Source: Gemmiger formicilis (GTDB lineage: Bacteria > Bacillota_I > Bacilli_A > RFN20 > CAG-826). Taken from it: DNA of 64,000 nt. A program made the position numbers and the translations under genes. The notes under the pieces were generated by a model, which saw nothing but the letters and a program-made list of their open reading frames with translations, was not told the origin of the DNA and made no database searches. Positions 1 through 64,000 of this stretch are shown here, one piece after another; positions within the stretch are counted from its first letter, which is position 1, and each line of letters starts with the position of its first letter. The DNA lies in assembly GCA_963612735.1 (NCBI GenBank), contig CAVDWX010000092.1, positions 3,439-67,438 of the forward strand. Direction: 5' to 3'.

Positions 1-54
1 CGATTTGATGGATTTAATGTTGTTTCATATAATTCATCTGGTGACATCTCTCCT
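1..54 (-). CDS. DNA topoisomerase II large subunit (GyrB / T4 gp39-60-like), exon 4 (partial, continues beyond window start)
   Basis: Minus-strand translation gives GEMSPDELYETTLNPSN, which aligns to GyrB ...[23 protein letters not shown] and continues the frame of exon 3 after intron removal. Confidence 0.55.
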
Positions 55-336
55 CGATTTTAATTCTGACTATTTATTCACTGATATAATACACTTTATA
101 TCAGGTTTGCTCTTTCCTATTACTTTGCCTTCGTTTCCTAAAAGCAATCTACGTACCAATAGTAGAAGTACTCCCTGCCTGTGGTCGGGGATAGTCGATA
201 CAGGGGATTATAAATTATTAATATTTATAACCTTCCCACGAGACTCGATATTTATATCTTACCCTCGTTAGCAAATCAAATTTTGATTTACCCCGCTGGT
301 TAGCGGAAAAGCAAATTATGGGCCAAAAGAGTGCTC
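55..336 (-). mobile_element. group I intron 3 in the topoisomerase gene (no ORF)
   Basis: It interrupts GyrB-like coding between RYKGL and GEM. The upstream exon ends in U and the intron ends in G. Its 5' part (cataatttgcttttccgctaaccagcggggtaaatcaaaatttgatttgctaacgagggtaag) and core (cctgtatcgactatccccgaccacaggcagg) are near-identical to the other two introns, and it shows R/S-like GACTA/TAGTC pairing elements. Confidence 0.55.
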
Positions 337-691
337 AGCCCCTTATATCTAGTTAACTTCACATTTTTATGATTTCGCATATACTTTTTAAATTCACTAC
401 TATCTTCATACCAATATTTCGCTTCTTTACCATTTATTGTTCTATATAAAGGTGAAACTGCGGCATAAACTTTACCTTGTTTAATTAATTCAGGCAGATG
501 ATGTAAGAATAATGTTAGTAATAATATTTCGATATGACGACCATCCGCGTCTGCATCAGTTAAAATTATGATACGATTATAACGTAAGTTATTAATATTG
601 AAATGGTCTCCGATACCGCAACCTAAACAAGTAAGAATATCTTTAATAATATCACTTTTGATTGCGTCTGATAGTTCAAGACTCGTGCAAT
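337..691 (-). CDS. DNA topoisomerase II large subunit, exon 3 (TOPRIM C-terminal part)
   Basis: Translation NCTSLELSDAIKSDIIKDILTCLGCGIGDHFNINNLRYNRIIILTDADADGRHIEILLLTLFLHHLPELIKQGKVYAAVSPLY...TRYKGL matches GyrB TALGCGIG...IIIMTDADVDGSHI...PLYK...IQRYKGL. Confidence 0.7.
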
Positions 692-2044
692 TTTTGATTT
701 TCTTTATTTTTTAATAAATCGACTATTTATTCACCGATATAAATCGGGTCTACTCTTTCGCATTGCTTAGTCTTCGTTTCCTAAAAACTAACCACGTATC
801 AATAGTGGCGCTACTCCCTGCCTGTGGTCGGGGATAGTCTGTACAGGTTTACATATGATTGTTGTAAAATTGTCTTAAATAACTATAACTTTTATTGTTG
901 GCTATATCACGTATAGATTGCTCACTTAAATTAAATTTTTTAGCAATTAAGAATATTGGAGTTTGTAATGCTAACTCATCGTATATTTGAAATACTTGCG
1001 GAATTGTTAATTTTCCTGTAATAATACGAAAAGTTCGAATTGGATATTGTTCATTTTCTTGTTTTCAATTTTCCCCAATATTAATGCGATAAACTATTTT
1101 ATAAGTATATAATGGATTTAGCGCACAAATATCTTTAATAGTTATTGGTTCCTTAAGTTTTTTAATAATAAATTTTGCATCTTCCAAAGTTATTTTATGA
1201 TTTCCAAAATCTGGACGGCAAGGAATATTACGTACGATATGTTTTCAACTTTTAAATCTATTAATGTCTTTAACTACGTCTATTGTAGTATTATATTTTT
1301 TTGCGATATCTACTATAGAAGTTTGAAGATTAAAAGTTAAATCATTAATAATATCATAAACTTGTTCGGTAGTTATAGTTGCTCGATAACTATTTTCACC
1401 TGATAGTTTTTGAGAAACTATTTTCTTTTGGATATTTTTACTTTGCATTTCTAGACGAATCGGATATTGAATTCCATCTTGAGCATATTCTTCTCCATAA
1501 TTAATATGTTTAATCATAGCAGAAGAAACGCCATAAATTTGACCTATATCTACATAACTTAATTCAGTGTCTTTTAATAAATCATAAATAACGATAATAT
1601 CTGATTCAGTAAAATGAAAATATGGTTGATTTTTTCTGTTTTGTCCTCCAGTTTGCATATTGTATCCATTTGGCATTAATGAATTAAATGTTTTAATATA
1701 AAAAATTTCTCGTAGATTTAATTCTTCAATTTTACATTCTTCTAAAACAGTAAAGGTAAAATTTTCTATTCCATATTTTCTAATAGCCGCATGTAATAAT
1801 GTCGTAGCTCCGTTTTTAGCATCATATAAATGTCTTCGATAGCGACACTCAATATTTTTTGATTGTCCGATATAAATTTTATTACTAATTATGTTTTTAA
1901 ATTGATAAATACCTATCATATGTTTTCCCACGAGACTCAGTATAATTAACTAAGTTATCCTTTCTACGTCTATTATACTTTACCCTCGTTAGCAAATCAA
2001 ATTTTGATTTACCCCGTTGATTAACGGAAAAGTAGATTATGAGG
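692..2044 (-). mobile_element. group I intron 2 in the topoisomerase gene, carrying a GIY-YIG homing endonuclease ORF
   Basis: It lies between mini-exon 2 and exon 3. Its 5' end (cataatctacttttccgttaatcaacggggtaaatcaaaatttgatttgctaacgagggtaaag) and 3' core (cctgtacagactatccccgaccacaggcaggg at 720-860) are paralogous to introns 1 and 3. The ORF at 849..1931 is embedded in a loop. Confidence 0.6.
849..1931 (-). CDS. intron-encoded GIY-YIG homing endonuclease (about 360 aa, TGA=Trp read-through)
   Basis: N-terminus MIGIYQFKNIISNKIYIGQSKNIECRYRRHLYD... is a GIY-YIG motif. The frame runs through TGA at 1245 to ...QFYNNHM, giving a long C-terminal DNA-binding extension like I-TevI family members. 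Confidence 0.8.
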
Positions 2045-2119
2045 CAAAATCTCACCTCTTAAAGGTAAAACTGCTTGACCAGCACCTTTTGTCTCTTTGC
2101 AACCTCCTGCAGCTGAATC
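2045..2119 (-). CDS. DNA topoisomerase II large subunit, mini-exon 2 (25 aa)
   Basis: Translation DSAAGGCKETKGAGQAVLPLRGEIL aligns with the GyrB TOPRIM segment [26 protein letters not shown]. It is flanked by intron-like sequence on both sides. Confidence 0.55.
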
Positions 2120-2385
2120 CGAGTACTGCAGCCTACTCGCTGACTATTTCTTCAGAAGGACTTTCCCTCTGTCTACTGTTTCGGTCTCTCAGACACTTCG
2201 TTTCCTAAAATGTCGACACGTATCAATAGTGTCCCTACTCCCCAACAACGGGGATAGTCGATACAGGTATGATGGCTTAACCACCTTCCCACGAGACTGG
2301 GCATATTTCTATGCTTTACCCTCGTTAGCCACTAATTAAGTGACCCCTTACGATAATAAGGTAAAATAGATAAGGGCAATTCGTT
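2120..2385 (-). mobile_element. group I intron 1 in the topoisomerase gene (no ORF)
   Basis: It separates ...ELFLTEG from DSAAGG. The exon ends in U and the intron ends in G. It contains gctaacgagggtaaagc, gagtctcgtggg and cctgtatcgactatcccc elements shared with introns 2 and 3. The in-frame stop immediately after the splice site is typical. Confidence 0.6.
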
Positions 2386-3673
2386 CACCCTCAGTCAAAA
2401 ATAATTCGGCATCAGAAAAGTCTGTGGCATCCGCAAGTTTAACCGGTAAGTCTTTTAAACTATTCATATTTTTCCCACCACGAGCAATTTTTTCTTGGGC
2501 TTCACGTTTACGTTGCGCGGCTTCTTCGGCTTTTTGTTCAATCATAATTTTATCAAGCACTTGTTTGGCTGCCTTCTTATCTAACACCATCTGACCAACG
2601 GCTTTACTACAAAAAGTTCGAGCAGATGGAGAGTTAAGAGTTAATTTTGTTTGTTCGCCAAATAGCGGACGTTCACTCATATGAATTGATAAAACTAAAA
2701 CTAAACCTTTACGAATAATATCTCCGCTTAGATTTTTATCTTTAATTAATTCCATTTCTTTTGCTAACTTATTTATATTGCTAGTAAAAGCAGTTTTCCA
2801 ACCAGTAACGTGTGTTCCATTATTTGGAGTATAACCTCCATTAACGAAACTATAAATTGTTTCATATGTGCGGTCGCAATAGCAAAATGCATATTCAACT
2901 TCACAAGTTTCACCGGCATCATTCTCTACTGTAGTATTAAAATAAAATGGGTCAGTTAATACTTTTAAATCGGCGGTTTTAATTTTTAACATATCTTTAA
3001 TACCATTAGTATAATAATAAGAAGCAGTTTCAATAACTTTCTTGTCGTCCATTACTGTTAAATTAAAACGGATACCATTATTAAGCAATGCGTGTAATTG
3101 TAATTCCTCCTTGATAGTTGGAATATCCCATTTTAAATTACCAAATACAGATGCATCTGGAATAAATGAGACAGTGCTCCCAGTCACATTAGTTTTAATA
3201 GGTTTAATAATTGGGTTAGTAAATACACCATTATTGACGGTAAAGATACATTGTTCTCCTTCTCGTGTTGATACTATTTCAAAGAATGTTGATAATGCAT
3301 TTGTAACAGTTGCACCTACACCATTTAATCCTAATGAGCTTTTATAATTACCTTGACCGGTAAATTTGCCTCCACTATGAAGATTAGTACACATCTCAAC
3401 AATTGCCCATTTACCTTCTTTATTGCGCTTAAAAGGTATACCACGACCATTATCTATTACAGATGCCATATTAGTAGTAGTGTTAATAGTGATAGTAATT
3501 TCTTTACCATAACCAGCCGCCGCTTCATCCATTGCATTGGCAATAATTTCAGTTAATAAGTGGTGCATGCCCTTAATATCGTTAGTGGCAATATACATTC
3601 CTATAGATTCTTTAACAGCATCTCGGTAATTTAAAGTTCTAATACTGTTTTCATCATATTTGACGTTATTCAT
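2386..3673 (-). CDS. DNA topoisomerase II large subunit, exon 1 (GHKL ATPase + transducer + start of TOPRIM)
   Basis: Carries the HATPase_c signature HHLLTEIIANAMDEA...IDNGRGIP and LHSGGKF, and ends ...KLADATDFSDAELFLTEG (GyrB LADC...ELYLVEG). Confidence 0.8.
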
Positions 3674-4442
3674 ATTTTTTTAATATTTCTCCTTTCATTT
3701 TAATAAAAAATTCTATTTGCTCATTATTTCAAGTATTTGGAAAAGTCCATCTACGTTCTCTTTTATGATAGATTGGCAAATGTTTCCAGTTTTGACCAGA
3801 TATAATGGAGACAATAGTTCTTTCTTTATAAGAAGAAAAATGCTCTATAATTTTTTTTCGTGGTCAAATTGTATATAATATTCTAATTTCAATTACATCT
3901 TGTTCATTAATAATATTTTGAGGATTTTTTTCTCCTAATTGACGAGTTTTTTCCTGTAAATGAACATATTGTTTTTCGTAAACTTCAGGCATAATATCTA
4001 AACGTACTTGTCCATTATAGACTTCAGCAATTAAATGTCTATCTAAATTAGGGAAAAATTGACGTTGAACTTCTGCTCCACTAGAATATTGTTGACTAGC
4101 ATAACATTCTCGAATTTTAATAATATCTTCATCTGTCAATAGTGACAAACTGTCTTTACTAGGACAAGAATAATATGACCCTCCAGGAGTTTGATTATAA
4201 CCATTTAAATAACTATTATAATATTGAATTCAATAAATCTCTCTTTCATTCAATTGTTCGCGAGGACATTCTTCAATAATTTCAAAAACAAAATTATTTA
4301 CACCTTCTTTTTTTATAGCATTATCAATGACACTATCTTGTCATCCTTTTAAATGAGAAGTTAAACGACGTTCTAATTCAATTGATTGCCCGATATATAT
4401 TTTATTATTAATTTTATTAGTAATTTTATAAATTCCAATCAT
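3666..4442 (-). CDS. free-standing GIY-YIG homing endonuclease (TGA read-through)
   Basis: Start MIGIYKITNKINNKIYIGQS is GIY-YIG. The frame runs through TGAs and ends 5 nt into the topoisomerase start codon region. The coding sequence includes the topoisomerase RBS. Confidence 0.7.
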
Positions 4443-4504
4443 ATGTATCTCCTTATACATTATAATATACACGCCATTAGATAAAATATCAAATTTTCCT
4501 TGTC

Positions 4505-4747
4505 TTACTTTCTCCTTTCATTTATACAATCTGCTATATCCTCTAAATCATTTTGATAATCATTATATGTTCCACAACACCATTGTGATATCATATGTGT
4601 AGCCGGATCTTCCCAAACTAAAGTATAACATTGCCCATAATCATCATAGTACAGCTCGAAACAAATGCCCTTACAAACTATTTCTTTCTCATAAGTAAAG
4701 ACACTATTGCATTGGTCTGCTAATAGTGGTAATTTATTTTTATCCAT
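4505..4747 (-). CDS. hypothetical small protein (80 aa, Cys-rich)
   Basis: Intact ORF in the early-region orientation. Confidence 0.4.
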   Translation of the reverse strand: MDKNKLPLLADQCNSVFTYEKEIVCKGICFELYYDDYGQCYTLVWEDPATHMISQWCCGTYNDYQNDLEDIADCINERRK

Positions 4748-4853
4748 ATCTTTATCCTTTCTTTAAAATAAAAGTTTTATATAACATATTGTTTAAAAAA
4801 TTAATGATTAATTGGTTTCAACACCCTTTCTTCATTTTTTCTTCTTACAATAT

Positions 4854-4882
4854 ATTATACAAAACTTTTTTCGATTTGTCAA
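4854..4882 (-). promoter_or_regulatory. sigma70 consensus promoter (TTGACA-17-TATAAT)
   Basis: Minus strand reads tttgacaaatcgaaaaaagttttgtataatat. Confidence 0.7.
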
Positions 4883-4982
4883 ATTTTTTTCTAAAGTTTT
4901 ACTCAGCACTGATAAAATGAAATAAAATTAGTTCAAATTTAATACTATTTTTCTTTCTCATCAAGCGCTTGGTGTTTTTGGT

Positions 4983-5500
4983 TTAAAAATTTAACAGCAT
5001 ATTCTCCACATTGAGTGGCGGCATCTTCGAATCAAGCGCCGTCATATGGTGCTCATTCCTTATTAGGGAACCAAGTGCGCAACCAATAACGAGTAGCACT
5101 AGGAATCGCAACGATAAGCGGGAATAACGGGCCGAATAAACAATTTTGAAAAGTATGGCCAAATTCGTGCCAATCAATTCCTTCAACAGTTGACTCTTGA
5201 TCTCGCAAGAACATTAATCCCATTTCACATCCACCTCACCAATCAGGACCTACGTTAATGCCGTAAATCCAATAGAATGGTTTAAAAGTAATTTTGTCAG
5301 GAATAAAAATTTTAACAATGGCAAGAATGACTGTAATAATGATGCCTAAAATCGTCATAATAATTCCCCACGTACAAGCAGTTAAATAATACAACCATCT
5401 GTGTTTTAAAACGAATTTAGTTCATTTTGCACACAAATTAAACATAAAATTGCCAATTTTTGAATGTTCATATAAAGGTTTAATTTCCATAATTTCTAAC
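4983..5500 (-). CDS. hypothetical membrane protein (TGA read-through, Trp-rich)
   Basis: Frame continues upstream of ORF 4983..5186 through several TGA codons. It encodes hydrophobic segments. The boundaries are approximate. Confidence 0.4.
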
Positions 5501-5506
5501 CTCCGC

Positions 5507-6166
5507 CTAATTTTTTTCATCTAAATAAATGTAACGATGTCCGTGGAATTTGTAGCCACGTCGTATCGCTCTGGAAATGTGAGTAGAAGGAGCATGATAT
5601 TGATCTGCAACACTTTTTACTGATGGGTAAATACGAATAATATCTCCAGTTTCGGATACTTCAGCTACTTGTCTATATTTTTTATTAAGAGGAACAGCAA
5701 TTTTTTCTTCTTTATTGAAACTCCAGAAAAACCCTCCTGTTTGACTAAAAATTCCTTTGCAAGTTTTTAAAATATTTTGATGTAAACAACCTGTTACACG
5801 TTCAGCTTCATTAGCGCTAACAAACTCATTAATGAAATTGCCTTGTAAATCGTATTGATAAACAGGTGTCTCTAAAAAATTTCCGCAGTCTCCTCCTTTA
5901 GTGCTATTATAACCATTGGTATAAGAATCATAATATTGAATGTAATAAATTTCTTTTTCATTTAATTTATCTTGAGGAATATTTTCTTCTATAGGTTCTA
6001 TTGAAAACTTGTCTATTCCATATGCACGCATTGCTCGATACAAATGAACATCTGAAAATTTACTATAACAACAATGCTGATCTCATCTTCTTTTTAATCG
6101 TTGAATGGTTTGCCCTATATACACTTTATCATTTACAGTGTTGGTAATTTTATAAATCATTCCCAT
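5507..6166 (-). CDS. free-standing GIY-YIG homing endonuclease
   Basis: N-terminus MGMIYKITNTVNDKVYIGQTIQRLKRRWDQHCC has W encoded by TGA in the conserved RW-x-x-H position. It overlaps the end of the permease gene by 17 nt. Confidence 0.75.
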
Positions 6167-7508
6167 TCTCATTCTTTTTGTCCTTTAAAATTAAATTCAA
6201 AAAGATACCAATAATCATAGCTAAAGCTACGCCAGTAAAAGTAAAATTACCAATTGGAACAAACAACCCTCCAACTCCCGAAATTAAAATAATAGAAACA
6301 ATTAAAGTATTTTTTGTATTTTCTAAATCAATCTTTCTCAATTCTTTCAATCCGCTAATGGCGATAAAACCATATAAAATTAATGCGCATCCGCCAAACA
6401 CACAATAAGGAATTGTTTGAACCCATCACATTAAAGGAGCAAATAGTCCTAAAATTATAGCTAAAATTGCGGCTCCAATAACCGGATATATACTTCCAAC
6501 CTTAGTAATTCCGATAACTGCGATATTTTCTCCGTAAGTAGTATTGCCCATACCACCAATAAAACCTCCTACAGCGGTGGCAATGCCATCACCCAAAGCT
6601 GTTTTGTCTAAACCGGGTTCTTCTAATAGATCTTTTTGAATAATATTAGATAAATTTAAATGATCTCCTATATGTTCGCAAAAAGCCACACAACTAACTG
6701 GAATTGCTATCAATAATATTTGAGGAATTTGACTTCAAGTAAAGTGATTATATTTAAAACCTTTAAAAGCCTCAATAAAAGAAAATTTAGGCAATCATTT
6801 CAATTTTGCACCAAAAGAAATCAATTGCATTGATTCATTTCCACAACTCTTTCCAATCAAGGTTAAAATTAAAGCCAATATGTATCCTCCTATAATAGCA
6901 ATTAAAAACGGCAATGTTTTGAGCAATCCTTTACCATAATAAGATAATAATGCAACAATTAACATTGTAAAGATAGCTACTAATAAAGATCAACCATTAA
7001 AATCGATTAATCCGTTTTGCATGCTCCAAGAAGTTGCAAATCCAGCGAGGCCTAAACCAATTAAAGTTACTACAGGACCTACAATAACGGGAGGTAAAAT
7101 TTTATGTAATATATTTGCACCAAATTTTTTAACTATTAAACTTAATAGCATATAAACTAAAGCTACAACAGTTAACCCTAAAATTAAAGCAATGTAATTA
7201 CCACCTGGTTCTTCAGAAGCTCCAAATCCCATAAATAAACAAGCCGACATAATGGGCATAAGGGCCGCGCTTGAACCTAAAAAAACAGGGCTTTTGAATT
7301 TAGTAATAAAAGCATAAATAATTGTTCCAATACCTGCGCTAATAATAGCAGCAGGAACCATTTCAAAACTTTGATAAGTTAAAATAGAAATTAAAGATGT
7401 AGCAACGAACATTGCCAAGCAGTGCTGAATACTATACAATATGATTTCTTTTTTAGAAGGTTTATCTTGAATATCATAAAGTAAATTCTTATTTTTATTC
7501 ATTTCCAT
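6150..7508 (-). CDS. uracil/xanthine permease (NCS2 family, UraA/PyrP-like)
   Basis: Three ORF fragments join in frame through two TGA codons. Contains EHIGDHLNL...ALGDGIATAVGGFIGGMGNTTYGENIAVIGITKV, a close match to the UraA core. Confidence 0.75.
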
Positions 7509-8031
7509 AATCCTCCTTTAGTACCTTAACTAATTCATCACTTGAACAAACTAATTTACCATGAGTTTTTATGGCACCTGTTAAAAATATATTAACATAA
7601 CTCATCTGAGCTTCGCCCGGTTCTTTTTGCATGGCCGCCAATTTTTGTTGGCCAACTTCTCCTTGGCAAGTTAAGAAACCTTCTCGGCAATCATCGTAAA
7701 GAGCATATAAATTCTTTTTTGGGTCGGCGTCAATCATTTGAGTATAAATGCCTATTTCACAAGTGGTTCCTATTGGAGGAGTATCGTTACTGATTACTGC
7801 AATTAATAAATCTGTTTCTTTTAATCGATTATAATCCCCTCAATAAATATCATATGAGGTAGCACATTTTGTTTTATCATTTATATTTTTATTACGATGA
7901 GGAACATAAATTTGTGCATTTGGGAAAATAGGTACTAAACGTTCGTATAATCAATCAAGATACATTCGGTCTTTTTCAGTAAAAATTGGACCGGCTAAAT
8001 AAATTCTATTTGCAACCTTCTTACTATTCAT
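7384..8031 (-). CDS. nucleoside 2-deoxyribosyltransferase-like protein (NDT/Rcl family)
   Basis: N-terminus MNSKKVANRIYLAGPIFTEKDRMYLDW... carries the YLAGPxF motif of PF05014. Two internal TGAs are read as Trp. The 3' end is uncertain because TGA at 7495 is read through in code 4. Confidence 0.55.
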
Positions 8032-8368
8032 CGGCCGCCTCCTCTGCCCTACTTAAACGGTCTAATTCAATTAGAAACATTACGGCGTAGCAGGCCAAAT
8101 CTTTTACGGTGTCTTCAACGCTTTCGAAGTCATTATGTCCACCCTTAATTAAATTTGTAATACGATCCAATTTATTATGCAAAGGAACCAAACCGGCGAT
8201 AGGACCTAAATCATCAATTAGGCGGCCAAAACTGTCTCCGTAGTTTGAATTTTTCTTCTCATATAAATCAGCCATACGATTTACAATAAGTCTAAATTTT
8301 TCAACTTTTTCTTTGTTTGTCATTTTCGTCTCCTTTAAGTTAAATTTATTTCTACTTATATTATACAA
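8024..8368 (-). CDS. MazG-like nucleotide pyrophosphohydrolase
   Basis: Small all-alpha protein with EKFRLIVNRMADLYEKKNSNYGDSF...DLACYAVMFLIELDR, similar to house-cleaning NTP-PPases. Confidence 0.5.
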   Translation of the reverse strand: MYNISRNKFNLKETKMTNKEKVEKFRLIVNRMADLYEKKNSNYGDSFGRLIDDLGPIAGLVPLHNKLDRITNLIKGGHNDFESVEDTVKDLACYAVMFLIELDRLSRAEEAADE

Positions 8369-8374
8369 TGTAAC

Positions 8375-8415
8375 TAGACTAAAGTCAAAAAAGGCGCAGG
8401 AAAATTTCCTTCCCG
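8375..8415 (-). terminator. rho-independent terminator candidate
   Basis: Hairpin aggaaattttcct inside a GC clamp, followed on the minus strand by CTTTTTTGAC. Confidence 0.4.
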
Positions 8416-8419
8416 GCGC

Positions 8420-8623
8420 TTAATTTTCTTCTTCTTCTCTGCGGCGACCATTCCAATACTCAAGCACTGGATCGGCAGTTGGCAAGTAGTGAACTATCTT
8501 AGGTTGCCAAGCAGTGATTTTTTCGCCGCTATTGATCTTGTGATTCTTAGAACAACATGAGAAACTGGTTGTTCCAATCAAAAGAATTAGTAAACCTATT
8601 AATGTTCTTTTTAATCTAAACAT
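8420..8623 (-). CDS. small secreted protein / putative lipoprotein
   Basis: Signal-peptide-like N-terminus MFRLKRTLIGLLILLIGTTSFSCCS. Confidence 0.45.
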   Translation of the reverse strand: MFRLKRTLIGLLILLIGTTSFSCCSKNHKINSGEKITAWQPKIVHYLPTADPVLEYWNGRRREEEEN

Positions 8624-8625
8624 AA

Positions 8626-9042
8626 TTATGATAATTGCTCCTCAATTTTTAATTTTGTATCATTCATTTTTGCGACACCTGTTAAATTATCAGCCCGAGT
8701 AATTGTTACAGAGTCATCTTTAAAGATAGGTTGTGTAATACTTGGTTGATATATAGCTGGTTTGCTGGTGCCACCTATACCACTAGCCCAATTATCATTG
8801 ATAGTAATAGTATTGGCACGTCAAGTTTCTATAAATTTATTGCATTTTAACTGTATTTTAAAATTTTCTAAATCAGATAAGGTTGTTTCTTTCTCGTTCA
8901 TATCTTTGATAAAGGCTTGAAATTTTGATTGATATTTACATACTTCATAATGTACGCATAATGTACATTTTACTGGTTCAATAATAGCCGATAATTGTTG
9001 AACATCGCTATTGTTGTTGTTATTATTTTTCTTCGTTGCCAT
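8626..9042 (-). CDS. hypothetical protein (TGA read-through)
   Basis: ORF 8821..9042 continues through TGA to the TAA at 8626. Confidence 0.4.
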
Positions 9043-10126
9043 GATTTGTTATCGCTCCTTCTATCCCATCTTCAGCTAATCTTAATTTTACAAGGTAAGG
9101 ATGACGCAAGCGTCCTCGATCGTTGTAACTCATTGCTTTTACTACAGCAAAAAGGTTTCCTTTTTTAATATCTTCAGTTGCAGAAACTAACCATTCTCTG
9201 TCTTCATCGGTTAGACCACTTGTTACTGAAGTTGTGTTTCCATCTGGCAGCTGAACCACAATGCCATTTGCCCAGCCATAATAATAAGGCTTAGTAACAG
9301 GTTCCCAGTCTGTCCATGGGTCATTTAACTCCACTGCAGATGGAGTTCTGATTACTAATTTTTTTTCTCCGCTATCAAGATAAGAGACTTCCCAATAAGA
9401 CCAATTAGAAGGATTTTGACCTTCGTATTCTCTCTTTGGTACTAAGACTCCAATTACTGGTAGCTCCATTTCTTCTAAACTTTGTTTTAATTTCAAAGTT
9501 TTCCATGCGGTACGAGTTCCTGGTAAGTAGGGGTTATCCTTACGTTGAATTACTACTCCTTCTCCACCTGCCGAAATAATTTGGTCTGCATGTTCAGCAA
9601 AGTCATTGGTAAAAATGGCAGTTGGTTTAAAGTAGTGATTAGATAGTTGTGAAAGAGCTCCTAAACGTTGCTCATATGGTGTGTTAGTTAAATCTTGATT
9701 ATTATACATTAAGACATCAAACATTAAACCATATAGCTTGTTCTCTTTTTGTCTTTCAACTGCCTTTGGTGGTAAACAACGTAAGATGGTTCCAACTGTA
9801 TTAGCATTAGTGCCGTATTCGTTCCAACAAATCTCTGCTAAGACAACAGTATTGTCTGGCCAAGTGTCCATTTCTTCAGTCAGATGAGGAAGTTTAGCAG
9901 TGTAATCTCCATATGCACCTGTGACTTTGCTGATGCTTCTACTGTGGATTAAATTATTGCCTTTAGAAAAATGAGCAAAAAGTCCAAAATCTCCATCATG
10001 CTTTTCTGTGGCTATATAAAGATTATCTTTGTTGTCAATCATAGCTTGACGTTTAAGGTTAGAATCATCTTCATTATTATAATATTTCATAATTGGCATT
10101 TCGTAGGCTATATAATGAATGTCCAT
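9023..10126 (-). CDS. ATP-dependent polynucleotide ligase (DNA or RNA ligase, nucleotidyltransferase superfamily)
   Basis: Motif I ATEKHDG (KxDG), motif IV GGEGVVIQ, motif V AWKTLKLK. Arg is absent after KxDG, so an RNA-ligase-like identity cannot be excluded. Confidence 0.6.
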   Translation of the reverse strand: MDIHYIAYEMPIMKYYNNEDDSNLKRQAMIDNKDNLYIATEKHDGDFGLFAHFSKGNNLIHSRSISKVTGAYGDYTAKLPHLTEEMDTWPDNTVVLAEICWNEYGTNANTVGTILRCLPPKAVERQKENKLYGLMFDVLMYNNQDLTNTPYEQRLGALSQLSNHYFKPTAIFTNDFAEHADQIISAGGEGVVIQRKDNPYLPGTRTAWKTLKLKQSLEEMELPVIGVLVPKREYEGQNPSNWSYWEVSYLDSGEKKLVIRTPSAVELNDPWTDWEPVTKPYYYGWANGIVVQLPDGNTTSVTSGLTDEDREWLVSATEDIKKGNLFAVVKAMSYNDRGRLRHPYLVKLRLAEDGIEGAITNHGNEEK

Positions 10127-10173
10127 AAGTGTCTCCTTTCTAAAAAAGATAAAAGATTAATTATTTATAATAT

Positions 10174-10202
10174 ATTATACTAAAAATTTTTCGATTTGTC
10201 AA
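10174..10202 (-). promoter_or_regulatory. sigma70 consensus promoter
   Basis: cttgacaaatcgaaaaatttttagtataatata on the minus strand, a perfect -35/-10 with 17-nt spacer. Confidence 0.7.
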
Positions 10203-10209
10203 GAGAATT

Positions 10210-12333
10210 TTAAAATTTTGGTTTATATCTTACTAAACGCATATTTAGACTGTCAATATCGAAAATAGTCCTGCTGTATGTAAAAACTCATAATGAGTTA
10301 TCAAAAGTTTTTGATAGTGGTATTCAACTGATAGGATTTGAAAATCCGCTATATTCTGCAATTACTACATCTTTTTGGTCATCATAATCGTCTGGTATAT
10401 CGAACTTAAAGATACATTCGGTAAGTTGATCTCCTTCTTTTTTTTCAATTCTGTCTGTTGTTCATATGTCAATATCTCAATCTTTTTGAAAATTTTTACA
10501 TATAACAGGTTTTAAATATTGTTGATCTGATTCATATTCAAGATTATGTAAGGCCGCATAAAAGAAATTCTGTGAAACATAGGATCATAGACCTATGAAA
10601 GTCTGTCCTTTTTTTTGAAAAAGAGCATTATATGGTTCTCCACCTGAAGAAACATTTGTTTCCATTTGTCCTAAATTTTCATTTCATTTAAACTTACCTG
10701 TTTGGAGTGAATCATAGGTTCAATAATTGCCTACAAAATCATTAATTGTAAAACTCTGTTTCAAACCTTTATTTAAGGTTTGCATTAGTGGACAATAATA
10801 AGGAAAGTAACCAGGTTTTAAAGGACGAATACCTGAATAAAATTTTAAATATGATTGGTATCAACCTTTGTTAGCAGGCAATCATGCATAAGCAAAGCAA
10901 TAGCTCTCTCCGTTTTTACGATATTCATCAGAATTAATATCATCTACTTGTGGTTCAAAATCTTTTTCTTGAATTTGAGTTATTTTAATAATCGGTTCTT
11001 TGACAATCGTACAAAGTAAAGTGAATTTTAAAGAATCAGTACCGTTAGATGGATTTAAAGCACCATTGCCCACTACTACATATTTTGGTGTTGGCTCTTG
11101 AGTATTTTTGTATGTAGCATAACATTTATTATCAAAATTAATAGTTAAGATACGACTTTGAGATTCTAAAATTAGTTTTGATAATAAATAGTCTCGAAGA
11201 CTTTCTTCGCCTTGTATAATATGTTGATTAAGGTTATCTCGACCATGAATAAAATTTTCAAAATTTTCTCTTGGAGAGAGTAATAAAAACTTTCAATTTA
11301 CATCACTAAAGTCTAGTTGAACTTCTAATTTATCCTGAATACCTAAATAATGTCCAAGCTGAATTTGCATAGGAGTACTCCTTTCAGTTGAAATTGTTAC
11401 TCCTGCATTATTAGAAGCACTAAATTTACCTGAGGAATTGAAAGGATCAAATCCTCTAATACATTTTCACGTTCCCGGATCATGAGAACATAACAATAAA
11501 ACATCTTGTTCAACATTAAAATCACTAGAGGTCTGAAAAATATCGGTTGTATAAGAAAATTGATCAGTAGCTTTTAATTTTAACTTATCATCTTCAATAT
11601 TTGCAGTAAAACCTTTTCAATTATCTGCATTTGGGATATCAATAGCTATTCAAACTGGAGAACTTAAATGTCAATCAGTATAATAAAGATTTTGACCTTT
11701 TGAATCTTTATCTCGAATATCACTATAAGTATTTATTTTTTGATCTTCTTTTTCTGTTTTAGTCCAATTAATTAAATTAATTGCTTTTCCTCGTATTTGC
11801 ATAGTACCTCAATTTGATCGTTCGTACAAATTAGGATACAGAATATTAGGTATATTTGTATTTTTATGATATACAGTTCGATTAGCATCGGGAGTAACGT
11901 AATTTCTAGAATATGCATTTTGTAATAAGCTTCTATTCTGCCAACGATAAGTATCTAATCATAAAGTTTTGCTAGCAAATCCTACATCATCAAAGTAATA
12001 AGTGGTACGAATGCTTCCTGATGATGAACCAACAGGCTTTAAAATAAAAACACCATCTTCTTTATACACTATTTGAACAGAACTTCCATTGGCATTTTTA
12101 AATTTTAATAATTCACAAAAGGGATCTTTTGCAGTAATTTCTATTTGGCTTCCTTGACCACTTACAACTGTGATGCTGTTATTTTTTATATCGCTATTAT
12201 CAAAATATCCTTTAAATTCAACTTTTTGAAAAGAGAATGTTTTTTGAATTAAATCAGGCAATTCTTCTTTAGTTTTATTTTCAAACAAATTAGTTGTCTG
12301 TTGATTGTCATAATAAATATACTCATCAGCCAT
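10210..12333 (-). CDS. large hypothetical protein (about 707 aa, many TGA=Trp codons)
   Basis: Single continuous frame from MADEYIYYDNQ... to ...NMRLVRYKPKF when TGA is read through. No recognisable domain. Confidence 0.5.
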
Positions 12334-12345
12334 ATAACTTACCTC

Positions 12346-13692
12346 CTAAATCCCATAAGGATTTATTTGATAGCGACGCAATAAGTCTTCCAACACTGGC
12401 CATGATATCACTAATAACCCATCACGAGCACGAGTCATCGCAACATAAGCCACATTTAAATCTTCGCTATCTTTAATTGCTGTATCAACAACTACTACAT
12501 TATCATATTCCAAACCTTTTGCTTGGTGAATAGTTGTTGTATTAATCCAACCTAATTCTTGTATACCCTTAACTTGTTTATTGGTTCTACATAAAATCAT
12601 TGGATTGGTTTGTTTTAAAAAATCGTATACTGCTTGAATTGGTTGTTGTAACATTACCACTTGGTTACCATTCACTATCTCCCAACCATTTCTAAAAGGG
12701 TCTATTACTATTACTCGACCGCCTTCTCCGCGATAACAATGAACAGATGAGTAATTACAAAAATCATGTTGTGCGATATAACAATCCCCCCATAGATTAT
12801 TATTTAATTCCTCATAAACGGTAGTAGCATAGTTAATAATTTCTTGATAGCTACGATAATTATATTTTAACTTATAAATGTCAAAGCCTTCTCCAAGTTT
12901 ATTAAATACTTCACCATCAGCCCCGCGGAATTCGTAGATAGATTGCCAACTATCTCCAATAAAGAACTTTTTCTTCGCAAGCACTTTTTCAAATATCTTG
13001 AACTGCACAGAGTCAACATCTTGAAATTCGTCAACAAAAAGAGCGTCAATAGTTGTAATATCTTCCTTGTAAGCCTCTAACATATTATATAAATATAAAG
13101 GATAATCAGTAAAATCATATAAACCATTATTTCTTTTATACATAATATAACGTTCTTCTAATGCATTTAATGTGCGGCGAAAATTATCGGTAATATCCAT
13201 TTTCTTACTACCAGTAATATAAGTATACAATATACCAATATTAACTGATTTCACACGAGCAGTACGTAAATAATTTTCTACTATAAATTCTAGTATACTT
13301 TTAATTTGATTTTCTTGAAGCACTTCTACGGCAAAATGATATTTTCTACCTAAAGCTTCAAGTAAGTTCCGACTCCAAACGTGAATAGTAGTAACCTCTA
13401 CATCAAACACGCCCATTTCTTGAAGTCGTTGTTCCATTTCAGCGCGAGCCGCACGTGTAAAAGTAATAGCACAAATGCGGTCTGCCAAGTTTTCATATCT
13501 ATAATTTGCAACGGCGGAAATTAACGACCGTGTTTTCCCCGACCCCGCGGGCGCTTTAATTAATATATTTGCTCCATCACTTTGAACTGCGGCACTTTGA
13601 CTATCATCTAACTTAGCCAAATTTTCTTGCAGATGCTGTTCAAAGTTGATGTCATTATTTCTTTTTAATGTTAGTTCTTTGTTCATCTGCAT
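12346..13692 (-). CDS. UvrD/Rep/PcrA-family DNA helicase
   Basis: Motif I APAGSGKT and motif Ia ITFTRAARAEM. Confidence 0.75.
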   Translation of the reverse strand: MQMNKELTLKRNNDINFEQHLQENLAKLDDSQSAAVQSDGANILIKAPAGSGKTRSLISAVANYRYENLADRICAITFTRAARAEMEQRLQEMGVFDVEVTTIHVWSRNLLEALGRKYHFAVEVLQENQIKSILEFIVENYLRTARVKSVNIGILYTYITGSKKMDITDNFRRTLNALEERYIMYKRNNGLYDFTDYPLYLYNMLEAYKEDITTIDALFVDEFQDVDSVQFKIFEKVLAKKKFFIGDSWQSIYEFRGADGEVFNKLGEGFDIYKLKYNYRSYQEIINYATTVYEELNNNLWGDCYIAQHDFCNYSSVHCYRGEGGRVIVIDPFRNGWEIVNGNQVVMLQQPIQAVYDFLKQTNPMILCRTNKQVKGIQELGWINTTTIHQAKGLEYDNVVVVDTAIKDSEDLNVAYVAMTRARDGLLVISWPVLEDLLRRYQINPYGI

Positions 13693-13704
13693 CCTTCCAT
13701 TTCT

Positions 13705-14247
13705 TTACCTTCTTCTTATTTCTTTAATTTTTTCTTCATACTCTCTTTTTATTTTATCCAACTTTGGATCGGTTTGCAAATACGCCGCCAAAAAATCTGC
13801 CGCCGCAGTACAGTCAATTAAATCCGTTTGGCTGTCTTCTTCGCTATAAAATGGTTTAGTAAAATACTTGTCTAATATTGGGTCACTTACTTCAGTAGCC
13901 ACTTCGTCAATTTTATCAAGCCATAAGTCTTTATAAGGCAAAGCCTCGATGTTATCTTGAAAAGTGAAAACAGCATCAAATTTATATTTCTTCGGCAAAT
14001 TACCAAAAATAATTAAATCTTCATCTGCGCCGCAACTTTCGTAAACTTTTTCTGTTACCATTAAAGTTTCAAAATAAGCTTCAAATGGAGTAAGATTAGT
14101 TTTAATGGCTTTTAAATATGAACTATACATATTCATACCAAACACTTTTTCTTTTACTTCATGCGGCAACTTACTATAAATTGCATAAGTTATATCTTCA
14201 TGTGTGTCATAGACTGGCATTAACACTAATATCTTCATTTTAATCAA
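13705..14247 (-). CDS. hypothetical protein
   Basis: Intact 180-aa ORF packed between helicase and RNase H. Confidence 0.45.
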   Translation of the reverse strand: MIKMKILVLMPVYDTHEDITYAIYSKLPHEVKEKVFGMNMYSSYLKAIKTNLTPFEAYFETLMVTEKVYESCGADEDLIIFGNLPKKYKFDAVFTFQDNIEALPYKDLWLDKIDEVATEVSDPILDKYFTKPFYSEEDSQTDLIDCTAAADFLAAYLQTDPKLDKIKREYEEKIKEIRRR

Positions 14248-14734
14248 GCACCTCTAATCTTTTTCTATTTTTTTGGGCAAGCAAATCTGCATAATTATTC
14301 CATTTTTCATCGTCTGTTAAATTGGTTTTACCATGTGCCTTAACTTTACTAATTTCAAAGCGGAAAAATTTGCCCTTCAACTTAATATAAAGTGCAATAA
14401 TGCGACGCCATAAATCTTGATTCTTGACTTCTTGGCGATCCGCAGTGCGCCAACCGTTTTGCATCCAACGTTGATACCAACCTTCGGCAAAGCAGTTGGA
14501 GATATAAGCACTATCAACATAAATAGTAATATCCACATGATGAGAAACGATGGTGTCGATATTTTCCAAAGCGCTTAAAAATGCCATTAATTCCATTCGA
14601 TTGTTAGTTGAGTATGGCTCATATCCTTGTTGAGTATCAATAATTTCGCCATCTTCGACACAAATCGCGGCCCAACCACCCATCATGGTTTTAGAACTAA
14701 ACGCTCCATCTGTATAAAATTTTAATGTTCGCAT
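14240..14734 (-). CDS. rnhA: ribonuclease HI
   Basis: YTDGAFSS...TNNRMELMA...VDSAYISNC...DLW match RNase H1 catalytic motifs. Confidence 0.8.
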   Translation of the reverse strand: MRTLKFYTDGAFSSKTMMGGWAAICVEDGEIIDTQQGYEPYSTNNRMELMAFLSALENIDTIVSHHVDITIYVDSAYISNCFAEGWYQRWMQNGWRTADRQEVKNQDLWRRIIALYIKLKGKFFRFEISKVKAHGKTNLTDDEKWNNYADLLAQKNRKRLEVLD

Positions 14735-15252
14735 ACTTCAATTCCTTCCACAGAATTGTTAGGGTCTTCATGAACTAAACCAAACTTTAAATAAGTTTCA
14801 TTTTGGAAATAGCCTCGCACTATAATATTAAATTTATTAATCTTAGTTTGATAGTTAATTGCATTTTTAAGCCAATTTAATGGCATATATACCTGTTCTT
14901 TTAATGAAATTGGCACATCTAAACGAGATTCACGGTCACGTTTGTTTTCAGCATCAATTAAATGATTAAAAATGATAGAAATAATTTGTTGCCCAAAACT
15001 AACAAAATCATCTACTAAAATTTCACCATCATCATAAGATATATCTTCACAATTTAATTTAATATTAAAGATAGTCGGTACATCATCTTCTAAATTTGCA
15101 AAAAGAGGTTGTAATCCATCTGTTAATTTCGCACGAAATTGACTTAGCGGCATATCTAAATCGGCATTAGAAATATTGATTACACAGTTAGGCACATGTA
15201 CAAAATCCGCCGTTTGTTCCACTTTTAGTTTATCTAAATCTAAATATTCCAT
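14722..15252 (-). CDS. hypothetical protein
   Basis: Intact 176-aa ORF. Confidence 0.4.
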   Translation of the reverse strand: MEYLDLDKLKVEQTADFVHVPNCVINISNADLDMPLSQFRAKLTDGLQPLFANLEDDVPTIFNIKLNCEDISYDDGEILVDDFVSFGQQIISIIFNHLIDAENKRDRESRLDVPISLKEQVYMPLNWLKNAINYQTKINKFNIIVRGYFQNETYLKFGLVHEDPNNSVEGIEVCEH

Positions 15253-15255
15253 ATA

Positions 15256-15891
15256 TTAATCCTCCTCTCCTTTCTCTTGTTCTTCTAATTTACGAAGCAC
15301 AGTAAAAATACTGACTTCATTCCATACATCGTTGTATGCATTATGAGCATTATGCAAGTAATAACCAAATTGACTCGCCAAGTCATTAGCGCTCACATGG
15401 TCATTGCGGTTCAAAATGCGCTTAGCATTATTAAAAGTGCAATAACCATCAATGGGCTTCCACGCACCATTTTCATCGGCATATTGAGACAAGTTGATCC
15501 CATTACGATTTAAAACCAAGCGGTCATTTCTTAACCCATGACTAATAATCATAATATCTTTCATAGGAATATCGCCTAGTACATCTTCAAAAACTAAAGT
15601 CTTTAACGACGAAAGCGGAATCCCATTTTCATTTAAAAAGGAATTACTAATTCCAGTATATTCGGTAAAAGGATATCCCACTTTAGCGCATACATATTGG
15701 TTAATTGAAGTTTGTAATTGATAACTCCCATCTGTATCAATGCGTTTAAATAGTAAACCTGCAAACTGAATAAGATGATTATTGTCAAATTCAATATCAA
15801 TAAAAAGTAAGTATGGATGATTTTCATTGTAACACTTAATAATCATAATCAAAATCTTCCTTTCTAATTTTATTCTATTATAGTATAACAA
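15256..15891 (-). CDS. DEDD-family 3'-5' exonuclease
   Basis: FIDIEFDN (Exo I-like) and HNAHNAYNDV (Exo III HxAxxD). Confidence 0.55.
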   Translation of the reverse strand: MLYYNRIKLERKILIMIIKCYNENHPYLLFIDIEFDNNHLIQFAGLLFKRIDTDGSYQLQTSINQYVCAKVGYPFTEYTGISNSFLNENGIPLSSLKTLVFEDVLGDIPMKDIMIISHGLRNDRLVLNRNGINLSQYADENGAWKPIDGYCTFNNAKRILNRNDHVSANDLASQFGYYLHNAHNAYNDVWNEVSIFTVLRKLEEQEKGEED

Positions 15892-15910
15892 ATAATTTTC
15901 ATTTTGTCAA
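15882..15910 (-). promoter_or_regulatory. sigma70 promoter (TTGACA-17-TATACT)
   Basis: cttgacaaaatgaaaattatttgttatact on the minus strand. Confidence 0.6.
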
Positions 15911-15980
15911 TAAGAGAAATTGAAATTTTGAAAATTTTAAAGTAAATTATTATATATAGTGAAGTTTAAGCTTGTTAAAA

Positions 15981-16009
15981 TTGACAGCGGAAAAATTATT
16001 TATTATACT
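15981..16009 (+). promoter_or_regulatory. sigma70 promoter for the plus-strand tail-fibre block
   Basis: TTGACAgcggaaaaattatttatTATACT, followed by RBS aggaggaagg and the ATG at 16062. Confidence 0.6.
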
Positions 16010-16061
16010 ATTATGAACAATAGAAGGAAAAAGAAAAATTTTCTTCTTAGGAGGAAGGCAA

Positions 16062-18845
16062 ATGATTACAATGATTAAGCAAACAAGCAATACTAAAAAG
16101 CTTTCCAATTTTCGTATTTCAACTTATGATGCGAAAATCACCACACCTGATAAAAAAACTGTAGAAATCATATATAATTCCTACGGTGTGCCAAATTTAT
16201 CTGCGGTTGACTTAGGTCTTTACGGAGACCGCAACGTTACGATATTAAAACTTAATTTCAAAGATTTATTATGGAATACGGCAGATGCAACAAATTATCA
16301 GATTAGTTTATTTGTGGATGGAAATAAAGTAGACACTTTTTTTGAAATGGATAATACATATCCTATCGTAACTTATCCTATTGATACAACTTCTCTGACT
16401 GTTGGAACTCATGAATTTGCAGTTTCAATTATGGAAAAGAGTAAAACGAGCGGTTCAAATATTGATATTAATCAAGAAGTATACTTATGCCGTTCTTTTA
16501 ATGGTACGGTTAATGCTAGTGATTTTTATGAAGCAGCCAATACTTTTGATTTTGTTGGCATTTCAAATAAAGGTTTACGTAGACATCAAATAGAAGTAAT
16601 GCTTGCAGATGATGGACAATTTGCATTAAAACAAGCAATAACAAGTGATGAGCAATTTAGCACTGATTTGGGTATGCAATATGACCGTTTTGTTAGTTAC
16701 ATCTGTTTTAATGAATCAAGTGATATCACTGGAAAGGTAACAAATTTAGATAAGTATATTGTTTTTCAAAATTTAGCTTTAAGCACCAATTACTATGTTA
16801 AACTTAATACAACTAGCGGCCATCAACATGAAACAGAAGATACTTTAACAGCATGAGTACCCGCAGAAGTTACGGAAGTTGCCGGAGCTTGAACTATTTA
16901 TTTTGTAGGAGTAAATGAAGACGAGTCAATTAGATTTGTAAGCCGCAGCATCTCATTAACAGTGTTGCCAACAACAATTCCATATGCCGAAGTAAATCCA
17001 GAGCGCGGCATCAATATTCCTGTTACGTTTGAATTATCGTTTTATTACGTATCAACTTCAACAAAAGTCGTCGAAGCTTGTGCCATTTTAAAAGATGAGT
17101 CTTTAAGCGCACTAGCAGAGATTACTAACACAGAGAAAGAAGTTTACTTACGACAAGGTGAAACATATATTCTTGAATTATATCCAGAAGGTGAATGAAG
17201 CTATCAAGGAGGTAAAGTAATCCGAGAATCTAGAATTATTTATACTGTGCCTAAAGACGCAACTGCAGATACTTTTACTGGAACATATGAAATAACCGCT
17301 GAACCACCAATTCAAGAACTAATGATTACACCTACTGAAGAAGACCAAGTTTTTAACAAAGAAGGAATTGATGGTTATAAACCAGTAAATGTTTCAGCAA
17401 TTCAAACAGAAACTCCAAGTGTTGATTTATCTCTTGCAAGTGGAAATCAAACAGTGAATGCTACTAGTGGAAAATATATAAAATCTCTTACTATTAACAA
17501 ACCTAGTACTTTAATTGCAGCAAATATTAAGAAAAGCGTGGTTATTGCAGGAATAACGGGTACTTATGAGTTTAAAACACAAAATAAAACTTTTACACCA
17601 ACTCAAACAGGAGGTTCAGTCAGTGCTGATAGTGGTTATGACGGTTTAGGTGTAGTCGCTGTTAACCCCGTACCACTTAGTAATAAAACAGATGTTTCTT
17701 TAAACTTCTATAATCAAAGTGCTGGAACAATTGCAGATAGTCAAAATATCTATTCTGACGCAAATAAATTCATGACTTGGGCAAGTGTTATTCGTCCTGA
17801 AACTTTGATTGCTGAAAATATTAAAAAAGATATTATAATAGCAGGAATTACAGGAACATTAGTAGGAGAAGATTTACCAGTTTATACAGGATTATTAAGA
17901 TTTAGTACAGCACCTACAATTAGTTTAAGTGGATCAACATTAAGTTGGGAAGCGATAGAGGGAGCAACAAGCTATGATATTTACAAAGACAATGCTCTAT
18001 TAAGCAATGTAACTACAACAAGTGTAGATTTAAGTACGCTAATTACAACAGCTGGCACTTATGCAATTACAGTTAAAGCCAAAGCAAGTAACTATGCTGA
18101 TAGTGAAGCAAGTAATAGTGTTAACTATGTGGTTCCATCAGCGTATAACGTAGTATTACCAAAAGCATATACCAATACTAATGTTTATTGTGCCTATTCA
18201 ATAGATGATGGTGTAACTTGGGTTGAAATGAAAACTGCTACTACAATACAAACTACACAAATTAAATTTAAAAATGTAGGGAACTCGAGCTATCACTATT
18301 CTTTATATTCAACATTGTTAGGAATGACATTATATTATGGCAAAACTTCTCAAAATTACATATTAACTCAAGATATTACAGATATTCAAGTTGATTACTA
18401 CGTTACTTGTTTAACAGGAGATACTCTAATTACAATGGCAGATAATTCACAAAAACAAATTAAAAACGTACAAATTGGCGATTGTGTACTTTCTTTAAAT
18501 GAAAACGGGGAAAAGGTAAGTAGTAAAGTTTATTATTCTGATGCAAATGAATATAAGACAGCATCTTATTATGACTTATTTATATTCTCTGATGGTACGG
18601 AAATCAAAGTAGTTAGAAGGCATAGATTTTATAACAATAGAACGCAAAGTTTTATTCACTTAGATGAATTTGAAGTTGGCGATAAAACTTATAAAGAAGA
18701 TGGAACTTGGGTTGCACTAATAGATAAAAAATACAAAGCAGAAGCAGGAGTTATTCGACATTTTACTATCTTCTGTGAACATAATACATACTTTGCAAAT
18801 GGTTTACTTGCAGGCAATAAATATAGTGATAAATTAATTTTATAA
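16062..18845 (+). CDS. tail fibre-like protein (about 927 aa) with C-terminal intein/Hint module
   Basis: Four ORF pieces share one frame across TGAs. Residues about 785-910, CLTGDTLITMADN...IFCEHN, form a mini-intein-like Hint module ending HN followed by T. Confidence 0.6.
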
Positions 18846-18860
18846 AGAGGTTTAAAGAAT

Positions 18861-19232
18861 ATGAAAATTAAAAAAGGTACAAACAGATTAGTTTTTATTT
18901 TCAAGAATTATGTAATAAAAATTGGTTTAACTAAAAGAGGCTATTTAGCAAATTATGTTGAATGGGTAAATTACTTAAACAACAAAGAAATAGTAGCCGA
19001 AACTAAATTCTTTAAATTCTTTGGTATTTTAAAGCAAGAAAAACTAACTAATATAAAATGTTTTTCACACAAAGCAACTATTGAAGAAATTCCCCAAGAA
19101 GTAAAACACTTGTATAAATATTGTCTTCATAGTCGTATGCAAGTAGGTCAAGATAAAAATGGTAAATGGAAGTATTATGATTATGAGGATATTAAATACT
19201 ATTTTAGAAAAGAATATGAAGAAGAAAATTAA
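18861..19232 (+). CDS. hypothetical protein (possible tail fibre assembly/chaperone)
   Basis: Intact ORF with RBS, sitting between two fibre genes. Confidence 0.4.
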   Translation: MKIKKGTNRLVFIFKNYVIKIGLTKRGYLANYVEWVNYLNNKEIVAETKFFKFFGILKQEKLTNIKCFSHKATIEEIPQEVKHLYKYCLHSRMQVGQDKNGKWKYYDYEDIKYYFRKEYEEEN

Positions 19233-19261
19233 GGAAAATAAAAAGAAAGGAGAAGTAATTT

Positions 19262-19735
19262 ATGGCAAATTATAGTTCAAATATAAATTTTGATAGTCAT
19301 ATAACAAAAATGACATATACGCTAGATGGTGAAACTACAAGTGTAACTACTTCACCATTTGAAATATTTAATGCGTTAGATATTCAAACTGCGAATGTAA
19401 TAGTTGAATTAGAAGATGGATATATTTTAAACACTGTCACTAATGGGATAAAGACTAGCAATACCAGTTTTACTGCTAATTTAGCTCTAGACAGCACAAG
19501 TGGTGGAAGGGGGCCGAACACTATCACTGTTACTTCAAAGCAAATAACGGAAAATTTAGAAATAAATATAACTGAAAATGGAACAACTACTCTTGCAACA
19601 AAAGGAACGAAAAACGTTGTAGATATAGACATTAATGTAAATATACCAACATATATTACCGTAGCAAGCGAAGATGACCTCCCAACCACAGCGGCGGAAG
19701 GTATGATTGCAATAGTAATTGAAGAAGGAGTGTAA
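19262..19735 (+). CDS. hypothetical structural protein
   Basis: Intact ORF with RBS aaggagaag. Confidence 0.4.
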   Translation: MANYSSNINFDSHITKMTYTLDGETTSVTTSPFEIFNALDIQTANVIVELEDGYILNTVTNGIKTSNTSFTANLALDSTSGGRGPNTITVTSKQITENLEINITENGTTTLATKGTKNVVDIDINVNIPTYITVASEDDLPTTAAEGMIAIVIEEGV

Positions 19736-19738
19736 TTT

Positions 19739-20944
19739 ATGAGTATTACATCTGTTTATAAATACACGAACGATAGTTGAGTAAAACTAAAAGCCTTTCA
19801 AGCAACTAGTGATGGAAATTGAAATCAAGTTAGTTCTACTACTACTCCTATAACTAGTACCGTTGATGCCTTTTTAGTAGATAGCGCTACAAATTATGCC
19901 TACTTTACCACTATGCTTGGAGGCGGCAATGGCACTTATACTGCAACCACAACTCTTGGTTCCGTAAGCATTGAAGGCAATGTCTTAGAATTATATGTTT
20001 ACTCTGCCGGAAGTGGTACTTGTACAATTACTTCAGGTGAAGCAACATTAGAAATTCCAATATATGTCGGATATATTGAATGCTTAGTAAAAGATACTCT
20101 AATTACTATGTGAGATCGCACGCAAAAGCCAATTCAAGATATTCGAAATGGCGATTATGTGCTTTCATTAAATGAAAAAGGTGAGGAAGTACCTGGATAC
20201 GTCTATTACGCAGATGGCGATCAATGCAAGACAGGTCAACATTATGACCAATTTACCTTCTCGGATGGCACTGTTGTGAAAGTTGTTCATCGTCATAGGT
20301 TTTACAACAATTTTGATAGAACATTTACTCATCTGGATAATTTTTATATCGGAGATAAATGTTATAAACAAGACGGGACTTGGGTTACTTTGGTAGGAAA
20401 AATTGATCGTGCCGAAGAAGGTATTATTCCTCATTATACAATTTTCTGTAATAATAATACATATTTTGCTAATGGGCTACTTTGCGGTAATCGTTTTAGT
20501 AAAAAGGTAAAATTGATTGATCCAACCATTCCGGCTGAACCTACTTATAGTTGACAACCAGTGGCACGAAAATTTCCAGATGACTTTAAAGTATCAAAAA
20601 TTTGAGTAGACAGTAAAGATAAAGATATTTATATTGAAAAGAACGGTCAAGCGATTAATTATATTCAAACTGACAACAATGAAGCCAAAATGTTTTTATA
20701 TCAATATAATGGTGAAAAAGATTATCATAATATTACTTTAGAAGAATTAGATACAAACGCTGAATTGGTATTAGAAATTACTGAATATGACACGCAATAT
20801 GATATAACCAATTTAATTTATAATTATATTTTATATTATGAATACAAAATAGACCGCATTTCTCCAATAGCAACAATAAGTATTGAGAATGCGGGGGGGG
20901 TGTCAACATTGAGATGAGGAGGCAGCAGTCCTTTAGGAAAATAA
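19739..20944 (+). CDS. tail fibre-like protein with internal intein/Hint module (about 401 aa)
   Basis: Single frame through TGAs. Hint module CLVKDTLITMWDRTQ...IFCNNN, then conserved TYFANGLLCGNRFSKK (paralogous to the C-terminus of 16062..18845), then a further 120-aa C-terminal region. Confidence 0.55.
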
Positions 20945-21015
20945 GTTCAAGGACAATAGAAATAATGTCTCACTTTATATATTATGCAAATTAATTAATT
21001 GGAGGTAATTGACAA

Positions 21016-22185
21016 ATGGCAATTATTGTAAGAAAAAACAAAGCGACGGTACAAGCCGTTAAACCAATTGCCTTATCAAGTGTAATGACTTTTAGCAATA
21101 CTTTTGACCCTACAGATTCAATTAAACCAGCAATTGAAATCAAAATTGGGGTCGATGGACATGCTACTAACAAAGATGGCTCTGCTTTAGGTACACTTGA
21201 TTTAGGCGTTCAAGGAGAACATCACGTTAAGTGAATGAAGATTGATTTAACCAGTCTTCGTTGAGGTTCAAACTCAAATCCTAATTACATATATAAATTA
21301 ATCTTTGAAAGCACAACTGAACCTGCAATTCATTTTGAATACCCGTTCGAATGTGACCAAACAGGTGGCACTTTCAAAATTCCTTCAACCATTACTAAAT
21401 ATGCTCATATATATCGTATTGCATTGGTAATTGTAGAAGAAGCAAAAACTACTGGTAACGTATCATCTCATACTGAAATATTTAGTAGTTATTCGTGAGA
21501 AGGAGCGGTTAAAAGTTCATTCTATGACTTAAATGCAATCAAACGTGCCTTATCATTAGACACCGACCAACTTCAAGGTTTAACTAAATCAGTTATCGAA
21601 GTTGCACTTGGAGATAATGAGAAAACAGAAGTCATAAGAGATATTAGCGGCAACAATTTTGCTTACTTGATAGGCGGAGAGTTATCTCTAACTCCACGTT
21701 CAATTGGTGTCCGCAACGACCATTTTATCCGCTACTTCAAATTAAATTCTGCATACCTAAGCAACAAGCTCACCGAGTTCGATTTATACTTATGCTTTGA
21801 AAAAGACGGATATGTTTATGCCACTCAATTCCAAGAAGTGCCACATAGTGATGATGGCAAGGATGACTATGACGCAGAAGCACCTTGAATTGCATGGGTT
21901 CATCCTGCAGTTTATCGTTCTGCCGGGGATTGGAATATGTGCGTAGTTGCAACGACTGAAGATTTAACTACTGAAAATGATTATGCTACCGGAGACTTCT
22001 ACCGCTTCATATCATCAACTTTAGTCGGCATTATTGATAATAGTGGTCTTCGCTATCGTGGACAAGATACAGATTCAGCAACTGATGATACATATTTAAT
22101 GTCTAATGACGAAAAAGCTCTTCAAAGTAATGATGGGTATGTTATAGATGCGGCAAAAATTGGCAGCACGGAGGAAGATTGGTAA
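21016..22185 (+). CDS. hypothetical tail/baseplate protein (about 389 aa)
   Basis: Three ORF pieces in one frame through TGA codons. Confidence 0.45.
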
Positions 22186-23000
22186 TGGCAAAATACGTAA
22201 TTAAAGATTTATCGGCAAAGCAAATTGAGCAAGTGTTAGTAACATCTTATCATGCATTAAGCAAGCCACTTCTTATTTATCCATCTGTTGATGCGCTTAA
22301 AGAGCATGTCGAATTAGAATTGAATACTAGCACTAATATTCACAAACTTAAACAAATTTCATCTGCGGACGGCAACGTCGTAATTCCATATGAAGAATGT
22401 CATGTGGGCGATTCACTTTTCGTTTTAAGTGGTATTCAATTAGACGAATATAAATTAGCAAGAAAAAACCCACCTGTTGACTTACCAATTATAGGCACAG
22501 ATGAAACAGATGGTTTCTTATATCTAATATGTAGCACTTCATTAAGCATCGCCGCAGGAATTGCACTTAATGATAACACATTTGAATTTCCGGAAGAATT
22601 AAAAAAGACTGCGAGTATTCTTAAATATTCAGAAACTTCAGGATTCTTCAAGTTCTTAGGTAAGCTACATGATTTAATTCTAGATGGCACAATGCTTCGT
22701 AATACTACTTATTATGGGGCAATAGATTGAGAAGAAGAATATATGCCGACAATTTATCCATATATTTATAGAGATGTGGAAAACACTGAAGCAGTGCATT
22801 TGGGAAATGCCGAATTAGCTGTCCACGTTCTATATAATTGAGGAATAGTAATGGAAATGACTTCATTCTGCGCACCTACTAAGGCGGCACGTACTTGGAT
22901 GATGACTTTACCATTCGGTTTAATGACTGAAAACCCAGACACTATGGAACCTTATCATTGGACAGGAACTGCCGAAGTTGGCAGATTAGTTTGTAATTAA
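22179..23000 (+). CDS. hypothetical structural protein (about 273 aa)
   Basis: ORF 22179..22730 continues through TGA to the TAA at 23000. Confidence 0.45.
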
Positions 23001-23007
23001 AGAAAAA

Positions 23008-23034
23008 AGAGGCCATTAAGGTCTCTTTTAATTT
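23008..23034 (+). terminator. rho-independent terminator
   Basis: agaggccattaaggtctc hairpin followed by TTTTAATTT, directly after the last plus-strand fibre-block gene. Confidence 0.6.
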
Positions 23035-23127
23035 GGCAGGGGATCCAGGAGTCGAACCCGGTTCGGAGGTTTGGACGCTCCTACGATGATTTTGAAGATC
23101 ACTGGCCAGAACCGTTAGCCCAATCCC
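23034..23127 (-). tRNA. tRNA with anticodon UCA (reads UGA) and long variable arm
   Basis: Minus strand GGGGATTGG-GCTA-ACGGTTC-TGGC-CA-GTGAT-CTTCAAA-ATCAT-[GTAGGAGCGTCCAAACCTCCGAA]-CCGGG-TTCGACT-CCTGG-ATCCCT-G-CCA. The T-loop is TTCGACT, the discriminator is G, CCA is encoded, the anticodon loop is 7 nt with U33 and A37, and the variable arm is about 23 nt. Confidence 0.6.
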
Positions 23128-23162
23128 CTGTAAGGGATGAGTACCTATCGTCGCAAATTAGT

Positions 23163-23459
23163 CTTACGTTTGTAAGGTGCTCAAGTTTGATTGTACCCTT
23201 TTGGCGTCATTGTTTGAAGTTTCTCTATTCAATACTTTTCACGCCGATTAAGGTCTTTGATAGAACACATCTCCAATACATCTCAACGAAAGAAAGTTTT
23301 GTTTCTCTTAAAATCTCTTTGCATCTGTTTGTTTGGATGTGTTCCCTTTTGTAGGGAATGAAGATGTTGGTCTCTGCGACGGGGAAGATCGTCAGTTTGA
23401 CCAACATACTGTTTTCCGCTTTTCATATTGGTGATTACATAGATACCGCTAACGGCCAT
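23163..23459 (-). CDS. minimal GIY-YIG domain protein (98 aa)
   Basis: MAVSGIYVITNMKSGKQYVGQTDDLPRRRDQHL... It has two TGA=Trp codons, its GC content and codon usage differ from neighbours, and it sits directly beside the tRNA. Confidence 0.6.
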
Positions 23460-23482
23460 GTCTTCTCACCTCACCTCGCTTA

Positions 23483-23773
23483 TTAAAAGTTTAATTTAGC
23501 CACAACAATATAAGTATCAGGTTTAGTAACTTCGCCGGCTTTATTAGTTTTGCCTTGTTTAAACTTTTTGTCTACACCAGCAAAATTAGGGTTTTGACGA
23601 ACTTCATCAACTTTACGATCAGCTGCATCTTCGCCATAGAAAGTATAAGTTTCTTTAGTTTTAACTACATCGAAACCACTAATAGTTTCGTTATGTTCAA
23701 GGGCGAATTCAATTTTAGTTAAACCTTCTTTTTCGTGTACTTCTACGTATCTTTCAATATCACTTAAAATCAT
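23483..23773 (-). CDS. hypothetical protein (96 aa)
   Basis: Intact ORF downstream of the promoter at 23809..23837. Confidence 0.45.
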   Translation of the reverse strand: MILSDIERYVEVHEKEGLTKIEFALEHNETISGFDVVKTKETYTFYGEDAADRKVDEVRQNPNFAGVDKKFKQGKTNKAGEVTKPDTYIVVAKLNF

Positions 23774-23808
23774 TTCGCATTACCTTTCCTTTCTTAACTT
23801 TATAATAT

Positions 23809-23837
23809 ATTATACTACAATTTTTCAATTCTGTCAA
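23809..23837 (-). promoter_or_regulatory. sigma70 consensus promoter
   Basis: cttgacagaattgaaaaattgtagtataatat on the minus strand. Confidence 0.65.
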
Positions 23838-23947
23838 GAATTTTTTCCGCATCTGGAGAATTTGATTATAATACCACCTTGTTATATAATATATTAACAG
23901 ATGAGAGAAAGCAATTATTCACTCTCCGCCATCTGTAGGAGGTATTT

Positions 23948-24607
23948 ATGGCATATTTTGGCATTAGCCTAAAAAACAACGAAGAACAACAAGAGTTCGC
24001 GCGATTAATTTCGAGTTCTGAGAAGCAAATTATCTTCTGCACCGGAAAGGCCGGAACCGGTAAAACCTTTGCCGCACTAGCCACGGCGCTTCAACTTAAA
24101 GCGCTTGAAAAGCGTTATGACCATATCGTGTATTCGCGCAACCCGGTCCAGCTAGGTGAATCAATGGGTTATCTGAAAGGAGATATTGATGATAAATTCA
24201 CTCCCTTTATGGGCGGTTTAATCGACAATCTCAAAAGCATTTCACGTGCCAGCACTCTAAAACCTAATGTTAACGACCTTAAAGCCAAAGTAGAAATTGT
24301 ACCAATCGCATTTTTACGAGGACGTTCATTTTCAAATACCATACTAATAATTGACGAGGCGCAAAATTTGGACTTAACAACCCTAAAGGCTGTGCTAACC
24401 CGCTTCGATGATTATTCAAAAATCATTTTAATGGGCAGTATGAACCAAATTGACGACCCTAAACAAGCTCGCAAAGATAGATGCGACTTCCTTAAAGTTA
24501 TCGAAGCCTTGGCAGATGAGCCTTATGTAGGAATAGTCGAATTAGTGCAATCTATGAGATCGGCGCATTGTGTCCGCATCGATGAATTGTTAGGGCAAAT
24601 CAAGTAG
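23948..24607 (+). CDS. phoH: PhoH-like ATPase
   Basis: Walker A GKAGTGKTF, Walker B IIDEAQN, and the PhoH signature MGSMNQID. Confidence 0.8.
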   Translation: MAYFGISLKNNEEQQEFARLISSSEKQIIFCTGKAGTGKTFAALATALQLKALEKRYDHIVYSRNPVQLGESMGYLKGDIDDKFTPFMGGLIDNLKSISRASTLKPNVNDLKAKVEIVPIAFLRGRSFSNTILIIDEAQNLDLTTLKAVLTRFDDYSKIILMGSMNQIDDPKQARKDRCDFLKVIEALADEPYVGIVELVQSMRSAHCVRIDELLGQIK

Positions 24608-24635
24608 CGGATGCCGAGAAACTGCTTGGCCTGTC

Positions 24636-24690
24636 CGTCAACGGCGCATAGAGGGGACCCTTTAGGGTCGCCGCTCTTTTGATTCCTATA
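24636..24690. terminator. bidirectional terminator between convergent phoH and dut
   Basis: GC hairpin gaggggaccctttagggtcgcc followed by CTCTTTTGATT. Confidence 0.45.
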
Positions 24691-24723
24691 CCGCTTTGAT
24701 TCTTATGACGCTTTGATTAAATA

Positions 24724-25215
24724 CTACTTACCACTTGAACCTAATTTGCCTTCACCACGTTCACTACGAGTGAGTGCAGATTGATATTCTTCGTCGGAAG
24801 CAATAGTAGTAATCACATCAATACGATATTCAGGTATTAATTGAGCAATACCTTTACTAATTGGATAATAACCCTTACCTTCTTTAACTGTCCATTTGTC
24901 TACTCCATCAGTAATAATAACATCATAATCATTAGTATTGCATAAGGCAATAAAAATCTCGCCCATATATTGCTCGTCAATAATACCACAATGAATGTGA
25001 AGACCTTTTGAACCAGTACTGCCTCTATCAGCTGCTCTCAACCAGATATGGTCAGGAAGAATAACTTTTAATCCAGTTGAAATCATTACTGTTGTATGAG
25101 CAGGAAGAATAGTAGGCTCAATTGCATAAACATCAAAACCTGAATCACTATCTCTCTTAGTGGGAATAATTGCTTTTTCATTACAAGGATACCATTTAAT
25201 AATTTTTTCTTGCAT
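24724..25215 (-). CDS. dut: dUTP diphosphatase
   Basis: dUTPase motifs SGFDV, RGSTG, GIIDEQYMGEI and C-terminal RGEGKLGSSGK. Confidence 0.8.
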   Translation of the reverse strand: MQEKIIKWYPCNEKAIIPTKRDSDSGFDVYAIEPTILPAHTTVMISTGLKVILPDHIWLRAADRGSTGSKGLHIHCGIIDEQYMGEIFIALCNTNDYDVIITDGVDKWTVKEGKGYYPISKGIAQLIPEYRIDVITTIASDEEYQSALTRSERGEGKLGSSGK

Positions 25216-25245
25216 ATAAATTGTCCTTTCTTAATATTATAATAT

Positions 25246-25274
25246 AGTATACTAAAAAATCCTCGTTTTGTCAA
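25246..25274 (-). promoter_or_regulatory. sigma70 promoter (TTGACA-17-TATACT)
   Basis: cttgacaaaacgaggattttttagtatact on the minus strand. Confidence 0.6.
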
Positions 25275-25289
25275 GAGGATTTTTCATTT

Positions 25290-26891
25290 TTAAAAATATA
25301 TTCAATTTTCCGGAGTAGCGAAGCCTTTAACACCCTTTTGATAGTAATGAACAATTTCATTTCATACCGCAGGTGCAAATCAATAAGCTCTTAATTCGTC
25401 ATCTGACATAGCCAATACAGAGTCTTCTGTAGAACTATATTTGAACAAAGGAACACCGGCTTCCATCATAATAGTAGAAATTAATAAACGTCCTGCAATA
25501 GGTCATTCAGAAGTTACCGGCAATCCTAAAAAATTGTTCCAATTACTTTTAACTTTCTCAAGTAACGTTTTGTCTTTAGGCATTTGAATAACCTGATAAT
25601 GATTATCATCTTTTACAGTTCTGCCATATATACTATCTCCTGTTAAAGTTGAACCTTCAATTGGTTCCATAGAAGTAAATACTACTTCTTTAAAATGTTT
25701 ATAAGCAGTCTTTAGTACCTCTACCTTTATTTCATCTGTAGTTTCATCAACACCAATTCAATTATTACTACTTATATTGGTTATACCCATCTTATATCAT
25801 TTAGGCATTGGTAGTTGTCCTGTTGGAATACGGTATAAACCTTTAGAAGGTCTAATTGTAAAAGTCTTTTCAGCTACTTTTAATGTCTCGCCTGAAAAAT
25901 TAACACGACCAATACCTTCACGATATTGTCTAGCCATGTTTTGTAGTGTCGTAATACCACGTGCAATAATTTTATTAACACGGTCAACTACGTCTGCTAC
26001 AATTGGTTTTAATGTTTCAAAAATAGTTATATCTAGTTCGCTGCTTAAATAAAAGGTGCTATCAATTTTCTGAGCTTCAGTTGCGATTTGATTATATATG
26101 CTTTTAGTTATTTCTTGTATAGAGTGCGCCAAGTCGGATTGCATTGGATCGTTTTTTGTTAATGCACAACCAATCCCCTTCATAATTAAATATTTTAATG
26201 TAGGCAAATCAGTACTAAGAAATTGAGTTAATGTTTGGCAGATGTATCGAGTAACACCATATTGATAAGGATGCAACAACTTAGTGCGAGCATCTTCAAT
26301 GTTTTGCCAATGTACTTCCAACTTAAAATCTTCTTGTGGATTTAAGTCGAAACGACGACCTCACTGAATAGAACGCCCTTTTAGAGACATTTGAGCTTTT
26401 CCCTTTTGAGCAGTTGTACCATTCATAGAAAAAGAAGGTACTTGTATTTTTAAATTTTTAACATTACGTAAGAATTCTTTAAACTTTTTATCTTTATTTA
26501 AATCATAAACTCAAGGAGATTGGCCACGAGAAGCAGTACCACCGATAATAGTATTTAATGATGCATAAGAACTATCATATGCTAATGTATACATCATTTC
26601 AGCAAAGTTTAATTTTGCTCCAGTATCATCGGTTTTAGTCGTCCATCCAGTATCAATAAATTCTTGATAAGCATCATTACCAATCCCAAAGCAACTTCCT
26701 TCATCATCATTAGTGCGTCAAAAATTGCCTGAATAACCCCATTTATTAATTGTATATGCAGCACCATCTGAACTATTTTTAACAAAGGCTTTGTTTACGT
26801 GGTCTAAAATACGATTTAAACTATTCAAATCGCGTGAATCTTTACCAATATAACCAATATTATCGTGCCTAATACAATAAATATATGCCAT
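25290..26891 (-). CDS. large hypothetical protein (about 533 aa, TGA read-through)
   Basis: ORFs 26718..26927, 25797..26321 and flanking segments share one frame across multiple TGAs. Start MAYIYCIRHDNIGYIGKDS is preceded by RBS aggagagg. Confidence 0.5.
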
Positions 26892-26924
26892 ACTTCTTAC
26901 CTCTCCTAATAAAAAAGTGACCCG

Positions 26925-27060
26925 CAACGGCTTGCACGTCTACCATATCTCTCCGCCGTTCTCCGACTTTGCTGGTAGTCTCTAACGTTTCGAAGGTCCC
27001 ATTTACTCCGTCGAGACTTGCGGGCTTCACCACTCATGCTACCACACATCGCGGACTACC
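26925..27060 (-). promoter_or_regulatory. GC-rich structured 5' leader with terminator-like stem plus U-run immediately before the RBS (attenuator/riboswitch-like)
   Basis: Transcript from the promoter at about 27070-27100 (TTGATA-17-TATAAT). Contains ggtagtc...gactacc pairing and a long-range cccgcaa...ttgcggg stem ending in tcacTTTTTT, followed by the RBS. Confidence 0.4.
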
Positions 27061-27094
27061 CTTAAGGTCATTATATTATATGAAAAAATCGTAT

Positions 27095-27135
27095 TCTTAT
27101 CAAAAATAAGAGCAGTCAAATTTGACTGCCCCGCT
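27095..27135 (-). terminator. rho-independent terminator
   Basis: Perfect palindrome gcagtcaaatttgactgc followed by TCTTATTTTTG on the minus strand. Confidence 0.65.
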
Positions 27136-27393
27136 TTATTGATTTTGAACTCTTTTTAACATAGCCGCATAGCATTTTTCGCTTTCTTCCTTGAATGCTT
27201 TTTCAAAAGGTGTTTCGGCAGATGCGAAAATAATGTCATGCAAAGACTTATAATGACCCATTTCTTCAGTAGCGATATGGTGAAAAGTTGCTCTTTTAGC
27301 CTTATCGTCACATTCTTCTTCTAATTCTAGGTAGCTATAAAAGTCCGCCTTTTCTTCATGTAATTTTTCAATAAGTTCGCTAATAATCTTCAT
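27136..27393 (-). CDS. hypothetical protein (possible ferritin-like/HxxxE helical protein)
   Basis: ORF 27136..27477. The internal Met at 27393 avoids a 98-nt out-of-frame overlap with 27380..27583. Confidence 0.35.
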   Translation of the reverse strand: MKIISELIEKLHEEKADFYSYLELEEECDDKAKRATFHHIATEEMGHYKSLHDIIFASAETPFEKAFKEESEKCYAAMLKRVQNQ

Positions 27394-27583
27394 TGAAACG
27401 TTCTCCCAGCCATGCTTGAACGCATGCGTTAAAACCAGACTTAACTTCAAATACGAATACAGTTTCTCTTTCTGCACCTCTTTTTGGTTTTAAATCAACG
27501 ATAATATAACCGTTTTGTAATAACCATTGCGCTAATTGCGGACTAAAAATTAATTTTGTTTTATTCATTTGTAAAATTCCCAT
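27380..27583 (-). CDS. hypothetical small protein
   Basis: Intact 67-aa ORF MGILQMNKTKLIFSPQLAQWLLQNGYIIVD... Confidence 0.35.
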   Translation of the reverse strand: MGILQMNKTKLIFSPQLAQWLLQNGYIIVDLKPKRGAERETVFVFEVKSGFNACVQAWLGERFNEDY

Positions 27584-27902
27584 TCCTTTCTTTATTAAAC
27601 CTTTCTTTAAATAATTTAATTTTATCTTCTACCTCTTGTGCGGCAAAAGCTCCTAATTGTTCAGTATTAAGAGATTGACCTTCTTGCTCCATAAAAGCAC
27701 TAACATAAGGGTCTATTAATTTGATAATATAATTACCAATGACTCCTCCAAACATACCCAGCATCGGCACTCCTGATACTAAGTTTTGAATTTCCCGATT
27801 TAACATACTATATAATATTTCTTTATCTGATGGACCATTACTTGCGGCGGCCGTTGCCATCGTTTGTGTTGGTACTTTGCGTTGAGACGTTTGTCGTTCC
27901 AT
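27561..27902 (-). CDS. hypothetical protein
   Basis: Intact 113-aa ORF. Confidence 0.35.
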   Translation of the reverse strand: MERQTSQRKVPTQTMATAAASNGPSDKEILYSMLNREIQNLVSGVPMLGMFGGVIGNYIIKLIDPYVSAFMEQEGQSLNTEQLGAFAAQEVEDKIKLFKERFNKERNGNFTNE

Positions 27903-28326
27903 TGATTAATTCCTCCAATTCTTTAATTTGTTTTTGTAGTGCAAGATTTTCGGTTTTAATCTTGCTAACATCTTCAATAGTTGATGTTCTAAATTTACCA
28001 CGTGCATTTTTCAATGCTATTAGCACCTTTTCTGCGCTTGCACCATATTTTGAATTAATAAACTGCAAGCCAAATTGGTCTAATAAAAATGAGTTAAATT
28101 GTTGTGCATAATCAATGTTTGCTCTCATATAATCTGCATCTTGTTCAATAAATTGTCTTTCATCTTCAGAACAGGAATTCCATTCATCTGCAATATCATT
28201 AAATACAGTTCTATATTGATTATAAGGTGTAGGTTGTTGGGCGGCTTTTAAACGTAATAATTCTTCATACGTGTTAGACGCCCCGCCTTGAGAAAACTGA
28301 GGTCTCCCTGGCATATAACTATTCAT
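27838..28326 (-). CDS. hypothetical protein with C-terminal coiled coil
   Basis: Intact 162-aa ORF. Confidence 0.35.
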   Translation of the reverse strand: MNSYMPGRPQFSQGGASNTYEELLRLKAAQQPTPYNQYRTVFNDIADEWNSCSEDERQFIEQDADYMRANIDYAQQFNSFLLDQFGLQFINSKYGASAEKVLIALKNARGKFRTSTIEDVSKIKTENLALQKQIKELEELINGTTNVSTQSTNTNDGNGRRK

Positions 28327-28392
28327 GCTTCTTGCATCCTTTCATGAATCGGGTAAGCAGGTGGTGGTAAACCCCACCACCCAAAAAGTAAA

Positions 28393-28842
28393 CTAAGCGG
28401 CCGTTACAGTAGTAATAATTACTCCGATCAAAGTGCCGGCTGCATTATAAATTCTAACTGTTGTTACGCCAGCAGCCACGCCTGTAACAGTGATAATATT
28501 GTTAGCCACGGTCGCAGTTGCAGTAGCAACAGTTTCAGGTGTAGCAGTAGCTGCTCCATCAAGACCAACTGATGCAGTCTTGCCAACTTCAATAGATACT
28601 TGATATGTTGCAGGAAATTTCCCTTTAACAGTAACGGTTTGAAGTGTACGATTAGCTCCAGATGGAGTAACCGTTTGGATGACGTTAGTTGGTGTTACAA
28701 TTGGTGATTCAGGCAGTTTGCCTGCTAACAACCAACGATAAACAGGAGAGCTGTTTAATGTGCATGACTCATGTCCATAAGTGATGGCACTTAGACAGTA
28801 ACCATAAGGATGAACTTGAGAATATTCTAATACATTAAACAT
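28393..28842 (-). CDS. hypothetical protein with T/V/A-rich repeats and hydrophobic C-terminus
   Basis: Intact 149-aa ORF. Confidence 0.35.
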   Translation of the reverse strand: MFNVLEYSQVHPYGYCLSAITYGHESCTLNSSPVYRWLLAGKLPESPIVTPTNVIQTVTPSGANRTLQTVTVKGKFPATYQVSIEVGKTASVGLDGAATATPETVATATATVANNIITVTGVAAGVTTVRIYNAAGTLIGVIITTVTAA

Positions 28843-28853
28843 ACATCCACCTC

Positions 28854-29486
28854 CTAGTTTCCACTTGTAGTAGTACTAGTTAATGGTTGTGGACAAATAG
28901 AAGTGATAGGTAAACGTAATTGACCTGGTAAGAATGTGCTGTTAACATAACTTAAAATACTTGCATCTGCTAATTCAGCTAATTGACGATTATAGTCGAT
29001 AGCCGCATTAACCCTTTCGCCGCAACAATCAATCTTGTTGTTAGTGATAATGCCTTCGTAATAAGCACTTTGTTTGTTAAGAGCAACTTCTTTACTTAAT
29101 TCAACAACATAAGACATAACTTCTTTCATGTTTGCAGAGATTTTTGCATCTGCAGCATTACTTTGTGCGATAATGTTTTTGTAAAGGTCGATACCTACTT
29201 GGTCAGTATAACGCATTGCACGTAATTCTGCAACTTGAGATTCAAGTTCGTCTACAGTGTTGCCGTTTCCACCAAAGATGTTTAGGCCGCCTCGGCCATT
29301 GTTGGCTCCATTAGCCCAAAGTAATCCGGCTAAAGAGGTTCCGATGATACCTAATGCTAAACCAGCATTAGCTTTTCCATTGCTTGCATATTCCATTTTG
29401 TGTTCCTCACAAGGAATCCTTTCAGATACATTTTCTTTGCTTGATTTCCAAATTTTGTCACTCGAGTGTAGAAAAAACGACTCCAA
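28854..29486 (-). CDS. hypothetical membrane protein (one TM segment, coiled coil)
   Basis: TM segment AGLALGIIGTSLAGLLWA. The true start is probably the internal MEYASNGK. Confidence 0.35.
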   Translation of the reverse strand: MESFFLHSSDKIWKSSKENVSERIPCEEHKMEYASNGKANAGLALGIIGTSLAGLLWANGANNGRGGLNIFGGNGNTVDELESQVAELRAMRYTDQVGIDLYKNIIAQSNAADAKISANMKEVMSYVVELSKEVALNKQSAYYEGIITNNKIDCCGERVNAAIDYNRQLAELADASILSYVNSTFLPGQLRLPITSICPQPLTSTTTSGN

Positions 29487-29632
29487 GTTTTCGGCTCAGA
29501 ATCGTTTTCATGTTTAGGAAGGTAATTTACAAAGAGTAAAATAATTCATTTCTTATTTTACATTATAATTATATTGTATTTTCCTTTCTTTTTCAAATTT
29601 AGGGTGAAGATAATTAGTGCTATAAAATGATA

Positions 29633-29977
29633 TTATTGAATAAGATTAATTATGCTGTCTACGAGTTCTGAGAGTGATGTTGGCATATCTGCCTTGGCAT
29701 CTGCATCTTTAGAATTTCGGTGATAAGTCATATGGAATGAACCATAATCTTTTAAGAACGCTTCTTTGAGCGTCATAAAATGTTCGTAAGCATCTGTTAC
29801 TTCTTTTGCACGAGTTGCGCGCATTTCTTTTAACTTAGAAGCCTTTTCTTGTGCGGCTTTAGCTGCATCTTCAGCTTCTTTAACTAATTCAGGTGTATCA
29901 TAAAGTTTCTTGGTGATTTCGCTATAAAATTTCATAAATATCCCTCCTCTGCTTTGGATTTGAAATTCTATCTTCAC
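29633..29977 (-). CDS. hypothetical protein
   Basis: Intact ORF. Start likely at MKFYSEITKK. Confidence 0.35.
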   Translation of the reverse strand: MKIEFQIQSRGGIFMKFYSEITKKLYDTPELVKEAEDAAKAAQEKASKLKEMRATRAKEVTDAYEHFMTLKEAFLKDYGSFHMTYHRNSKDADAKADMPTSLSELVDSIINLIQ

Positions 29978-29984
29978 CCTTGGT

Positions 29985-30058
29985 GTCCCCGATGAGAGTC
30001 GAACTCATACTAAGCAGGTTTTGAATCTGCTGCCTCTGCCAATTGGGCTACGAGGACA
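29985..30058 (-). tRNA. class I tRNA with unusual anticodon loop (anticodon CAA, or UCA if the loop is 9 nt)
   Basis: Minus strand GTCCTCG-TA-GCC-CAATTGGCAGA-GGC-A-GCAGA-TTCAAAA-CCTGC-TTAGT-ATGAG-TTCGACT-CTCAT-CGGGGAC-A-CCA. Acceptor and T-arm are canonical. Anticodon stem has an A31-C39 mismatch. Confidence 0.55.
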
Positions 30059-30067
30059 TTGGAGAGC

Positions 30068-31021
30068 TTACTCTTCCGTAAGCGTTTCTTCTTTGGCTAT
30101 AATTAGTACATCCCCATAAGGAAAATTTAACCAAAAGCCACGTTTTTCATAACGTTCATAATGCGTCTTGATACGAGAGTACAATTGACCAAGAGCGTCT
30201 TCTTTATTCCATAAGTCGTACCAACCATTTTCCGTGAAACCCTCATTTGGAGTGGTAATTAATTGGAAGAAATAACGAGGATATATTCCTCCTCCATAAT
30301 CTTCTACTGTTATATTGTTTGTATACTTTAGAAGTTTTGATGCTACCTTTGCAAATTTACGAAGGTCTTTATGCATGCTTTTCTCTAGTCGTTTTTCTTT
30401 ACGTAACCAACATTGACGTTTTTGATATCTAAACCATGCCTTAACGCCAGATATTCCATCATCAAAGTTTACATGTCCGTTCCAAGCACGATATGGATGG
30501 TCGCGGATAAAATTGATGATAGACACAGTTTCGCCCTCTTCTAGACAAATGCTTCCGTCTGCTGCCATCAAAGTTGCCATATCACAACCATAATGAGAAG
30601 CAGATGGTTTAAACTTATCTATTTCATTTTCATACTGCGCGAAAAACTCTCCAACTATATTAACATCACCTTTATCGTTAACTCTGATACACCACCATAT
30701 ACCATATAGCCATCCCGGTGTTCCCTTCAATCTGAAATGTACCACAGTATTTGGACCATAGTCAAACAAGAAGTAACCATCTCCATATTCTTCAGTCGCG
30801 ATGGTATAGTTTTGACTTTTCAAATGCTCAAACAATTGATTTGTTAGCGCCAAAAGTTTTTCGCTTATGACATCATCTGTACTATAAACAGAAATTTCAG
30901 CATCAGGATAATATTTTAAGTGATTAGTAATTTCTTTGTCTAAATCATCAGATGACCAATAAATACTATCTGAATAACCTTCTTTATGATATTTAATATA
31001 ATAATACATGGTGATTACCAA
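30068..31021 (-). CDS. hypothetical protein (317 aa)
   Basis: Intact ORF. Confidence 0.4.
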   Translation of the reverse strand: MVITMYYYIKYHKEGYSDSIYWSSDDLDKEITNHLKYYPDAEISVYSTDDVISEKLLALTNQLFEHLKSQNYTIATEEYGDGYFLFDYGPNTVVHFRLKGTPGWLYGIWWCIRVNDKGDVNIVGEFFAQYENEIDKFKPSASHYGCDMATLMAADGSICLEEGETVSIINFIRDHPYRAWNGHVNFDDGISGVKAWFRYQKRQCWLRKEKRLEKSMHKDLRKFAKVASKLLKYTNNITVEDYGGGIYPRYFFQLITTPNEGFTENGWYDLWNKEDALGQLYSRIKTHYERYEKRGFWLNFPYGDVLIIAKEETLTEE

Positions 31022-31206
31022 TTCCTTTCTTTAATAATTAAATTTGCCATTTCTTCGTCAATGGCATAAGCCGCAAAATAGCGAGCTTGTTCTCCAGCTT
31101 GCCGACGTACATTATTAACGGCCTCATCTTCACTTTGAGCCAGAGTGGTAATAATTGCATCATTAAAAGCGCAATTGCCTCTTAAATAAATATAATACAA
31201 TACCAT
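31015..31206 (-). CDS. hypothetical small protein
   Basis: Intact 63-aa ORF overlapping the downstream gene start by 7 nt. Confidence 0.3.
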   Translation of the reverse strand: MVLYYIYLRGNCAFNDAIITTLAQSEDEAVNNVRRQAGEQARYFAAYAIDEEMANLIIKERNW

Positions 31207-31218
31207 AATAATTCCTCC

Positions 31219-31581
31219 TTATCTATAATTACCTAGTTCATCGTAAGCATCAATTAAATAGAACGGTAAGTCCCATTTAAACCAACTTTTTAAGTTGCTC
31301 CATTTCTCTTTACTCATATTTATTGTCATAAGCCAAATATCTTGTTCATTTTCAAAGCATATAAAGTATTCAGGATACTTTATTTCTAAAAGATGTTTCC
31401 AATCTTCTTCTGGTAATACAATTAAGTTAATTTCATTTGCCTTTTGTGTATAATTCATTAATCTATACATAAAAGCTCGCACTTCTTTCATTGGTACCAT
31501 AGGATTTAATTCACCATTATCCCATTTATTAATAAGACAACTAATAGCAACATTACTAATACCTATAAATCTATTTACCAT
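31219..31581 (-). CDS. hypothetical protein
   Basis: Intact 120-aa ORF. Confidence 0.35.
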   Translation of the reverse strand: MVNRFIGISNVAISCLINKWDNGELNPMVPMKEVRAFMYRLMNYTQKANEINLIVLPEEDWKHLLEIKYPEYFICFENEQDIWLMTINMSKEKWSNLKSWFKWDLPFYLIDAYDELGNYR

Positions 31582-31612
31582 ATAATTTCCCTTTATTTAT
31601 AATTAATCAGTT

Positions 31613-32218
31613 TTAAATTTTTGAAGTCAATTTACTTTGTTTTTTACGAGATTTTGCCTTCTCGATAGCTTCACGATGAATGTTTCTTGTATTTTTTAAT
31701 AAACCCGATTTAACTATATGACTTAAACAAATAGGAGTTAAATCAAGATGCTCCGCACAACAATTGATATGCAATCCGTCATCGTAACCAAAACAAGAGT
31801 GGTCATGGCCATGAATGTTTACTGCATAAGGAAAATCGATTGGTTCATGACTTAAGATTAATCTTTCAGCAATTATTACTGGACCAGCATAAACTTCATC
31901 AAATACGTTGGCATAGTATGAAGCACCTTGGTCATGATTACCTAAGATAAGAATCTTTTTCTTTGCCTTTAATTTTTTAACATATTCAATATTACCAACA
32001 TCACCTAAAATGACTAAAGTATCATTTTTGCCGCAAGTCTTATTAATACGCATTATTTGCAAAGCATCAAACTCCTCTAAGGTATTAGTATATTGTTTAA
32101 CCATACTTTTTCTAAGCAACCAATTTTCTTTATCGTCGAAATGTGGGTCGCTGTAAAACCATACATTACCAGATGCCGAAAACCAGTGTTTAAAAGCGGG
32201 ATATAATTCATATGCCAC
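31613..32218 (-). CDS. calcineurin-like metallophosphoesterase
   Basis: GDVGN...GNHD...GHDH metallophosphatase motifs. Confidence 0.65.
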   Translation of the reverse strand: MAYELYPAFKHWFSASGNVWFYSDPHFDDKENWLLRKSMVKQYTNTLEEFDALQIMRINKTCGKNDTLVILGDVGNIEYVKKLKAKKKILILGNHDQGASYYANVFDEVYAGPVIIAERLILSHEPIDFPYAVNIHGHDHSCFGYDDGLHINCCAEHLDLTPICLSHIVKSGLLKNTRNIHREAIEKAKSRKKQSKLTSKI

Positions 32219-32269
32219 AGTGTCACCACTCCTTTCTTTTTATCTTTTCTTCTTTTATTTTACAATTAT

Positions 32270-32298
32270 ATTATACTAAATTTTTTGCTTCTTGTCAA
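32270..32298 (-). promoter_or_regulatory. sigma70 consensus promoter
   Basis: cttgacaagaagcaaaaaatttagtataat on the minus strand. Confidence 0.65.
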
Positions 32299-32334
32299 GC
32301 AATTTTTTCATATCTTAAAATAAAATGAAGAGCG

Positions 32335-33255
32335 CTAACTCTCCATATTTAAATAGTTAATTGCTTTACGGGCAGCAATGGCTCCATCCGCGCAAGCGGT
32401 AATAACTTGTTTTATCGGCTTATCAAGGCAATCGCCAGCTCCAAATAAGCCCATTTCTTCCGCCCCGCTATGTTTAATTTGGTCAATAGTAAAAGGAACA
32501 CTGTCGGGCAATATTTTTATCGGCACCTTATTAATTTTTTGTCCAATGGCAACGAAGATACTGTTAACCACCAAACTATCATTAATTTTTACTGCATCTG
32601 CATTTTTCATTTCTTCAACTTGGTTGACAGTAAAATTTGGTATCCAGATGCAACGAGGATTATTAAGCAATTTATCTATAACGATTTGTTCGCCGTAAAA
32701 TTTATCTCCTTTAGTAAGTAAGTAGATATTGCCTTCCTTATTAAGGTTTAATAACTCAGTTGCATAAGCTAAAGCACTATTGCCATCTCCCACAACTGCA
32801 ATGGCAGGGTCAGATGCATGTAAAGCACCATCACAAGAAGTACAATAAGAAACAAAACCTTTTTCCGTTAATTGGTACTCATTAGGTAAATCTAAATGTA
32901 CTGGATCGGCACCGGTTGCAATGATAATTACATCAAATAAGTTGTTCTCTACTTCTTCTACCATCTGCAATTGCCAACATTTTCTGTTGGTATTAAATTT
33001 TATATTTAATACGGTATCAAAAGTTAAATTAAGTTCACCTTGTTCTTCAATTTGGTCTATAATGCTCCAACAGTAATCTAAACCAGAAATTGACTTGACA
33101 CCTGGGATATTTTCAATTAAAGGCGCACGACTAGCTTGACCGCCTACGGCATCTTTTTCAATGAGGGTCGTTTTATACCCTGCACGTGTTAAAAATAAAG
33201 CCGCCGTTAAACCTGCAGGTCCGGCTCCAATAATTGCTATTCGTTTATTATTCAT
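32335..33255 (-). CDS. trxB: thioredoxin reductase-like FAD/NAD(P) oxidoreductase
   Basis: N-terminal IAIIGAGPAGLTAA FAD fold, redox-active CTSCDGA (CxxC of TrxB), C-terminal GAGD. Confidence 0.7.
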   Translation of the reverse strand: MNNKRIAIIGAGPAGLTAALFLTRAGYKTTLIEKDAVGGQASRAPLIENIPGVKSISGLDYCWSIIDQIEEQGELNLTFDTVLNIKFNTNRKCWQLQMVEEVENNLFDVIIIATGADPVHLDLPNEYQLTEKGFVSYCTSCDGALHASDPAIAVVGDGNSALAYATELLNLNKEGNIYLLTKGDKFYGEQIVIDKLLNNPRCIWIPNFTVNQVEEMKNADAVKINDSLVVNSIFVAIGQKINKVPIKILPDSVPFTIDQIKHSGAEEMGLFGAGDCLDKPIKQVITACADGAIAARKAINYLNMES

Positions 33256-33278
33256 AAAATTATCTCCTTACTATAATT

Positions 33279-33353
33279 GTGGCACGGGTTAAAAGACTTG
33301 GACTCTTACTGGCGGTTTTGGAGGCCGACGTGCTACCATTACACTAAACCCGC
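33279..33353 (-). tRNA. degenerate tRNA-like element with anticodon-loop CCA (tRNA-Trp-like)
   Basis: Minus strand GCGGGTT-TA-GTGT-AATGGTA-GCAC-G-TCGGC-CTCCAAA-ACCGC-CAGT-AAGAG-TCCAAGT-CTTTT-AACCCGT-G-CCA. Acceptor has 7 bp with G1-U72, G73 and CCA. Anticodon stem is weak and the T-loop is atypical (TCCAAGT). Confidence 0.4.
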
Positions 33354-33356
33354 ATA

Positions 33357-33466
33357 TGGGGAGATATACCGGATTTGAACCGATGCCGAAAGAGCCACAA
33401 TCTTTTGTGCTGCCCCGGCTCCCGCAGCTTGGAAGGCTGCCATACAAAGCTGTTATACGAATACCC
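33357..33466 (-). ncRNA. tRNA-like structured RNA (T-arm GGTTCAAATCC, ends CCCA); candidate Y-RNA-like or pseudo-tRNA
   Basis: Minus strand ...GGCATCGGTTCAAATCCGGTATATCTCCCCA sits 3 nt upstream of the previous element. The 5' GGGGTAT can pair with 3' ATATCTC, enclosing about 110 nt, too long for a canonical tRNA. It lies in the GC-rich leader between the promoter at 33518..33545 and trxB. Confidence 0.3.
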
Positions 33467-33517
33467 CATTGGGTAACCCAAAGCATTTAAACTTTGAACT
33501 ACCTATACGATTAATAT

Positions 33518-33545
33518 ATTATATTCAATTTTCTCGTTTTGTCAA
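33518..33545 (-). promoter_or_regulatory. sigma70 promoter (TTGACA-16-TATAAT)
   Basis: cttgacaaaacgagaaaattgaatataatat on the minus strand. Confidence 0.6.
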
Positions 33546-33555
33546 GAAAACTTTT

Positions 33556-34026
33556 CTAATCTTCTATATCACTGCCATCAGGTGCAAAACACTCAATACC
33601 GGCATAAATGCAATCTTTATTTTCATAATCGATATCTAAAAGGAAGTTATAAAATCGTATCGCTCCTCGGTATTCATCAAGGTCGTCATTAACTATTCTT
33701 AAATCATGGTTTAAATCTGCTAAAATTTCAAGTTTATCTTGTAGAGAATTATTTGTATTATAGACATCTTCTTTTTGTTGTTGGACTGCACGCATATCTT
33801 CTATACAACTATCGACTTTATCGTTTAACCAAGTTTTGATTAAACTAATAGTATCTTTAGATATTGGTTTTGCTACACGATAATCTTCCTCTTTGTATAC
33901 AAAATGCGCAATATGATTACCAATCATTGCACTAAAGCTATCTCGAATATAACCACCATATGAAAATAGCGGTGTATATGTATTTGTTTTTTTATTTTTA
34001 AGATAAAAGCTTACATATTCACTCAT
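33556..34026 (-). CDS. hypothetical protein (156 aa)
   Basis: Intact ORF. Confidence 0.4.
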   Translation of the reverse strand: MSEYVSFYLKNKKTNTYTPLFSYGGYIRDSFSAMIGNHIAHFVYKEEDYRVAKPISKDTISLIKTWLNDKVDSCIEDMRAVQQQKEDVYNTNNSLQDKLEILADLNHDLRIVNDDLDEYRGAIRFYNFLLDIDYENKDCIYAGIECFAPDGSDIED

Positions 34027-34113
34027 AATAATTTTTCCTTTCTTTAAATTTATTTTATGATTACCTAGTTTCTATCAAAAATGATTTGCTTATGTGTAGG
34101 CTGTCTTAAATTT

Positions 34114-35655
34114 TTAATTTAATCTAATACTGGTGTATCTAGGCTTATTTAATACCTCAACCATATAATCATATGGTGTATGAACTTTACCTTGAAGTAA
34201 ATCGGCGAATACAGTTGAGGCTTTACCGCATACCATTTGAACGTAAGGCATACTTGCAATTGTATGGAAGGTGTCTTGTCTTGCATCTACATTCCAAAAT
34301 ACAATATTTGGCAATTGATAGCCCATTACTTCAAATTTATTTCTCATCATATTATAGAATGTATCGAACGTACCGTTATAGTCGGTAGTTTCATCGAATT
34401 CCATATCTGTGATAAGGATTAAATTTTTTGGCATCTCTTCTTGAGATAGATGATTTGTTACAGCAGTTTGTAAGATTAAATCGAACACTGCTTCCATATT
34501 TGTATTGGCAACTTTGCATGGAATAACATTTAACTTTTCAGCTAAACTTGCATTTTCCGGCAAAGTAACCCATTTAGCTTCGCGGCTAAAAACCATCATT
34601 TTATTATGATATGCTCCTGTGTTTCTCTCAGCAAAGTAAACTGCTAAGCTTAAAGCTACATTTAATGGTTGGGTTTCCATAGAACCAGATGTATCGGCAA
34701 CAACAATTGTATTGCTATTTGCATTTTGTGGAATGTAGTTATTTAAACTTTTCCACATAGCTTCTACTTCAGGTATCGGTTGTAATTGATGGTTATACCA
34801 TGCATACCAATTTTTCATGTACTTTTGCACTATTTTATAAGGGAATAAGTGTCCAACATTCATTTTTGCTGCTACTTCTTTCCCATTAACAGTAATAGTT
34901 TTACCTTCTTGTACAGCTTCGACATACTCTTGGAAACGAGCCTTATCGTGACGATTGAACGCCTTAATATATTTAGCCATTGCATTGCCCGGAACCTCAT
35001 TATAATTCACATCAGACCATCTGTTGTCTGAAATGATAGGTTCTAATACCTTACCATATTTTCGTAAAGTACTAAGCATTTTACGATATGCAGGCACTGT
35101 TAAGCCGAATGCTTTTGCAGTTTTTAAGCCTAATCGTCTAGATTCATCAGATGATGTATTTGTAGATTTTAACCATTTAGCTAATATACTAATTGGTTGA
35201 TGATTTCTAAAATTTTGACAATCGTGTCGAAAAATAAATTTAAGATAGTCAAACATTTCTTCTTCACAAGGAGTGCCTTCTAAAGCGTAATAATCGTCAG
35301 CACGACCAAAAAAGCCAATATTATCAAAATTCTTAATTAATATTTCTGGATGGCACGATGCTAACCAACGAAGACAAGTGCGGAAAGTTTGTCTTTCTCC
35401 TAAGCCTTCTTTAATATCTCGTGCATAAAAAATTGTCTTTAGAGTTAACTCAGGGTTTTCATCCCAAGCCATTGTAAGATGTTTATAAATGTCTGTATCG
35501 TCACGGTCACGAATTGACCCTATAATAGCGAACAAATCTAAACATTTAGACATTGTAGTGTTTAAAGCAGGTTGACCATTTTCGGTTACCTTTTGTGCAG
35601 ACATATTGTCCATTGCATTAACAAAATTGATACTCATAAATTTTTTCCTTTCCAA
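34114..35655 (-). CDS. Ro60/Rsr-like protein: TROVE-related DUF2828 N-domain + C-terminal von Willebrand A domain
   Basis: N-terminal TENGQPALNTTMSKCLDLFAIIGSIR...ENPELTLKTIFYARDIKEGLGERQTFR matches the DUF2828/TROVE-like pattern (TENGA..TTGS.LLD.F...R....DP.L...LFY.RD.R.G.GER..FR). C-terminal IVVADTSGSM is a MIDAS motif of a vWA domain. Confidence 0.6.
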   Translation of the reverse strand: MERKKFMSINFVNAMDNMSAQKVTENGQPALNTTMSKCLDLFAIIGSIRDRDDTDIYKHLTMAWDENPELTLKTIFYARDIKEGLGERQTFRTCLRWLASCHPEILIKNFDNIGFFGRADDYYALEGTPCEEEMFDYLKFIFRHDCQNFRNHQPISILAKWLKSTNTSSDESRRLGLKTAKAFGLTVPAYRKMLSTLRKYGKVLEPIISDNRWSDVNYNEVPGNAMAKYIKAFNRHDKARFQEYVEAVQEGKTITVNGKEVAAKMNVGHLFPYKIVQKYMKNWYAWYNHQLQPIPEVEAMWKSLNNYIPQNANSNTIVVADTSGSMETQPLNVALSLAVYFAERNTGAYHNKMMVFSREAKWVTLPENASLAEKLNVIPCKVANTNMEAVFDLILQTAVTNHLSQEEMPKNLILITDMEFDETTDYNGTFDTFYNMMRNKFEVMGYQLPNIVFWNVDARQDTFHTIASMPYVQMVCGKASTVFADLLQGKVHTPYDYMVEVLNKPRYTSIRLN

Positions 35656-35837
35656 GACGCTAAAAGATTTATTTGATAGAATAAGTAACTAATTGTAATT
35701 CTTTTTATATTGCTGAAAGCGTCTTTATACTAGACCCGTTGACAATCGGTTTAAATGACGATAATATTGTGAAAATATGTTGTTTTACGAATTAGCTGTT
35801 AGGGTCTATTTTCTTTCTTTCTTATCTTTACATAAAT

Positions 35838-35866
35838 ATTATACTAAAAATTTTTTGATTTGTCAA
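35838..35866 (-). promoter_or_regulatory. sigma70 consensus promoter overlapping the 3' end of the upstream gene
   Basis: cttgacaaatcaaaaaatttttagtataatat on the minus strand. The TTGACA lies in the last codons of 35844..36479. Confidence 0.65.
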
Positions 35867-36479
35867 GAGAATTTTTTAACATTTCGTCTAAAATTTCCGC
35901 AGTTCTATAATGAGTAGATAAAGCGTTGAAATTCTCCCAAAAACCTTCACAATCAACAATAATTTGTTCAATACTAACTACTTGATTATGATGACAATCA
36001 AGTCCAACGTTATACATCCACGGCACATATTTAATAGCATCATAATAAAATGGACAAAGACTTTGATGAGTATGCCCATACAAATTAATAAGACACTTAT
36101 GTAAACTTGCTTTATCATCTGATGTAATAGTTGGATAATGACTAAGCCAAAAATGATATTTACCATATTTAAGCGGTTTTGCGTATGTAACTTCTACTAC
36201 ATTTGGAAAAGTGCGGTATAATTCAATGCGGCGCTCCGTGTCGTGATTACCGCAAATGATATGTAATCGACCTTTTAAACTTTTAATTTGATTATGAACG
36301 GCAGGAGAATCCGTAAGCATTAAATCTCCCAAAATATAAACATCGTCTTCATCTTTGACAGTAGTGTTCCATTTGAAGATAACATCTTTAGTCATCTCAT
36401 CAAGGCTATTATAGCCTCGTGGTTTATATAGAAACTCTTTATTATGTCCAAAATGTAAATCAGATGTAAAATATATCAT
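35844..36479 (-). CDS. calcineurin-like metallophosphoesterase
   Basis: DLHFGH...GDL...GNHD...GHTH motifs. Confidence 0.65.
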   Translation of the reverse strand: MIYFTSDLHFGHNKEFLYKPRGYNSLDEMTKDVIFKWNTTVKDEDDVYILGDLMLTDSPAVHNQIKSLKGRLHIICGNHDTERRIELYRTFPNVVEVTYAKPLKYGKYHFWLSHYPTITSDDKASLHKCLINLYGHTHQSLCPFYYDAIKYVPWMYNVGLDCHHNQVVSIEQIIVDCEGFWENFNALSTHYRTAEILDEMLKNSLDKSKNF

Positions 36480-36493
36480 AATCTTCTCCTTTC

Positions 36494-36589
36494 GTTTAAA
36501 GGAATATACTAATTCGGAGTCTTTATTTGCCTATACGACAGAATTAGTATATTCCTTTAAACGGCGAGTTTTCATTAGAGACTCGCCGG
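36494..36589 (-). promoter_or_regulatory. two large hairpins immediately upstream of the phosphoesterase RBS
   Basis: 18-bp perfect inverted repeat aaaggaatatactaattc/gaattagtatattccttt and hairpin cggcgagt...actcgccg, sitting between the tRNA-Ala-like element and the RBS aaaggagaag. Confidence 0.4.
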
Positions 36590-36608
36590 CTCCCCGTTAA
36601 TCAAATAT

Positions 36609-36690
36609 GGTGGATTTTATGGGATTTGAACCCATCTGAAAATTTCCTGCTTGCAAGGCAAGCGACCACCCCTAGCAGTCCCAAAACCCA
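36609..36690 (-). tRNA. tRNA-Ala(UGC)-like with 10-nt variable loop
   Basis: Minus strand GGGTTTT-GG-GACT-GCTAGGGGT-GGTC-G-CTTGC-CTTGCAA-GCAGG-AAATTTTCAG-ATGGG-TTCAAAT-CCCAT-AAAATCC-A-CCA. Has G3-U70 and A73 (Ala identity elements) and anticodon UGC. The anticodon arm is nearly identical to E. coli tRNA-Ala. Confidence 0.5.
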
Positions 36691-36699
36691 TTTCTAGGA

Positions 36700-37660
36700 T
36701 GATTTAGGCTCATCACTCCCACACCGATTTATTTTTAAGAGTAAAATAGTGTGCTTATTTTGTCTCTCTAAACGGGCGTCCCCGGTCTTGCCGGCCCCAG
36801 CCCCAACCATAATACGGAAGAGTTCGCGATGGGTCGTCGCGCTCTTGCTTCGGGTGTTCGTTATGGACAGGTGGTAATCATTCGGATTCATATTTGATTA
36901 CTCTCATTCTGCGTCCACCTTGTATCGTCCGCCAACGTATTACTGTAATGCAACTTATTGAGATATCTTTCGATTAGGTAGTTGCTAAACCTACCAACTA
37001 ATGTATGGGCACAGCCAGTTGTTTTTTATACGAGTTTCTAGGTGAGGCGTACCATTCTACTGTCTCTCGGGCTATTTTGGTTTAACTTTGATAGATACCA
37101 ACCTACCAATGGGTCTTGCAGTTATCGAGCGTCAGTCCCAACTGGACACGGCGCACTTAGTTAATGATGAGACCCCTGTCTCATTGTTATCATTAACAAA
37201 TGCAGCAATCAATTATAAGCCTATAATGTTCTGTAGTTTAAATATCATTGCGATAAGGCACTACATAGCCCCCAACTTGTAATTTTTACGTGTTTGAGGT
37301 ATTGGATACCCTACTGACTTCACGGTGATTATCGGCACCACAAGCGCTTTTTCGCATTACAACTTTTTTCGACTTCGACGGGAAAATAAGTAACGATACA
37401 AGTCTATCCGTATAAGCCACGGAGGCTATATTTGCACAAAACCTTCAATTATTTAAAGTCGTTTTATGTCCAAGACCGAAGTTGTGCGCTGGCGTTTCGA
37501 CTTTTATGCAGAGTTCCGTTTTGACGGACTTTCTTGTTCCTTAGCATTAGAACGGAGACCACGATTAGAATTGCACTAATCACTATCCATTAGGGCGGCC
37601 ATCGGTAGGCGGGATGATGAACATCCCTTTAAAGGTTTTTTATTTTTCTTTTCTTATCAA
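36700..37660 (-). ncRNA. roughly 1-kb GC-elevated structured noncoding RNA upstream of, and co-transcribed with, the tRNA-Ala-like element
   Basis: No ORF longer than 65 codons on either strand. GC content far above the flanks. Many long-range complementary segments. Transcribed from the promoter at 37671..37699. Confidence 0.45.
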
Positions 37661-37670
37661 TTACATAAAT

Positions 37671-37699
37671 ATTATACTAAATTTTTTACTACTTGTCAA
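37671..37699 (-). promoter_or_regulatory. sigma70 consensus promoter
   Basis: cttgacaagtagtaaaaaatttagtataatat on the minus strand. Confidence 0.65.
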
Positions 37700-37732
37700 G
37701 AAATTTATTCAACTTTTTGAAAAATTTTATTG

Positions 37733-38095
37733 CTAAGGAAGTGGAACCCAATGGCTAGTATCATTATTCCAATATAAGTCCACACCGGTTACATCGTAAG
37801 GATTACCCCAACAATCATAAATTAACCCTTGTTTAATTTGACAAAGCATTCCTAGTCGTTCAGATGAACGCTTTACAGAAAGTAAATCTGTATCAAGAGA
37901 ACGAGCTAGTTGAACTATTTTTTGATACACACCGATACCTTTTGCACGATAAAGATGCGGAGAAACGGCACGATTAACTTCAACTAAACTACGACGTTCC
38001 ATCGCATTGAGTGTTGCCGCCGATAAATTTAGTACCTTAGCAGTATACCAACCATCAGATGGAAAATTTGATAACTCATTAACATAATCTGCCAT
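37733..38095 (-). CDS. hypothetical protein (120 aa)
   Basis: Intact ORF downstream of the promoter at 38148..38176. Confidence 0.45.
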   Translation of the reverse strand: MADYVNELSNFPSDGWYTAKVLNLSAATLNAMERRSLVEVNRAVSPHLYRAKGIGVYQKIVQLARSLDTDLLSVKRSSERLGMLCQIKQGLIYDCWGNPYDVTGVDLYWNNDTSHWVPLP

Positions 38096-38147
38096 AACGA
38101 TTTTCTCCTTTATTTTTAATTTTATCTTTTATTTTATTTACATTATT

Positions 38148-38176
38148 ATTATACTAGATTTTTAACATCTTGTCAA
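38148..38176 (-). promoter_or_regulatory. sigma70 consensus promoter
   Basis: cttgacaagatgttaaaaatctagtataat on the minus strand. Confidence 0.6.
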
Positions 38177-38187
38177 GCAATTTGATT

Positions 38188-38225
38188 ATTTTTTCGTTAA
38201 AAAAGAGCAAGGGACTTAACTCCAC
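38188..38225 (-). terminator. rho-independent terminator
   Basis: gagcaagtggagttaagtcccttgctc hairpin followed by TTTTTT on the minus strand. Confidence 0.6.
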
Positions 38226-38261
38226 TTGCTCGTAAAACGGGAATGATGACCGTGCGACTTA

Positions 38262-38372
38262 ATTAACTAAGTCTTCGGTGCTATACGAGCAAGGTATGAC
38301 TAAAGAGCAACAAGGTTCGCTTACTGTAAAATCATTATTTTGTAATGGTGTAACAAATGTAATGTTTGTCAT
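38262..38372 (-). CDS. Cys-rich micropeptide (37 aa) with dedicated promoter and terminator
   Basis: MTNITFVTPLQNNDFTVSEPCCSLVIPCSYSTEDLVN. RBS aaaggagac. Promoter at 38423..38451 upstream and terminator at 38188..38225 downstream. Confidence 0.4.
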
Positions 38373-38422
38373 AATCTTTAGTCTCCTTTATAAAATTTCT
38401 TTTTATTTTTATTTACAATTAT

Positions 38423-38451
38423 ATTATAGCAAATTTTTCACGTTTTGTCAA
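38423..38451 (-). promoter_or_regulatory. sigma70 consensus promoter
   Basis: cttgacaaaacgtgaaaaatttgctataatat on the minus strand. Confidence 0.6.
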
Positions 38452-38484
38452 GAAAATTTTGCGTTCTTTTGAAAAATTTTTCCG

Positions 38485-38694
38485 CTACTCATCAAATGAG
38501 TTAAGTTTACGATGTTTAGGATGCCGAGAAAATTTCGTCTTATCACGAAAGGTAATCGCCCTAAACTTTTGTTGTGCTGCTAAATGGCCCTTTGCAGGCA
38601 CTTCTTTTTCAAGCACCTGCACTTTACCATTAAAGGTTTTAATTTTAATTTTTATTGCCATGGCTCTTCCTCTTCTTCCATTCCAAACTCCCAA
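38485..38694 (-). CDS. small basic protein (likely starting MAIKIKIK at 38661)
   Basis: Lys/Arg-rich 57-69 aa ORF. It overlaps the 3' end of 38652..39098 in another frame. Confidence 0.3.
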   Translation of the reverse strand: MGVWNGRRGRAMAIKIKIKTFNGKVQVLEKEVPAKGHLAAQQKFRAITFRDKTKFSRHPKHRKLNSFDE

Positions 38695-39098
38695 TCTAGT
38701 ACTTCGCCATCTATTTCTTCCCTAAAAGCACACCAAACATCTTCTTCTAAAAAATCACGAATTGCAGGGATTAAGTTAAAAGTAGGTCTTGTCGCTGTAA
38801 AGCGAATATCTTCTACTTGTACATCTACTAATGGTGCTATACCTCGATTTACTCTGATTTCATTAATATCATTAAGACGACCATTATTTTCCCAAATATT
38901 TACTAAATCTTCTTCAGTAAAGAAAGGAATCGATGCACCTTCTTCTACTGGGCGAAAAGTTTTTTGTAAAAATTCATTAAATTTTTCAATATACTCAGCA
39001 TTAAGCTCCATAACATTAATATACTCTACACGTTCAACAGAACGAATTACTAATTGTCTACTCACAATTAATTTCCTCCTTATTTCTTCCAAGGCCAT
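38652..39098 (-). CDS. hypothetical acidic protein immediately downstream of the sigma factor gene
   Basis: 148-aa ORF ending EEEEEPWQ. Its start overlaps the sigma gene stop. Confidence 0.45.
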   Translation of the reverse strand: MALEEIRRKLIVSRQLVIRSVERVEYINVMELNAEYIEKFNEFLQKTFRPVEEGASIPFFTEEDLVNIWENNGRLNDINEIRVNRGIAPLVDVQVEDIRFTATRPTFNLIPAIRDFLEEDVWCAFREEIDGEVLDWEFGMEEEEEPWQ

Positions 39099-39919
39099 GC
39101 TGCCTTTAATTTTTGTAAACTTGCTTTTTCGATTTGTCTAACTCTTTCACGAGTTAAGTTTAATTCAGCTCCAACTTCATCTAAAGTATGAGTTTTTGTC
39201 CAATTAATTGGGTCACCATTTTCAACCTTACCTAAACCCATACGCATTTTAATTACTATTTGTTCACGTGGTTTTAAAACGGTCTTAATTAAATCTTGAA
39301 TTACTTCTTCTTTTTCCTTACGAACTGCAAAATGTTCAGGTGTTTCGCTTCTTGTGTCTGCTTGTAAGTCACTTAAAGTGTCACCATCATCTCCTAATGG
39401 TGTTTCAAGACTTACAGTGTCATAGCGCCAACCTTCCAAGTCAGCAACCTTTTCTACATCGATGCCCATAACTTCTGCGATACGAGCAGGTGTGGCTTTT
39501 CCACCCTTACTTTCTAATTCAGCAATAGTTGCTCTATACTTGTTCAACATTTGATAAATATGAGCGGGAATACGGATAGTTTTTCCGCAATCAGTGATTG
39601 CTTTAGTAATGGCTTGACGAATCCAAGGAGTCGCACAAGTTGAGAAACGATAACCTAAGTCTGGATTGTATTTTTCAACCGCAGTGATTAAACCTAAATT
39701 TCCTTCAGCGATTAAGTCTAACTTTTCCATATGACTGTTTTGATAATTATTTGCAATTGATACAACCAATCTTAAGTTACTATTGATTAATTGTTCTTTC
39801 GCAGCGTGAGCAACTTCAGGGTCTTCGCTTCTCATTTTGTATGCTAATTCTCTTTCTTCATCTGCACTTAATAATTGATATTCACCAATTTCTTTCATAT
39901 ATTTATTTAATGCTGTCAT
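39080..39919 (-). CDS. phage-encoded sigma-70 family RNA polymerase sigma factor
   Basis: Region 2 (LRLVVSIANNYQN...DLIAEGNLGLITAVEKY), region 3 and region 4 (TLDEVGAELNLTRERVRQIEKASLQKLK). Confidence 0.8.
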   Translation of the reverse strand: MTALNKYMKEIGEYQLLSADEERELAYKMRSEDPEVAHAAKEQLINSNLRLVVSIANNYQNSHMEKLDLIAEGNLGLITAVEKYNPDLGYRFSTCATPWIRQAITKAITDCGKTIRIPAHIYQMLNKYRATIAELESKGGKATPARIAEVMGIDVEKVADLEGWRYDTVSLETPLGDDGDTLSDLQADTRSETPEHFAVRKEKEEVIQDLIKTVLKPREQIVIKMRMGLGKVENGDPINWTKTHTLDEVGAELNLTRERVRQIEKASLQKLKAAWPWKK

Positions 39920-39973
39920 ATACTTAAAACCTACCTTTTCTTTTTATTTTTCTTTTATTTTATTTATATTATA

Positions 39974-40002
39974 ATTATACGCCTTTTTGAATGATATGTC
40001 AA
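39974..40002 (-). promoter_or_regulatory. sigma70 consensus promoter for the sigma factor gene
   Basis: cttgacatatcattcaaaaaggcgtataat on the minus strand. Confidence 0.65.
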
Positions 40003-40018
40003 GAAAAATGCTCTATTT

Positions 40019-40324
40019 TTATTCATTTTCTTGGAAATCTTCTACAAACTCTATTATCGTATATAAAGCCTCACTAACTTGTTTAATATTTTTCAATCCC
40101 GGACGTAAGGTATATTTTGCTTTATGAGAATCCTTAGCATCCCCAATACCCCATTGTATTGAAATGGTAATTAAACAATCTTCAAGAGAACATTTTTCGC
40201 CAATTCGACAGATGCTAATATCTGAAATCGCAAACCATGATTCACCATGATAGTATTTTTTCATCTTTTTTTCAACAATATTTTCTATTTTTTGATAATC
40301 TTGCATTCCTAACATATTATTCAT
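40019..40324 (-). CDS. hypothetical protein
   Basis: Intact 101-aa ORF. Confidence 0.4.
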   Translation of the reverse strand: MNNMLGMQDYQKIENIVEKKMKKYYHGESWFAISDISICRIGEKCSLEDCLITISIQWGIGDAKDSHKAKYTLRPGLKNIKQVSEALYTIIEFVEDFQENE

Positions 40325-40565
40325 TTCCTTTCATTCTATTTTTTAATACTTCCACCCCCTCTAAAGCGCTTGCAATAACATAAAACACTCTAGGTCCGGC
40401 ATCGATATATAAGCGATTATCCATATACCAACAACGAGATATACCACAATTACGAACAGATGCCACTTCCCAAGCAGGTTTCATTACTTCATTTAAATTC
40501 TCTCCTTCACTAATAACTTCACCTGTAAAACTTTCTATTAAATAAAATCTATTTACATTTTCCAT
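40317..40565 (-). CDS. hypothetical protein
   Basis: Intact 82-aa ORF overlapping the next gene by 8 nt. Confidence 0.4.
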   Translation of the reverse strand: MENVNRFYLIESFTGEVISEGENLNEVMKPAWEVASVRNCGISRCWYMDNRLYIDAGPRVFYVIASALEGVEVLKNRMKGNE

Positions 40566-40623
40566 AATTCATACCTTACCTTTCTTAAGAAATAATATTT
40601 TACTTTTTATTTCTTATACTAAT

Positions 40624-40652
40624 ATTATACTCCTTTTTGAACGATATGTCAA
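40624..40652 (-). promoter_or_regulatory. sigma70 consensus promoter
   Basis: cttgacatatcgttcaaaaaggagtataat on the minus strand. Confidence 0.65.
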
Positions 40653-40680
40653 GAAAAATGCATATAAAAAAGGAAGATTT

Positions 40681-41589
40681 TTACTCTTCCTCTGTTCCTT
40701 CATTCTCTTCAAACGACTCCTCCGCCGTTTGGTCGGCTCCGTCGTCTTCTTTCATATCTTCAATTTTATCTAAAATTTCTTCGATTTGAATTTGGTCAAA
40801 GTTGAATTTTTGAAGCCAATTTACTCCATATTTCGCAGCAAAACGTATCATTAGAATACCAAAACGTTCCCAAAATGATTCAATATTCATACATTTAGAG
40901 TCTTTCGCCAAATTAATTATATCATCAGTTACTATCTCAAACCATTCTTCATCATCTTCCGGTATCTCAATTCCTTCGACAGGTGGACAATCTAAGAAGT
41001 GATTAATCAACCATTCAAAGTAATCTCTGTTATCATTCTCGGTCATAAGTTTCTCGAATAATAAATCACTAAAAAATGACATATAGGCATCCTCAAAGTC
41101 TTTTAAGAATGTATCAATTTTAACATAAGGTACATCAAAACTATGCCATTTAAAACTTTTTTTAGTTAATAATTTTACTTTCATGCGGTCTTCGTTAACT
41201 GTATCAACTGAATAGCCTGTTAAAAGTACTTTATGTTGATTCCAATATACGGTAATACAGAATTGCACATCATTGCCCATAACTCTTACTAAAGAGATAC
41301 CATCTTTCGGCTTAAAGCAAGAAATTGTCGGTTTTTCAGACATATATTTGCAACCAAAAATAAGATAATTCATAAATATAGTTAACCAATCCGCACGATA
41401 CTTTATATCTTCGGGAATCGGTACGGTCTTTGGTTCGCTATCTTCGCCATCTTCATCTTCTTCAACGTATTCTACAGTTGCACCATTTCGTAAAATGGAA
41501 TACACAAAGAACGTAAGTATTAAAAACACAAATATTAATATAATTGGAAACGCATATTCGTTCATAAATGTTAAATAGTAATAATTCAT
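40681..41589 (-). CDS. membrane-anchored protein with acidic C-terminal tail
   Basis: N-terminal TM segment FPIILIFVFLILTFFVYSIL. Ends DDGADQTAEESFEENEGTEEE. Confidence 0.45.
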   Translation of the reverse strand: MNYYYLTFMNEYAFPIILIFVFLILTFFVYSILRNGATVEYVEEDEDGEDSEPKTVPIPEDIKYRADWLTIFMNYLIFGCKYMSEKPTISCFKPKDGISLVRVMGNDVQFCITVYWNQHKVLLTGYSVDTVNEDRMKVKLLTKKSFKWHSFDVPYVKIDTFLKDFEDAYMSFFSDLLFEKLMTENDNRDYFEWLINHFLDCPPVEGIEIPEDDEEWFEIVTDDIINLAKDSKCMNIESFWERFGILMIRFAAKYGVNWLQKFNFDQIQIEEILDKIEDMKEDDGADQTAEESFEENEGTEEE

Positions 41590-41616
41590 TCCTTTTCCTC
41601 CTTCATTACATACTAT

Positions 41617-41645
41617 ATTATACTAAACTTTTTACTCTTTGTCAA
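41617..41645 (-). promoter_or_regulatory. sigma70 consensus promoter
   Basis: cttgacaaagagtaaaaagtttagtataatat on the minus strand. Confidence 0.65.
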
Positions 41646-42264
41646 GTAAATTGTTCACTTTTTCCGGCATCAAGTACTGCGGAGAAATTTTCCATTGGTA
41701 GCAAAATGCATCTGCGCCGGCTGTGAAGTGATACTTGCCATTGCGGGCTAAAAGCCCGTGTTCAAGCATCCAATTACTCATTCGGCTTACATCGCCTTGT
41801 TCACTACCAATAATAGTATGTAGACGTTCAATTCCACCTGCCCATCCGCTATTAAAAATAGTGTCATAGTAAAAGTAGGCGGCAAAAAGTTTAAAATATG
41901 AACCAGCCGTTTGTCTATTGAAGTGAGTTAGCAATAAATCCACCACGCGGTCAAAAGTTTCCATCGGCATTAGAACGATTGATGTATCCACTTGCCAAAT
42001 TATCGGCTCTTTTAAACGTGCGCGCCAACGGCTTAATGATGAGTTAGTTAATTGCATATTAGCGTAACACAGTCTCTTACTGTCGGGCACTATGCGGAAA
42101 CGGCAATCCTTCGGTGCGAAACTACTTTCATATTCAATTGCGGATGCTCGCAAGGCCATCATAAATGTTAAATAATCACGTTTGTATAAAGTCCAGTCGG
42201 TGTCTACGATAGGAAGGTATGGAAGATTGGTTTTGTATTTATAAAAAGTGTTATTAGTGTTCAT
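41632..42264 (-). CDS. hypothetical protein (210 aa)
   Basis: Intact ORF with no strong own promoter. Likely co-transcribed with the upstream structured RNA. Confidence 0.4.
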   Translation of the reverse strand: MNTNNTFYKYKTNLPYLPIVDTDWTLYKRDYLTFMMALRASAIEYESSFAPKDCRFRIVPDSKRLCYANMQLTNSSLSRWRARLKEPIIWQVDTSIVLMPMETFDRVVDLLLTHFNRQTAGSYFKLFAAYFYYDTIFNSGWAGGIERLHTIIGSEQGDVSRMSNWMLEHGLLARNGKYHFTAGADAFCYQWKISPQYLMPEKVNNLLDKE

Positions 42265-42469
42265 AGAAAATCTCCTGTGTTATATTATGTAAACCACAAA
42301 TTGTATTATATAAGATAACAAGGTCATGGACTGCTAGACACATTTTGAAGTTTATTTAATTGTGTTTTCGTGTTATCTTATCTTATTCTTAGTGATATAC
42401 ATTTTCATTTTAATCCGTTTTTGATAAAAAGTCCATTTTGAGTTAAGTAGTTGTTCTGCGTAGCGCGGA

Positions 42470-42720
42470 ACCCCTAGGTGGAGCGCGAGCTACGCATGTA
42501 AGTGATGTTAGCACGGTGCGAGCGCAGCTCAGCAACGACCGCAACGCGGGCGTAGTTCCTTCCTGCGGAGCAAGGAAGGTCGGATGGATACGAAGAGTGC
42601 GGCGGCAGGCGCACTCGTAGTAAAGTGAAGCGAGCCAAGTGTATCGTTCTAATCGTTCGCTCCAATGCTTAGAAGAACGTCAAGGAAGGAAAGACCATAA
42701 ATGGCCTTCCCCCTTAACTA
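42470..42720 (-). ncRNA. GC-rich structured noncoding RNA candidate with two upstream 16-bp direct repeats
   Basis: Multiple strong hairpins: gcgtagc...gctacgc, ccttcctgcggagcaaggaagg, gagtgcggcggcaggcgcactc, ggaaggaaagaccataaatggccttcc. Upstream on the minus strand: tagaatttcacagcgc x2 and a TTGACA -35-like element. The only ORF, 42474..42665, is an artefact. Confidence 0.4.
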
Positions 42721-42785
42721 TCTAAGCAATTCTATCATGTCAAGCGCTGTGAAATTCTAACCATCACATCGGGCGCTGTGAAATT

Positions 42786-43235
42786 CTAGCCATTGGCGCC
42801 GCTGGCTTCCTTCGTCTTCAAACGGCTTATCACCTTTGCGCGCTTTTCTGCCATCAATGCGGCCTTAGCAGCCGCCTCAGCCTCACGAGCCTTTGCCTTT
42901 GCAGCCTTACTTGCTACTTCATCATCGTAAGCATTTGCCGCCTCAAATGGGTCGTAATCAAGTGCCTTGATAGTATTTTTTAGTTCTCAGCTAATTGTAT
43001 AACCGGTAGCTTCATTTTCAATAACGAAAACAATACCTTCCTTCGTCACTAAAATATCTACTTCATCACCATACATCTGCTTGAGGTCATCTACCAAGGC
43101 AGCGACTCCTTCGGCGCGTCATTGATTACGGGCTGTTTGTTGAATGGTTTCGGTGCCATTAGCAGTGATATTGGTTGGTAGGGCACCTAACGAAGCTATT
43201 TGGCGGCAAAAAGACGTAAACTTTAATTCATTCAT
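42786..43235 (-). CDS. hypothetical protein (149 aa, Ala/Lys-rich C-terminus)
   Basis: Hand-translated single frame MNELKFTSFCRQIASLGALPTNITANGTETIQQTARNQWRAEGVAALVDDLKQMYGDEVDILVTKEGIVFVIENEATGYTISWELKNTIKALDYDPFEAANAYDDEVASKAAKAKAREAEAAAKAALMAEKRAKVISRLKTKEASGANG with two TGA=Trp codons. RBS aggagaa. Confidence 0.5.
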
Positions 43236-43315
43236 TAACTTGGTTCTCCTTTCTTATCTTAAAAAAGGAAGGCAGGAATTAAATCCTCCTCCCAATTAGT
43301 GTTTTAGGTTCAATT

Positions 43316-43585
43316 CTATAGATAAAATTTCTTACCGCTATGTTTAGCTCCGCAAGTAGGACAAACATCTTCGTATTCCTCAACATTTACGTTAATTACT
43401 TCGATGTCACCTGCTTCAAGAATACCATCTGCTACCTTTTTAGCTTTAGTACGGATGCTAGTCATTGTACCAGCTGCGATACCAAGTTCCTTTAAAGTTA
43501 AATGTTCTCCTCTGTTAGCTTTTAAAGCTTCGATTGCTGCAAGTTCTTTTTCAGTGTAACTTAAAACTGTTTGTTTGTTTGCCAT
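43316..43585 (-). CDS. small winged-helix-like DNA-binding protein with C-terminal zinc ribbon (paralog family member)
   Basis: LTLKELGIAAGTMTSIRTKAKKVADGILEAGDI resembles the recognition region of the other three paralogs. Ends CPTCGAKHSGK. Confidence 0.45.
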   Translation of the reverse strand: MANKQTVLSYTEKELAAIEALKANRGEHLTLKELGIAAGTMTSIRTKAKKVADGILEAGDIEVINVNVEEYEDVCPTCGAKHSGKKFYL

Positions 43586-43587
43586 AG

Positions 43588-43899
43588 TTATTTGTCTTCC
43601 TTTCTATTAATCATTTGATAATCCGTATTTGGCGTCACGGATGGGCTTATCTGAATTAGCCATTCCCCTGACTCATTCAAACTCGCTGTTATAGAAGGAG
43701 CAGTAAGGCCATCAGGAGAAACCACCACTACGGATGCCGATGGTTTGAATCGTTTAAGAATTTGAATAAGTTGTTTGTTTGTCATAGTACTAACTAACAT
43801 ACTATCATATTGTCTCCCTCCTATAACGTTTTGAGGATATTTAGTTCGCTCCTCATAGCTAAGTCGAGGATAAGGTAGGGACCTCGGCTTACTTATCAA
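43588..43899 (-). CDS. hypothetical protein (start ambiguous; the shorter form MLVSTMTNK from about 43800 has RBS GGAGGGAG)
   Basis: ORF in GC-rich leader context. Confidence 0.35.
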   Translation of the reverse strand: MISKPRSLPYPRLSYEERTKYPQNVIGGRQYDSMLVSTMTNKQLIQILKRFKPSASVVVVSPDGLTAPSITASLNESGEWLIQISPSVTPNTDYQMINRKEDK

Positions 43900-44225
43900 G
43901 AGGCAAGGATTTACGTGGACTAATCACGACCTTGCTAGTGTAGACTTGCTATCTCGAAGTGCTTCACTACTACTCCGGTGGTAACCCCACAATTGCTCCA
44001 CTGGTTTGTCGACGTGGGGTAAGGCGGTATGGTCGTAAGTGACCTAACTCGTCAATTGAAATCAATGCAATAACTCCGAAGATGTTTATCGCTCGAAATT
44101 AACTTCCAATTGCTCGCTTCTAGTAAGAGCTAACTGCGCGTTCTCGCCGCTGACTCACGAATGGTATCTTATCGGTCATACCATTAGACCGTGACGATAA
44201 GACTTGAAGATTATCTTAACTTATC
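43810..44225 (-). promoter_or_regulatory. roughly 400-nt GC-elevated structured 5' leader / candidate ncRNA
   Basis: Lies between the promoter at 44243..44271 and the gene at 43588.. Inverted repeat aatggtatgaccgataagataccatt and long-range ccccac...gtgggg pairing. Confidence 0.35.
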
Positions 44226-44242
44226 TTATCATTTACATAAAT

Positions 44243-44271
44243 AGTATACTAAAAGTTTGGCGTTTTGTCAA
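44243..44271 (-). promoter_or_regulatory. sigma70 promoter (TTGACA-17-TATACT)
   Basis: cttgacaaaacgccaaacttttagtatact on the minus strand. Confidence 0.6.
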
Positions 44272-44293
44272 GAAATTTTTTCTAATTCTCGCC

Positions 44294-44785
44294 TTATTCA
44301 GCATCACGTGCGGCTAAGGCATAAGTACCAACCTTTTTCTTAACTGTACAAGGCACTTCAACTTCACCAGCCACGGTTACATTTCCTTTTGTAACTAAGC
44401 CATTGACGTTTCCGCTGATAAGTGGCTTGCCAACTAATTCACTAAGTTGAGCTAGTGTAAGCGGCTCTGCGGCGTCCTTTAATGCAACTAGAATGCTTTT
44501 TTCGGCATCTGTGTAATTGCATACTTTGCCAGTTGCAGGATTAGTTTGAACGGCATCAGTGACTAGTTGATACACTTTATTTGAACGCTTAGAAGCGACT
44601 TCCGCTGCCACTTGTCCGGCGTTGTAAATAAGTCCACGCTTAATTAAACCAGAGATGTGACCGGGAGTGATAGCTACGCCGGCACGTTCGTTTAATTCAG
44701 CAATAGTAAGCGGTCTATCAGATGCGGCCAAAACTTCTAATACGGCCTTTGCAGATTCAGTTAATGGTGTTAAATTTTTACTCAT
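44294..44785 (-). CDS. tandem double winged-helix DNA-binding protein (paralog family member)
   Basis: Two repeats: PLTIAELNERAGVAITPGHISGLIKRGLIYN and PLTLAQLSELVGKPLISGNVNGLVTKGNVTV. Confidence 0.5.
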   Translation of the reverse strand: MSKNLTPLTESAKAVLEVLAASDRPLTIAELNERAGVAITPGHISGLIKRGLIYNAGQVAAEVASKRSNKVYQLVTDAVQTNPATGKVCNYTDAEKSILVALKDAAEPLTLAQLSELVGKPLISGNVNGLVTKGNVTVAGEVEVPCTVKKKVGTYALAARDAE

Positions 44786-44862
44786 AATAATTTTTCTCCT
44801 TCTGGCGACTCTTGGCTCGCCTGACCAAATTTAATTTTTTTCTTATCTTTAATTACAATAAT

Positions 44863-44891
44863 ATTATACTAAATGATTAGCAATTTGTCAA
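44863..44891 (-). promoter_or_regulatory. sigma70 consensus promoter
   Basis: cttgacaaattgctaatcatttagtataatat on the minus strand. Confidence 0.65.
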
Positions 44892-44924
44892 GAAAATCGC
44901 TCCATTAATTGTTAAATTTTTCGG

Positions 44925-45020
44925 ACGGCAAGTAGAATATGAATTAAGGAGGTAACATATGAAGCGCCGTCCGCAGTAAGAAGATTTTCTTTTAAGGTTC
45001 TTTTATCATCTTTCTTACAA
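44925..45020 (-). ncRNA. short promoter-proximal RNA candidate with two stem-loops (contains a 6-codon plus-strand mini-ORF with strong RBS)
   Basis: Downstream of the promoter at 45025..45053 and upstream of the next promoter. Stems gtaagaaag/cttcttac and gcggacggc/gccgtccg. The plus strand has aaggaggtaacatATGAAGCGCCGTCCGCAGTAA. Confidence 0.25.
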
Positions 45021-45024
45021 TAAT

Positions 45025-45053
45025 ATTATACTAAATGATTGACGTTTTGTCAA
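45025..45053 (-). promoter_or_regulatory. sigma70 consensus promoter
   Basis: cttgacaaaacgtcaatcatttagtataatat on the minus strand. Confidence 0.65.
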
Positions 45054-45212
45054 GAAATTTGTTCGGCAAATGAAAAATTTTTGCGCGACGAACTAAAACC
45101 AAAGACGTCATAGGCTCACTTCAATAGCCGCGCAGATAAAATTGCTGCCGGGAAATGCGCAGATTACTGCCAAACGCTCCAAGAAGGTGCCGGCAAACCG
45201 CGCCCAATCATG

Positions 45213-45290
45213 TGAATCCTATGACAACATAAATTTTAAATCAACATAAATTTTAAATCAACATAAATTTTAAATCAACATAAATTTTAA
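45213..45290. repeat. 17-bp tandem direct repeat x4.5 (aacataaattttaaatc)
   Basis: catgtgaatcctatgacAACATAAATTTTAAATCAACATAAATTTTAAATCAACATAAATTTTAAATCAACATAAATTTTAAATCCacg. Confidence 0.85.
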
Positions 45291-45685
45291 ATCCACGTAG
45301 GCCTATAACTTTGTTGCTGCTGCTCAACTTTATGAAAACGTTTTCATTGCCCTATGCTGAATGTAGATAGCATAAGTACTATTAACTAGCCCGAGTACCA
45401 TTGCCAAGCAACCTTTGGAATGTTACTTCTACATCTGCAAAAAGTGAGCAAATGGCTTGACAAGATGTGGAAAATGTGCTATAATATTATTATAGCTGCT
45501 GCTGCTAATAAGTATCACACTGACCTAGGCACCACAAGTTTGCGGCGCCCCGCCCTCTCCGGCGTCCGGGCATATTTTGTAAACGCTTTCATTTTAATGT
45601 AAACGCTTTCATCGTATGCTTTAATTATGAAAACGTTTTCATAACCATCCTTCCGTCTGCCTCTTACATATGTGCAAAAAGAGAC

Positions 45686-45976
45686 TTATTCAGTCTCTTT
45701 CACTAATGTATATGCCTTAACAGTATTAGTCTTTTCGCCGATTTTGACACCTTTAAAATATACATCGCATACTATTTTGGTGTCTTCAGATATTACTAAA
45801 CCACGCTTTACTAAGGCAGTTACCACGCCACTAGCATATCTAATGCCAGTATCTACTTCAATTTCCATTAAAGTAACAGGATAATTATATCCCTCTAAGA
45901 CAGTTAAGAACGCTTTTTGATTGTCATTTGGTTTCCATACTTTTTCATTTTTGTTTACATTTATTGTTTTCATCAT
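45686..45976 (-). CDS. small winged-helix DNA-binding protein (paralog family member; candidate regulator flanked by palindromic sites)
   Basis: NQKAFLTVLEGYNYPVTLMEIEVDTGIRYASGVVTALVKRGLVI closely parallels 48292..48594. Confidence 0.55.
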   Translation of the reverse strand: MMKTINVNKNEKVWKPNDNQKAFLTVLEGYNYPVTLMEIEVDTGIRYASGVVTALVKRGLVISEDTKIVCDVYFKGVKIGEKTNTVKAYTLVKETE

Positions 45977-46016
45977 TTTAAATTACCTTTTACCTTTCTT
46001 TTTTATTTACACTAAT

Positions 46017-46045
46017 ATTATATCATAGTTTGGTGGCAAAGTCAA
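46017..46045 (-). promoter_or_regulatory. sigma70 promoter (TTGACT-17-TATAAT), class B (-10 context tgaTATAATatta)
   Basis: cttgactttgccaccaaactatgatataatatt on the minus strand. Confidence 0.6.
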
Positions 46046-46552
46046 GAAAAATGTTCTAAAATTTTTATTTTCTTTTTTTCATAAAATTCCTTTTCCTATC
46101 ACCTAACTACAATAATATTATACCACAAAAAGCTCAACTTGTCAACCCATAAACTTATGAAAACGTTTTCCTATCTTTAAGACTTGCTATTCTTGCTGCT
46201 GTAAAAAAATGAAAGCGCTTTCATCTTGCTGCTGCTGCTTTTTCATAAAATGAAAACGTTTTCACGCCGTCGCCACGCGGGCGCGGCATATATATCAAAA
46301 ATTTATGGCTTTATGGTTATATGTATATACATATTTATGTATTGGACATCCGATTTTTGCGTCGAAAAAGGCAGACGGAAGTGAAAAAATCTCCTAAAAC
46401 ATATTAAATTTTAGGAGAAAACGTGAAAAAAGTAAGCGAAAACGTGCAGTTTTAAGTAAAAATGTTGCTGCTGCTGCTTCAAAAATGTTAAAAAGGTGGG
46501 AGAAAGGGGAGGGATAGGAGGGGAAAGGCAGACGGAAGTGGCGAGCAAATTG

Positions 46553-46581
46553 GTTGACAAAGGGAAAGAAAGGGTGTATAA
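46553..46581 (+). promoter_or_regulatory. plus-strand sigma70 consensus promoter inside the control region (antisense to early genes)
   Basis: TTGACAaagggaaagaaagggtgTATAAT with GGCAGACGGAAGTGG 13 nt upstream. A second TTGACA follows at 46601. Confidence 0.5.
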
Positions 46582-46639
46582 TGGCAGACGGAAATGGCAC
46601 TTGACAAAACGGAAATTTCCGTCTACGCAGACGGAAAGG

Positions 46640-46668
46640 GTAAAATAAAAAAGGTCCACTAGGGACCT
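46640..46668 (-). terminator. rho-independent terminator
   Basis: Minus strand ggtccctagtggacc followed by TTTTTTATTTTACC. Confidence 0.6.
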
Positions 46669-46858
46669 GAACCTGTCACGTAGGTATCTTACGACCCGTT
46701 CTTAAGGCAAATGTAGTTTTAGCCAATTATCTTTATTAAGGCAAACAATTAAACCCGATTTATTTTGGTGAAATCTTCCCCTATTTTTGAACGATGAATA
46801 GTAACGTTTGTCCTTTTGTTGAGGATTGGACGTAGCCCCAACCTTTAATTATATTAAT

Positions 46859-46887
46859 ATTATATCATATTTATTTAACTTTGTCAA
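46859..46887 (-). promoter_or_regulatory. class B sigma70 promoter with upstream CAGACGGAAG element; no ORF before the terminator at 46640 (about 200-nt noncoding transcript)
   Basis: cttgacaaagttaaataaatatgatataatatt on the minus strand, with aatcagacggaagtaaac 16 nt upstream of the -35. Confidence 0.55.
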
Positions 46888-46914
46888 GAGAAAGATTGTT
46901 TACTTCCGTCTGAT

Positions 46915-47382
46915 TTATTTTTCTATCATACCAAAATATTTTTCTTGAGTCCAACCATTCCAACCGAATGTCAACAAATATTTTCGATAATGTCTATAAT
47001 TACTATATTCATAACTTTCAGTTTGATAAGAAGAGCCATTACGTATTAAACCATTACATTTCCAACCTAATTCTTTTAGAGTATTTTCAATTTGATTTGG
47101 GGAATATTTGTTATCAAGCTCTATGAAGCCATCAAGTTTTTCTTTGGCTTGATTAATTTTTGTTTGAATATATTCTTTTAAATCTTCTTCCATTATTTCT
47201 TTTTCACATTCAGCAAGTAAAATTAAAGCTCTGTTTTTGGCAATTTCCATTCCTATTAATTCATTAAACTTATCTTGTGGACTACATACAGCAATACCCT
47301 TTAATTCGCATTTGCCTACTTTAATAGTAGCAACAACCTTTCTTTCTTCTTTTAAAATTTGATAACTAATTTGTTTTTCCAT
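46915..47382 (-). CDS. hypothetical protein (155 aa)
   Basis: Intact ORF. Confidence 0.45.
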   Translation of the reverse strand: MEKQISYQILKEERKVVATIKVGKCELKGIAVCSPQDKFNELIGMEIAKNRALILLAECEKEIMEEDLKEYIQTKINQAKEKLDGFIELDNKYSPNQIENTLKELGWKCNGLIRNGSSYQTESYEYSNYRHYRKYLLTFGWNGWTQEKYFGMIEK

Positions 47383-47419
47383 TTTTCTAACCTACCTTTT
47401 CTTTTTTATTTACATTAAT

Positions 47420-47448
47420 ATTATATCATATTTTAATATTCTTGTCAA
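47420..47448 (-). promoter_or_regulatory. class B sigma70 promoter with upstream CAGACGGACAAGG element
   Basis: cttgacaagaatattaaaatatgatataatattaa on the minus strand. Confidence 0.6.
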
Positions 47449-47480
47449 GTATTTTAACTACCTTGTCCGTCTGAGACCGC

Positions 47481-48251
47481 TTACCCTTTATAGGTAATAC
47501 GGTCACCACGAACGAATGATTTCTTATAATCAAACTCTACAACATTTCCGTCTGGCAATACTATCACTTGGTGGAACACTTTTTCAGATGCAACTCTTTT
47601 TGCCTTCGGTAATGCTCTAGTTATGTCGGCGTTTCTTCTAATGCATTCTAATAATATTTCCGTCTCCCATTGCACATCACTTAATGCGGTGTGGTCTTCT
47701 TCAAACTCTTTATTATTAAATAAGTATCTTACTACGCTCTCAACTGTGCTACTAATATAAAAGCCCGTTGCGGTGAACTCTTCCGTCTGAGTCGCCCACT
47801 CTTTATATTCCTTTGTATTAATAATAAATTCATATGCATACGCCCAAATATCAAATATTGGTAGTCCTTCTAAAGGGTTTGCAATCCCTAATCCGTCTGC
47901 TGTGCGTTTGAATTTGTCAACATCAAAGTCACAGTTATATGCATAGCCAAATAATACATTATATTTTTTAATATCGTTTGTCATAGTAGTAAATACTTGC
48001 TTGATATTTCTTAATGTTATCATTCCGTCTGCCACCAACTTATCATACTTGGTTAGTTTGTTTGCACCTACAAAATCATCATTAAGCATATAAATACGAT
48101 TATTATATAAATCTCTTACCAAATAATCTCTAGCCACTAGTACTTTTCCGTCTGCATGTTGAATATTTATATCAACGATTTTATAACCCACATTTAATAA
48201 GTCTTGACTAACTTTTCCAACTGTTTCAGTATCAAATATTATTACGTTCAT
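47481..48251 (-). CDS. DnaQ-like DEDDh 3'-5' exonuclease
   Basis: Exo I VIIFDTETVGK and Exo III HTALSDVQ. Contains seven co-oriented GCAGACGG-type motif copies at about 100-130 bp spacing, mostly as Ala-Asp-Gly codons. Confidence 0.7.
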   Translation of the reverse strand: MNVIIFDTETVGKVSQDLLNVGYKIVDINIQHADGKVLVARDYLVRDLYNNRIYMLNDDFVGANKLTKYDKLVADGMITLRNIKQVFTTMTNDIKKYNVLFGYAYNCDFDVDKFKRTADGLGIANPLEGLPIFDIWAYAYEFIINTKEYKEWATQTEEFTATGFYISSTVESVVRYLFNNKEFEEDHTALSDVQWETEILLECIRRNADITRALPKAKRVASEKVFHQVIVLPDGNVVEFDYKKSFVRGDRITYKG

Positions 48252-48291
48252 AGTCTTCTCTCCGTCTGCCCGCTTGGGGTTGGGTGCCGAT

Positions 48292-48594
48292 TTACTCGGC
48301 TACCCTTTCAAGATTTGCTAAACTATATTTTTTTACGTGGTCGGTTTTGTGTCCGATAATTGTATCACGATAAACGATATTACTAATTCGGTCAACTTCC
48401 GTTGCTACAATAAGACCACGACCCATTAAAGCGGTCATTACACCAGTTGCAACTTTTACGCCAGTATCAATTTCGATATCTATTAGCATTGCTCCGTCTG
48501 GGTAATTCTTTAGAATTTCTAAAACTTTTGCTTGATTTTCGTTTGGGGCCCATTCCTTTTTAGTTGTTGTTGTTTTTTTGATTTCTTTTGCCAT
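48292..48594 (-). CDS. small winged-helix DNA-binding protein (paralog family member)
   Basis: NQAKVLEILKNYPDGAMLIDIEIDTGVKVATGVMTALMGRGLIV. Confidence 0.55.
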   Translation of the reverse strand: MAKEIKKTTTTKKEWAPNENQAKVLEILKNYPDGAMLIDIEIDTGVKVATGVMTALMGRGLIVATEVDRISNIVYRDTIIGHKTDHVKKYSLANLERVAE

Positions 48595-48599
48595 AATTT

Positions 48600-49215
48600 T
48601 TTACCTACCTTTACTTAAATTTTTTAATGGCTTGGCTACCATTTACATAAATATTATATCATATTTACGTTTATATGTCAAGGGCTTTTGCTTATCTTTT
48701 CCGTCTGCCAATTTTCTTACTTGGCATACCATTGATTAAGTTTATTACCACTTTACACCTAATATTATACATCTTTTAAAGCCATTTGTCAAGGCTTTTA
48801 CTTCCCTTTTCCGTCTGCCGGTCAAGGTTGGTATAGGTGGTTTTTGTTTCGGGATGACCACCAACCCCATATTTATTTTACACTAATATTATATCACATT
48901 TATTTATTTTTGTCAAGCGTTTTATTTTTGCTTTCCGTCTGCCGCCTTTGTGGCTGCTAAACCTTTCTTTTATATAAATATTATATCATAAATAAATTAA
49001 TATGTCAAGCACTTAACTTATCGGCGTCCGTCTGCCTTTGGGTTTAGGCCATTGTGATGTCTATTTAACTCTTGCACTAATATTATACACCTTTTGCATT
49101 TGAAAGTCAAGCAATAAAACTTGCCATTTCCGTCTGCTTCTCTTCTCTTCCGTCTGCGGTAGACGGATAACAAGGCCAACATTTTTTCTTTCCGTCTACC
49201 CTTTTCGGGCGAAGG
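48600..49215 (-). repeat. tandem array of five roughly 105-bp promoter units, each [GCAGACGGAA element]-N13-16-[TTGACA]-N17-[tgaTATAATatta]
   Basis: -10/-35 pairs at 48652..48680, 48764..48792, 48888..48916, 48980..49008 and 49082..49110, each preceded by ggcagacgga(a/c). No ORF separates the units. Three more motif copies in both orientations at 49128-49200. Confidence 0.7.
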
Positions 49216-49218
49216 GGT

Positions 49219-49491
49219 TTATTCCCCTTCTTCATCGTCTTCTAAGCATTCGTCCCAAAAGTCATCTTCGTCATCGTCGTCATCTTCATACCAAGCGTGG
49301 CTTCCGTCTGCTTCGATGTCTTCTGCTTCGGCAATACTTAGAAAACCTTCATAATCGTCTTCAAAACTTGATAATGCTCTCGTTTCAATTTCTTCAACAC
49401 TCATACTTTCTAGTCTTTCGCCGTCTTCTAATTCAATGACAACACTTCCGTCTAATGTAATTTTTAATGGAACTCTTACTAATTTACTCAT
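49219..49491 (-). CDS. hyper-acidic small protein (candidate DNA mimic)
   Basis: 90 aa, ends YEDDDDDEDDFWDECLEDDEEGE. About 40 percent D/E overall. Confidence 0.45.
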   Translation of the reverse strand: MSKLVRVPLKITLDGSVVIELEDGERLESMSVEEIETRALSSFEDDYEGFLSIAEAEDIEADGSHAWYEDDDDDEDDFWDECLEDDEEGE

Positions 49492-49530
49492 AATTTTTTA
49501 CCTACCTTTTCTTTTTTTATTTACACTAAT

Positions 49531-49560
49531 ATTATATCATACTTACATATCACTTGTCAA
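49531..49560 (-). promoter_or_regulatory. class B sigma70 promoter with upstream GGCAGACGGGAAA element
   Basis: cttgacaagtgatatgtaagtatgatataatatta on the minus strand. Confidence 0.6.
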
Positions 49561-49588
49561 GCCTTACGCTTTGTTTTTTCCCGTCTGC

Positions 49589-49804
49589 CTAGTTTTGCCA
49601 TTCACCTTCTAAATCAAAGTATAAACTGCCCAACCATTCACCATTAAGACTATATATTCTTAATTCTTGACCTATTGAAAATCTTTTTACATCATATTCA
49701 ACATCAAGTCTTTTTAATTGTTCTTGAATTTTTTCTAAATCAGTCATTCTCTTTTTCTCCTTTCCGTCTGCTAAGCAAACCATAATATAAACACGTTTAA
49801 GCAT
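49589..49804 (-). CDS. hypothetical small protein
   Basis: Intact 71-aa ORF. Confidence 0.35.
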   Translation of the reverse strand: MLKRVYIMVCLADGKEKKRMTDLEKIQEQLKRLDVEYDVKRFSIGQELRIYSLNGEWLGSLYFDLEGEWQN

Positions 49805-50025
49805 ATTCCCGCTAAATGCATAGCAATTCCATTTATATGCCTATCAGTTGCAAAGTCTTTAATTAACCCTAAACTTGCAATAACTAAACCAAACACCGCA
49901 CCAACATTAAACCCCACAAACACAATCAAACCTACATTAATTAGTTGTAAAATGGCTCTAATATCGTTCATTTCAAACTTGTATCTTTGTTCTATCTTAA
50001 AAAATCTTTTTACCAACTCTTTCAT
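49771..50025 (-). CDS. small two-TM membrane protein
   Basis: LIVFVGFNVGAVFGLVIASLGLI and LAGICLNVFILWFA hydrophobic segments. Confidence 0.4.
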   Translation of the reverse strand: MKELVKRFFKIEQRYKFEMNDIRAILQLINVGLIVFVGFNVGAVFGLVIASLGLIKDFATDRHINGIAMHLAGICLNVFILWFA

Positions 50026-50069
50026 AATTTAGTCCTTTCCGTCTGCCGGTGGTAGTGATAGGTCAGTGC

Positions 50070-50585
50070 CTACCACTCAAACCATCCGTCTGGGTATATT
50101 TCCCCTATATGTTCTATAAGTGGCTTTACTATTTTTATGCTTTTACCTTTGCCACTTGCTATCCATTCCCTACAATTTTTGCCGTAATCATCTAATAATA
50201 TGCCTCCTTTAGTTTTTGCATAATCGGCTTTATTTTTACCAACTCTCATTATTATGATATGGCTTTTTTTAATTTGTGGATAGTGATATTTTAGCCATTC
50301 CCTTTTATCCCTATCCGCTTGTTTATTGGGGCTTGCGGATAGAATATATAAATTTATATATGGGCTTTTTAATAGACTTTCAAAGCCTTCTTGATTAATT
50401 GGTTTAAGTTTTTTAAAGAAGCCTTTTTCAGTTTTAAAGCGTTCAAGTGCATTAATTTGTCCACCAAAGTCAGCAATAACGCCATCCATATCGCAATATA
50501 CATTTATTTTTAAACCCTTATAAAGGCTTTTTAAGTTTCTTTCTTTAACTAGTTTCTTATATTGTTTAGTCAATTTTTTATTCAT
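50070..50585 (-). CDS. 5'(3')-deoxyribonucleotidase (NT5C-like HAD phosphatase)
   Basis: HAD motif I CDMDGVIADF identical in pattern to the NT5C family DMDGVLADF. Confidence 0.65.
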   Translation of the reverse strand: MNKKLTKQYKKLVKERNLKSLYKGLKINVYCDMDGVIADFGGQINALERFKTEKGFFKKLKPINQEGFESLLKSPYINLYILSASPNKQADRDKREWLKYHYPQIKKSHIIIMRVGKNKADYAKTKGGILLDDYGKNCREWIASGKGKSIKIVKPLIEHIGEIYPDGWFEW

Positions 50586-50662
50586 TTTATCTTTTACCTA
50601 CCTTATTATTTTATTTTATTGTGGGCTTGTTTTAGGTGTAAGCCCTAACCACCTTTAAACTC

Positions 50663-51217
50663 TTAGAAACCTAACAACTCATTTAATTCTTGTATTGGTG
50701 TTCCGTTATTTGTTGGTTTAATGTGTCCGTAATTATCATAAACCAATGTTTTAGGTGTATTTAAGAATATGCCCTTATTGGTTATTAAGATAATTTTTTG
50801 AGTATTTTTTCTTAATTCGCTACCATATGCAAAACCCGTAGTAAACTTTATTTCGTAATTGGTTGTATTTATTAACCCTAAATCACTTAATAAATCACTA
50901 TCTAATTTATAAGTGTTTAAATCATTAAAACCATTTTTTGCCCTAGTGCTTACGCCCTTGATAGTGTCGCCCTTAACATAAGATTTTATTATTATTTTAA
51001 ATAGTATTTCAGCAAGTGAGCCACGATTTACCATAACTAAGCCTTTTGATTTAGTGCATTCTACTTGCACCATTTCAAAGTCGCAATACTCACAATTTAA
51101 TAATTTAAGTAATGTATCATTACTAGTTTTTGCTTTTGCTTGTGCTAGAGTGTTTAATTCTAACATCGCTTTTAATTCTTTTTTGTTTAATGTTAAGATT
51201 TGTTTGTTTGTTGTCAT
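50663..51217 (-). CDS. hypothetical protein (184 aa)
   Basis: Intact ORF. Confidence 0.4.
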   Translation of the reverse strand: MTTNKQILTLNKKELKAMLELNTLAQAKAKTSNDTLLKLLNCEYCDFEMVQVECTKSKGLVMVNRGSLAEILFKIIIKSYVKGDTIKGVSTRAKNGFNDLNTYKLDSDLLSDLGLINTTNYEIKFTTGFAYGSELRKNTQKIILITNKGIFLNTPKTLVYDNYGHIKPTNNGTPIQELNELLGF

Positions 51218-51245
51218 AATTTTATACCTACCTTTATTTATATTT

Positions 51246-51412
51246 TTGTAAGTGTGTTAAGTCCGTCTATCTCAACCACCTTACATACAATATTATACCA
51301 TATCTTAAAACTTTATGCAAATAATATGCATTATTAAATTAAAATATTTTTTAAATATTATATGTAAGTGTTTTTTGTTTCCGTCTATCTCAACCACCTT
51401 ACACATAATATT
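51246..51412. repeat. two 40-bp direct repeats containing CCGTCTA and a TATAAT-like element
   Basis: gtccgtctatctcaaccaccttacatacaatattatacca at 51248 and tttccgtctatctcaaccaccttacacataatattatacca at 51373. Confidence 0.7.
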
Positions 51413-51479
51413 ATACCACAAATAAAATAATAAGTCAATAGAAAAACAAAAAATCTTTTATGAAAACGTTTTCATTTTA

Positions 51480-51650
51480 CATTTTACACATCAAAAACAA
51501 AAATAAAATCAAAATATATAAATAAAGATATGATTTTTAAATTAAATCATATCAAAAATAAAAATATAAAATATATAAAATAAATAATTAAAATAATTTT
51601 AAAATATAAACAAGATAAAAACTAAATCAATTAATTTTAATATATTCTTA
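51480..51650. other. extreme AT-rich tract (over 85 percent A+T) flanked by repeats and a G-rich/C-rich tract; candidate DNA unwinding element
   Basis: A-tracts and AAAAT repeats with no ORF, followed by gggcggtggtgtgttagtggtgttggtgtgtagtgtaaaggtgggcgggggtag and ccccacaccccctctgg. Confidence 0.4.
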
Positions 51651-51834
51651 TCATGGGCGGTGGTGTGTTAGTGGTGTTGGTGTGTAGTGTAAAGGTGGGC
51701 GGGGGTAGAATAAATTTTTTTGAAATTTTTTCTTTTTCCCCACACCCCCTCTGGCCAATCCGGCATACGACAATTTTTAGATATGACAAATTTTTGACTT
51801 CGATGATTTTTTGATTTCTACTTTTTATTCCACC

Positions 51835-52885
51835 CAATCTCTCTCGCTCCCATCGTTTCAATCCATCATTCTTCTCTTTCATTTAACCATTTACTGCGAT
51901 CTCCACCCTTACCATCTCAAACTTCTACTACCTCTCAAGTCACCTCATCCGGCCTACTGACCATCGCATACAATCTCTCGTTACCTTTCGCTTCTACTCC
52001 AATCATTTTCTTAATATGAGTATATCAACGTTCACTTATCTTGACAGCCTGTCCAATATAACAAACCTTTTCATCGTTCACTCAACTTAGTCTATAAATG
52101 CCACTAACAGCACCATCAACACTTAATGCCTTAACCATACGTTGAATTTCAGGCAACCACACCTTCTTCCAAGCAACGGTCATAAGTGCTTCCCTTAACT
52201 CAGGATATAACTCCACGACCTCATCCAACAATCCTAACATCCTCTCTTGACTTCTCGTCAGATGAAAAGTTTCAATGTGACGAACGCCTTCTTCTCCTTC
52301 GCCACCTATCAAACCAAGGGCCTGACGAAAACTTTCTTGCAGATGCGAAAGCTCATTTTCTACGTCCTTCATTTTTTGTCCTAGTTCCTCTAACCTGTGA
52401 TGACTTTGACTCTCTTCATTTTTCATTGCGGTTAAAAGTTCCTTCTTGGCAGCCTCATCAGCTTCAAGTTCCCGCATTCTTTCTTGTAACAACTGGCAAC
52501 GCCCTGATAAACCTTCGTACTGTAATGCCTCTTTTTGCGCTTCTTCCAGTTCTACTTTTACAGTCCTGTAATGTTTAAAAGTATCGGCCAACCTTACTTT
52601 CACTTCATCTATAGTGCGGCATAACTCTTCCTTCTCGGCACTCCGCGAAGCTAGTTGAATCTGCGCCTCTTTCAATTTAGGTTCAAGTTCATCGTGAAGA
52701 CTAGTTTGCAGTATTTCTTGTTTATCTTTTAATTCTTGCAGATGTCTATTATGAATATCAAACAGCTCATCTAATTCTTTAATTTGTTTTAATTTATTGC
52801 GAATTTGACTATTTAAAGCTACTATGAACCCTAATTCTACAAATAGACCTAAAACTATTAGTATTATTCCTATTATCTTTATCAT
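51835..52885 (-). CDS. membrane-anchored coiled-coil protein with Trp-rich C-terminal extension (TGA read-through)
   Basis: N-terminal TM IIGIILIVLGLFVELGFIVAL, then a long heptad-rich region. In code 4 the frame continues past TGA at 52082 for about 80 more codons. Higher GC than its surroundings. Confidence 0.45.
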
Positions 52886-52920
52886 TAATTATCTTCTTCC
52901 TTTCTTCGTTCCTCTCTATT

Positions 52921-52949
52921 ATATTATACTAATTTTTTGACCACTTGTC
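52921..52949 (-). promoter_or_regulatory. sigma70 consensus promoter (first early promoter adjacent to the divergent late region)
   Basis: cttgacaagtggtcaaaaaattagtataatataat on the minus strand. Confidence 0.65.
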
Positions 52950-53040
52950 AAGAAAAATTTTCGAACTCTTGAGACTTATTGACATTTTTCTTATCAAGCG
53001 CCTAAAAATTTTTCGATTTTTCAAAATTACCCCAATTAAA

Positions 53041-53070
53041 TTGGCGCGAATCTCAAAAATATTATATAAT
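53041..53070 (+). promoter_or_regulatory. plus-strand promoter for the late/packaging block
   Basis: TTGGCG-N18-TATAAT (extended tatataat) followed by RBS aaggaggtg and the ATG at 53100. Confidence 0.45.
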
Positions 53071-53099
53071 ATACTGTAATAAGGAGGTGTATATCACCT

Positions 53100-54194
53100 A
53101 TGCAAGACAACAATCATAATCACTTTCAATTTCCTATAGGTAAATGTCCTCATTGCGGAAAAACCAACCAAGTGCTTATGTTTTCAAACAACCCCTTATC
53201 AGGAGAAACCATCTGTTTTGATTGTATTAATAAGGCATTAAATTATCAAAATCTTTCTCATGCCGACTTCTTCTGCAGAACCTACAACCTTCCATTTCAA
53301 CCTGAAGTTTGGATGAAGTTAGCGGATGAAGAAGGTCAAGACACCTTTAAGGCTTACACCTGTCTTATCTTAACAGATGAAACCTTCCAACCCAATCTAT
53401 ACTACCAAAGCAGCACGGCAGATGTATGATCAAAGGTTAATGCCGAATGGGAGAAAACTAGAACTTTAACCTCCGTTATCAATAAAATTACGCCTATTAA
53501 AGAAGGTTACTTAATGCGCGGACGCTTAAAATGGGGCGATCAATATACTTTTGAAGAACTGATTCAATTAGACCAACTATATACTCGAACCATTAAAGCA
53601 AATAACATTATCAGTCCGATGCAAAAAGTGGCTGTTAAAACGTTATGTCAATTGCAAATGAAAGTTAATCAAGCCATTCGACTTGAAGATTCAAAGGCTT
53701 TGAAGGAATATTCATCTGCGTGGTCAACGTTTGCAAAACAAGCTAATCTAGAAGAAATGATTAATGAAGCAAAAACTGAAGATATTACTACTGTTGCTGA
53801 ACTATACAAATACATGGAAGATCAAGGCTTTATTTTTAAATACTTCCAAGGAGATTGTAAAGATGAAATTGATTTCGCTATTAAAGATATTCAAGATACT
53901 AATCGTCGTTTAATTTTGGAAAGTACTGGCTTACAAGCCCAACTTGAAGAAATGATTAGACAACGAACAATTAGTGCAGAAGAAGAATATGCCGCAAAAG
54001 TTATGAATGATGGTGTCACCGCCGAAGGTGGAACAACTGGTCTACAAGAATTATTAGATTTTAAAGCTGAGGATGCTCCAATAGAAACTGAGTCAGATGA
54101 TGAAGTCTTAGGAATTGATTTTAGCTCAGATAAAGAAAATGCAGACACCACAACGACCATAGTCCGCAATTCTACCGCTGCGGCAAAAAATTAG
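53100..54194 (+). CDS. zinc-ribbon protein (about 364 aa); possible terminase small subunit / DNA-binding packaging protein
   Basis: ORFs 53100..53429 and 53514..54194 are in one frame joined through TGA. N-terminal CPHCGK...CFDC zinc ribbon. Position immediately upstream of the terminase large subunit. Confidence 0.4.
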
Positions 54195-54213
54195 TGTCGG
54201 GAGGCTTGCAAAT

Positions 54214-56022
54214 ATGCTAGACGATTTAAACTTTTATGATGAAGATTATATGGAACCTGAAATAGCCGACCTAATAGAATTCTTTGATAATGAAGAGAGA
54301 CAAACTACTAATACCTTAACTAAAAAGCGCATTGATGAACATTTTCAAGAGGTGGGCAGATACTTAAATGAGTTTATGATATATCCTGATTTATTTGTTG
54401 ATTTACTTGTGCCGAAGCGTAGTCACTTCACATTATATCCATTTCAACGTATAATGATGAGATGCATGGCTCGTGGAACTGCAACTTATGAAACTTTATC
54501 ACGTGGTACCTCTAAATCATTTATTGCCGATTTGGAGCGCTACCTCCACTGTATGTTCGTTCCACGTCACAATACAACAATTACCGCCGGAACAATCAAA
54601 CAGGCAGCAGAAATTGCCAAGCAAAAATTCGTTAATGACTTATGGGTAAAATTCCCTCTTCTTGGTAACGAGATGCAACGTCGTGTAGTAGCCGGTAAAA
54701 AGATGGACCCGTTTTCAGTGCAAAAAGATTATGTATCATTTACTTTTAAAAACGGTTCGTCAATTTCATTAGGTAATGTCCGTGGTCTACGTCGTCAATC
54801 ATTAATCTTTGAAGAAGTTATTGAACAAGACGAAACCCTTGTAAATGAAGTTTATATTCCTATGTTAAATGAACCTCGTAAAATGAGTAATGGTTTAATA
54901 AATCCATACGAACCACAATCTCAAGAAATTTATATTACTACTGCGGGATACCAGCAGACGTTTGCATATCAAAAGCTTATTGAAATATTATGTCGTTCAG
55001 TTATGGATCCAAATAACTATTATGTTATCTGTGGAACTTATCGTATTCCATTATACCACGGTTTAACTGCGAAGAAAAAAATTGAGGACGTTATTAATTC
55101 TCCTTCATTTAGTAAATCTTCATTTGAACGTGAATATGAAAGTAGATGGAGTGACGCACCAGCTGGCGCGGCATTTAATGTTAATATGATCAGCGCATTG
55201 CGTCAAGTAAAGTTGACTGAATTAAAGAATAAATTAACTACCACTCAATTAAGTGACGGTTGCTTTTATGTCATCTGCGCCGATATGGCGAAAGATGGTG
55301 CGGCCGAAACGGCAGTCGGGGTAGCAAAAGTAATTCCAAAGGAACACTTTTTTACTTACAAATTTGTTAACCTATTTAGTATTACTTCAACTGACTACAT
55401 GGTTATTGCAAATGAATTTAAGAAAACCGTTCTACTCTATAACGCCAAACTTCTTATATACGATGCCAATGGTATCGGTGCAGCAATGCGAGATTGGTTG
55501 AATAAAGAAACTCGTGATGATAAAGGTATGATTTATGAGGGATTAGGAATTATTAATCCACCAACAGATGCCGAAAAAGATTTAATTGCATATCCTAAAG
55601 AGAAAACCATCTGTTATGAAATTAAGTCAGGTGGAACAATTGGAGAACAAATTCATTACTTCTTCTTCTCACGTATGAGTACCGGGGCTATTACTTACCC
55701 ACTTAAACTTACAGATGCAATTGCATTATATGGACGTAATAAAGGTTTCATGGATATGAGCATGCGCAAACAAAAAGAAGTTTTAGCACCATTCCAAGTA
55801 ATGGATAAAATGGAACAACAACTTAAAAACTTAGATATTCTAAACACATCTGACACAATGACCAACCGTTTAAAAATTGTTCGTCGTAATGCAAAAATTC
55901 AAAAGGACTATTTTTCTATGGCAGAGTATTTAGTATGAGCGGTTAATAAACAATTTGAATTAGAATATTACAAACGTAAACGACAAAAAGGCAAAGGTCG
56001 TAAAATTGCCTTCTTCGACTAA
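54214..56022 (+). CDS. terminase large subunit
   Basis: About 602 aa after TGA read-through. Has an ATPase-like N-domain (YPFQRIMMRCMARGTATYETLSRGTSKSF) and a nuclease-like C-terminal half. Located before the portal. Confidence 0.65.
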
Positions 56023-56040
56023 CGAAGGGAGAAAACAACT

Positions 56041-57597
56041 ATGGCAGATCCAAAATTACAATTTCGAAAAAATCGTATAGAAAAATTAAAAAACATGTAT
56101 GCAGATGACCAATCTTCTCGTCGTCGACAAGATAATAAACCATCTTATTTGTCATCTGATTATGCAAATGCATCAGCAGTTCGTCAAGCATTGTGGGGTT
56201 CCATTAATGATCCGAATACTTTAGCGGAAACATCTCGTAAACTTTATGCAACAAATCCTATTTACGCATCTGTTATTAATTATTTGGCAGATATGTATAC
56301 TTGGAATTACAAAGTTATTCCACACAAGGTTTATGCTAAGACAAAAGCAAAAGCCAAAAAAACTTTAAAACCAGATGACTTTCAATTAATGTATAATTTA
56401 ATGCTAGAAGTTGCAGATGGTCTTTCTATTGAAACTAAATTTCCGTCTTTATTAACATTATTATTTGTTACAGGTTCTGTTTACTTTACCACTTTTTGTG
56501 ACGAAGAAAATTATGCTATTGATACAATTTTATTGCCTAATAAATATTGCCGAAAAATCGGTGAAACTCAATTCGGAACAGCAATTATTCAATTAGATAT
56601 GAGCTATATTGATGATTTGGGTGGAAGTACAGATGAACTTAAAAAAGCTTTTTTAGAAGGTTTTCCTGTTGAATTTAAAAAATATTATAATGCCTATAAG
56701 CGTGATAGTCAAAAGCGTTGGGCAACATTAGATCCAAGATTTTCAAGTGCCATTTTACTAAATGACGCTGCAATCCCAACTTTTTTCTATCTTTATGGCG
56801 GAATTCTTGACTATGAAAAATATCAAGACAATGAATTGCAACGTAATGAAAATTTATTAAAGTACATTGTGGTTCAAACAATGCCTCATTATGAAGATAA
56901 ACTTATTTTTGAGGTAGATGAAGTTGAAGCATTGCACAAAAGTTTGCGTCGTATTGTAGAAACGAATGATAAGGCACGTTTAATCACTACTTATGGTGAT
57001 ATTAAAGTAGCTAAAATTGCCGAAAATGATACATCTGAAAATGAAGTATTAAGTAAAGCCTTCAAAGCAATCTTTAATAACGCCGGTTTCAATAGTGCAA
57101 TTTTTACGGCAGAAAGTGTTAATGCATTACAAATGTCTTTAGTACGTGATAAAGGTTTTGTATGGAGACATGTGCAAAAATTAGTTAACTTCTATAATAT
57201 TGCTATTAACAATTGATTTGATTTCAAGACCTACCAAGCGGATATTGAAATTTTACCAATTTCGCCGTATACTATCAATGACGATATAGGAAGATATAAA
57301 GCTAACGCTACACTTGGTGTTGGCAAGTTAGATTATTTTATAGCGTCAGGTATTAAGCAAAAGAATATTCAAGATCAATTAGACCTTGAGGACTTCTTAA
57401 AATTAGATGAGATTAAGCCAATGCAAACATCTTATACTCAAACTGCGGAAGATAGACAAGATGAACAGCAACAAGATGGCGACAGTGATTCATCTAATAA
57501 AAATGCTAAACAAGACAATAGCGCTCAAGAAGATAATACAAAAGATGGGGATACAAAATCAACTCCTGAAAATGAGCCATCAGGTCAAGATAAATAG
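56041..57597 (+). CDS. portal protein
   Basis: About 518 aa through TGA at 57214. Follows the terminase and has an acidic/polar C-terminal tail typical of portals. Confidence 0.55.
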
Positions 57598-57647
57598 AGC
57601 ATCTAACTATTAATTATTAAGCGCAGTCTTAAGAAAGAGGATTAAAG

Positions 57648-59231
57648 ATGAAAAAACCAACTATCAATTTCAGTTGGCCTGTTGTATTATCAGATTTCTC
57701 GAACAATGAAGATAAAAATTATGAAATCTTCTCTCGTTGTAAATTGAAAGTCTTTTACAAAGGAGAAACAGCAGATCATCGTTATTTCAGCGATGAATTC
57801 GCAGATCAATTAATTCGTTCTCTTCCTTACACACCTGTTGTAAGTAGATATGATGACGAAAGTGAAGATTTCGAAGGTCATGCTAGTCGTCAAGAAATCT
57901 TTGGTATCGTTGATCCTTGCGGAGAAATTACTTTTGAAGACGATGAAGAAGATGGAAAGATATGGTGTGTTGCAGATGTAATTTTATACACTGAACGTCC
58001 AGACCAATTGGGCGAACTTGCCAAAAAGATTCCAGGTCATCCTCATTCATTAGAATTAGATCCTAAATCAACTAAATACAAAATTAACTATGATGACAAG
58101 AAACACTTCAAAAACATTGAATTTACCGCAGGAGATTTTGTTGGCGTAAGTGTGCTTGGCATGAATCAAAAACCGGCTTTTACAGGTTCAACCTTCTTTG
58201 AAGAAAATAGTGAATTTACAAAGAAAATGCAATTGTTAAAGAATTATTGTGAAAGACGATTAGAAGAAAACCAACATGGAGGCGAAAAAATGAATTTAAG
58301 TGAATTCATCAAGTTAACATGGGGTGACATTTCTGTTAGAGTGGTAAACGCTATTCAAGAAGAATATCACGAAGAACTATATATTTGTCCAATAGATTTC
58401 TATGATGACAGTGTAGTTTGTCACGTATATTCTTTTATCGATGGAAGTACAACCTATTTTAGATTCTATTATACTATTGACGAAAATGCAGTAGTAACTT
58501 TAGGAGACGTAAAAGAAGTACATGTAGTTTGGGAAGATGTGCCTGAACCTACACCAGAACCTTCTCCTAATGCAAGCTTAGAAGACAATGCCACTGCAGC
58601 AGGAACAGACATGGGACAAGCAGAACCAGAACCTAGTGCAGATCCAGCAGAACCAGAAGTTGGTGAACAAACTGATTTTAATGATCAAACACCTGAAAAC
58701 GCTCCTGAACCTGAAGCTACACCAGATCCGGAACCTGTGAGTGCTGCCTCTACTATTGAGAATGAAGACGGTCACAACAGCGATGACCAACAATCAAATT
58801 TCACCGGTGCAGCAGCATCAGTAACAAATGTCGAAGACGCTCCACTAGTTAACGAAGGACAACAACAACAAGTTAATGAAAGTGAGTGTGGACATGAAAA
58901 CAAACAAAATGAGACTTCAAGTTCTACCTCATTTACTGACAGTGAAAGAGAAGAATATGAAAATCTTAAGAAAGCAAAAAAAGTCCAATTAGTCGATTCT
59001 TATAGGAATGTATTAACTGAAGAAGAGTACAACAACTATATTACTTCAATTGATACTTTTAGTGCTGAAGATCTTGAATTAGATTTATTAAAAATCTATA
59101 AACGTGTCAATGATGAAGCAAATGTTACATCTGTACGCGGTATTGGAAGAGCATTTACTGTGTATGCTCCAGAAACTAAAAACACAGAAAATCCACTAGA
59201 CGCATTTGTTCGTAAGAACCTAAAGCGCTAG
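57648..59231 (+). CDS. prohead protease / scaffold-like protein
   Basis: 527 aa with a central highly acidic Pro/Glu-rich low-complexity region (EPTPEPSPNA...PEPEATPDPEP) and a coiled-coil C-terminus. Sits between portal and capsid genes. Confidence 0.4.
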   Translation: MKKPTINFSWPVVLSDFSNNEDKNYEIFSRCKLKVFYKGETADHRYFSDEFADQLIRSLPYTPVVSRYDDESEDFEGHASRQEIFGIVDPCGEITFEDDEEDGKIWCVADVILYTERPDQLGELAKKIPGHPHSLELDPKSTKYKINYDDKKHFKNIEFTAGDFVGVSVLGMNQKPAFTGSTFFEENSEFTKKMQLLKNYCERRLEENQHGGEKMNLSEFIKLTWGDISVRVVNAIQEEYHEELYICPIDFYDDSVVCHVYSFIDGSTTYFRFYYTIDENAVVTLGDVKEVHVVWEDVPEPTPEPSPNASLEDNATAAGTDMGQAEPEPSADPAEPEVGEQTDFNDQTPENAPEPEATPDPEPVSAASTIENEDGHNSDDQQSNFTGAAASVTNVEDAPLVNEGQQQQVNESECGHENKQNETSSSTSFTDSEREEYENLKKAKKVQLVDSYRNVLTEEEYNNYITSIDTFSAEDLELDLLKIYKRVNDEANVTSVRGIGRAFTVYAPETKNTENPLDAFVRKNLKR

Positions 59232-59249
59232 AAAGAAGAGGTTATAAAA

Positions 59250-59768
59250 ATGATTGTAGATCTATTACCAAAATTTGAACAAATTGAAGTTAATAACCTT
59301 AAAGGCTTACAACCTGGTTTCGTTGTAGCACAAATGCCAGTCAAAGCACAATGTGAATACGTTAGAAAAGAAAATGGCGTTGAATATTTTGAAAATGGTC
59401 ATATTTGCGCTATCAGCGTAGACGGAATCAAAGTTCCTGAAGCAAGTGATAAGGTTTTATTTATTTCTTATAATGATCCTATCAACACTATTTTTAAAGG
59501 GGCTAATCTTTATGCAACTAATCTTGAAGAAGAATATGTTCGTTTAGTTCAATTAATTCCTGGTGATGAATGGATGAGTACAATTGATTACTTTGAAAAA
59601 GAAGGTGAACCTGAAGCACAAACATATAAATATGCTGGTGCCAGCGCCATCGAAGGAAGAGTAGTTAAAATAGAAGGCACAAGTGGTTTAGGCAAATCAG
59701 ATGATTGGTTTGAAGTTGATACAATGCCTGATGGAACAAAGGCTTACCACTATATTTATTTAGGATAG
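59250..59768 (+). CDS. hypothetical head protein (172 aa)
   Basis: Intact ORF with RBS, immediately upstream of the major capsid protein. Confidence 0.4.
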   Translation: MIVDLLPKFEQIEVNNLKGLQPGFVVAQMPVKAQCEYVRKENGVEYFENGHICAISVDGIKVPEASDKVLFISYNDPINTIFKGANLYATNLEEEYVRLVQLIPGDEWMSTIDYFEKEGEPEAQTYKYAGASAIEGRVVKIEGTSGLGKSDDWFEVDTMPDGTKAYHYIYLG

Positions 59769-59775
59769 GAGCGAG

Positions 59776-60834
59776 GTGAACATAATGAATAATGAATTAA
59801 AAACTGGCATTATCGCCGCATTAGAAAATAAACCTTCTGCTAATTTTAGTGCAGAAGATGTCAATAACGCTGCTATCTCTGCAATTTGTAAAGAATTAGG
59901 TTTAGGTGAAAATCCATCTGCTCGTGAAATTCGTGCCGTAGCTCCTCAAGCTTTTGCATTAATTGAAGAAGCAGTAGACGAAATTTTACCTAAAAAATTA
60001 GAACAAGTATTAGGCGAATTCGCAGAAGTTAAATCTTTTGCTCGTGACGCCGAACCTTTGTTTAATATTGATAAAATCGGTAAAAACCGTGCTAAATTAA
60101 CTATTGCTAAAGGCGCTCGTGGTGGTATCTATAGAGCAGCTAGATTAGATAGCAAATATTTTAGCTTAAAAACTCATGTTGAGAGTGTGGCAGTATATGT
60201 AACTTTAGAAGACATTTTACTTGGCACTGCAAGTTTAAGTGAATTATTTAATAACGTTCTTGAAGGAATGGAAGAAATTGTTTATAAACAAGTATTTGAA
60301 GCATTAGCATCAGGTACATCTACTTTAACAGGCAATGCAGTAAAAGATTCAAATGGTCTTTATAATGCTATTAAATATAATGGCGGAACTGCTATTGCAG
60401 CAACTTCAGCAGCATTAGCTCCTGCATTAGACGAAGTATTACCAAAAGTTAAACAATATGGTGTTCCTATGATCTTTGGATCTTATGAAGTTTTAAGTAA
60501 ACTTAATAATGAAGGAATTGAATTCCATCCTGAATTAAAAGATTCTGAAGATAAGAGAAATTATGGCTTTATTCAAATTTATAAAGGTGTTAAAGTTGTA
60601 GAAATTCCTAACTATTTAATTGATAACCGCAATGATAAATGGTTCTATGACAACTCAACAGTATTTGTAATTCCATCTGGTGTTAAACCTGTTAAAGTTG
60701 CTTTACGTGGAGACTTAGAAATTCAACGTAATGAATCAGCAGTTGGTTCAGAAAAATGGGAAGCTCATAAATTAATCGGTGTTGGTGTTGCTATGGCTAA
60801 CAACTATGCTGTTATTAAGGTTACTCTTAACTAA
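59776..60834 (+). CDS. major capsid protein
   Basis: 352 aa, strong RBS aggagcgaggtg, typical position and size for an HK97-fold MCP. Followed by the strong RBS of the next gene. Confidence 0.6.
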   Translation: MNIMNNELKTGIIAALENKPSANFSAEDVNNAAISAICKELGLGENPSAREIRAVAPQAFALIEEAVDEILPKKLEQVLGEFAEVKSFARDAEPLFNIDKIGKNRAKLTIAKGARGGIYRAARLDSKYFSLKTHVESVAVYVTLEDILLGTASLSELFNNVLEGMEEIVYKQVFEALASGTSTLTGNAVKDSNGLYNAIKYNGGTAIAATSAALAPALDEVLPKVKQYGVPMIFGSYEVLSKLNNEGIEFHPELKDSEDKRNYGFIQIYKGVKVVEIPNYLIDNRNDKWFYDNSTVFVIPSGVKPVKVALRGDLEIQRNESAVGSEKWEAHKLIGVGVAMANNYAVIKVTLN

Positions 60835-60897
60835 TAACAATATTTAAGGAGGAGGACTTTCCTCTTCCTTCTTTAAATAAAGAAAGGAGACATTCTA

Positions 60898-61377
60898 ATG
60901 TCTGAAAACAGATTTTTTAAAATTATTAAAACAACACCTGATCAAGTTATGTTTGTATTACACTCTGTTAACAATCCAAGTTTAAATAAACTTGTGAGAT
61001 TAACTGATCGTATTCCAGAACAAACAGTTCCAGTAGATTGGGCTTTAGATTTGTTCTTAAATGAAGAAAATTATCAACTATTTAAAAATGGTTGTATTAC
61101 AGTAAATGATGTTCAAGGACTTACCGAAGCAGCGATTAAAGCTGGAGTTTACTTTGGTGCAGAACTAGATTTTGTGCCTGCAAAAGTTGAAGATTCTAAA
61201 CAAATTTTAGCAATTGTTAAAAGTGGCACTCGTAGTAAAATTTTAGATGCAATCAAAACATATGGAGAAGAAAGGGTTAAAACAGTAGTAGTTAGTAACG
61301 TAAGTGAATTAACATCTGGTGTTATTCAAATGCTTGAAGGTATTTTTAAAATCCAATTAACAATGGATATTGAGTAA
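60898..61377 (+). CDS. hypothetical head-tail protein
   Basis: Intact ORF with RBS aaggaggagg. Confidence 0.4.
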   Translation: MSENRFFKIIKTTPDQVMFVLHSVNNPSLNKLVRLTDRIPEQTVPVDWALDLFLNEENYQLFKNGCITVNDVQGLTEAAIKAGVYFGAELDFVPAKVEDSKQILAIVKSGTRSKILDAIKTYGEERVKTVVVSNVSELTSGVIQMLEGIFKIQLTMDIE

Positions 61378-61416
61378 AATAGTAAAACGATAAATATTAA
61401 CACGGAGGTAGAAAAC

Positions 61417-61950
61417 ATGGCAGACTTACAATATTGAGATAGTATCTTATATCCATCTTTTAGGGCTACAATTCGTGGAGAATATTACGGTATTATTTCA
61501 CAAGATGACTTGGATGAAGAATGTTATAACATTGCATGCCGAGCAATTGCCGCATTTAAATTTCCGAAAATTTCTACCGCATATGAAACTTTTTATGCTA
61601 TTCGCAATGAAGAGACAAATGCTATCGAAGAAGTAAGTGAAGATGATGAAAATTTTGAAGATGCTATTCCGCACGGTCGTTTCTTAAATCCTATGGGTTA
61701 TGAAGAAATCGAAGTAATCTTAGCATGGATGAAAGTTTTCTGGTGCGAACATCTTTTATCAAATAGTGATAACTTTGATGGTATTTATACTGACTCTAAT
61801 ATTAAAACATTCTCACCTGCTAATTTAGTAGATAAAAACACTAACCTACTTAAGGTATATAGAGAAAATGCTAAAGACATTGAGAATCGTTATAGTAGAG
61901 TAAATTCTTTACGTCGTCCTTCTTTAGGAGATGTAAATAGCGATGAGTAA
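61417..61950 (+). CDS. hypothetical head-tail connector protein (TGA read-through)
   Basis: ATG at 61417 with RBS ggaggtag. In frame with ORF 61510..61950 through TGA. Confidence 0.4.
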
Positions 61951-62746
61951 TTCATTCGAACGTTTTCGTCGCACCAATCAACAACGTGTTCAAGCTAATA
62001 AAAAACTAAATAGTCAATTTATTATTAAAGGTTATCCATCTATTGAAATTACAAATGCTAATGCCGAGAAACAATTAGCATGCGTAGTCAATAAACAAGA
62101 AAAAGATTTGGCTTATATTTATACTTTTATCAATGAACCTTTAACTGTCGGCAGCATTTGGAGTGCGAAAGGTCTTAGTTGGCTTATTGCCGAAGAAATT
62201 GTTGTTATTAAAGATGTTGATTGGCATAAATATCAAGCATATCTTTGTAATGTGCAAATTGATGATAGTTGAGGATATTTTGTTGGACCGGAAAAATCTT
62301 ACATTAATGTTTCGTTAAAGCAAGACGTAGTATTGCAATCTCAACAAAAACCTCTATTAGTTTTGCCATCTGTAAAAGCATTGGCAATTAATGATATTGT
62401 TGTTATAAAAGGACGTCCTTGGTTAATTCAAGAGATAGATAATATTAGTACAGATGGCTTAGTATATTATTCATTACGTCCAACAACTGTAGATAAAGAT
62501 ATTTCGGCGGAAGAAAATTATATTTATCGACCAGAGTTAGAAAAGCCGCAATTTGAAAATAGTGAGGGACATGATCAATTGATTACTCAAACTACAGAGC
62601 AAGGCTATTTCTGACGTTCAACTGAAGCCATCGAAATTATTCAATTAAGCCGCAACTCAGTTACTTTTAAAGTGCCTTTTGGTTTAAAGAGCGCTACTTT
62701 TAAAGTTAAACAAGGCGGTCAAATTATTACAAAGCAGGTGCAATAA
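61943..62746 (+). CDS. hypothetical structural protein (about 267 aa, two TGA=Trp)
   Basis: ORFs 61943..62272 and 62333..62614 share a frame and continue to the TAA at 62744. Confidence 0.4.
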
Positions 62747-62747
62747 T

Positions 62748-63260
62748 ATGAAGAGTTTAGAAACAATTAAAAGAACTTTATTTGAAATTGCACAGACTTT
62801 AAGTCAAAATACTTATTTACAACAATTATTAATTGAAGATAATAATGATATTCAAAAAGGCAATCCAACTTTTACTATTCATAGTATTAATGATTTAATG
62901 GATGGACAATATATTTGCTTAGATGCTCACTTGGAGAATGGTATTGTAAATCATGGCCGAAACTCTTTTATCATAATCCATTTAGATAGTATGAGTTTTA
63001 AACAAAGCGGAAATAATATTCCTGTTTATGGTTCTATTTATATAGCAACTGATAAAAATCATGTTATGCTTACTGAAAATCGTCAAAGATTATGAGAAAT
63101 GATAGATGAAATTTATAAAACTATTGATGGAAAGAAATTCTCTGCCGCAGGAGTTCTTGAGATTAAAAATGTTTCATCTGTTGTGTATTCTGAATATAGT
63201 TTTGGATATCGTATAAGTTTTGAATTTAAAGAACAGGAACAAAGAAAGGCGGTGTTATAG
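62748..63260 (+). CDS. hypothetical structural protein (about 170 aa)
   Basis: ORF 62748..63095 continues through TGA to the TAG at 63258. Confidence 0.4.
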
Positions 63261-63995
63261 TTGAATTCTTCTTTTAAAGATGACTTTTCATTAACACGAC
63301 TTTTTATGACAAAGGACATTAACGTACGCACAAGTGATGGTGGAAAATTTGTTTTCCACTGTCCTAGTGTTCGTGATTTATTTTTAAATGAAGATATGAG
63401 CTTAACTATCTTTTGTATTACTACATCTGATGAGAAAGTTCAAAATGTTATGAGTTTAAAGGCAGATAATCGTTTAGACTTCTTTGAAAAATTGTTTTTT
63501 GAATTTGGGGGGTATAAACAAATTAGTCCTCTAGTGCAAAAACTTTCTACAAGTTTAAAGCAATTATTACCAGGTTTTGAATTAAATTTTCAGACTAAGA
63601 CTTTTGAAGTAAATGATCTTACTATTACAAAGGAAATTTGAGATTATATCACATATTTAGTAAAATTATCTTGTGGAGAAAAGGTATCCCAACCTCTAAT
63701 CTTTGATTCACTAGAGGCCGAAGCTTTTTGAAAAAAGCAACAAGAAATGGATGCTAAAATTAAAAAGTTAAAGGCAGATAAAGAAGGAGATCCAGAAGGT
63801 TTAATTAAAAATCTGATGGCAATTACATATAGTTTTCCTTCTTTTACAATTGATTATTTATATAATCAAACCATGGCTCAAATTCACTGACTCCGAGAAC
63901 TAGCCGCGGGAGAAGTGTCTTATCGTTTGCAATCGCAAGCCGCAGCGGCGGGAAATATAAAAAAGGGAAATAAATTAAACTTTTTTATTAAATAA
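63261..63995 (+). CDS. hypothetical structural protein (TGA read-through; start codon uncertain)
   Basis: ORF 63261..63641 continues through several TGA codons to the TAA near 63993. Confidence 0.3.
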
Positions 63996-64000
63996 GAGGT

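What the first reader, a model, noticed from the sequence alone, without database searches (positions are those of the whole stretch)
1..64000. TGA is a sense codon (Trp) throughout: table-4 phage, or a TGA-recoded phage
Conserved proteins only align when TGA is read as Trp. The GIY-YIG RW-x-x-H motif is spelled AGA-TGA-GAT-CAG-CAT in the endonuclease at 5507..6166, and similar cases occur in the other GIY-YIG genes. The permease, the 2.1-kb early protein, tail fibres, terminase and portal all run through multiple in-frame TGAs with no TAA/TAG. Both early and late genes use TGA, which is unlike recoded gut phages where recoding concentrates in late genes and therefore favours a code-4 host (Mollicutes or similar). 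Known Mollicute phages are much smaller than this genome of at least 64 kb.
Basis: partly seen in the sequence, partly recalled or inferred. Interest (0 to 1): 0.55.

Follow-up and report, generated by a model that had tools for sequence, protein, structure and literature searches.

The report
Phage that reads TGA as tryptophan
This is part of a large gut- or rumen-type phage that reads the stop codon TGA as tryptophan in about a third of its genes, using its own suppressor tRNA; that is a known phage strategy, but the tRNA carries an unusual extra hairpin displaying the normal tryptophan anticodon.

Summary
TGA is a Trp sense codon here, but not throughout. Reading TGA as sense raises coding density from 0.68 to 0.85. 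TGA aligns with TGG/TGA of orthologues and with the two conserved Trp of I-TevI, never with Gly, Ser or Cys.

Only 24 of 79 genes contain in-frame TGA. The 47 early, replication and nucleotide-metabolism genes have 2 TGA against 120 TGG. The other 32 genes have 77 against 68 (Fisher p = 2e-23). No gene ends in TGA.

The early genes sit behind 27 perfect TTGACA-N17-TATAAT promoters. A Trp-type tRNA with anticodon UCA lies at 23034-23129.

This is the known pattern of TGA-recoded phages of standard-code hosts (Borges et al., the ~127 kb 'Agate' phages), including a TGA-rich intron endonuclease in an early gene.

Unexpected extra: the suppressor tRNA has a long variable arm whose hairpin loop shows UCCAA, the tRNA-Trp anticodon loop. 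This holds in 84 of 89 related metagenomic tRNAs. Long-arm Gln amber suppressors show CUG or UUG in the same place. I found no paper describing this.

The parts
23034..23129 (-). Opal-suppressor tRNA of bacterial tRNA-Trp type. Anticodon UCA at 23095-23093. Acceptor AGGGGAU/AUCCCCU with A1-U72, G2-G5 paired to C68-C71, G73 and an encoded CCA. 96 nt because of a long variable arm.
   Evidence: ARAGORN calls it 'SeC(tca)'. The fold gives a 7/5 cloverleaf plus an extra arm. The Rfam tRNA model misses it at gathering score. It scores 43.8 bits on tRNA-Sec, below that family's cut-off of 47. The identity elements match those listed for B. subtilis and E. coli tRNA-Trp.
23065..23081 (-). [quoted passage not shown]
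   Evidence: In the alignment of 24 long forms, UCCAA is at least 90% conserved and all 5 stem pairs covary. In the metagenome scan 84 of 89 unique sequences carry it, against 1.9 expected by chance.
23809..23837 (-). Perfect TTGACA-17-TATAAT promoter. It heads the small unit 23483-23773, then GIY-YIG 23145-23459, then tRNA(UCA), ending at a stem-loop followed by a T run downstream of the tRNA.
   Evidence: The order gene, GIY-YIG, tRNA is conserved in relatives L076 and L104.
27136..51217 (-). Early block of 37 genes written in the standard code: 2 TGA (both in 42786-43235) against 89 TGG. It holds most of the window's 27 perfect sigma-A-type promoters. Encodes sigma-70, a thioredoxin-reductase-like protein, DUF2828, metallophosphatases, a 5'-nucleotidase and HTH proteins.
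39080..39919 (-). Phage sigma-70 family factor (regions 1.2, 2, 3 and 4). TGA-free and behind a perfect promoter. Presumed driver of late transcription.
   Evidence: The late role is inferred.
33280..33353 (-). Ordinary-length phage tRNA-Trp(CCA).
10210..12333 (-). 707-aa protein of unknown function and the most recoded gene (16 TGA, 2 TGG). It is the last gene of an operon whose other genes (helicase, RNase H and others) have no TGA.
   Evidence: Nine of its TGA positions are invariant Trp in 6 homologues. No Pfam or PHROG hit. The AlphaFold2 model is unusable, with mean pLDDT 40.
25290..26891 (-). 533-aa protein of unknown function, 9 TGA and 4 TGG.
4945..8031 (-). Accessory cluster with TGA: membrane protein 4945-5520 (4 TGA), GIY-YIG endonuclease 5507-6172 (1), xanthine/uracil permease 6150-7508 (4), nucleoside 2-deoxyribosyltransferase 7495-8031 (2).
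   Evidence: The transferase aligns end to end with PDB 7M5H across both TGAs.
849..1919 (-). GIY-YIG homing endonuclease (2 TGA, 0 TGG) inside an intron-like element that interrupts the type II topoisomerase/GyrB gene.
3666..4460 (-). Free-standing GIY-YIG endonuclease (4 TGA). TGA77 aligns with the FWI Trp of I-TevI.
23145..23459 (-). 104-aa GIY-YIG protein in which all 3 Trp codons are TGA, immediately upstream of tRNA(UCA).
51818..52885 (-). Fusion of a transmembrane/coiled-coil N-terminal part with a GIY-YIG C-terminal part. All 5 TGAs lie at codon 268 or later. Sits behind a perfect promoter.
16062..23000 (+). Tail-fibre module. Four of its six genes carry TGA (3, 0, 0, 6, 4, 2). Two of the proteins contain Hint-type domains.
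53100..63995 (+). Packaging and head module of SPbeta type (TerL 54214-56022, portal 56041-57597, YonB-like major capsid protein 59785-60834). 0-3 TGA per gene. Genes 57648-61377 are TGA-free. No consensus promoter.
2348..3673 (-). First exon of the type II topoisomerase (GyrB ATPase part). TGA-free. Like ligase 9023-10126, UvrD helicase 12346-13692, RNase H 14240-14734, dUTPase 24724-25215 and PhoH 23948-24607, it is a standard-code replication or nucleotide-metabolism gene.

Best explanation
The window is about half of a large (about 120-135 kb), probably virulent phage with an SPbeta-like structural module, of the TGA-recoded kind described by Borges et al. ('Agate'-like). It most likely infects a standard-code anaerobic Bacillota host.

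How it works:
1. Early, replication and nucleotide-metabolism genes are written without any TGA, either as sense or as stop. They sit behind perfect host sigma-A promoters, so the unmodified host machinery can express them at once.
2. The phage makes a tRNA-Trp-derived suppressor with anticodon UCA. Once this tRNA is charged with Trp and competes with release factor 2, UGA is read as Trp.
3. Only then can the genes holding in-frame TGA be completed: virion genes, five GIY-YIG endonucleases, a permease, a deoxyribosyltransferase and two large unknown proteins. TGA therefore acts as a translational gate on selected genes, on top of transcriptional control by the phage sigma factor.

Shown: TGA means Trp; the gene-by-gene mosaic; the tRNA and its Trp-type identity elements; the promoters; the absence of TGA stops.
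Inferred: a standard-code host, charging by host TrpRS, competition with RF2, and the timing.
For: - Coding density 0.68 to 0.85 with TGA as sense, and no gain with TAG as sense. Eleven relatives (56-68% capsid-protein identity, on contigs of 118-130 kb) show the same gain.
- TGA is interchangeable with TGG among orthologues. It falls on the two conserved Trp of I-TevI in four endonucleases. Trp is the commonest residue at permease TGA258 in cellular homologues.
- 2 TGA and 120 TGG in 47 early/replication genes, against 77 and 68 in the other 32 genes; Fisher p = 2e-23; 30% of genes recoded.
- All 86 ORFs end in TAA (58) or TAG (28).
- 27 perfect consensus promoters, against about 0.06 expected by my composition-based estimate. 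All but one precede genes without TGA, and the exception (51818-52885) has no TGA before codon 268.
- Trp-type tRNA(UCA). In Seki et al., all 13 phage tRNA(UCA) whose suppression product was analysed inserted Trp.
- Capsid protein and two neighbouring genes have 0 TGA among 58 Trp codons across 11 relatives, as expected if UGA decoding is costly.
- Published description of the same kind of phage, including the TGA-rich intron endonuclease in an early gene.
Against: - The host is not identified. Two relatives are binned with an Oscillospiraceae genome and a 'Bacilli' MAG. Binning is weak evidence, and the GTDB class Bacilli includes code-4 lineages.
- The recoded set is not simply 'late'. The 16-TGA gene, the permease and the transferase lie in early-looking leftward operons.
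- The suppressor tRNA itself sits behind an early-type promoter.
- In some relatives the RNase H, helicase and 15256-type genes do carry TGA.
- No RF1, TrpRS or other RF2-interfering gene was found in these 64 kb.
- There is no bias in the base following sense TGA that would reveal competition with RF2 (p = 0.09).
Confidence: 0.85

Rival explanations
1. Native code-4 phage. The host itself reads TGA as Trp (Mycoplasmatales/Entomoplasmatales-like or another code-4 Bacilli lineage), and the phage simply shares its code.
For: - TGA = Trp.
- Low GC, 34%.
- No TGA stop codons.
- TGA occurs in genes of early-looking operons and, in some relatives, in replication genes.
- One relative is binned with a 'Bacilli' MAG.
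Against: - 0-2% TGA among 122 Trp codons of 47 early/replication genes, against 53% elsewhere.
- Only 30% of genes are recoded, against about 90% for phages that share their host's code.
- The capsid protein and its neighbours avoid TGA across 11 relatives.
- The phage carries its own tRNA(UCA) next to a tRNA-Trp(CCA).
- Even within recoded genes TGA is only about half of Trp codons.
- Structural relatives infect Bacillus, Geobacillus, Clostridium and Enterocloster.
Confidence: 0.08
2. TGA is decoded as something other than Trp: Gly (code 25, Absconditabacteria/Gracilibacteria phages), Ser (through SerRS recognising the long variable arm), or Cys/Sec (a selC-like tRNA).
For: - The tRNA has a long variable arm and scores 43.8 bits on Rfam tRNA-Sec.
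- ARAGORN labels it SeC.
- Code-25 phages exist.
Against: - Among 144 aligned window TGA positions there is no Gly or Cys codon and one Ser. The substitution pattern (Trp, then Tyr/Leu/Phe) matches that of TGG.
- The conserved Trp of I-TevI are TGA.
- The 7/5 cloverleaf with A1-U72 and G73-CCA is Trp-type, not 8/5.
- The 76 deltaproteobacterial selC*-type tRNAs have U73 and lack the UCCAA loop.
Confidence: 0.02
3. The standard code applies throughout, and the in-frame TGAs are pseudogene lesions, assembly errors, or occasional context-dependent read-through.
For: None specific. Table 11 still gives 0.68 coding density.
Against: - 79 in-frame TGAs, with no in-frame TAA or TAG in the same genes.
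- Sequence downstream of the TGAs is conserved, including permease invariant residues and the last 27 residues of TerL.
- TGA positions are shared with, or exchanged for TGG in, independent metagenomic relatives.
Confidence: 0.01

Closest known systems
TGA-recoded 'Agate' phages (~127 kb; cattle, pig and tortoise gut), Borges et al. 2021/2022 (bioRxiv 10.1101/2021.08.26.457843)
   Same: - Genome size class of the relatives (118-136 kb).
- TGA read as Trp.
- Structural genes recoded while replication genes stay in the standard code.
- TGA nearly absent as a stop codon.
- Phage suppressor tRNA.
- A TGA-rich intron endonuclease inside an early gene.
- A recoded transmembrane protein.

   Different: That paper does not describe the architecture of the suppressor tRNA. 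The lysis cassette was not identified in this window.
phAss-1 / 'Caudoviricetes code 15 clade' (Babkin et al. 2023, PMC10607447)
   Same: A distant relative (TerL 28.5% identity, about 136 kb, gut origin), recoded and carrying suppressor tRNAs but no dedicated synthetase. Host guessed to be Clostridia.
   Different: It recodes TAG to Gln, not TGA to Trp. The phAss-1 locus gains coding density under code 15, not code 4.
Jade phage 'code-change module' (tRNA(UCA) + TrpRS + RF1), and the AP1/HF2 TrpRS:tRNA(UCA) pairs (Seki et al. 2025, PMC12636597)
   Same: A phage tRNA(UCA) inserts Trp at UGA, in competition with RF2.
   Different: No TrpRS or RF1 in this window. A TrpRS gene was found next to only one lineage of short-variable-loop tRNA(UCA) (L024/L035), and next to none of the long-arm forms in the flanks fetched.
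Engineered tRNAs with a pseudo-anticodon in the variable arm (Mukai 2020, PMC7590224)
   Same: A variable arm built as a copy of a cognate anticodon arm, shown experimentally to enhance aminoacylation by a synthetase carrying an added anticodon-binding domain.
   Different: That system is synthetic (His system, allo-tRNA chassis, fused extra domain). Here the arm is natural, widespread and conserved, and no engineered synthetase is involved.
selC*-type tRNA-Cys(UCA) and allo-tRNAs (Mukai et al. 2017, PMC5389517)
   Same: Opal-reading tRNAs with a long variable arm and an A1-U72 pair. They match the same loose sequence pattern.
   Different: They have U73, are deltaproteobacterial and have 8/4-type acceptor branches. 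The variable-arm loop lacks UCCAA in 0 of 76 cases.
Phages of code-4 Mollicutes
   Same: TGA = Trp.
   Different: From my own knowledge, those phages are small and use TGA throughout. Here TGA is confined to 30% of genes and a suppressor tRNA is encoded.

Membership tests
Stop-codon-recoded phage of a standard-code host (code 4 type, Borges et al.) | In-frame TGA at positions where homologues have Trp, with coding density restored under code 4 | tested here: met
Stop-codon-recoded phage of a standard-code host (code 4 type, Borges et al.) | Only a fraction of genes is recoded; early and replication genes remain readable in the standard code | tested here: met
   24 of 79 genes are recoded. 47 early/replication genes hold 2 TGA against 120 TGG.
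Stop-codon-recoded phage of a standard-code host (code 4 type, Borges et al.) | Phage-encoded suppressor tRNA for the recoded stop codon | tested here: met
   tRNA(UCA) at 23034-23129.
Stop-codon-recoded phage of a standard-code host (code 4 type, Borges et al.) | The recoded codon is depleted as a terminator | tested here: met
   Stops are 58 TAA, 28 TAG and 0 TGA.
Stop-codon-recoded phage of a standard-code host (code 4 type, Borges et al.) | The host uses the standard code (has RF2 and TGA stops) | not testable with these tools
   Host unknown. Indirect evidence only: Bacillota-phage relatives, closest named cellular permease homologue from Clostridia, relatives binned with Oscillospiraceae and Bacilli genomes.
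Stop-codon-recoded phage of a standard-code host (code 4 type, Borges et al.) | The code switches during infection, with recoded proteins appearing late | not testable with these tools
   Needs time-resolved proteomics or ribosome profiling. The promoter layout is only suggestive.
Agate clade | Placement inside the clade in a large-terminase tree | not tested
   Reference terminases are not available. Relatives found here are unnamed IMG/VR contigs.
Agate clade | Genome of about 127 kb, with a TGA-biased intron endonuclease in an early gene | tested here: met
   Relatives' contigs are 118-130 kb. The GIY-YIG gene 849-1919 (2 TGA, 0 TGG) lies within an intron-like element of the topoisomerase gene. 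The window itself is only 64 kb.
Native code-4 phage (shares its host's code) | The recoded codon is used in nearly all genes irrespective of class (about 90% in the code-25 analogue) | tested here: not met
   30% of genes. The capsid protein and the early genes are TGA-free.
Bacterial tRNA-Trp | G73 discriminator, A1-U72, and G2-C71, G3-C70, G4-C69 (G5-C68 minor) | tested here: met
   AGGGGAU...AUCCCCU-G-CCA, compared with the identity set in PMC9976931.
Bacterial tRNA-Trp | CCA anticodon in the anticodon loop and a short (class I) variable loop | tested here: not met
   The anticodon is UCA. The variable region is a 17-nt hairpin that carries the CCA instead.
tRNA-Sec (selC) | 8/5 acceptor/T branch, 6-bp D stem, and a score above the Rfam gathering cut-off | tested here: not met
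   43.8 bits, below 47. The base before A1 is mostly U across the family, and the 3' end reads G-CCA, which fits a 7/5 fold. TGA sites align with Trp.

The most novel reading that the evidence does not exclude
Suppressor tRNAs of recoded phages carry a 'pseudo-anticodon arm'. This is a hairpin in the variable region that presents the sense anticodon loop of the amino acid to be inserted: CUCCAAA (Trp) in tRNA(UCA), and CUCUGAC or CUUUGAA (Gln) in tRNA(CUA). With it, the host TrpRS or GlnRS, which both read the anticodon, could still recognise a tRNA whose real anticodon has been changed to read a stop codon.

If true, this explains how these phages switch the code without bringing their own synthetase. 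It would also explain why standard tRNA finders miss or mislabel many opal suppressors.
Probability: 0.4. Interest if true: 0.85.

Novelty: new member of a known kind. Interest (0 to 1): 0.55.

Why it matters
For annotation: this contig must be called with TGA as Trp, ideally with a mixed-code gene caller. Otherwise about a third of its genes come out fragmented. TerL already matches two separate 'unknown function' PHROGs, one covering each half, which suggests that public families were built from such fragments.

For biology: the window gives an unusually clean picture of gene-by-gene recoding. Perfect host-type promoters mark the genes that avoid TGA. TGA-rich genes are interleaved with them, even inside the same operon. 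This supports TGA acting as a translational gate rather than a genome-wide code.

The most valuable by-product is the pseudo-anticodon arm of the suppressor tRNA. It makes an open question directly testable: how does a phage get a stop-codon-reading tRNA charged by the host synthetase? It may also be useful for designing suppressor tRNAs.

Tried and rejected
- **Nucleotide search against phage records.** Megablast of 24 kb found no match.
- **Helicase as a probe for related loci.** It found nothing usable.
- **Source record.** Exact look-ups of the 707-aa protein and the helicase failed.
- **Function of the 16-TGA protein.** No Pfam or PHROG hit and only 8 homologues. The AlphaFold2 model had mean pLDDT 40, so no fold search was run.
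- **Group I intron models.** Rfam gave no hit in 1-2600 even at E = 1, so the intron class of the three elements is unassigned.
- **Ribozyme or other RNA next to the tRNA.** Nothing found.
- **RF1, RF2 or TrpRS in the window.** Motif search, tblastn with a phage TrpRS, and Pfam on about 50 proteins all found none.
- **Base after sense TGA as a sign of RF2 competition.** Not significant, p = 0.09.
- **tRNA-Sec, selC*, Ser and Gly readings.** Considered and rejected.
- **Permease TGA sites against cellular homologues.** Only one of the four sites is commonly Trp, and the deoxyribosyltransferase sites are not conserved Trp. These two proteins prove read-through, not the identity of the amino acid.

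Full report
**1. What the sequence is**

The window is 64 kb at 34% GC. It has no nucleotide-level match among 50,697 phage records.

Its large terminase is 28-33% identical to those of big Bacillota siphoviruses: Geobacillus E3, Brevibacillus Sundance ('YonF'), the Bacillus Tsamsa group, and the TAG-recoded gut phage phAss-1. The capsid protein carries the YonB family, and a neighbouring gene on a sister contig a faint YomU tail-tube hit, both named after SPbeta proteins.

Eleven IMG/VR contigs encode capsid proteins 56-68% identical. Three of these contigs are 118-130 kb long. The window is therefore roughly half of a large SPbeta-like phage genome.

**2. Checking the observation**

*Coding density.* A greedy non-overlapping ORF set covers 0.676 of the window under table 11. 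It covers 0.854 when TGA is sense and 0.682 when TAG is sense. All eleven relatives show the same code-4 gain, while the phAss-1 control gains only under code 15.

*Read-through.* This is certain:
- The permease matches Pfam PF00860 over positions 2-387 of 389 across four TGAs.
- The deoxyribosyltransferase aligns end to end with PDB 7M5H across two TGAs.
- The portal matches phrog_2739 over residues 11-501.
- TerL aligns with relatives over all 602 residues, including the 27 residues after TGA575.

*Which amino acid.* At 144 window TGA positions aligned to orthologues, 46 face TGA and 40 face TGG. The remainder are mostly Tyr, Leu and Phe, with one Ser and no Gly or Cys. This is the same substitution pattern as for TGG. 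Conversely, 141 of 189 orthologue TGAs face window TGG or TGA.

Independent evidence comes from a standard-code protein. The two conserved Trp of T4 I-TevI (KRW..H and FWI) are spelled TGA in four of the five GIY-YIG genes here. TGA means Trp.

**3.

TGA is not used throughout. Of 79 credible genes, only 24 contain it.

- The 37 genes of the 27.1-51.3 kb block have 2 TGA, both in one gene, against 89 TGG.
- Ten further replication, nucleotide-metabolism and adjacent genes have 0 TGA against 31 TGG. These include GyrB-N, ATP-dependent ligase, UvrD helicase, RNase H, dUTPase and PhoH.
- The remaining 32 genes have 77 TGA against 68 TGG. Fisher p = 2e-23.

The absence is not a matter of base composition, because TGA is frequent in the other two frames of the same genes. 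No ORF ends in TGA (58 TAA, 28 TAG).

An independent marker separates the two gene classes. The window holds 27 perfect TTGACA-N16-18-TATAAT sites, against about 0.06 expected from base composition by my estimate. Almost all are intergenic and on the minus strand. All but one sit in front of genes without TGA, and that exception (51818-52885) has no TGA before codon 268. The phage's own sigma-70 gene (39080-39919) is among them. The packaging and head module has no such promoter.

The mosaic reaches single-gene resolution. The 707-aa gene 10210-12333 has 16 TGA among its 18 Trp codons. It is the last gene of an operon whose helicase and RNase H have none, and the ligase immediately downstream has none either.

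**4. The decoding device**

ARAGORN finds a 96-nt 'SeC(tca)' tRNA at 23034-23129. It folds as a 7/5 cloverleaf with A1-U72, G2-G5 paired to C68-C71, G73 and an encoded CCA. This is the acceptor identity set of bacterial tRNA-Trp.

The Rfam tRNA model misses it at gathering score. It scores just below threshold on tRNA-Sec because of a long variable arm.

It lies at the end of a small unit headed by a perfect promoter at 23837-23809, directly after a 104-aa GIY-YIG gene in which all three Trp codons are TGA. That gene order recurs in two relatives.

An ordinary tRNA-Trp(CCA) is at 33280-33353.

No RF1, TrpRS or other obvious RF2 antagonist is present in these 64 kb.

**5. Interpretation**

The pattern matches phages that recode TGA while infecting standard-code hosts, as described by Borges et al.:
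- recoded structural genes;
- replication genes in the standard code;
- TGA almost unused as a stop;
- a suppressor tRNA;
- 26-71% of genes recoded, against about 90% when phage and host share the code;
- for the ~127 kb 'Agate' phages specifically, a TGA-biased group I intron endonuclease inside an early gene and a strongly recoded transmembrane protein.

The window shows both of those Agate features. The topoisomerase gene is interrupted by three related intron-like elements, one of which holds the GIY-YIG gene 849-1919. Gene 51818-52885 is a transmembrane/coiled-coil protein with TGAs.

A further argument for competition with a host release factor is that the capsid protein and two neighbours have no TGA among 58 Trp codons across eleven relatives.

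The code-4-host reading would predict uniform TGA use and no need for the tRNA. I give it about 0.08.

Caveats:
- The host is unknown.
- Some relatives do carry TGA in RNase H or helicase genes.
- The recoded set includes accessory genes in early-looking operons.
- The tRNA itself has an early-type promoter. 'Late' should therefore be read as 'needs the suppressor', not as a transcription class.

**6. An unexpected feature of the tRNA**

*The Trp-type family.* I scanned IMG/VR for Trp-type tRNA(UCA). The pattern fixed only AGGGG, the CUUCAAA anticodon loop, the T loop and the 3' CCCCU. It gave 30 hits, of which 25 are 91-96 nt long.

In these long forms the variable region is a hairpin with two properties:
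- Its stem covaries at all five pairs, with 20 distinct stem sequences among 24.
- Its loop reads UCCAA in 23 of 24, and in 11 it is exactly CUCCAAA, the tRNA-Trp anticodon loop.

In the window the hairpin is GGAG[CGUCCAAAC]CUCC at 23081-23065.

The UCA arm is the true homologue of the anticodon arm. In L025 it differs from that of the adjacent tRNA-Trp(CCA) only at C34U.

Of these, 84 have UCCAA in the variable region, against 1.9 expected by shuffling. In 79 it sits in the loop of a stem of at least 4 bp, and there are 48 distinct stems.

*Controls.*
- None of 76 deltaproteobacterial selC*-type tRNA(UCA), which have U73, carries the motif.
- Trp(CCA) tRNAs with long arms are rare (2 unique sequences) and lack it.

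*The Gln-type family.* The same design appears in amber suppressors. All 8 unique long-arm Gln-type tRNA(CUA) in IMG/VR have a variable-region stem-loop showing U-CUG or U-UUG, the Gln sense anticodons. Examples are CACGG[CUCUGAC]CCGUG and AUUCC[CUUUGAA]GGGGU. In three of the eight the predicted stem is only 2-3 bp.

*Link to a phage synthetase.* A phage TrpRS gene was found next to a short-loop tRNA(UCA) only (L024/L035). None was found in the other loci among 157 (1.08 Mb) around these tRNAs. This rests on a single lineage and on limited flanks.

*Hypothesis.* TrpRS and GlnRS both use the anticodon as a major identity element (for Trp; for Gln this is my own knowledge). The natural hypothesis is that the extra arm is a pseudo-anticodon that keeps the host synthetase engaged. 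A synthetic version of this idea has been shown to enhance charging (Mukai 2020).

*Prior description.* I found no description of the natural arm in five full-text searches. Nor is it in the main texts of Borges et al., Seki et al. or the theta-ribozyme preprint. That library is incomplete, so priority is uncertain.

*Alternatives not excluded.* The arm could recruit an anticodon-loop modification enzyme, allow switching between two folds, or be a relic of a duplication. The last fits poorly with loop conservation over 48 different stems.

**7. Verdict**

TGA is Trp, but in about 30% of genes rather than throughout.

The phenomenon belongs to a known kind. The window is a well-resolved new member of it. 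The suppressor tRNA's pseudo-anticodon arm deserves follow-up in its own right.

Noticed in passing
window 23065-23081 (-), within the tRNA at 23034-23129; loci L013-L042, L076, L104, L127-L246: The long variable arm of the Trp-type tRNA(UCA) is a covarying hairpin whose loop shows UCCAA, often exactly CUCCAAA, the tRNA-Trp anticodon loop. Found in 23 of 24 IMG/VR long forms and 84 of 89 metagenomic ones. Absent from 76 selC*-type controls.
   Followed up: yes
loci L247-L256 (IMG/VR): Gln-type amber-suppressor tRNAs (CUA) with long variable arms carry a variable-region stem-loop showing U-CUG or U-UUG (Gln sense anticodons) in all 8 unique sequences, though in three the stem is only 2-3 bp. 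This is the same design as the Trp case.
   Followed up: partly
window 23145-23459 (-) next to 23034-23129 (-); L076 4302-4739; L104 4668-5196: A small GIY-YIG endonuclease gene, all of whose Trp codons are TGA, sits directly upstream of the suppressor tRNA. The linkage is conserved in relatives. It may move the tRNA between phages, and the endonuclease can be made only when the tRNA works.
   Followed up: partly
window 1-3673 (-): elements at about 97-330, 740-2049 and 2196-2330: The type II topoisomerase (GyrB-like) gene is split into at least four coding pieces by three related intron-like elements. The middle one holds the GIY-YIG gene 849-1919. Rfam group I models do not detect them.
   Followed up: partly
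window, mainly 32270-49531 (-); also 4854, 10174, 23809 and 52923: 27 perfect TTGACA-N16-18-TATAAT promoters, including four in tandem at 48653-48980, nearly all in front of TGA-free genes. This is a very strong early-promoter set.
   Followed up: partly
window 51818-52885 (-): A gene behind a perfect promoter whose 5 TGAs all lie at codon 268 or later, in the GIY-YIG part. Standard-code reading would yield a 267-aa transmembrane/coiled-coil protein, and suppression a 355-aa fusion. It may be a two-product gene.
   Followed up: no
window 57648-61377 (+); L002-L012: The YonB-like major capsid protein and the two genes flanking it (59250-59768 and 60898-61377) have no TGA in the window or in any of 11 relatives (0 of 58 Trp codons), although the genes around them are recoded. 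The scaffold-like gene 57648-59231 is TGA-free in the window only.
   Followed up: yes
window 29981-30057 (-); L023 2793-2869: A 77-nt class I tRNA with anticodon CAA (Leu codon UUG) and A73 but no long variable arm, which is atypical for bacterial tRNA-Leu. In the window copy the pair closing the anticodon loop is A.C.
   Followed up: no
window 16062-18845 (+) and 19739-20944 (+): Two tail-fibre proteins contain Hint/intein-type domains (PF07591, PF01079), C-terminal in the first and internal (around residues 113-188 of 401) in the second. This suggests autoproteolytic processing.
   Followed up: no
window 54214-56022 (+): The intact terminase matches two different PHROGs of 'unknown function', one for each half (phrog_15503 and phrog_24618). 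Those families were probably built from terminase genes fragmented by standard-code gene calling.
   Followed up: no
window 33280-33353 (-): The phage tRNA-Trp(CCA) has an unusual T loop, UCCAAGU, in place of the usual UUCGAAU type.
   Followed up: no
L024 9626-10721 / L035 6124-7219: A 361-aa phage TrpRS (KMSKS motif) lies about 2.4 kb from a tRNA(UCA) with a short variable loop. It is the only synthetase found near any of the 157 suppressor-tRNA loci examined.
   Followed up: partly

What the first reader, a model, noticed from the sequence alone, without database searches (positions are those of the whole stretch)
1..3673. Topoisomerase II large-subunit gene split into four exons by three paralogous group I introns, one carrying a GIY-YIG homing endonuclease
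The GyrB-like protein can be reconstructed collinearly from the minus strand: exon 1 (...ELFLTEG), a 75-nt mini-exon (DSAAGGCKETKGAGQAVLPLRGEIL, matching GyrB [26 protein letters not shown]), exon 3 (NCTSLEL...LGCGIG...ILTDADADGRHI...RYKGL) and exon 4 (GEMSPDELYETTLNP...). The three intervening sequences share near-identical 5' segments (...cttttccg(c/t)taa..cggggtaaatcaaaatttgatttgctaacgagggtaa) and 3' cores (cctgtatcgactatcccc...). Each has U at the upstream exon end and G at the intron 3' end. The middle one encodes a roughly 360-aa GIY-YIG endonuclease. Three related group I introns clustered within about 300 codons of one essential gene, with a 25-codon mini-exon between two of them, suggests intron duplication or repeated homing into one gene.
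Basis: partly seen in the sequence, partly recalled or inferred. Interest (0 to 1): 0.65.

Follow-up and report, generated by a model that had tools for sequence, protein, structure and literature searches.

The report
Three self-splicing introns in phage gyrB
A phage gene for the B subunit of a DNA gyrase-type topoisomerase is interrupted three times within 145 codons by related group I introns, one of which carries its own homing endonuclease; this is a well-supported new example of a known phenomenon, not a new kind of element.

Summary
On the minus strand a GyrB/ParE-like gene is split into exon 1 (3673-2387), a 66-nt mini-exon (2119-2054, not 75 nt), exon 3 (701-337) and exon 4 (54-1, which runs off the window). 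The three intervening sequences are 267, 1352 and 282 nt long. The spliced product aligns in one stretch with S. pneumoniae ParE (E 3e-109). It is also collinear with five intron-less homologues from viral metagenomes.

Each intervening sequence has the anatomy of a T4 td-like (IA2-type) group I intron. This includes a U.G pair at the 5' splice site, a guide sequence pairing with both flanking exons, a terminal G, and the P3/P7 pseudoknot core with P7.1 and P7.2. Helices covary across about 20 relatives. A covariance model built from this family finds the T4 td core (E 6e-4).

Rfam finds nothing, but it also misses td, so that negative says nothing. Intron 2 carries a 356-aa GIY-YIG endonuclease in its P6 loop, readable only if two TGA codons mean Trp. 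The window is a TGA-recoded phage. Introns 2 and 3 are close paralogues (80%); intron 1 (61%) belongs to a lineage specific to the Toprim "EG" codons. Multi-intron phage genes are already known, so interest is moderate.

The parts
2387..3673 (-). gyrB/parE-like exon 1 (429 codons, ...ELFLTEG). It ends with U2387, inside the Toprim 'EG' motif.
   Evidence: ORF; Pfam HATPase_c and DNA_gyraseB; 100% identical in two independent Logan assemblies.
2120..2386 (-). Intron 1, 267 nt, no ORF. P1 2392-2387/2377-2372; P10 2119-2115/2382-2378; P3 2370-2365/2177-2172; P4 2325-2321/2295-2291; P7 2259-2254/2147-2142; P7.1, P7.2, an extra hairpin, P8, P9; last base G2120.
   Evidence: All helices fully paired. 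Covariance model R1 hit 2140-2267, 133.8 bits. An empty site is present in L004-L008.
2054..2119 (-). Exon 2, a 66-nt mini-exon (DSAAGGCKETKGAGQAVLPLRG).
   Evidence: Splice sites fixed by P1/P10. The same 66-nt exon lies between two introns in L022. ParE alignment.
702..2053 (-). Intron 2, 1352 nt. P1 2058-2054/2045-2041; P10 701-696/2051-2046; P3 2036-2031/754-749; P6 stem 1923-1915/859-851 enclosing the ORF; P7 839-834/726-721; last base G702.
   Evidence: R1 hit 719-847, 132.6 bits. nhmmer finds the two halves separately.
849..1919 (-). Intron-encoded GIY-YIG homing endonuclease, 356 aa if TGA = Trp. The start codon lies in the 5' strand of P6 and the stop directly follows the 3' strand. 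In-frame TGA codons at 1247-1245 and 1067-1065.
   Evidence: Pfam GIY-YIG E 5.7e-10. PHROG 7168 'homing endonuclease' covers residues 1-297 and so spans both TGA codons. 42% identical over 284 aa to the endonuclease of a gyrA intron in L018.
337..701 (-). Exon 3 (KIKNCTSLEL...LGCGIG...LTDADADGRHI...RYKG + CT of the Leu codon). There is no in-frame ATG/GTG/TTG for about 110 codons.
   Evidence: Pfam Toprim.
55..336 (-). Intron 3, 282 nt, no ORF. P1 341-337/324-320; P10 54-48/331-325; P3 315-310/111-106; P7 196-191/73-68; last base G55; no P9 hairpin.
   Evidence: R1 hit 66-204, 124.3 bits.
1..54 (-). Exon 4, partial ((L)GEMSPDELYETTLNPSN...). The gene continues beyond the window; about 55 codons are missing by comparison with homologues.
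   Evidence: Pfam DNA_gyraseB_C. Full-length homologues are 642-650 aa.
3666..4442 (-). Free-standing GIY-YIG endonuclease gene (258 aa, 5 in-frame TGA) that overlaps the gyrB start codon. It is a possible trans-acting mobiliser of the ORF-less introns; this is inference only.
   Evidence: PHROG homing-endonuclease families. Called as a 258-aa GIY-YIG product on L001. 33% identical over its full length to the endonuclease of a site-3 intron in L016.
23034..23129 (-). tRNA with anticodon UCA (reads UGA). This is context: it would be needed to translate the intron endonuclease through its two TGA codons.
   Evidence: ARAGORN; cloverleaf with a long variable arm.

Best explanation
The region is one phage gene for a GyrB/ParE-type topoisomerase B subunit, transcribed as a precursor that carries three td-like (IA2-type) group I introns. 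Each intron folds into a ribozyme whose internal guide sequence pairs with the last 5-6 nt of the upstream exon (P1, with a U.G wobble at the cleavage site) and with the first 5-7 nt of the downstream exon (P10). Guanosine-initiated transesterification, followed by exon ligation after the terminal G, removes the intron and restores the reading frame. The restored sequence includes the Toprim motifs EG|DSA, LPLRG|K and the C-terminal RYKGL|GEM.

Intron 2 also encodes an I-TevI-like GIY-YIG homing endonuclease, looped out of P6. Its expected role is to cut intron-less gyrB alleles of co-infecting relatives so that repair copies the intron in. Its two in-frame TGA codons mean it can be made only when UGA is decoded as Trp in this recoded phage.

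Introns 1 and 3 have no ORF. They most likely spread passively, by co-conversion with intron 2 (66 and 365 bp away), or with help from the free-standing GIY-YIG gene next to gyrB.

Shown here: gene collinearity, splice-site anatomy, RNA architecture with covariation, and endonuclease family. Inferred: actual self-splicing, endonuclease target, and how the ORF-less introns move.
For: - Collinearity: one-stretch alignment with ParE, E 3e-109, no gaps at the junctions. Single tblastn HSPs over residues 6-590 in five intron-less homologues, with contiguous DNA at all three sites.
- Guide sequences differ by site and match the local exons. P1 is GAGGGU/GCCCUU, GAGGU/GCCUC and GGGCU/GGCCC. P10 is GAUUC/GAAUU, AAAAUC/GAUUUU and AGGAGAG/CUCUUUU, all fully paired.
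- In relatives, P10 changes together with synonymous exon changes: L025 GACUC/GAGUU, L019 GAUAGUGC/GCACAAUU, L021 GAUUCC/GGAAUU.
- The core helices P3, P4, P5, P6, P7, P7.1, P7.2, P8 are fully paired in all three introns.
- P3 shows several double compensatory variants: UCUACU/AGUAGA, UUUGCU/AGCAAA, UUCACU/GGUGAA, CCACCU/GGGUGG.
- Pair counts on 15 sequences: 92.6% paired, against 78% when shuffled and about 43% when slid; 19 pairs changed on both sides. On 25 model-aligned sequences: 95.4% against 75% and about 38%.
- Covariance model R1, built from this family's P7-to-P7' core, matches the experimentally established T4 td intron core end to end (L030 1102-1185, 26.9 bits, E 6e-4). Shared core strings include GACUAUCCC, GGGGAGUAGGG, CGAAAC and AUAGUC.
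- Endonuclease: Pfam GIY-YIG; PHROG homing-endonuclease profiles span both TGA codons.
- TGA = Trp: 9 of 20 aligned window TGA codons face W in relatives. Greedy ORF coverage is 0.896 with TGA as sense against 0.822 under the standard code. A tRNA with anticodon UCA is present.
- The same family interrupts gyrB, gyrA, another topoisomerase II and a primase in other contigs, including a second gyrB with three introns.
Against: - No RNA data: splicing is inferred from structure.
- Rfam's group I model gives no hit even at E<=10, though the td control also fails.
- The architecture departs from td. There is no P2 between P1 and P3; instead two covarying hairpins lie between the 5' strand of P3 and J3/4.
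- P4 is invariant, so it has no covariation support.
- Intron 3 has almost no P9.
- For intron 1 a junction shifted by one base (G|...G|) is also frame-compatible.
- The endonuclease target and the mobility of introns 1 and 3 are untested.
- The td match of R1 is modest, and the model's E-values are rough.
Confidence: 0.88

Rival explanations
1. The introns are decayed relics and the gene is a pseudogene, or is expressed as fragments that reassemble, as with T4 gp39/gp60 split by the MobA element.
For: The T4 topoisomerase large subunit is split within Toprim and works as two polypeptides (paper read). Introns 1 and 3 lack endonuclease genes. Rfam finds nothing.
Against: Every core helix is intact in all three introns, and each guide sequence fits its own exon context. 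The exons carry no stops or frameshifts. The 22-codon exon 2 and exon 3 have no start codon or ribosome-binding site of their own; exon 3 has no in-frame ATG/GTG/TTG for about 110 codons. Exon 1 runs into a stop 12 codons into the intron. Splitting EG from DSA would break the catalytic motif.
Confidence: 0.05
2. The arrangement is an assembly artefact: repeated intron sequence caused a chimeric join of variants with and without introns.
For: Two Logan contigs identical to the window both stop at 2239, inside the conserved core of intron 1. This shows that assemblers struggle here.
Against: The three introns are only 61-80% identical. Exon order is perfectly collinear and in frame. Two independent runs give 100% identical exon 1 and intron 1 5' half. 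Other contigs carry the same site-1 plus site-2 pair with the same mini-exon (L022), or three introns in gyrB (L023).
Confidence: 0.02
3. The three introns arose by duplication within this gene.
For: Introns 2 and 3 share 80% core identity and an identical 31-nt stretch in the 5' domain.
Against: Intron 1 is 61-62% identical to introns 2 and 3, but 75%, 70% and 68% identical to site-1 introns in other phages (L021, L019, L025). The nearest relative of intron 2 is a gyrA intron (L024, 85%), and its endonuclease is closest to that of a gyrA intron. The best fit is at least two independent acquisitions, plus one recent move between sites whose 5' exon sequences differ by a single base (GAGGU versus GAGAU).
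Confidence: 0.15

Closest known systems
T4 td intron with I-TevI (subgroup IA2, GIY-YIG endonuclease)
   Same: The P7, P7.1, P7.2, P3', P8, P7' core has near-identical strings, and this family's covariance model detects it. The GIY-YIG endonuclease ORF is looped out of P6. The start codon is buried in a helix. Both are phage genes of DNA metabolism.
   Different: td has P2 between P1 and P3. Here the 5' strand of P3 follows P1 directly, and two hairpins sit between P3 and J3/4. Most members here have an extra hairpin with the conserved loop UUUUAGGAAACGAAG between P7.2 and P3'. The host gene differs. The endonuclease carries in-frame TGA codons.
Staphylococcus phage Twort orf142, with three group I introns in one gene and exon skipping (Landthaler & Shub 1999; cited from my own knowledge, paper not held)
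   Same: Several related group I introns are packed into one phage gene and separated by short exons.
   Different: The host gene differs. Here one intron carries an endonuclease, the phage is TGA-recoded, and nothing has been tested experimentally.
Intron endonuclease of TGA-recoded 'Agate' gut phages (Borges et al., bioRxiv 10.1101/2021.08.26.457843)
   Same: A group I intron endonuclease sits in an early gene of a TGA-to-Trp phage and uses TGA for Trp, which is proposed to delay endonuclease synthesis until late in infection.
   Different: That paper does not name the host gene or describe several introns in the text I read. Whether this window belongs to that clade was not tested.
Jug jumbo gut phages (Sci Adv 2026, PMC12880540)
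   Same: Essential genes (terL, nrdD, DNA polymerase) are split into 2-4 pieces by group I introns and endonucleases, and splicing was confirmed by metatranscriptome reads.
   Different: Those introns were detected with published subtype models and average about 206 nt. Topoisomerase IV is listed there as an intact core gene.
MobA/gene 60 cassette in the T4 topoisomerase large subunit, and inteins in bacterial GyrA/GyrB
   Same: Mobile elements target the Toprim domain and other catalytic motifs of type IIA topoisomerases.
   Different: Function is restored differently in those cases: by split subunits plus ribosomal bypass, or by protein splicing. Here it is restored by RNA splicing.
Unannotated introns in cultured phages: Lactococcus phage AM1 gyrB (KY554768) and Enterococcus phage EF1 polC-like gene (MF001358)
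   Same: They have the same intron architecture, including the placement of the P3 5' strand before two hairpins. AM1 interrupts gyrB in the same Leu codon as intron 3 (one base earlier) and carries a GIY-YIG ORF.
   Different: There is a single intron per gene. The records annotate the pieces as separate 'DNA gyrase' or hypothetical CDSs. These phages use the standard code.

Membership tests
Group I intron | 5' splice site follows a U that forms a U.G wobble with the internal guide sequence (P1) | tested here: met
   U2387.G2377, U2054.G2045 and U337.G324. P1 is 5-6 bp, fully paired, and differs with each exon context.
Group I intron | The guide sequence also pairs with the start of the 3' exon (P10), and the intron ends in G | tested here: met
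   P10 is paired 5/5, 6/6 and 7/7, directly 5' of the P1 strand. Terminal bases are G2120, G702 and G55. P10 covaries with exon changes in relatives.
Group I intron | Conserved core P3-P4-P5-P6-P7-P8 with a P3/P7 pseudoknot | tested here: met
   All helices are paired in all three introns. Covariation is seen in P3, P5, P7 and P8. P4 is invariant.
Group I intron | Match to Rfam RF00028 | tested here: inconclusive
   No hit at the gathering threshold or at E<=10. The T4 td intron is not hit either, so the test has no power for this subgroup.
Group I intron | Self-splicing with a guanosine cofactor | not testable with these tools
   Needs in vitro transcription and splicing, or RNA-seq.
Subgroup IA2 (T4 td / Twort type) | P7.1 and P7.2 between P7 and the 3' strand of P3 | tested here: met
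   Both hairpins are present and covary, for example CCCC/GGGG versus CUCC/GGAG, and GACAC/GUGUC versus UCUAC/GUAGA.
Subgroup IA2 (T4 td / Twort type) | Sequence and structure similarity to an established member | tested here: met
   Model R1 aligns to the td core over its full length, 26.9 bits, E 6e-4 in 284 kb. The sequence-only profile gives E 1e-4 on the td locus.
Subgroup IA2 (T4 td / Twort type) | P2 hairpin between P1 and P3, with P3 directly followed by J3/4 and P4 | tested here: not met
   The 5' strand of P3 lies 1-4 nt after the guide sequence. Two covarying hairpins follow before GCUAA-P4. td has the canonical order. I could not establish whether this variant has been described before.
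GIY-YIG homing endonuclease (I-TevI-like) | N-terminal GIY-YIG catalytic domain plus a C-terminal DNA-binding region, encoded in a peripheral intron loop | tested here: met
   Pfam PF01541 E 5.7e-10, with weak helix-turn-helix matches. PHROG 7168 covers residues 1-297. The ORF lies in the P6 loop.
GIY-YIG homing endonuclease (I-TevI-like) | Cleaves the intron-less allele near the insertion site | not testable with these tools
   Candidate substrates are available: L004-L008 site 2.
Type IIA topoisomerase B subunit (GyrB/ParE) | GHKL ATPase, transducer, Toprim (EGDSA, DxDxD) and C-terminal tail in one polypeptide | tested here: met
   Four Pfam domains in the expected order, collinear with the ParE and GyrB structures. 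The partner A subunit is not in the window and was not tested.
TGA-to-Trp recoded phage (genetic code 4) | In-frame TGA at Trp positions, a gain in coding density, and a UGA-reading tRNA | tested here: met
   29 of 70 ORFs carry in-frame TGA. 9 of 20 aligned TGA codons face W. Coverage is 0.896 against 0.822. A tRNA-UCA is present.

The most novel reading that the evidence does not exclude
These introns may represent a distinct, so far uncatalogued structural subclass of td-like group I ribozymes. Its features would be: no P2; two hairpins inserted between P3 and J3/4; an extra hairpin with a conserved UUUUAGGAAACGAAG loop; and, in site-1 members, a loop-to-3'-exon helix beyond P10. This subclass would specialise in the catalytic-motif codons of Toprim and topoisomerase genes. 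It occupies the GAGGGU 'EG' codons in three non-orthologous genes (GyrB, another topoisomerase II, a DnaG-like primase), plus LPLRG|K, DADV|DG and KGL|GE in GyrB and the active-site Tyr codon in GyrA. It would move between sites by changing one or two guide-sequence bases.
Probability: 0.3. Interest if true: 0.6.

Novelty: new member of a known kind. Interest (0 to 1): 0.4.

Why it matters
- It adds gyrase/topoisomerase IV subunit genes to the list of phage genes colonised by group I introns. A 2014 review of bacterial group I introns names no such case.
- Standard annotation misses this whole family. Rfam gives no hit here, and the same family goes unannotated in cultured Lactococcus and Enterococcus phage genomes, where the gene pieces are filed as separate CDSs.
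- The relatives form a natural series: the same ribozyme sits at five or more sites in four Toprim/topoisomerase genes, with guide sequences that track each site. This could be used to test how group I introns reach new sites (reverse splicing versus endonuclease retargeting).
- The same series could also test how neighbouring introns separated by a 22-codon exon avoid exon skipping.
- The TGA-interrupted endonuclease is a further example of recoding as a timing switch.

Tried and rejected
- Rfam at the gathering threshold and at E<=10 gave no group I hit. I rejected this as evidence after the td control also failed.
- Megablast of 1-3720 against cultured phages found nothing. Distant blastn found only short core matches.
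They give G before the intron and A as its last base, and no P1/P10.
- P3 as GGGG (after hairpin A) pairing with CCCC (after P7) was rejected. In phage AM1 the CCCC is CGGC while the GGGG is unchanged, and CCCC covaries with the local GGGG instead, which makes it P7.1.
- A P3 5' strand directly upstream of J3/4 was rejected, because that segment is invariant while P3' varies.
- The MAFFT whole-intron alignment misaligns P3, P6, P8 and hairpin B. Those helices were therefore checked per sequence by anchored folding.
- A full-length covariance model was not attempted because of the calibration limit. Only the 3' core was modelled.
- Look-ups of the intron ORF in the contig index failed. The code-11 query I sent (1245-1922) was mis-set by one codon and found nothing.
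- A search for the window's first bases in IMG/VR, meant to recover the rest of the gene, found nothing.
- L011 and L012 from the pattern scan are chance matches inside a coding region.

Full report
**The gene**

The minus strand of 1-3673 carries a reading frame that starts at 3673 behind a Shine-Dalgarno-like AAAGGAG and runs 429 codons to ...ELFLTEG. Joining 3673-2387, 2119-2054, 701-337 and 54-1 gives a 590-aa product. Its Pfam domains are HATPase_c, DNA_gyraseB, Toprim and DNA_gyraseB_C, in the order expected for a type IIA topoisomerase B subunit.

The product aligns as a single stretch with S. pneumoniae ParE (4juo_C residues 33-622, E 3e-109). All three junctions are continuous in that alignment: elfltegdsaagg/ELYLVEGDSAGGS, lplrgkiknct/LPLRGKVINTA and rykglgemspd/[11 protein letters not shown]. 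So this is a bacterial-type GyrB/ParE homologue. The gene runs off the window. Full-length homologues are 642-650 aa, so about 55 codons are missing.

**Empty sites in relatives**

Six IMG/VR contigs encode relatives with 68-72% identity. In five of them (L004-L008) the whole of residues 6-590 is one tblastn segment, and the DNA is contiguous at all three positions. L003 has an insert only at the first position. The inserts are therefore optional elements at precise positions: after codon 429 (EG|DS), after codon 451 (LPLRG|K) and inside codon 573 (CT|A of Leu in KGL|GE). All three lie within 145 codons.

**Correcting the middle junctions**

That keeps the frame, but it puts G before the intron and A at its end. 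Moving both junctions 9 nt upstream gives three things at once:
- U2054 at the end of the exon, paired with G in a 5-bp P1 (GAGGU/GCCUC);
- G702 as the last intron base;
- a perfect 6-bp P10 between the first exon 3 bases (AAAAUC) and the bases directly 5' of the P1 strand (GAUUUU).

The mini-exon is therefore 66 nt (22 codons). Contig L022 has the same 66-nt exon between two introns of this family, with the same GAGGU|GA... junction.

**Are they group I introns?**

Rfam gives no hit in the window at the gathering threshold, and none in 1-6500 at E<=10. As a control I ran the same search on the T4 td intron locus and on related loci, and td is not found either. The negative result is therefore uninformative, and the structure had to be worked out directly.

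In each intron the following helices are fully paired:
- P1, with a U.G wobble at the splice site;
- P10;
- P3;
- two hairpins (A and B);
- P4 (ACGAG/CUCGU), P5 and P6;
- P7 (GACUAU/AUAGUC), P7.1 and P7.2;
- an extra hairpin with the loop UUUUAGGAAACGAAG;
- the 3' strand of P3, then P8 and the 3' strand of P7;
- a short P9 in introns 1 and 2.

The order P7, P7.1, P7.2, P3', P8, P7' matches T4 td, as do strings such as GACUAUCCC, GGGGAGUAGGG, CGAAAC and AUAGUC.

**Relatives and covariation**

Pattern scans of viral and metagenome collections, plus blastn of cultured phages, brought in about 20 further members.
- On a plain MAFFT alignment of 15 sequences, 37 pairs in eight helices are 92.6% paired. 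The figure is 78% when partners are shuffled and about 43% when they are slid. Nineteen pairs have changes on both sides.
- On 25 sequences aligned to a covariance model of the 3' core, the figures are 95.4%, 75% and about 38%. That alignment is fitted to the model and so leans towards it.
- Helices that MAFFT misaligns were checked per sequence. P3 occurs as UCUAUU/AGUAGA, UCUACU/AGUAGA, UUUGCU/AGCAAA, UUCACU/GGUGAA, CCACCU/GGGUGG and UCUGCU/GGUAGA. Hairpins A and B, P5, P6 and P8 differ in sequence but keep pairing.
- The guide sequence tracks its exons. At the same site, L025 has exon GACUC with guide GAGUU, L019 has GAUAGUGC with GCACAAUU, and L021 has GAUUCC with GGAAUU.

The covariance model R1, built from ten family members, finds exactly three places in the window: 2140-2267, 719-847 and 66-204, at 124-134 bits. 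It also aligns over its full length to the T4 td core (L030 1102-1185, 26.9 bits, E 6e-4). I take membership in the td-like IA group as established on structure. Catalysis itself is untested.

**A structural departure from td**

In td the order is guide sequence, P2 hairpin, P3 (UCUAUC), UAA, P4. Here the covarying 5' strand of P3 lies 1-4 nt after the guide sequence. Hairpins A and B then follow before GCUAA and P4.

An alternative P3, formed by GGGG after hairpin A and CCCC after P7, is excluded by phage AM1 and by the CUCC/GGAG variants, which show that CCCC pairs locally as P7.1. The same layout occurs in an Enterococcus phage EF1 intron. I could not determine from the papers available whether this layout has been described before.

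**The endonuclease and the genetic code**

Intron 2 holds an ORF from ATG 1919 to TAA 849. Its start codon lies in the 5' strand of a 9-bp P6 stem, and its stop directly follows the 3' strand. Under the standard code it ends at TGA 1247-1245. Reading that TGA and TGA 1067-1065 as Trp gives 356 aa, with ...NRFKSWKH... and ...IGENWKQ.... Pfam finds GIY-YIG, and a PHROG homing-endonuclease profile covers residues 1-297, across both TGA codons.

The whole window supports TGA = Trp:
- treating TGA as sense raises greedy ORF coverage from 0.822 to 0.896 with fewer ORFs;
- 29 of 70 ORFs carry in-frame TGA;
- 9 of 20 window TGA codons that align with relatives face Trp;
- there is a tRNA with anticodon UCA.

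Borges et al. described this situation for TGA-recoded 'Agate' phages. There, an intron endonuclease in an early gene prefers TGA for Trp, and they propose that this delays its synthesis. gyrB itself has no TGA.

**Relationship among the three introns**

Over 224 well-aligned columns, introns 2 and 3 are 80% identical, while intron 1 is 61-62% identical to either.
- The nearest relatives of intron 1 are introns at the same EG|DS position in other genomes: L021 75%, L019 70%, L015 69%, L025 68%.
- The nearest relative of intron 2 is a gyrA intron (L024, 85%). That intron is inserted in the Tyr codon of AAMR|YTE, and its 5' exon (GAGAU) differs by one base from site 2 (GAGGU), with guide GUCUC against GCCUC.
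- The intron 2 endonuclease is also closest to that of the gyrA intron (42% over 284 aa).

The simplest history is an older site-1 lineage plus a second lineage that has recently moved among site 2, site 3 and gyrA.

Introns 1 and 3 have no ORF. Since they lie 66 and 365 bp from the intron 2 site, co-conversion during homing of intron 2 is a plausible way for them to travel. A free-standing GIY-YIG gene overlaps the gyrB start (3666-4442). It is 33% identical over its full length to the endonuclease of a site-3 intron in L016. This raises the possibility of trans (collaborative) homing as reviewed in PMC3984707. Both ideas are inference.

**The wider family**

- L023 carries three introns in its gyrB: at site 1, at a fourth site (DADV|DG in the Toprim DxD motif) and at site 3.
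- L003 has a second member in a DnaG-like primase, at VIYEG|EKS, with the same exon GAGGGU and guide GCCCUU as gyrB site 1.
- Several contigs of 200-260 kb have it at LLVEG|DSA of a different topoisomerase II.
- Lactococcus phage AM1 has an unannotated member with a GIY-YIG ORF in gyrB, one base from site 3. The record lists two 'DNA gyrase' CDSs and a hypothetical protein.
- In half of the site-1 introns, including intron 1, the loop after P7 is complementary to exon positions +6/+7 onward: CUGCAG/CUGCAG here, GCUAGC/GCUAGU, UUGGCAGU/GCUGCCGA and UUGACUGC/GCAGUCGA elsewhere. Five of ten sequences show a run of 6 bp or more, and 0 of 2000 shuffles reach that. The meaning is unknown. It could help select the correct 3' splice site when the next intron is only 66 nt away.

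**Rival explanations**

- A pseudogene, or a set of separately translated fragments, is unlikely. All ribozyme helices and all exons are intact, and exons 2 and 3 have no translation starts.
- An assembly artefact is unlikely. The order is collinear, the introns are only 61-80% identical, two independent runs give identical sequence for 2239-3797, and other contigs show the same arrangement. Both of those Logan contigs do break inside the intron 1 core.

**Novelty and score**

Several group I introns in one phage gene is a known pattern: Twort orf142 (from my own knowledge) and the Jug phages, where terL and nrdD are split into 2-4 pieces and splicing is confirmed. A TGA-recoded intron endonuclease has also been described. 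Toprim is a known target of other mobile elements, namely T4 MobA and the GyrA/GyrB inteins.

I found no report of group I introns in phage gyrase genes. The family escapes Rfam, and its 5' domain is unusual. I rate it a new member of a known kind, with interest 0.4. I give a 0.3 chance that the family proves to be a distinct structural subclass specialised on Toprim and topoisomerase motifs.

Noticed in passing
whole window, e.g. 10210-12333 (16 in-frame TGA), 25290-26927 (9), 15972-18845 (4): The phage reads TGA as Trp. 29 of 70 ORFs carry in-frame TGA. Many replication-type genes (gyrB, 12346-15891, 27136-36479) carry none. 9 of 20 aligned TGA codons face W in relatives.
   Followed up: partly
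23034-23129 (-): A 96-nt tRNA with anticodon UCA, a long variable arm and an encoded CCA end. ARAGORN calls it tRNA-SeC, and Rfam's tRNA model does not reach its threshold. It is presumably the UGA suppressor, but a long-variable-arm (type II) tRNA is not what a Trp-inserting tRNA would be expected to look like.
   Followed up: partly
3666-4442 (-), 5507-6172 (-), 51818-52885 (-): Two free-standing GIY-YIG endonuclease genes lie within 2.5 kb upstream of gyrB, and one overlaps its start codon. A third ORF has a coiled-coil N-terminal part and a GIY-YIG-like C-terminal part (no Pfam hit at E<=1e-3). All three contain in-frame TGA.
   Followed up: partly
15972-18845 (+) C-terminus; 19739-20944 (+) residues about 113-250: Hint / pretoxin-HINT (intein-like) domains occur in two adjacent large tail-like ORFs. 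One is C-terminal (PF07591 E 1e-8). The other is internal (PF01079 E 9e-5, below the curated cut-off).
   Followed up: partly
L003 11282-11521; L017 1121-1362: Two diverged site-1 introns have A, not G, directly before exon 2 (..AUA|GAUUC). Either the terminal base is A, or both junctions are shifted by one base so that the 5' exon ends in G instead of U. Neither option is canonical.
   Followed up: no
L026 / L013 (5' junction GAAGGA|AAAAUCG): The splice-site pair in P1 is A-U instead of U.G. Exon U has become A and guide G has become U, relative to the close relative L027.
   Followed up: no
L023 (reverse strand) 1-1240 and about 2070 onward: A second gyrB with three introns, including one at a fourth site (DADV|DG of the Toprim DxD motif). 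Its gyrA also stops being readable right after HPHG and is followed by an unrelated ORF, which suggests yet another insertion.
   Followed up: partly
L003 20686-21076: A family member sits in a DnaG-like primase at the Toprim EG motif (VIYEG|EKSVLK). It has the same exon hexamer GAGGGU and guide GCCCUU as gyrB site 1.
   Followed up: partly
L018 12553-13715; L024 19-291: A gyrA/parC intron sits inside the active-site Tyr codon (AAMR|YTE). To my knowledge this is the position where mycobacterial GyrA inteins sit, so it may be an intron-intein coincidence. Not checked against intein data.
   Followed up: no
L028 (Lactococcus phage AM1 KY554768, 53329-54309 of the record); L029 (Enterococcus phage EF1 MF001358): Cultured-phage genomes carry unannotated members of this intron family. 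AM1 gyrB is filed as two 'DNA gyrase' CDSs plus a hypothetical protein (a GIY-YIG endonuclease). The EF1 polC-like gene is likewise split.
   Followed up: partly
window 2239: Two Logan contigs from different runs (SRR13434609, SRR13434675) are 100% identical to the window, and both end at 2239, inside the conserved core of intron 1. This is probably an assembly break caused by sequence shared between introns, or by intron-plus and intron-minus variants in the sample.
   Followed up: no
2131-2126 with 2112-2107 (intron 1), and equivalents in L015, L021, L025, L027: The loop after P7 (L9) is complementary to 3' exon positions +6/+7 onward and changes together with the exon sequence. This may be an extra 3'-exon recognition helix beyond P10.
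   Followed up: partly
L030 (T4 td locus): Rfam release 15 does not report the textbook td group I intron even at E<=10 with permissive filters. Rfam-based screens will therefore miss phage IA2-type introns.
   Followed up: yes

Follow-up and report, generated by a model that had tools for sequence, protein, structure and literature searches.

The window analysed here, a stretch of 64,000 nucleotides, is best explained as part of an uncultivated tailed phage of about 100-140 kb from the gut or rumen, with a host of the low-GC Firmicute type and a distant kinship to SPbeta and Geobacillus E3. It contains 25 perfect TTGACA-N16-18-TATAAT sites, 23 of them on the minus strand, against 0.08 expected from shuffling, and allowing one mismatch adds 15 more, for 40 in total. 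Promoter-like sites are almost all intergenic and located 5' of leftward genes; four of the 40 (2986 and 54427 on the plus strand, 4041 and 56712 on the minus strand) look like intragenic chance matches. Among the roughly 33 intergenic minus-strand sites, most lie 28-390 nt 5' of a minus-strand ORF or tRNA, and for five the automated ORF table lists none within 400 nt. The dense consensus promoters reported in the preliminary description are thus real, as is their density of one per small gene or ORF-free unit, and every promoter coordinate it named is occupied. The same layout is repeated in the relatives L001, L122, L245, L277 and L288. We propose that the leftward early genes are served by these ~33 sigma-A-type consensus promoters, built on a single chassis.

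Two sets of features recur on this chassis. Class A promoters (12 sites) read '..TTTAG-TATAAT-AT..' behind an A/T-rich upstream tract, and are spread from 4.8 to 45 kb with TAG ahead of the -10, a class A site also lying at 52923..52951. Class B promoters carry GCAGACGGAA 16-18 nt 5' of the -35 together with a TGn extended -10, and are found only from 46.5 to 49.6 kb. With at most one mismatch, GCAGACGGAA is present at eight minus-strand promoters (46887, 47448, 48681, 48792, 48916, 49008, 49110 and 49560) and at one plus-strand promoter, 46554. The features are as follows.

4854..4882, minus strand: consensus promoter, A/T-rich upstream tract
10174..10202, minus strand: class A promoter for the DNA ligase gene
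23809..23837, minus strand: class A promoter
25246..25274, minus strand: class A promoter (TATACT) for the dUTPase gene
32270..32298, minus strand: class A promoter
33518..33545, minus strand: consensus promoter, N16 spacer, 5' of tRNA-Trp
35838..35866, minus strand: class A promoter 5' of the Ro/TROVE gene
37671..37699, minus strand: class A promoter, no ORF 3' of it; ORF-free stretch towards tRNA-Ala and the Ro/TROVE gene
38148..38176, minus strand: class A promoter
38423..38451, minus strand: consensus promoter, A/T-rich upstream tract, TGC ahead of the -10
39080..39919, minus strand: phage sigma factor, 279 aa, Pfam Sigma70 regions 1.2, 2, 3 and 4
39974..40002, minus strand: consensus promoter, sigma operon subclass, immediately 5' of the sigma factor gene
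40624..40652, minus strand: consensus promoter, sigma operon subclass, ..CAAAAAGGnG-TATAAT
41617..41645, minus strand: class A promoter for a 302-aa gene
44243..44271, minus strand: class A promoter, TATACT, an 11/12 match (the 44.2 kb site of the preliminary description)
44863..44891, minus strand: class A promoter for the 163-aa double winged-helix gene 44294-44785
45025..45053, minus strand: class A promoter, TTTAG-TATAAT, 5' of a 160-nt ORF-free unit
45100..46700, unstranded: ORF-poor regulatory hub at the distal edge of the array
45651..51393, minus strand: oriented motif array [C/T]AGACGGA[A], best form GGCAGACGGAAA
45686..45976, minus strand: gene for a 96-aa paralogue of the 100-aa winged-helix protein, target of promoter 46017..46045
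46017..46045, minus strand: hybrid promoter, class B core and leader TGA-TATAAT-ATTAGTGTAAAT, A/T-rich upstream tract, no motif
46117..46145, minus strand: TG-type consensus promoter, no motif, one-mismatch cre-like palindrome immediately 5'
46554..46582, plus strand: motif-bearing promoter on the opposite strand, motif on the plus strand 16 nt 5' of the -35
46859..46887, minus strand: class B promoter of a predicted ~200-nt ORF-free transcript ending at terminator 46652-46668
47420..47448, minus strand: class B promoter for the 155-aa gene 46915-47382
47481..48251, minus strand: 256-aa gene with a DEDDh-type exonuclease motif pattern
48292..48594, minus strand: gene for a 100-aa winged-helix protein, candidate motif reader
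48653..48681, minus strand: class B promoter for the 100-aa winged-helix gene
48764..48792, minus strand: motif-bearing promoter, tandem unit, no TG, gatgTATAAT
48888..48916, minus strand: class B promoter, tandem unit with a self-complementary stretch (judged by eye, not folded)
48980..49008, minus strand: class B promoter, tandem unit
49082..49110, minus strand: motif-bearing promoter, TTGACT, lacks TG, opens the series of five tandem promoter units
49531..49560, minus strand: class B promoter, N18 spacer, TGA-TATAAT, motif GCAGACGGGA 18 nt 5' of the -35, for the 90-aa acidic protein gene 49219-49491
50070..50585, minus strand: NT5C-family 5'(3')-deoxyribonucleotidase gene, inside the array
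51410..51438, minus strand: TG-type promoter, TTGACT, perfect cre box 22 nt 5' (51461-51474)
52923..52951, minus strand: class A promoter, the first leftward one, divergent from the late/structural operon

The motif marks a module of about 6 kb (45.6-51.4 kb) that adjoins the packaging genes. No ORF of at least 60 aa lies between the five tandem promoter units, and both L001 and L288 conserve the ORF-free unit of promoter 46859..46887, a compensatory change having occurred in its terminator stem. At promoter 51410..51438 the motif is in the transcribed leader (51386), and a weaker duplicate promoter is found at 51292-51321. The hub combines six perfect cre-consensus palindromes, (AGC)n runs, a 17-bp repeat in four tandem copies (45225-45293) and convergent promoters at 45457 (plus), 46045 and 46145 (both minus); the motif flips orientation within it, with a palindrome at 46617-46636. 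The class B genes encode a dNMP phosphatase, a DEDDh-like exonuclease, small winged-helix proteins (two or three in the module) and an acidic protein, a content that resembles an immediate-early host-takeover set more than the middle class previously assigned to them. The SPO1 host-takeover module and the early genes in the terminal repeats of Twort-like phages are compact clusters of small genes that are expressed first and later shut off, each gene having a very strong sigma-A promoter with consensus -35 and -10, often TG-extended. The window's module is likewise a small-gene cluster with strong sigma-A promoters of its own; we know of no oriented word tiling the coding sequence of SPO1- or Twort-like modules.

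The preliminary description divided the promoters into two sequence classes. Their features are significantly associated, the motif with TG (Fisher p=0.036 in the window, 1.5e-6 across six genomes) and TAG with absence of the motif, to which it is nearly confined (p=0.016 and 2.4e-4, respectively), and the two groups are spatially separate. However, unsupervised clustering of flanks and spacers gave no split (silhouette 0.127, shuffled maximum 0.141), and intermediates occur. Promoters 46045, 46145 and 51438 have the TGn-TATAAT-ATTA core but lack the motif, the first two lying within the 46.0-49.6 kb to which the upstream element had been ascribed; conversely, three of the nine motif-bearing promoters (48792, 49110 and 46554 on the plus strand) have no TG. 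Classes A and B are real as feature sets, with one chassis common to both. Class B cores in the window are perfect at both -35 and -10, save 11/12 at 49110, with an extended -10 in 6/9, and the class B genes share a conserved unit that spans everything from -35 to ATG.

A phage sigma factor is indeed encoded. The protein is RpoD/SigA-like and truncated, region 1.1 being absent, and the recognition helix of region 4.2 (TRERVRQIE) matches that of SigA. With the -35-reading helix intact, no new promoter specificity is implied; judging from its sequence, this factor most likely recognizes TTGACA-type promoters like the others and sets no separate class. The promoter subclass of its operon is also found 5' of the sigma gene in L288.

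The upstream element is not confined to promoters; most of its copies lie elsewhere. The motif occurs 27 times in the window against 1.4 expected, 25 copies falling within 45651-50046. Counted as AGACGGA, the array has 26 copies on the minus strand and five on the plus strand (46371-46636, and 49161, the inverted partner in a hairpin), hence ~31 copies in 5.7 kb; outside it, the ~2 per strand over 58 kb equal the chance level by a base-composition estimate. Only 9 of the ~31 are associated with promoters. The others, in the same orientation, are found inside coding sequences, at ribosome-binding sites and after stop codons, and from 47.47 to 49.59 kb the usual gap is 81-133 bp. The 256-aa exonuclease-like gene alone has six copies in its coding sequence, in two reading phases and 110-132 bp apart, plus one in its ribosome-binding site (48260-48269). 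We found no report in the literature of a motif tiled like [C/T]AGACGGA[A].

The same organization is seen in 17 related motif-bearing genomes or loci (terminase 65-97% identical), the densest of which pack 70-75 copies into 5.5-7.8 kb. Four of the five densest arrays are spaced significantly more regularly than random placement would give (CV 0.41-0.53; at most 1/2000 random placements equally regular; no gap above ~300 bp). Coding sequence holds 51% of the copies (n=667) and makes up 55% of the array span, with all three codon phases used. Orthologous exonuclease genes carry 2-8 copies, mostly at lineage-specific positions and with amino acids altered, and the motif is absent from the orthologues of the motif-less relatives L264 (53% identical protein) and L126. 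In L288, 18 copies in 3.4 kb are followed by none on the same strand over the next 17 kb, which is class A territory. The motif is kept in L124 in spite of a shift to 46% GC. Orientation is strongly biased, with GACGG found 755 times in sense and 149 times in antisense, and 75:0 in L265. In three lineages the motif also occurs in inverted pairs, TCCGTCT-N4-5-AGACGGA, the arrangement expected of a DNA binder capable of dimerizing.

At promoters, the geometry is fixed. In 126 of 161 pairings of the motif with a TGnTATAAT promoter (17 loci), the distance to the -10 is 45, 46 or 48 nt, while almost no sequence information is contained in the intervening 12-16 nt or in the 5' half of the -35/-10 spacer; the distance is constrained and not just inherited. 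Motif orientation tracks promoter orientation, because the opposite-strand promoter 46554 has its motif on the plus strand, again 16 nt 5' of the -35, and it has counterparts with that distance in L001 (12140, minus) and L288 (2351, minus).

The preliminary description proposed that a phage activator binds the element and makes class B the middle class of a T4/T5-like switch linked to the phage sigma factor. The fixed upstream position and set orientation agree with this, as do the centre of the site near -55 to -58, where class-I-type activators sit, the sigma gene itself, and nine relatives in which a weak -35 (cTTGaat/cTTGttt) behind the motif is paired with an extended TGnTATAAT -10. Nevertheless, perfect-core promoters with an extended -10 are not expected to need an activator, a -10 stands at the right distance from only 178 of 658 copies family-wide (27%, leaving 73% without one) and half of the copies are within genes. 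Together with a SigA-like sigma and the immediate-early look of the genes, this makes such a switch unlikely. T4 itself times early genes through a short word common to many transcription units, as we propose for the window; unlike at MotA promoters, the -35 is intact here, no MotA-type -30 box replaces it at these promoters, and no homologues of RegA, RegB, MotA or AsiA were detected.

Alternatively, the motif may work on RNA or on the non-template strand, as a target of an endoribonuclease or translational repressor that inactivates immediate-early messages, or as a re-loading site for an elongation factor. In T4, the RegB/RegA word lies at or near ribosome-binding sites, the RegB target being a 4-mer, mostly at Shine-Dalgarno sites. 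Near-absolute sense orientation is more natural for this mode of action than for a duplex-binding protein, and many copies fall precisely in the interval from the Shine-Dalgarno sequence to the ATG, or overlap the former, while 39 lie within 10 nt past a stop codon. Density is alike in coding and non-coding sequence, and a spacing of ~100 nt or less would fragment or coat entire transcripts. Left unexplained are the fixed distance to -35 and -10 over variable sequence and the flip with the divergent promoter, which includes the copy 5' of it; moreover, the scanned module proteins showed no RNase or RNA-binding domain. We consider this reading doubtful, but it could coexist with a role in DNA.

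Strict polarity and even tiling would also suit a Chi-like or Ter-like barrier that protects first-entering DNA by halting a one-way nuclease, helicase or polymerase. A 9-10-mer every 80-130 bp is far denser than any known Chi or Ter system; given canonical Chi polarity, the motif points the wrong way for a genome end on the terminase side, and promoter geometry is again unaccounted for. Replication terminator protein is among the weak fold matches (ScpB/MarR/RTP-type) of the 100-aa winged-helix protein (AF2 model, pLDDT 79). The flip at 46.63 kb adjoins the 1.6-kb repeat-rich non-coding hub, and the dNMP phosphatase, putative nuclease and DNA-binding proteins parallel the first, pre-early genes of T5, whose first-step-transfer DNA (Dmp, A1, A2) is followed by a 1.66-kb region of repeats and palindromes (10.1101/866236; 10.64898/2026.04.02.716235). 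In both phages, ~1.6 kb of non-coding direct repeats and palindromes match a host factor site, DnaA boxes in the injection-stop region of T5 and cre-like boxes in the window. However, the T5 gene families (Dmp and A1 metallophosphatase) differ from the NT5C/HAD and DEDDh-like ones here, as do host group and virion family. A barrier seems improbable. Even less probable, in our estimation, is that the promoter-plus-leader units and their motif serve as cassettes for recombination, reshuffling the small early genes without any dedicated reader. As with T4-type PeSL cassettes, there is one early promoter cassette per small gene and gene content varies at cassette boundaries between close relatives: homology blocks between the window and L001 (~90% identical) break at 49732-49761, 47410-47430 and 46912, L001 has additional cassette-flanked genes, and class B genes have the entire promoter-to-start unit in common. 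PeSLs, however, are only intergenic and impose no oriented word on coding sequence, and shuffling explains neither the gain of motifs at differing positions in orthologous genes, nor their regular spacing, nor their retention over such terminase divergence and a GC shift. Such shuffling is probably a by-product of the repeats and not what they are for.

Our favoured, though tentative, interpretation is that the motif is a DNA address spread over the whole module, through which a sequence-specific factor times what looks like an immediate-early host-takeover gene set. The fixed geometry, the flip with the opposite-strand promoter, the regular tiling and the nucleotide-level selection inside coding sequences argue for it, as do the persistence in L124, the inverted pairs and the winged-helix proteins of the module. 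Against it stand the sense bias and the copies ahead of start codons, a promoter site in a classic activator position when operators usually overlap the core promoter, and the antisense clusters directly 3' of terminators in L124, which the model does not predict. Winged-helix homologues are present in some motif-less relatives too, and the only gene tracking the motif is the nucleotidase (16/17 motif-bearing versus 0/10 motif-less loci). SPbeta offers a precedent: its early promoters carry a repeated 15-bp element, SPBRE, and a single phage protein, the master repressor MrpR/YopR, binds this word and controls the early genes jointly (PMC10516654). Structural genes of the window's relatives match Pfam YonG/YonD/YonB/YomU models, and a short conserved word at many early promoter regions is common to both systems. 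SPBRE, however, occupies about ten promoter regions, whereas the window family has a 9-10-mer in 31-75 oriented copies, mostly off promoters and half in coding sequence; lysogeny is not evident for the window phage, and no tyrosine-recombinase-fold MrpR homologue was found among ~50 window proteins scanned.

We infer that a single factor, either one of the module's small winged-helix proteins or a host protein, would read the word [C/T]AGACGGA[A] on DNA throughout this discrete module. At promoters, where the motif starts 45-48 nt 5' of the -10, roughly -63 to -51, RNA polymerase would be within its reach, and same-orientation copies every ~80-130 bp across genes and spacers would let it occupy the whole module. 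The module would thereby be switched as a unit, apart from the class A promoters, which have an A/T-rich UP-like tract instead. Because the class B cores of the window are already perfect, the factor may here mainly limit or shut off the immediate-early module, whereas the same contact could stimulate it in those relatives whose -35 is weak.

The window has a GC content of about 33%. Its genes include topoisomerase II, DNA ligase, helicases, RNase H, dUTPase, PhoH, a Ro/TROVE protein and four tRNA-like genes, with terminase, portal and capsid genes from 53 kb on. Genes run leftward at 1-15.9 kb and 23-53 kb, and rightward at 16-22.7 kb and from 53.1 kb, the start of the late/structural block. 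Megablast of window 44-52 kb against 50,697 phage records gave no match, and the nearest cultured phages by terminase (Geobacillus E3, an Alicyclobacillus phage, the Tsamsa group and Brevibacillus Sundance) share only about 30% identity. Public metagenomes contain hundreds of relatives with terminase identities of 65-97%; their contigs are 100-139 kb long and come from human gut and rumen (rumen as judged from sample names). Loci of such uncultivated phages carry L numbers here. Genome collections gave a single match, a phage-like contig of 48% identity that had been assigned to an Acutalibacteraceae MAG. Pfam models of the SPbeta proteins YonG, YonD, YonB and YomU match the terminase-adjacent structural genes of the relatives. 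The window ORFs 53100-53429 and 53514-54194 (+ strand) correspond to one YonG_N-like gene of 332-356 aa in L122, L124, L126, L245, L246 and L247, which probably codes for the small terminase; the split of about 84 nt between them reflects a frameshift, a small insertion or a sequencing error.

Several other features of the window deserve mention. The Ro/TROVE homologue at 34114-35655 (- strand; PHROG 850, E=5e-112) adjoins a tRNA-Ala-like gene (36608-36689) and an ORF-free stretch of about 0.8 kb (36900-37670) that a class A promoter (see below) at 37699 would drive, has no Rfam match and might code for a Y-RNA-like partner of the protein. The stretch 42200-44300 has a GC content of 41.7% against about 33%, is ORF-poor, is preceded by class A promoters and has no Rfam match; it may contain structured RNAs. 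Over 22.5-53 kb as a whole, Rfam returned nothing but tRNAs, both at the gathering cut-off and at E<=1. A tRNA-Sec-like gene at 23034-23130 (- strand) has the anticodon TCA according to ARAGORN and scores 43.8 bits with the Rfam tRNA-Sec model, whose gathering score is 47. The 532-aa protein at 17247-18845 (+ strand) has a Hint/intein-like domain in its C-terminal part, and homing-endonuclease-type genes of the GIY-YIG and NUMOD1 types are found at 1245-1931 (-) and 5507-6043 (-). The 172-aa ORF at 6990-7508 (- strand) covers only the first ~140 positions of a xanthine/uracil permease family model (E=4e-20) and appears to be a fragment or a truncated auxiliary gene.

Perfect TTGACA-N16-18-TATAAT sites number 25 in the 64-kb window, 23 of them on the - strand, against 0.08 expected from dinucleotide-preserving shuffles; allowing one mismatch adds 15 and brings the total to 40. 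The promoter coordinates in the preliminary description were all correct. Four sites (2986+, 4041-, 54427+ and 56712-) lie inside long ORFs and are chance-like in appearance. The remainder are mostly intergenic, 28-390 nt 5' of a co-oriented ORF or tRNA, and five precede ORF-free units. The hexamers are 17 ± 1 bp apart, as in sigma-70/sigma-A promoters, and it is ordinary for a large Firmicute phage to have a strong sigma-A promoter in front of each small early gene. At 48640-49140 (- strand), five tandem consensus promoters follow each other at 93-124 bp with no ORF of at least 60 aa between them; each unit consists of the upstream motif described below, a promoter and a short variable stretch, and these units may be small RNAs or an RNA polymerase sink. 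Another ORF-free unit of about 200 nt (46640-46852, - strand) has its promoter at 46859-46887 and its terminator at 46652-46668. L001 and L288 share it in strongly conserved form, the terminator stem showing a compensatory change. It has no Rfam match, and no thermodynamic signal emerged when the 46.65-46.85 kb transcript was folded (z=0.68). The opposite-strand consensus promoter 46554+ would yield an RNA antisense to it.

The preliminary description had divided these promoters into a class A, with TAG before the -10, and a class B, with an upstream motif; an A/T-rich upstream tract further marks class A, and a TGn extended -10 class B. The division stands as two feature sets, and not as two sharply separate families. 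The stretch from about -60 to -38 has an A+T content of 76% in motif-less promoters and of only 58% in motif-bearing ones, because in the latter the G+C-rich word occupies that place. The upstream tract of motif-less promoters often reads, by eye, AAAAATTTTTC...AAATTTC-TTGACAA and may serve as an UP element (alpha-CTD contact), the measure itself being one of composition only. TAG stands immediately 5' of the -10 in 12 of 27 motif-less and none of nine motif-bearing promoters of the window (TAG-motif association, p=0.016, and 2.4e-4 over six genomes). TG at -15/-14 is present in six of the nine motif-bearing promoters of the window and, in six genomes, in 48/54 motif-bearing against 35/72 motif-less promoters (p=0.036 for the window, 1.5e-6 for the six genomes). 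Hybrids occur in both directions: a class B core and leader lacking the motif are found at 46045, 46145 and 51438, and a motif lacking TG at 48792, 49110 and 46554+. A third variant, ..CAAAAAGGnG-TATAAT, recurs upstream of the sigma operon in the window and in L288. Clustering on all flank and spacer positions produced no split (silhouette 0.127, shuffled controls up to 0.141), so that two sharply distinct families were rejected and a single chassis with module-specific add-ons is preferred. The cleanest distinction is spatial, since the motif-bearing promoters all lie at 46.5-49.6 kb and the others elsewhere. This layout is conserved in L288 (sigma factor 89% identical), where the first 2 kb contain seven motif/TG promoters and lead into the ORF-poor hub also seen in the window; the 17 kb that follow have about 14 consensus promoters whose upstream tracts are A/T-rich, and that strand is free of motif copies there. 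Motif-plus-TG promoters are also found 5' of the terminase in L001, L122, L245, L246, L247 and L277.

The phage sigma factor noted in the preliminary description is encoded at 39080-39919 (- strand). RpoD/SigA models match it along regions 1.2-4.2 (E about 1e-71 to 1e-67), as do Firmicute SigA chains of solved structure (E about 1e-53), and the protein is 87-92% conserved among relatives with a terminase about 75% identical. Region 4.2 reads LTRERVRQIEKASLQKL against VTRERIRQIEAKALRKL in SigA, with TRERVRQIE conserved. Region 2.4 reads FSTCATPWIRQAITKAI against FSTYATWWIRQAITRAI, with FSTCATPWIRQ for FSTYATWWIRQ (Y to C, W to P), and the extended -10 segment (region 3.0) reads IPAHIYQMLNK against IPVHMVETINK, with HIYQ for HMVE (E to Q). 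In the light of sigma-70 structure-function work, the residues that contact the -35 are kept, and the changed positions are two aromatic residues of -10 melting and the glutamate of TG recognition. The protein appears to be a truncated RpoD/SigA paralogue, the phage's own version of the primary sigma, and would read TTGACA-type promoters. It may differ in how it handles -15/-14 (TG versus TA), which would be a speculative link to the two classes. With RpoD/SigA as its best matches and region 4.2 conserved, its presence would not by itself indicate a new promoter class. The region upstream of the late/structural operon (window 52952-53099; also L122, L245, L246 and L247) has TATAAT or TATACT after a long T-rich tract (TTTTTGTTTTTTT) and lacks TTGACA in most relatives. 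Late transcription probably uses something else, and this region may represent a distinct late promoter type.

The motif of class B is more than a promoter element. It is an oriented word of 9-10 bases, [C/T]AGACGGA[A], and only nine of its copies in the window lie upstream of promoters. GCAGACGGAA, with at most one mismatch, occurs 27 times in the window against 1.4 expected, 25 of them within 45651-50046. The - strand has 28 copies of the core AGACGGA and the + strand 7, and of these 26 (-) and 5 (+) fall within 45.6-51.4 kb; outside this module it is at chance level by our own base-composition estimate. The 256-aa gene at 47481-48251 holds six copies at a spacing of 110-132 bp, in two reading phases (A/P-D-G and Q/E-T-E), and one more in its ribosome-binding site. 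Further copies lie within the winged-helix, nucleotidase and acidic-protein genes, immediately 5' of start codons (copies at 49762, 50037 and 45651), and 3' of stop codons. A literature search for the motif string returned primers only, and string matching found no report of the word or of a comparable tiled array. To our knowledge, and by eye, it matches none of the Spo0A, DnaA, LexA and CodY boxes. Pattern scans of IMG/VR (motif plus TTGACA; motif pairs) gave mostly single chance matches and one true relative.

The array recurs in many, and is missing from some, of the related loci, in which AGACGGA was counted over up to 10 kb 5' of the terminase.

Copies of AGACGGA 5' of the terminase (sense/antisense relative to the early genes)
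L262: 75/5
L265: 75/0
L273: 72/4
L254: 70/4
L260: 53/7
L252: 49/5
L253: 47/6
L257: 43/7
L277: 31/4
L246: 25/7
L245: 24/4
L122: 21/11
L124: 18/22
L126, L264, L271: 0/0
L248: 0/2
L267, L275, L279, L280: 1-2 in total

The 17 motif-bearing loci together have 667 copies; predicted CDS contains 51% of these and accounts for 55% of the array span. At promoters the logo reads GGCAGACGGAAA, and in other places [C/T]AGACGGA[A]. Copies in dense arrays are spaced far more evenly than at random: the CV is 0.41-0.53, the largest gap is 170-300 bp, and at most 1/2000 random placements were as regular. The word is also retained in L124 despite a compositional shift to 46% GC. In-CDS copies fall into all three codon phases (253/72/18, 17 loci) and at non-homologous positions in orthologues, and protein-level repeats were therefore rejected as the origin of the in-gene motif. 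An alignment of the orthologues of the 256-aa protein from eleven genomes shows 2-8 copies per gene, in mostly lineage-specific columns, with amino acids altered to fit the motif (X-D-G, Q/E-T-E/D, R-R), and orthologues from the motif-less L264 (53% identical) and L126 have none. This lineage-specific placement, with amino acids changed to fit, indicates that the word is selected at the nucleotide level and has been gained repeatedly. A second recurring word, GTAGGTTA(A/G), is found in the early regions of L262 and L265, where it sits in the ribosome-binding site (AAAGGTAGGTTAAAAAnnATG) and also away from start codons.

The 256-aa protein has invariant D-x-E, N-x2-F-D and H-x4-D columns, which make it a candidate DEDDh exonuclease; it has no database match, and a PDB sequence search with the exonuclease profile was empty. 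The module further encodes an NT5C-family deoxyribonucleotidase (50070-50585, - strand), a very acidic protein of 90 aa, a small membrane protein and two small winged-helix paralogues. An AF2 model of the 100-aa paralogue (pLDDT 79) gave weak generic Foldseek matches to the winged helices of ScpB, MarR-family proteins, replication terminator protein and TFE (E>=0.006). The nucleotidase gene is present in 16 of 17 motif-bearing and none of 10 motif-less loci. In gene-content profiling of 10 kb per locus, which is confounded by phylogeny, it was the sole perfect correlate of the motif, and no DNA binder tracked the motif. This co-occurrence may go back to common descent, to a role like that of T5 Dmp, or to a connection with nucleotide-pool or DNA-modification chemistry.

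At its distal edge the module ends in an ORF-poor regulatory hub of 1.6 kb (45.1-46.7 kb), where motif orientation flips. The hub carries six perfect matches to TGWAANCGNTNWCA, the consensus of the Firmicute catabolite-responsive element (cre), and a seventh lies at 51461, against about 0.1 expected.

Perfect palindromic cre matches
45333-45346, perfect palindromic cre match
45578-45591, perfect palindromic cre match
45598-45611, perfect palindromic cre match
45628-45641, perfect palindromic cre match
46210-46223, perfect palindromic cre match
46251-46264, perfect palindromic cre match
51461-51474, perfect palindromic cre match

One match lies 22 nt 5' of promoter 51438, a near-match lies 5' of promoter 46145, and similar boxes are found in L001, L122 and L288. 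These sequences suggest that host CcpA and carbon status may feed into the early decisions of the phage, or that the phage may have a LacI-type binder of its own. Also in the hub are a perfect 17-bp x4.1 tandem repeat (45225-45293) and AGCAGCAGCA runs at 45312-45324, 45494-45506, 46227-46239 and 46463-46478. The (AGC)n runs are conserved even in the motif-less L126, where they are the most over-represented 8-mers, and both kinds of repeat could be origin or iteron-like elements. Consensus promoters in the hub are convergent: those at 45457-45485 (+) and 46017-46145 (-) flank the 96-aa winged-helix gene, so that an antisense transcript would cover it. The arrangement is kept in L001 and L288 and looks like a genetic switch. 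In T5, the first-step-transfer region encodes the Dmp phosphatase, the A1 nuclease and the DNA-binding protein A2, followed by a 1.66-kb repeat/palindrome region with host DnaA boxes (10.1101/866236; 10.64898/2026.04.02.716235). The array module and its hub resemble this region by analogy of layout, not homology; this pre-early region and the SPO1 host-takeover module are the nearest to it in gene layout.

Where the word accompanies a promoter, its position is strict. In 126 of 161 pairings of a motif with the -10 of a TGnTATAAT promoter (17 loci), the first A of the motif lies 45, 46 or 48 nt from the first T of the -10, which places it at a fixed upstream position on one helix face, as for a class-I factor site. 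Stacked promoters show a near-invariant motif, TTG of the -35, TG and TATAAT, and almost no information in the 12-16 nt gap between motif and -35 or in the first half of the spacer. Motif orientation also follows that of the promoter: the + strand promoter 46554 has a + strand motif 16 nt 5' of its -35, a pattern shared by the equivalent promoters of L001 and L288. A -10 matching at least 5/6 positions is found at the 45-48 nt offset for 178 of 658 copies (27%), other offsets being at background. As -10 enrichment is confined to this offset and to 27% of copies, the in-gene copies were rejected as cryptic promoters. The cassettes coincide with homology-block boundaries between the window and L001, as expected if the word were simply carried in recombination cassettes, but a geometry conserved while the sequence is free favours contact with the transcription machinery over plain cassette copying, and pure recombination is very improbable as an explanation.

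The preliminary description placed an activator at the upstream element and saw in class B a T5/T4-like early-to-middle switch. The fixed position agrees with this; however, the class B cores of the window have consensus hexamers (11/12 at 49110), six of nine with TG, and would not be too weak to work alone, and 73% of all copies have no -10 at the required distance, with 51% in CDS. A middle class under such an activator is therefore quite unlikely, and a promoter element is not what the word as a whole represents. T4 MotA-type middle promoters are excluded by the intact -35 of class B (TTGACA; 11/12 at 49110), and no MotA box is found near -30. Weak -35 hexamers (TTGTTT/TTGAAT) behind the motif occur solely in relatives. 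An action at the RNA or non-template level, with clearance or repression of the RegB/RegA kind, would fit the extreme sense bias (755 sense against 149 antisense GACGG), the word's frequent place in the SD-ATG gap or over the SD in dense genomes (...AAGGTAGGGCAGACGGAAATG) and the 39 copies within 10 nt 3' of a stop codon (17 loci). We consider it unlikely. Every copy lies 3' of some co-oriented promoter, which makes the DNA and RNA/non-template readings computationally inseparable. None of the models considered cleanly predicts the arrangement in L124 (46% GC), where 4-6 antisense copies cluster directly 3' of the intrinsic terminator of each early gene (2212-2351, 3577-3665, 4351-4427 and 5023-5137), with TCCGTCT-N4-5-AGACGGA palindromes and GTTAAC-containing repeats. 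A polar roadblock, or sense-antisense pairing in read-through RNA, is possible there; for the word in general, a polar barrier or Chi-like function is improbable.

The closest precedent comes from the related phage SPbeta, in which a 15-bp word, SPBRE, in about ten early promoter regions is bound by the repressor MrpR (PMC10516654). The logic of a repeated word in early promoter regions is the same, but the present motif differs in copy number, in-gene placement and strict polarity. No integrase/recombinase match that could correspond to MrpR, a protein of tyrosine-recombinase fold, was found with Pfam, NCBIfam and PHROGs among ORFs of about 90 aa or more in the 64-kb window. We lean, tentatively, towards reading the word as an address on the DNA that one sequence-specific factor recognises. 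Next to a promoter it would be positioned to touch RNA polymerase, and its copies along the module would give the factor landing sites of even spacing and common orientation, through which the whole, presumably immediate-early block could be regulated as a unit, independently of the class A promoters with their putative UP-type tracts. Since the class B cores of the window are already perfect, we favour limitation or shut-off rather than activation; the same contact may be stimulatory in those relatives whose -35 hexamers are weak. In a broader form, put forward with considerable doubt, the word would be a previously undescribed phage cis-code, a module-wide address at intervals of about 100 bp on the first-expressed genes, read by a dedicated factor or by the transcribing or entering machinery for control as a unit. 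The address would be written through coding and non-coding sequence, forcing amino-acid changes, and its effect could be to shut the module off, to protect the leading DNA or to clear early RNA.

The observation behind the preliminary description is thus confirmed and its interpretation supported in part, and the tiled oriented word, which was invisible to it, is the unusual part of the finding: a word of 9-10 bases repeated at regular intervals over a whole early module, overriding protein sequence, and conserved across a widespread gut and rumen phage lineage while missing from some family members. The phage appears, in addition, to carry its own primary-type sigma factor, and through perfect cre boxes it may couple early decisions to host carbon status. 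Motif-bearing and motif-less relatives constitute a natural experiment for finding the reader of the word. If a factor does read it, the word would offer a compact, portable means of switching or protecting a gene block, and would provide a handle on the timing of host takeover in uncultivated phages.
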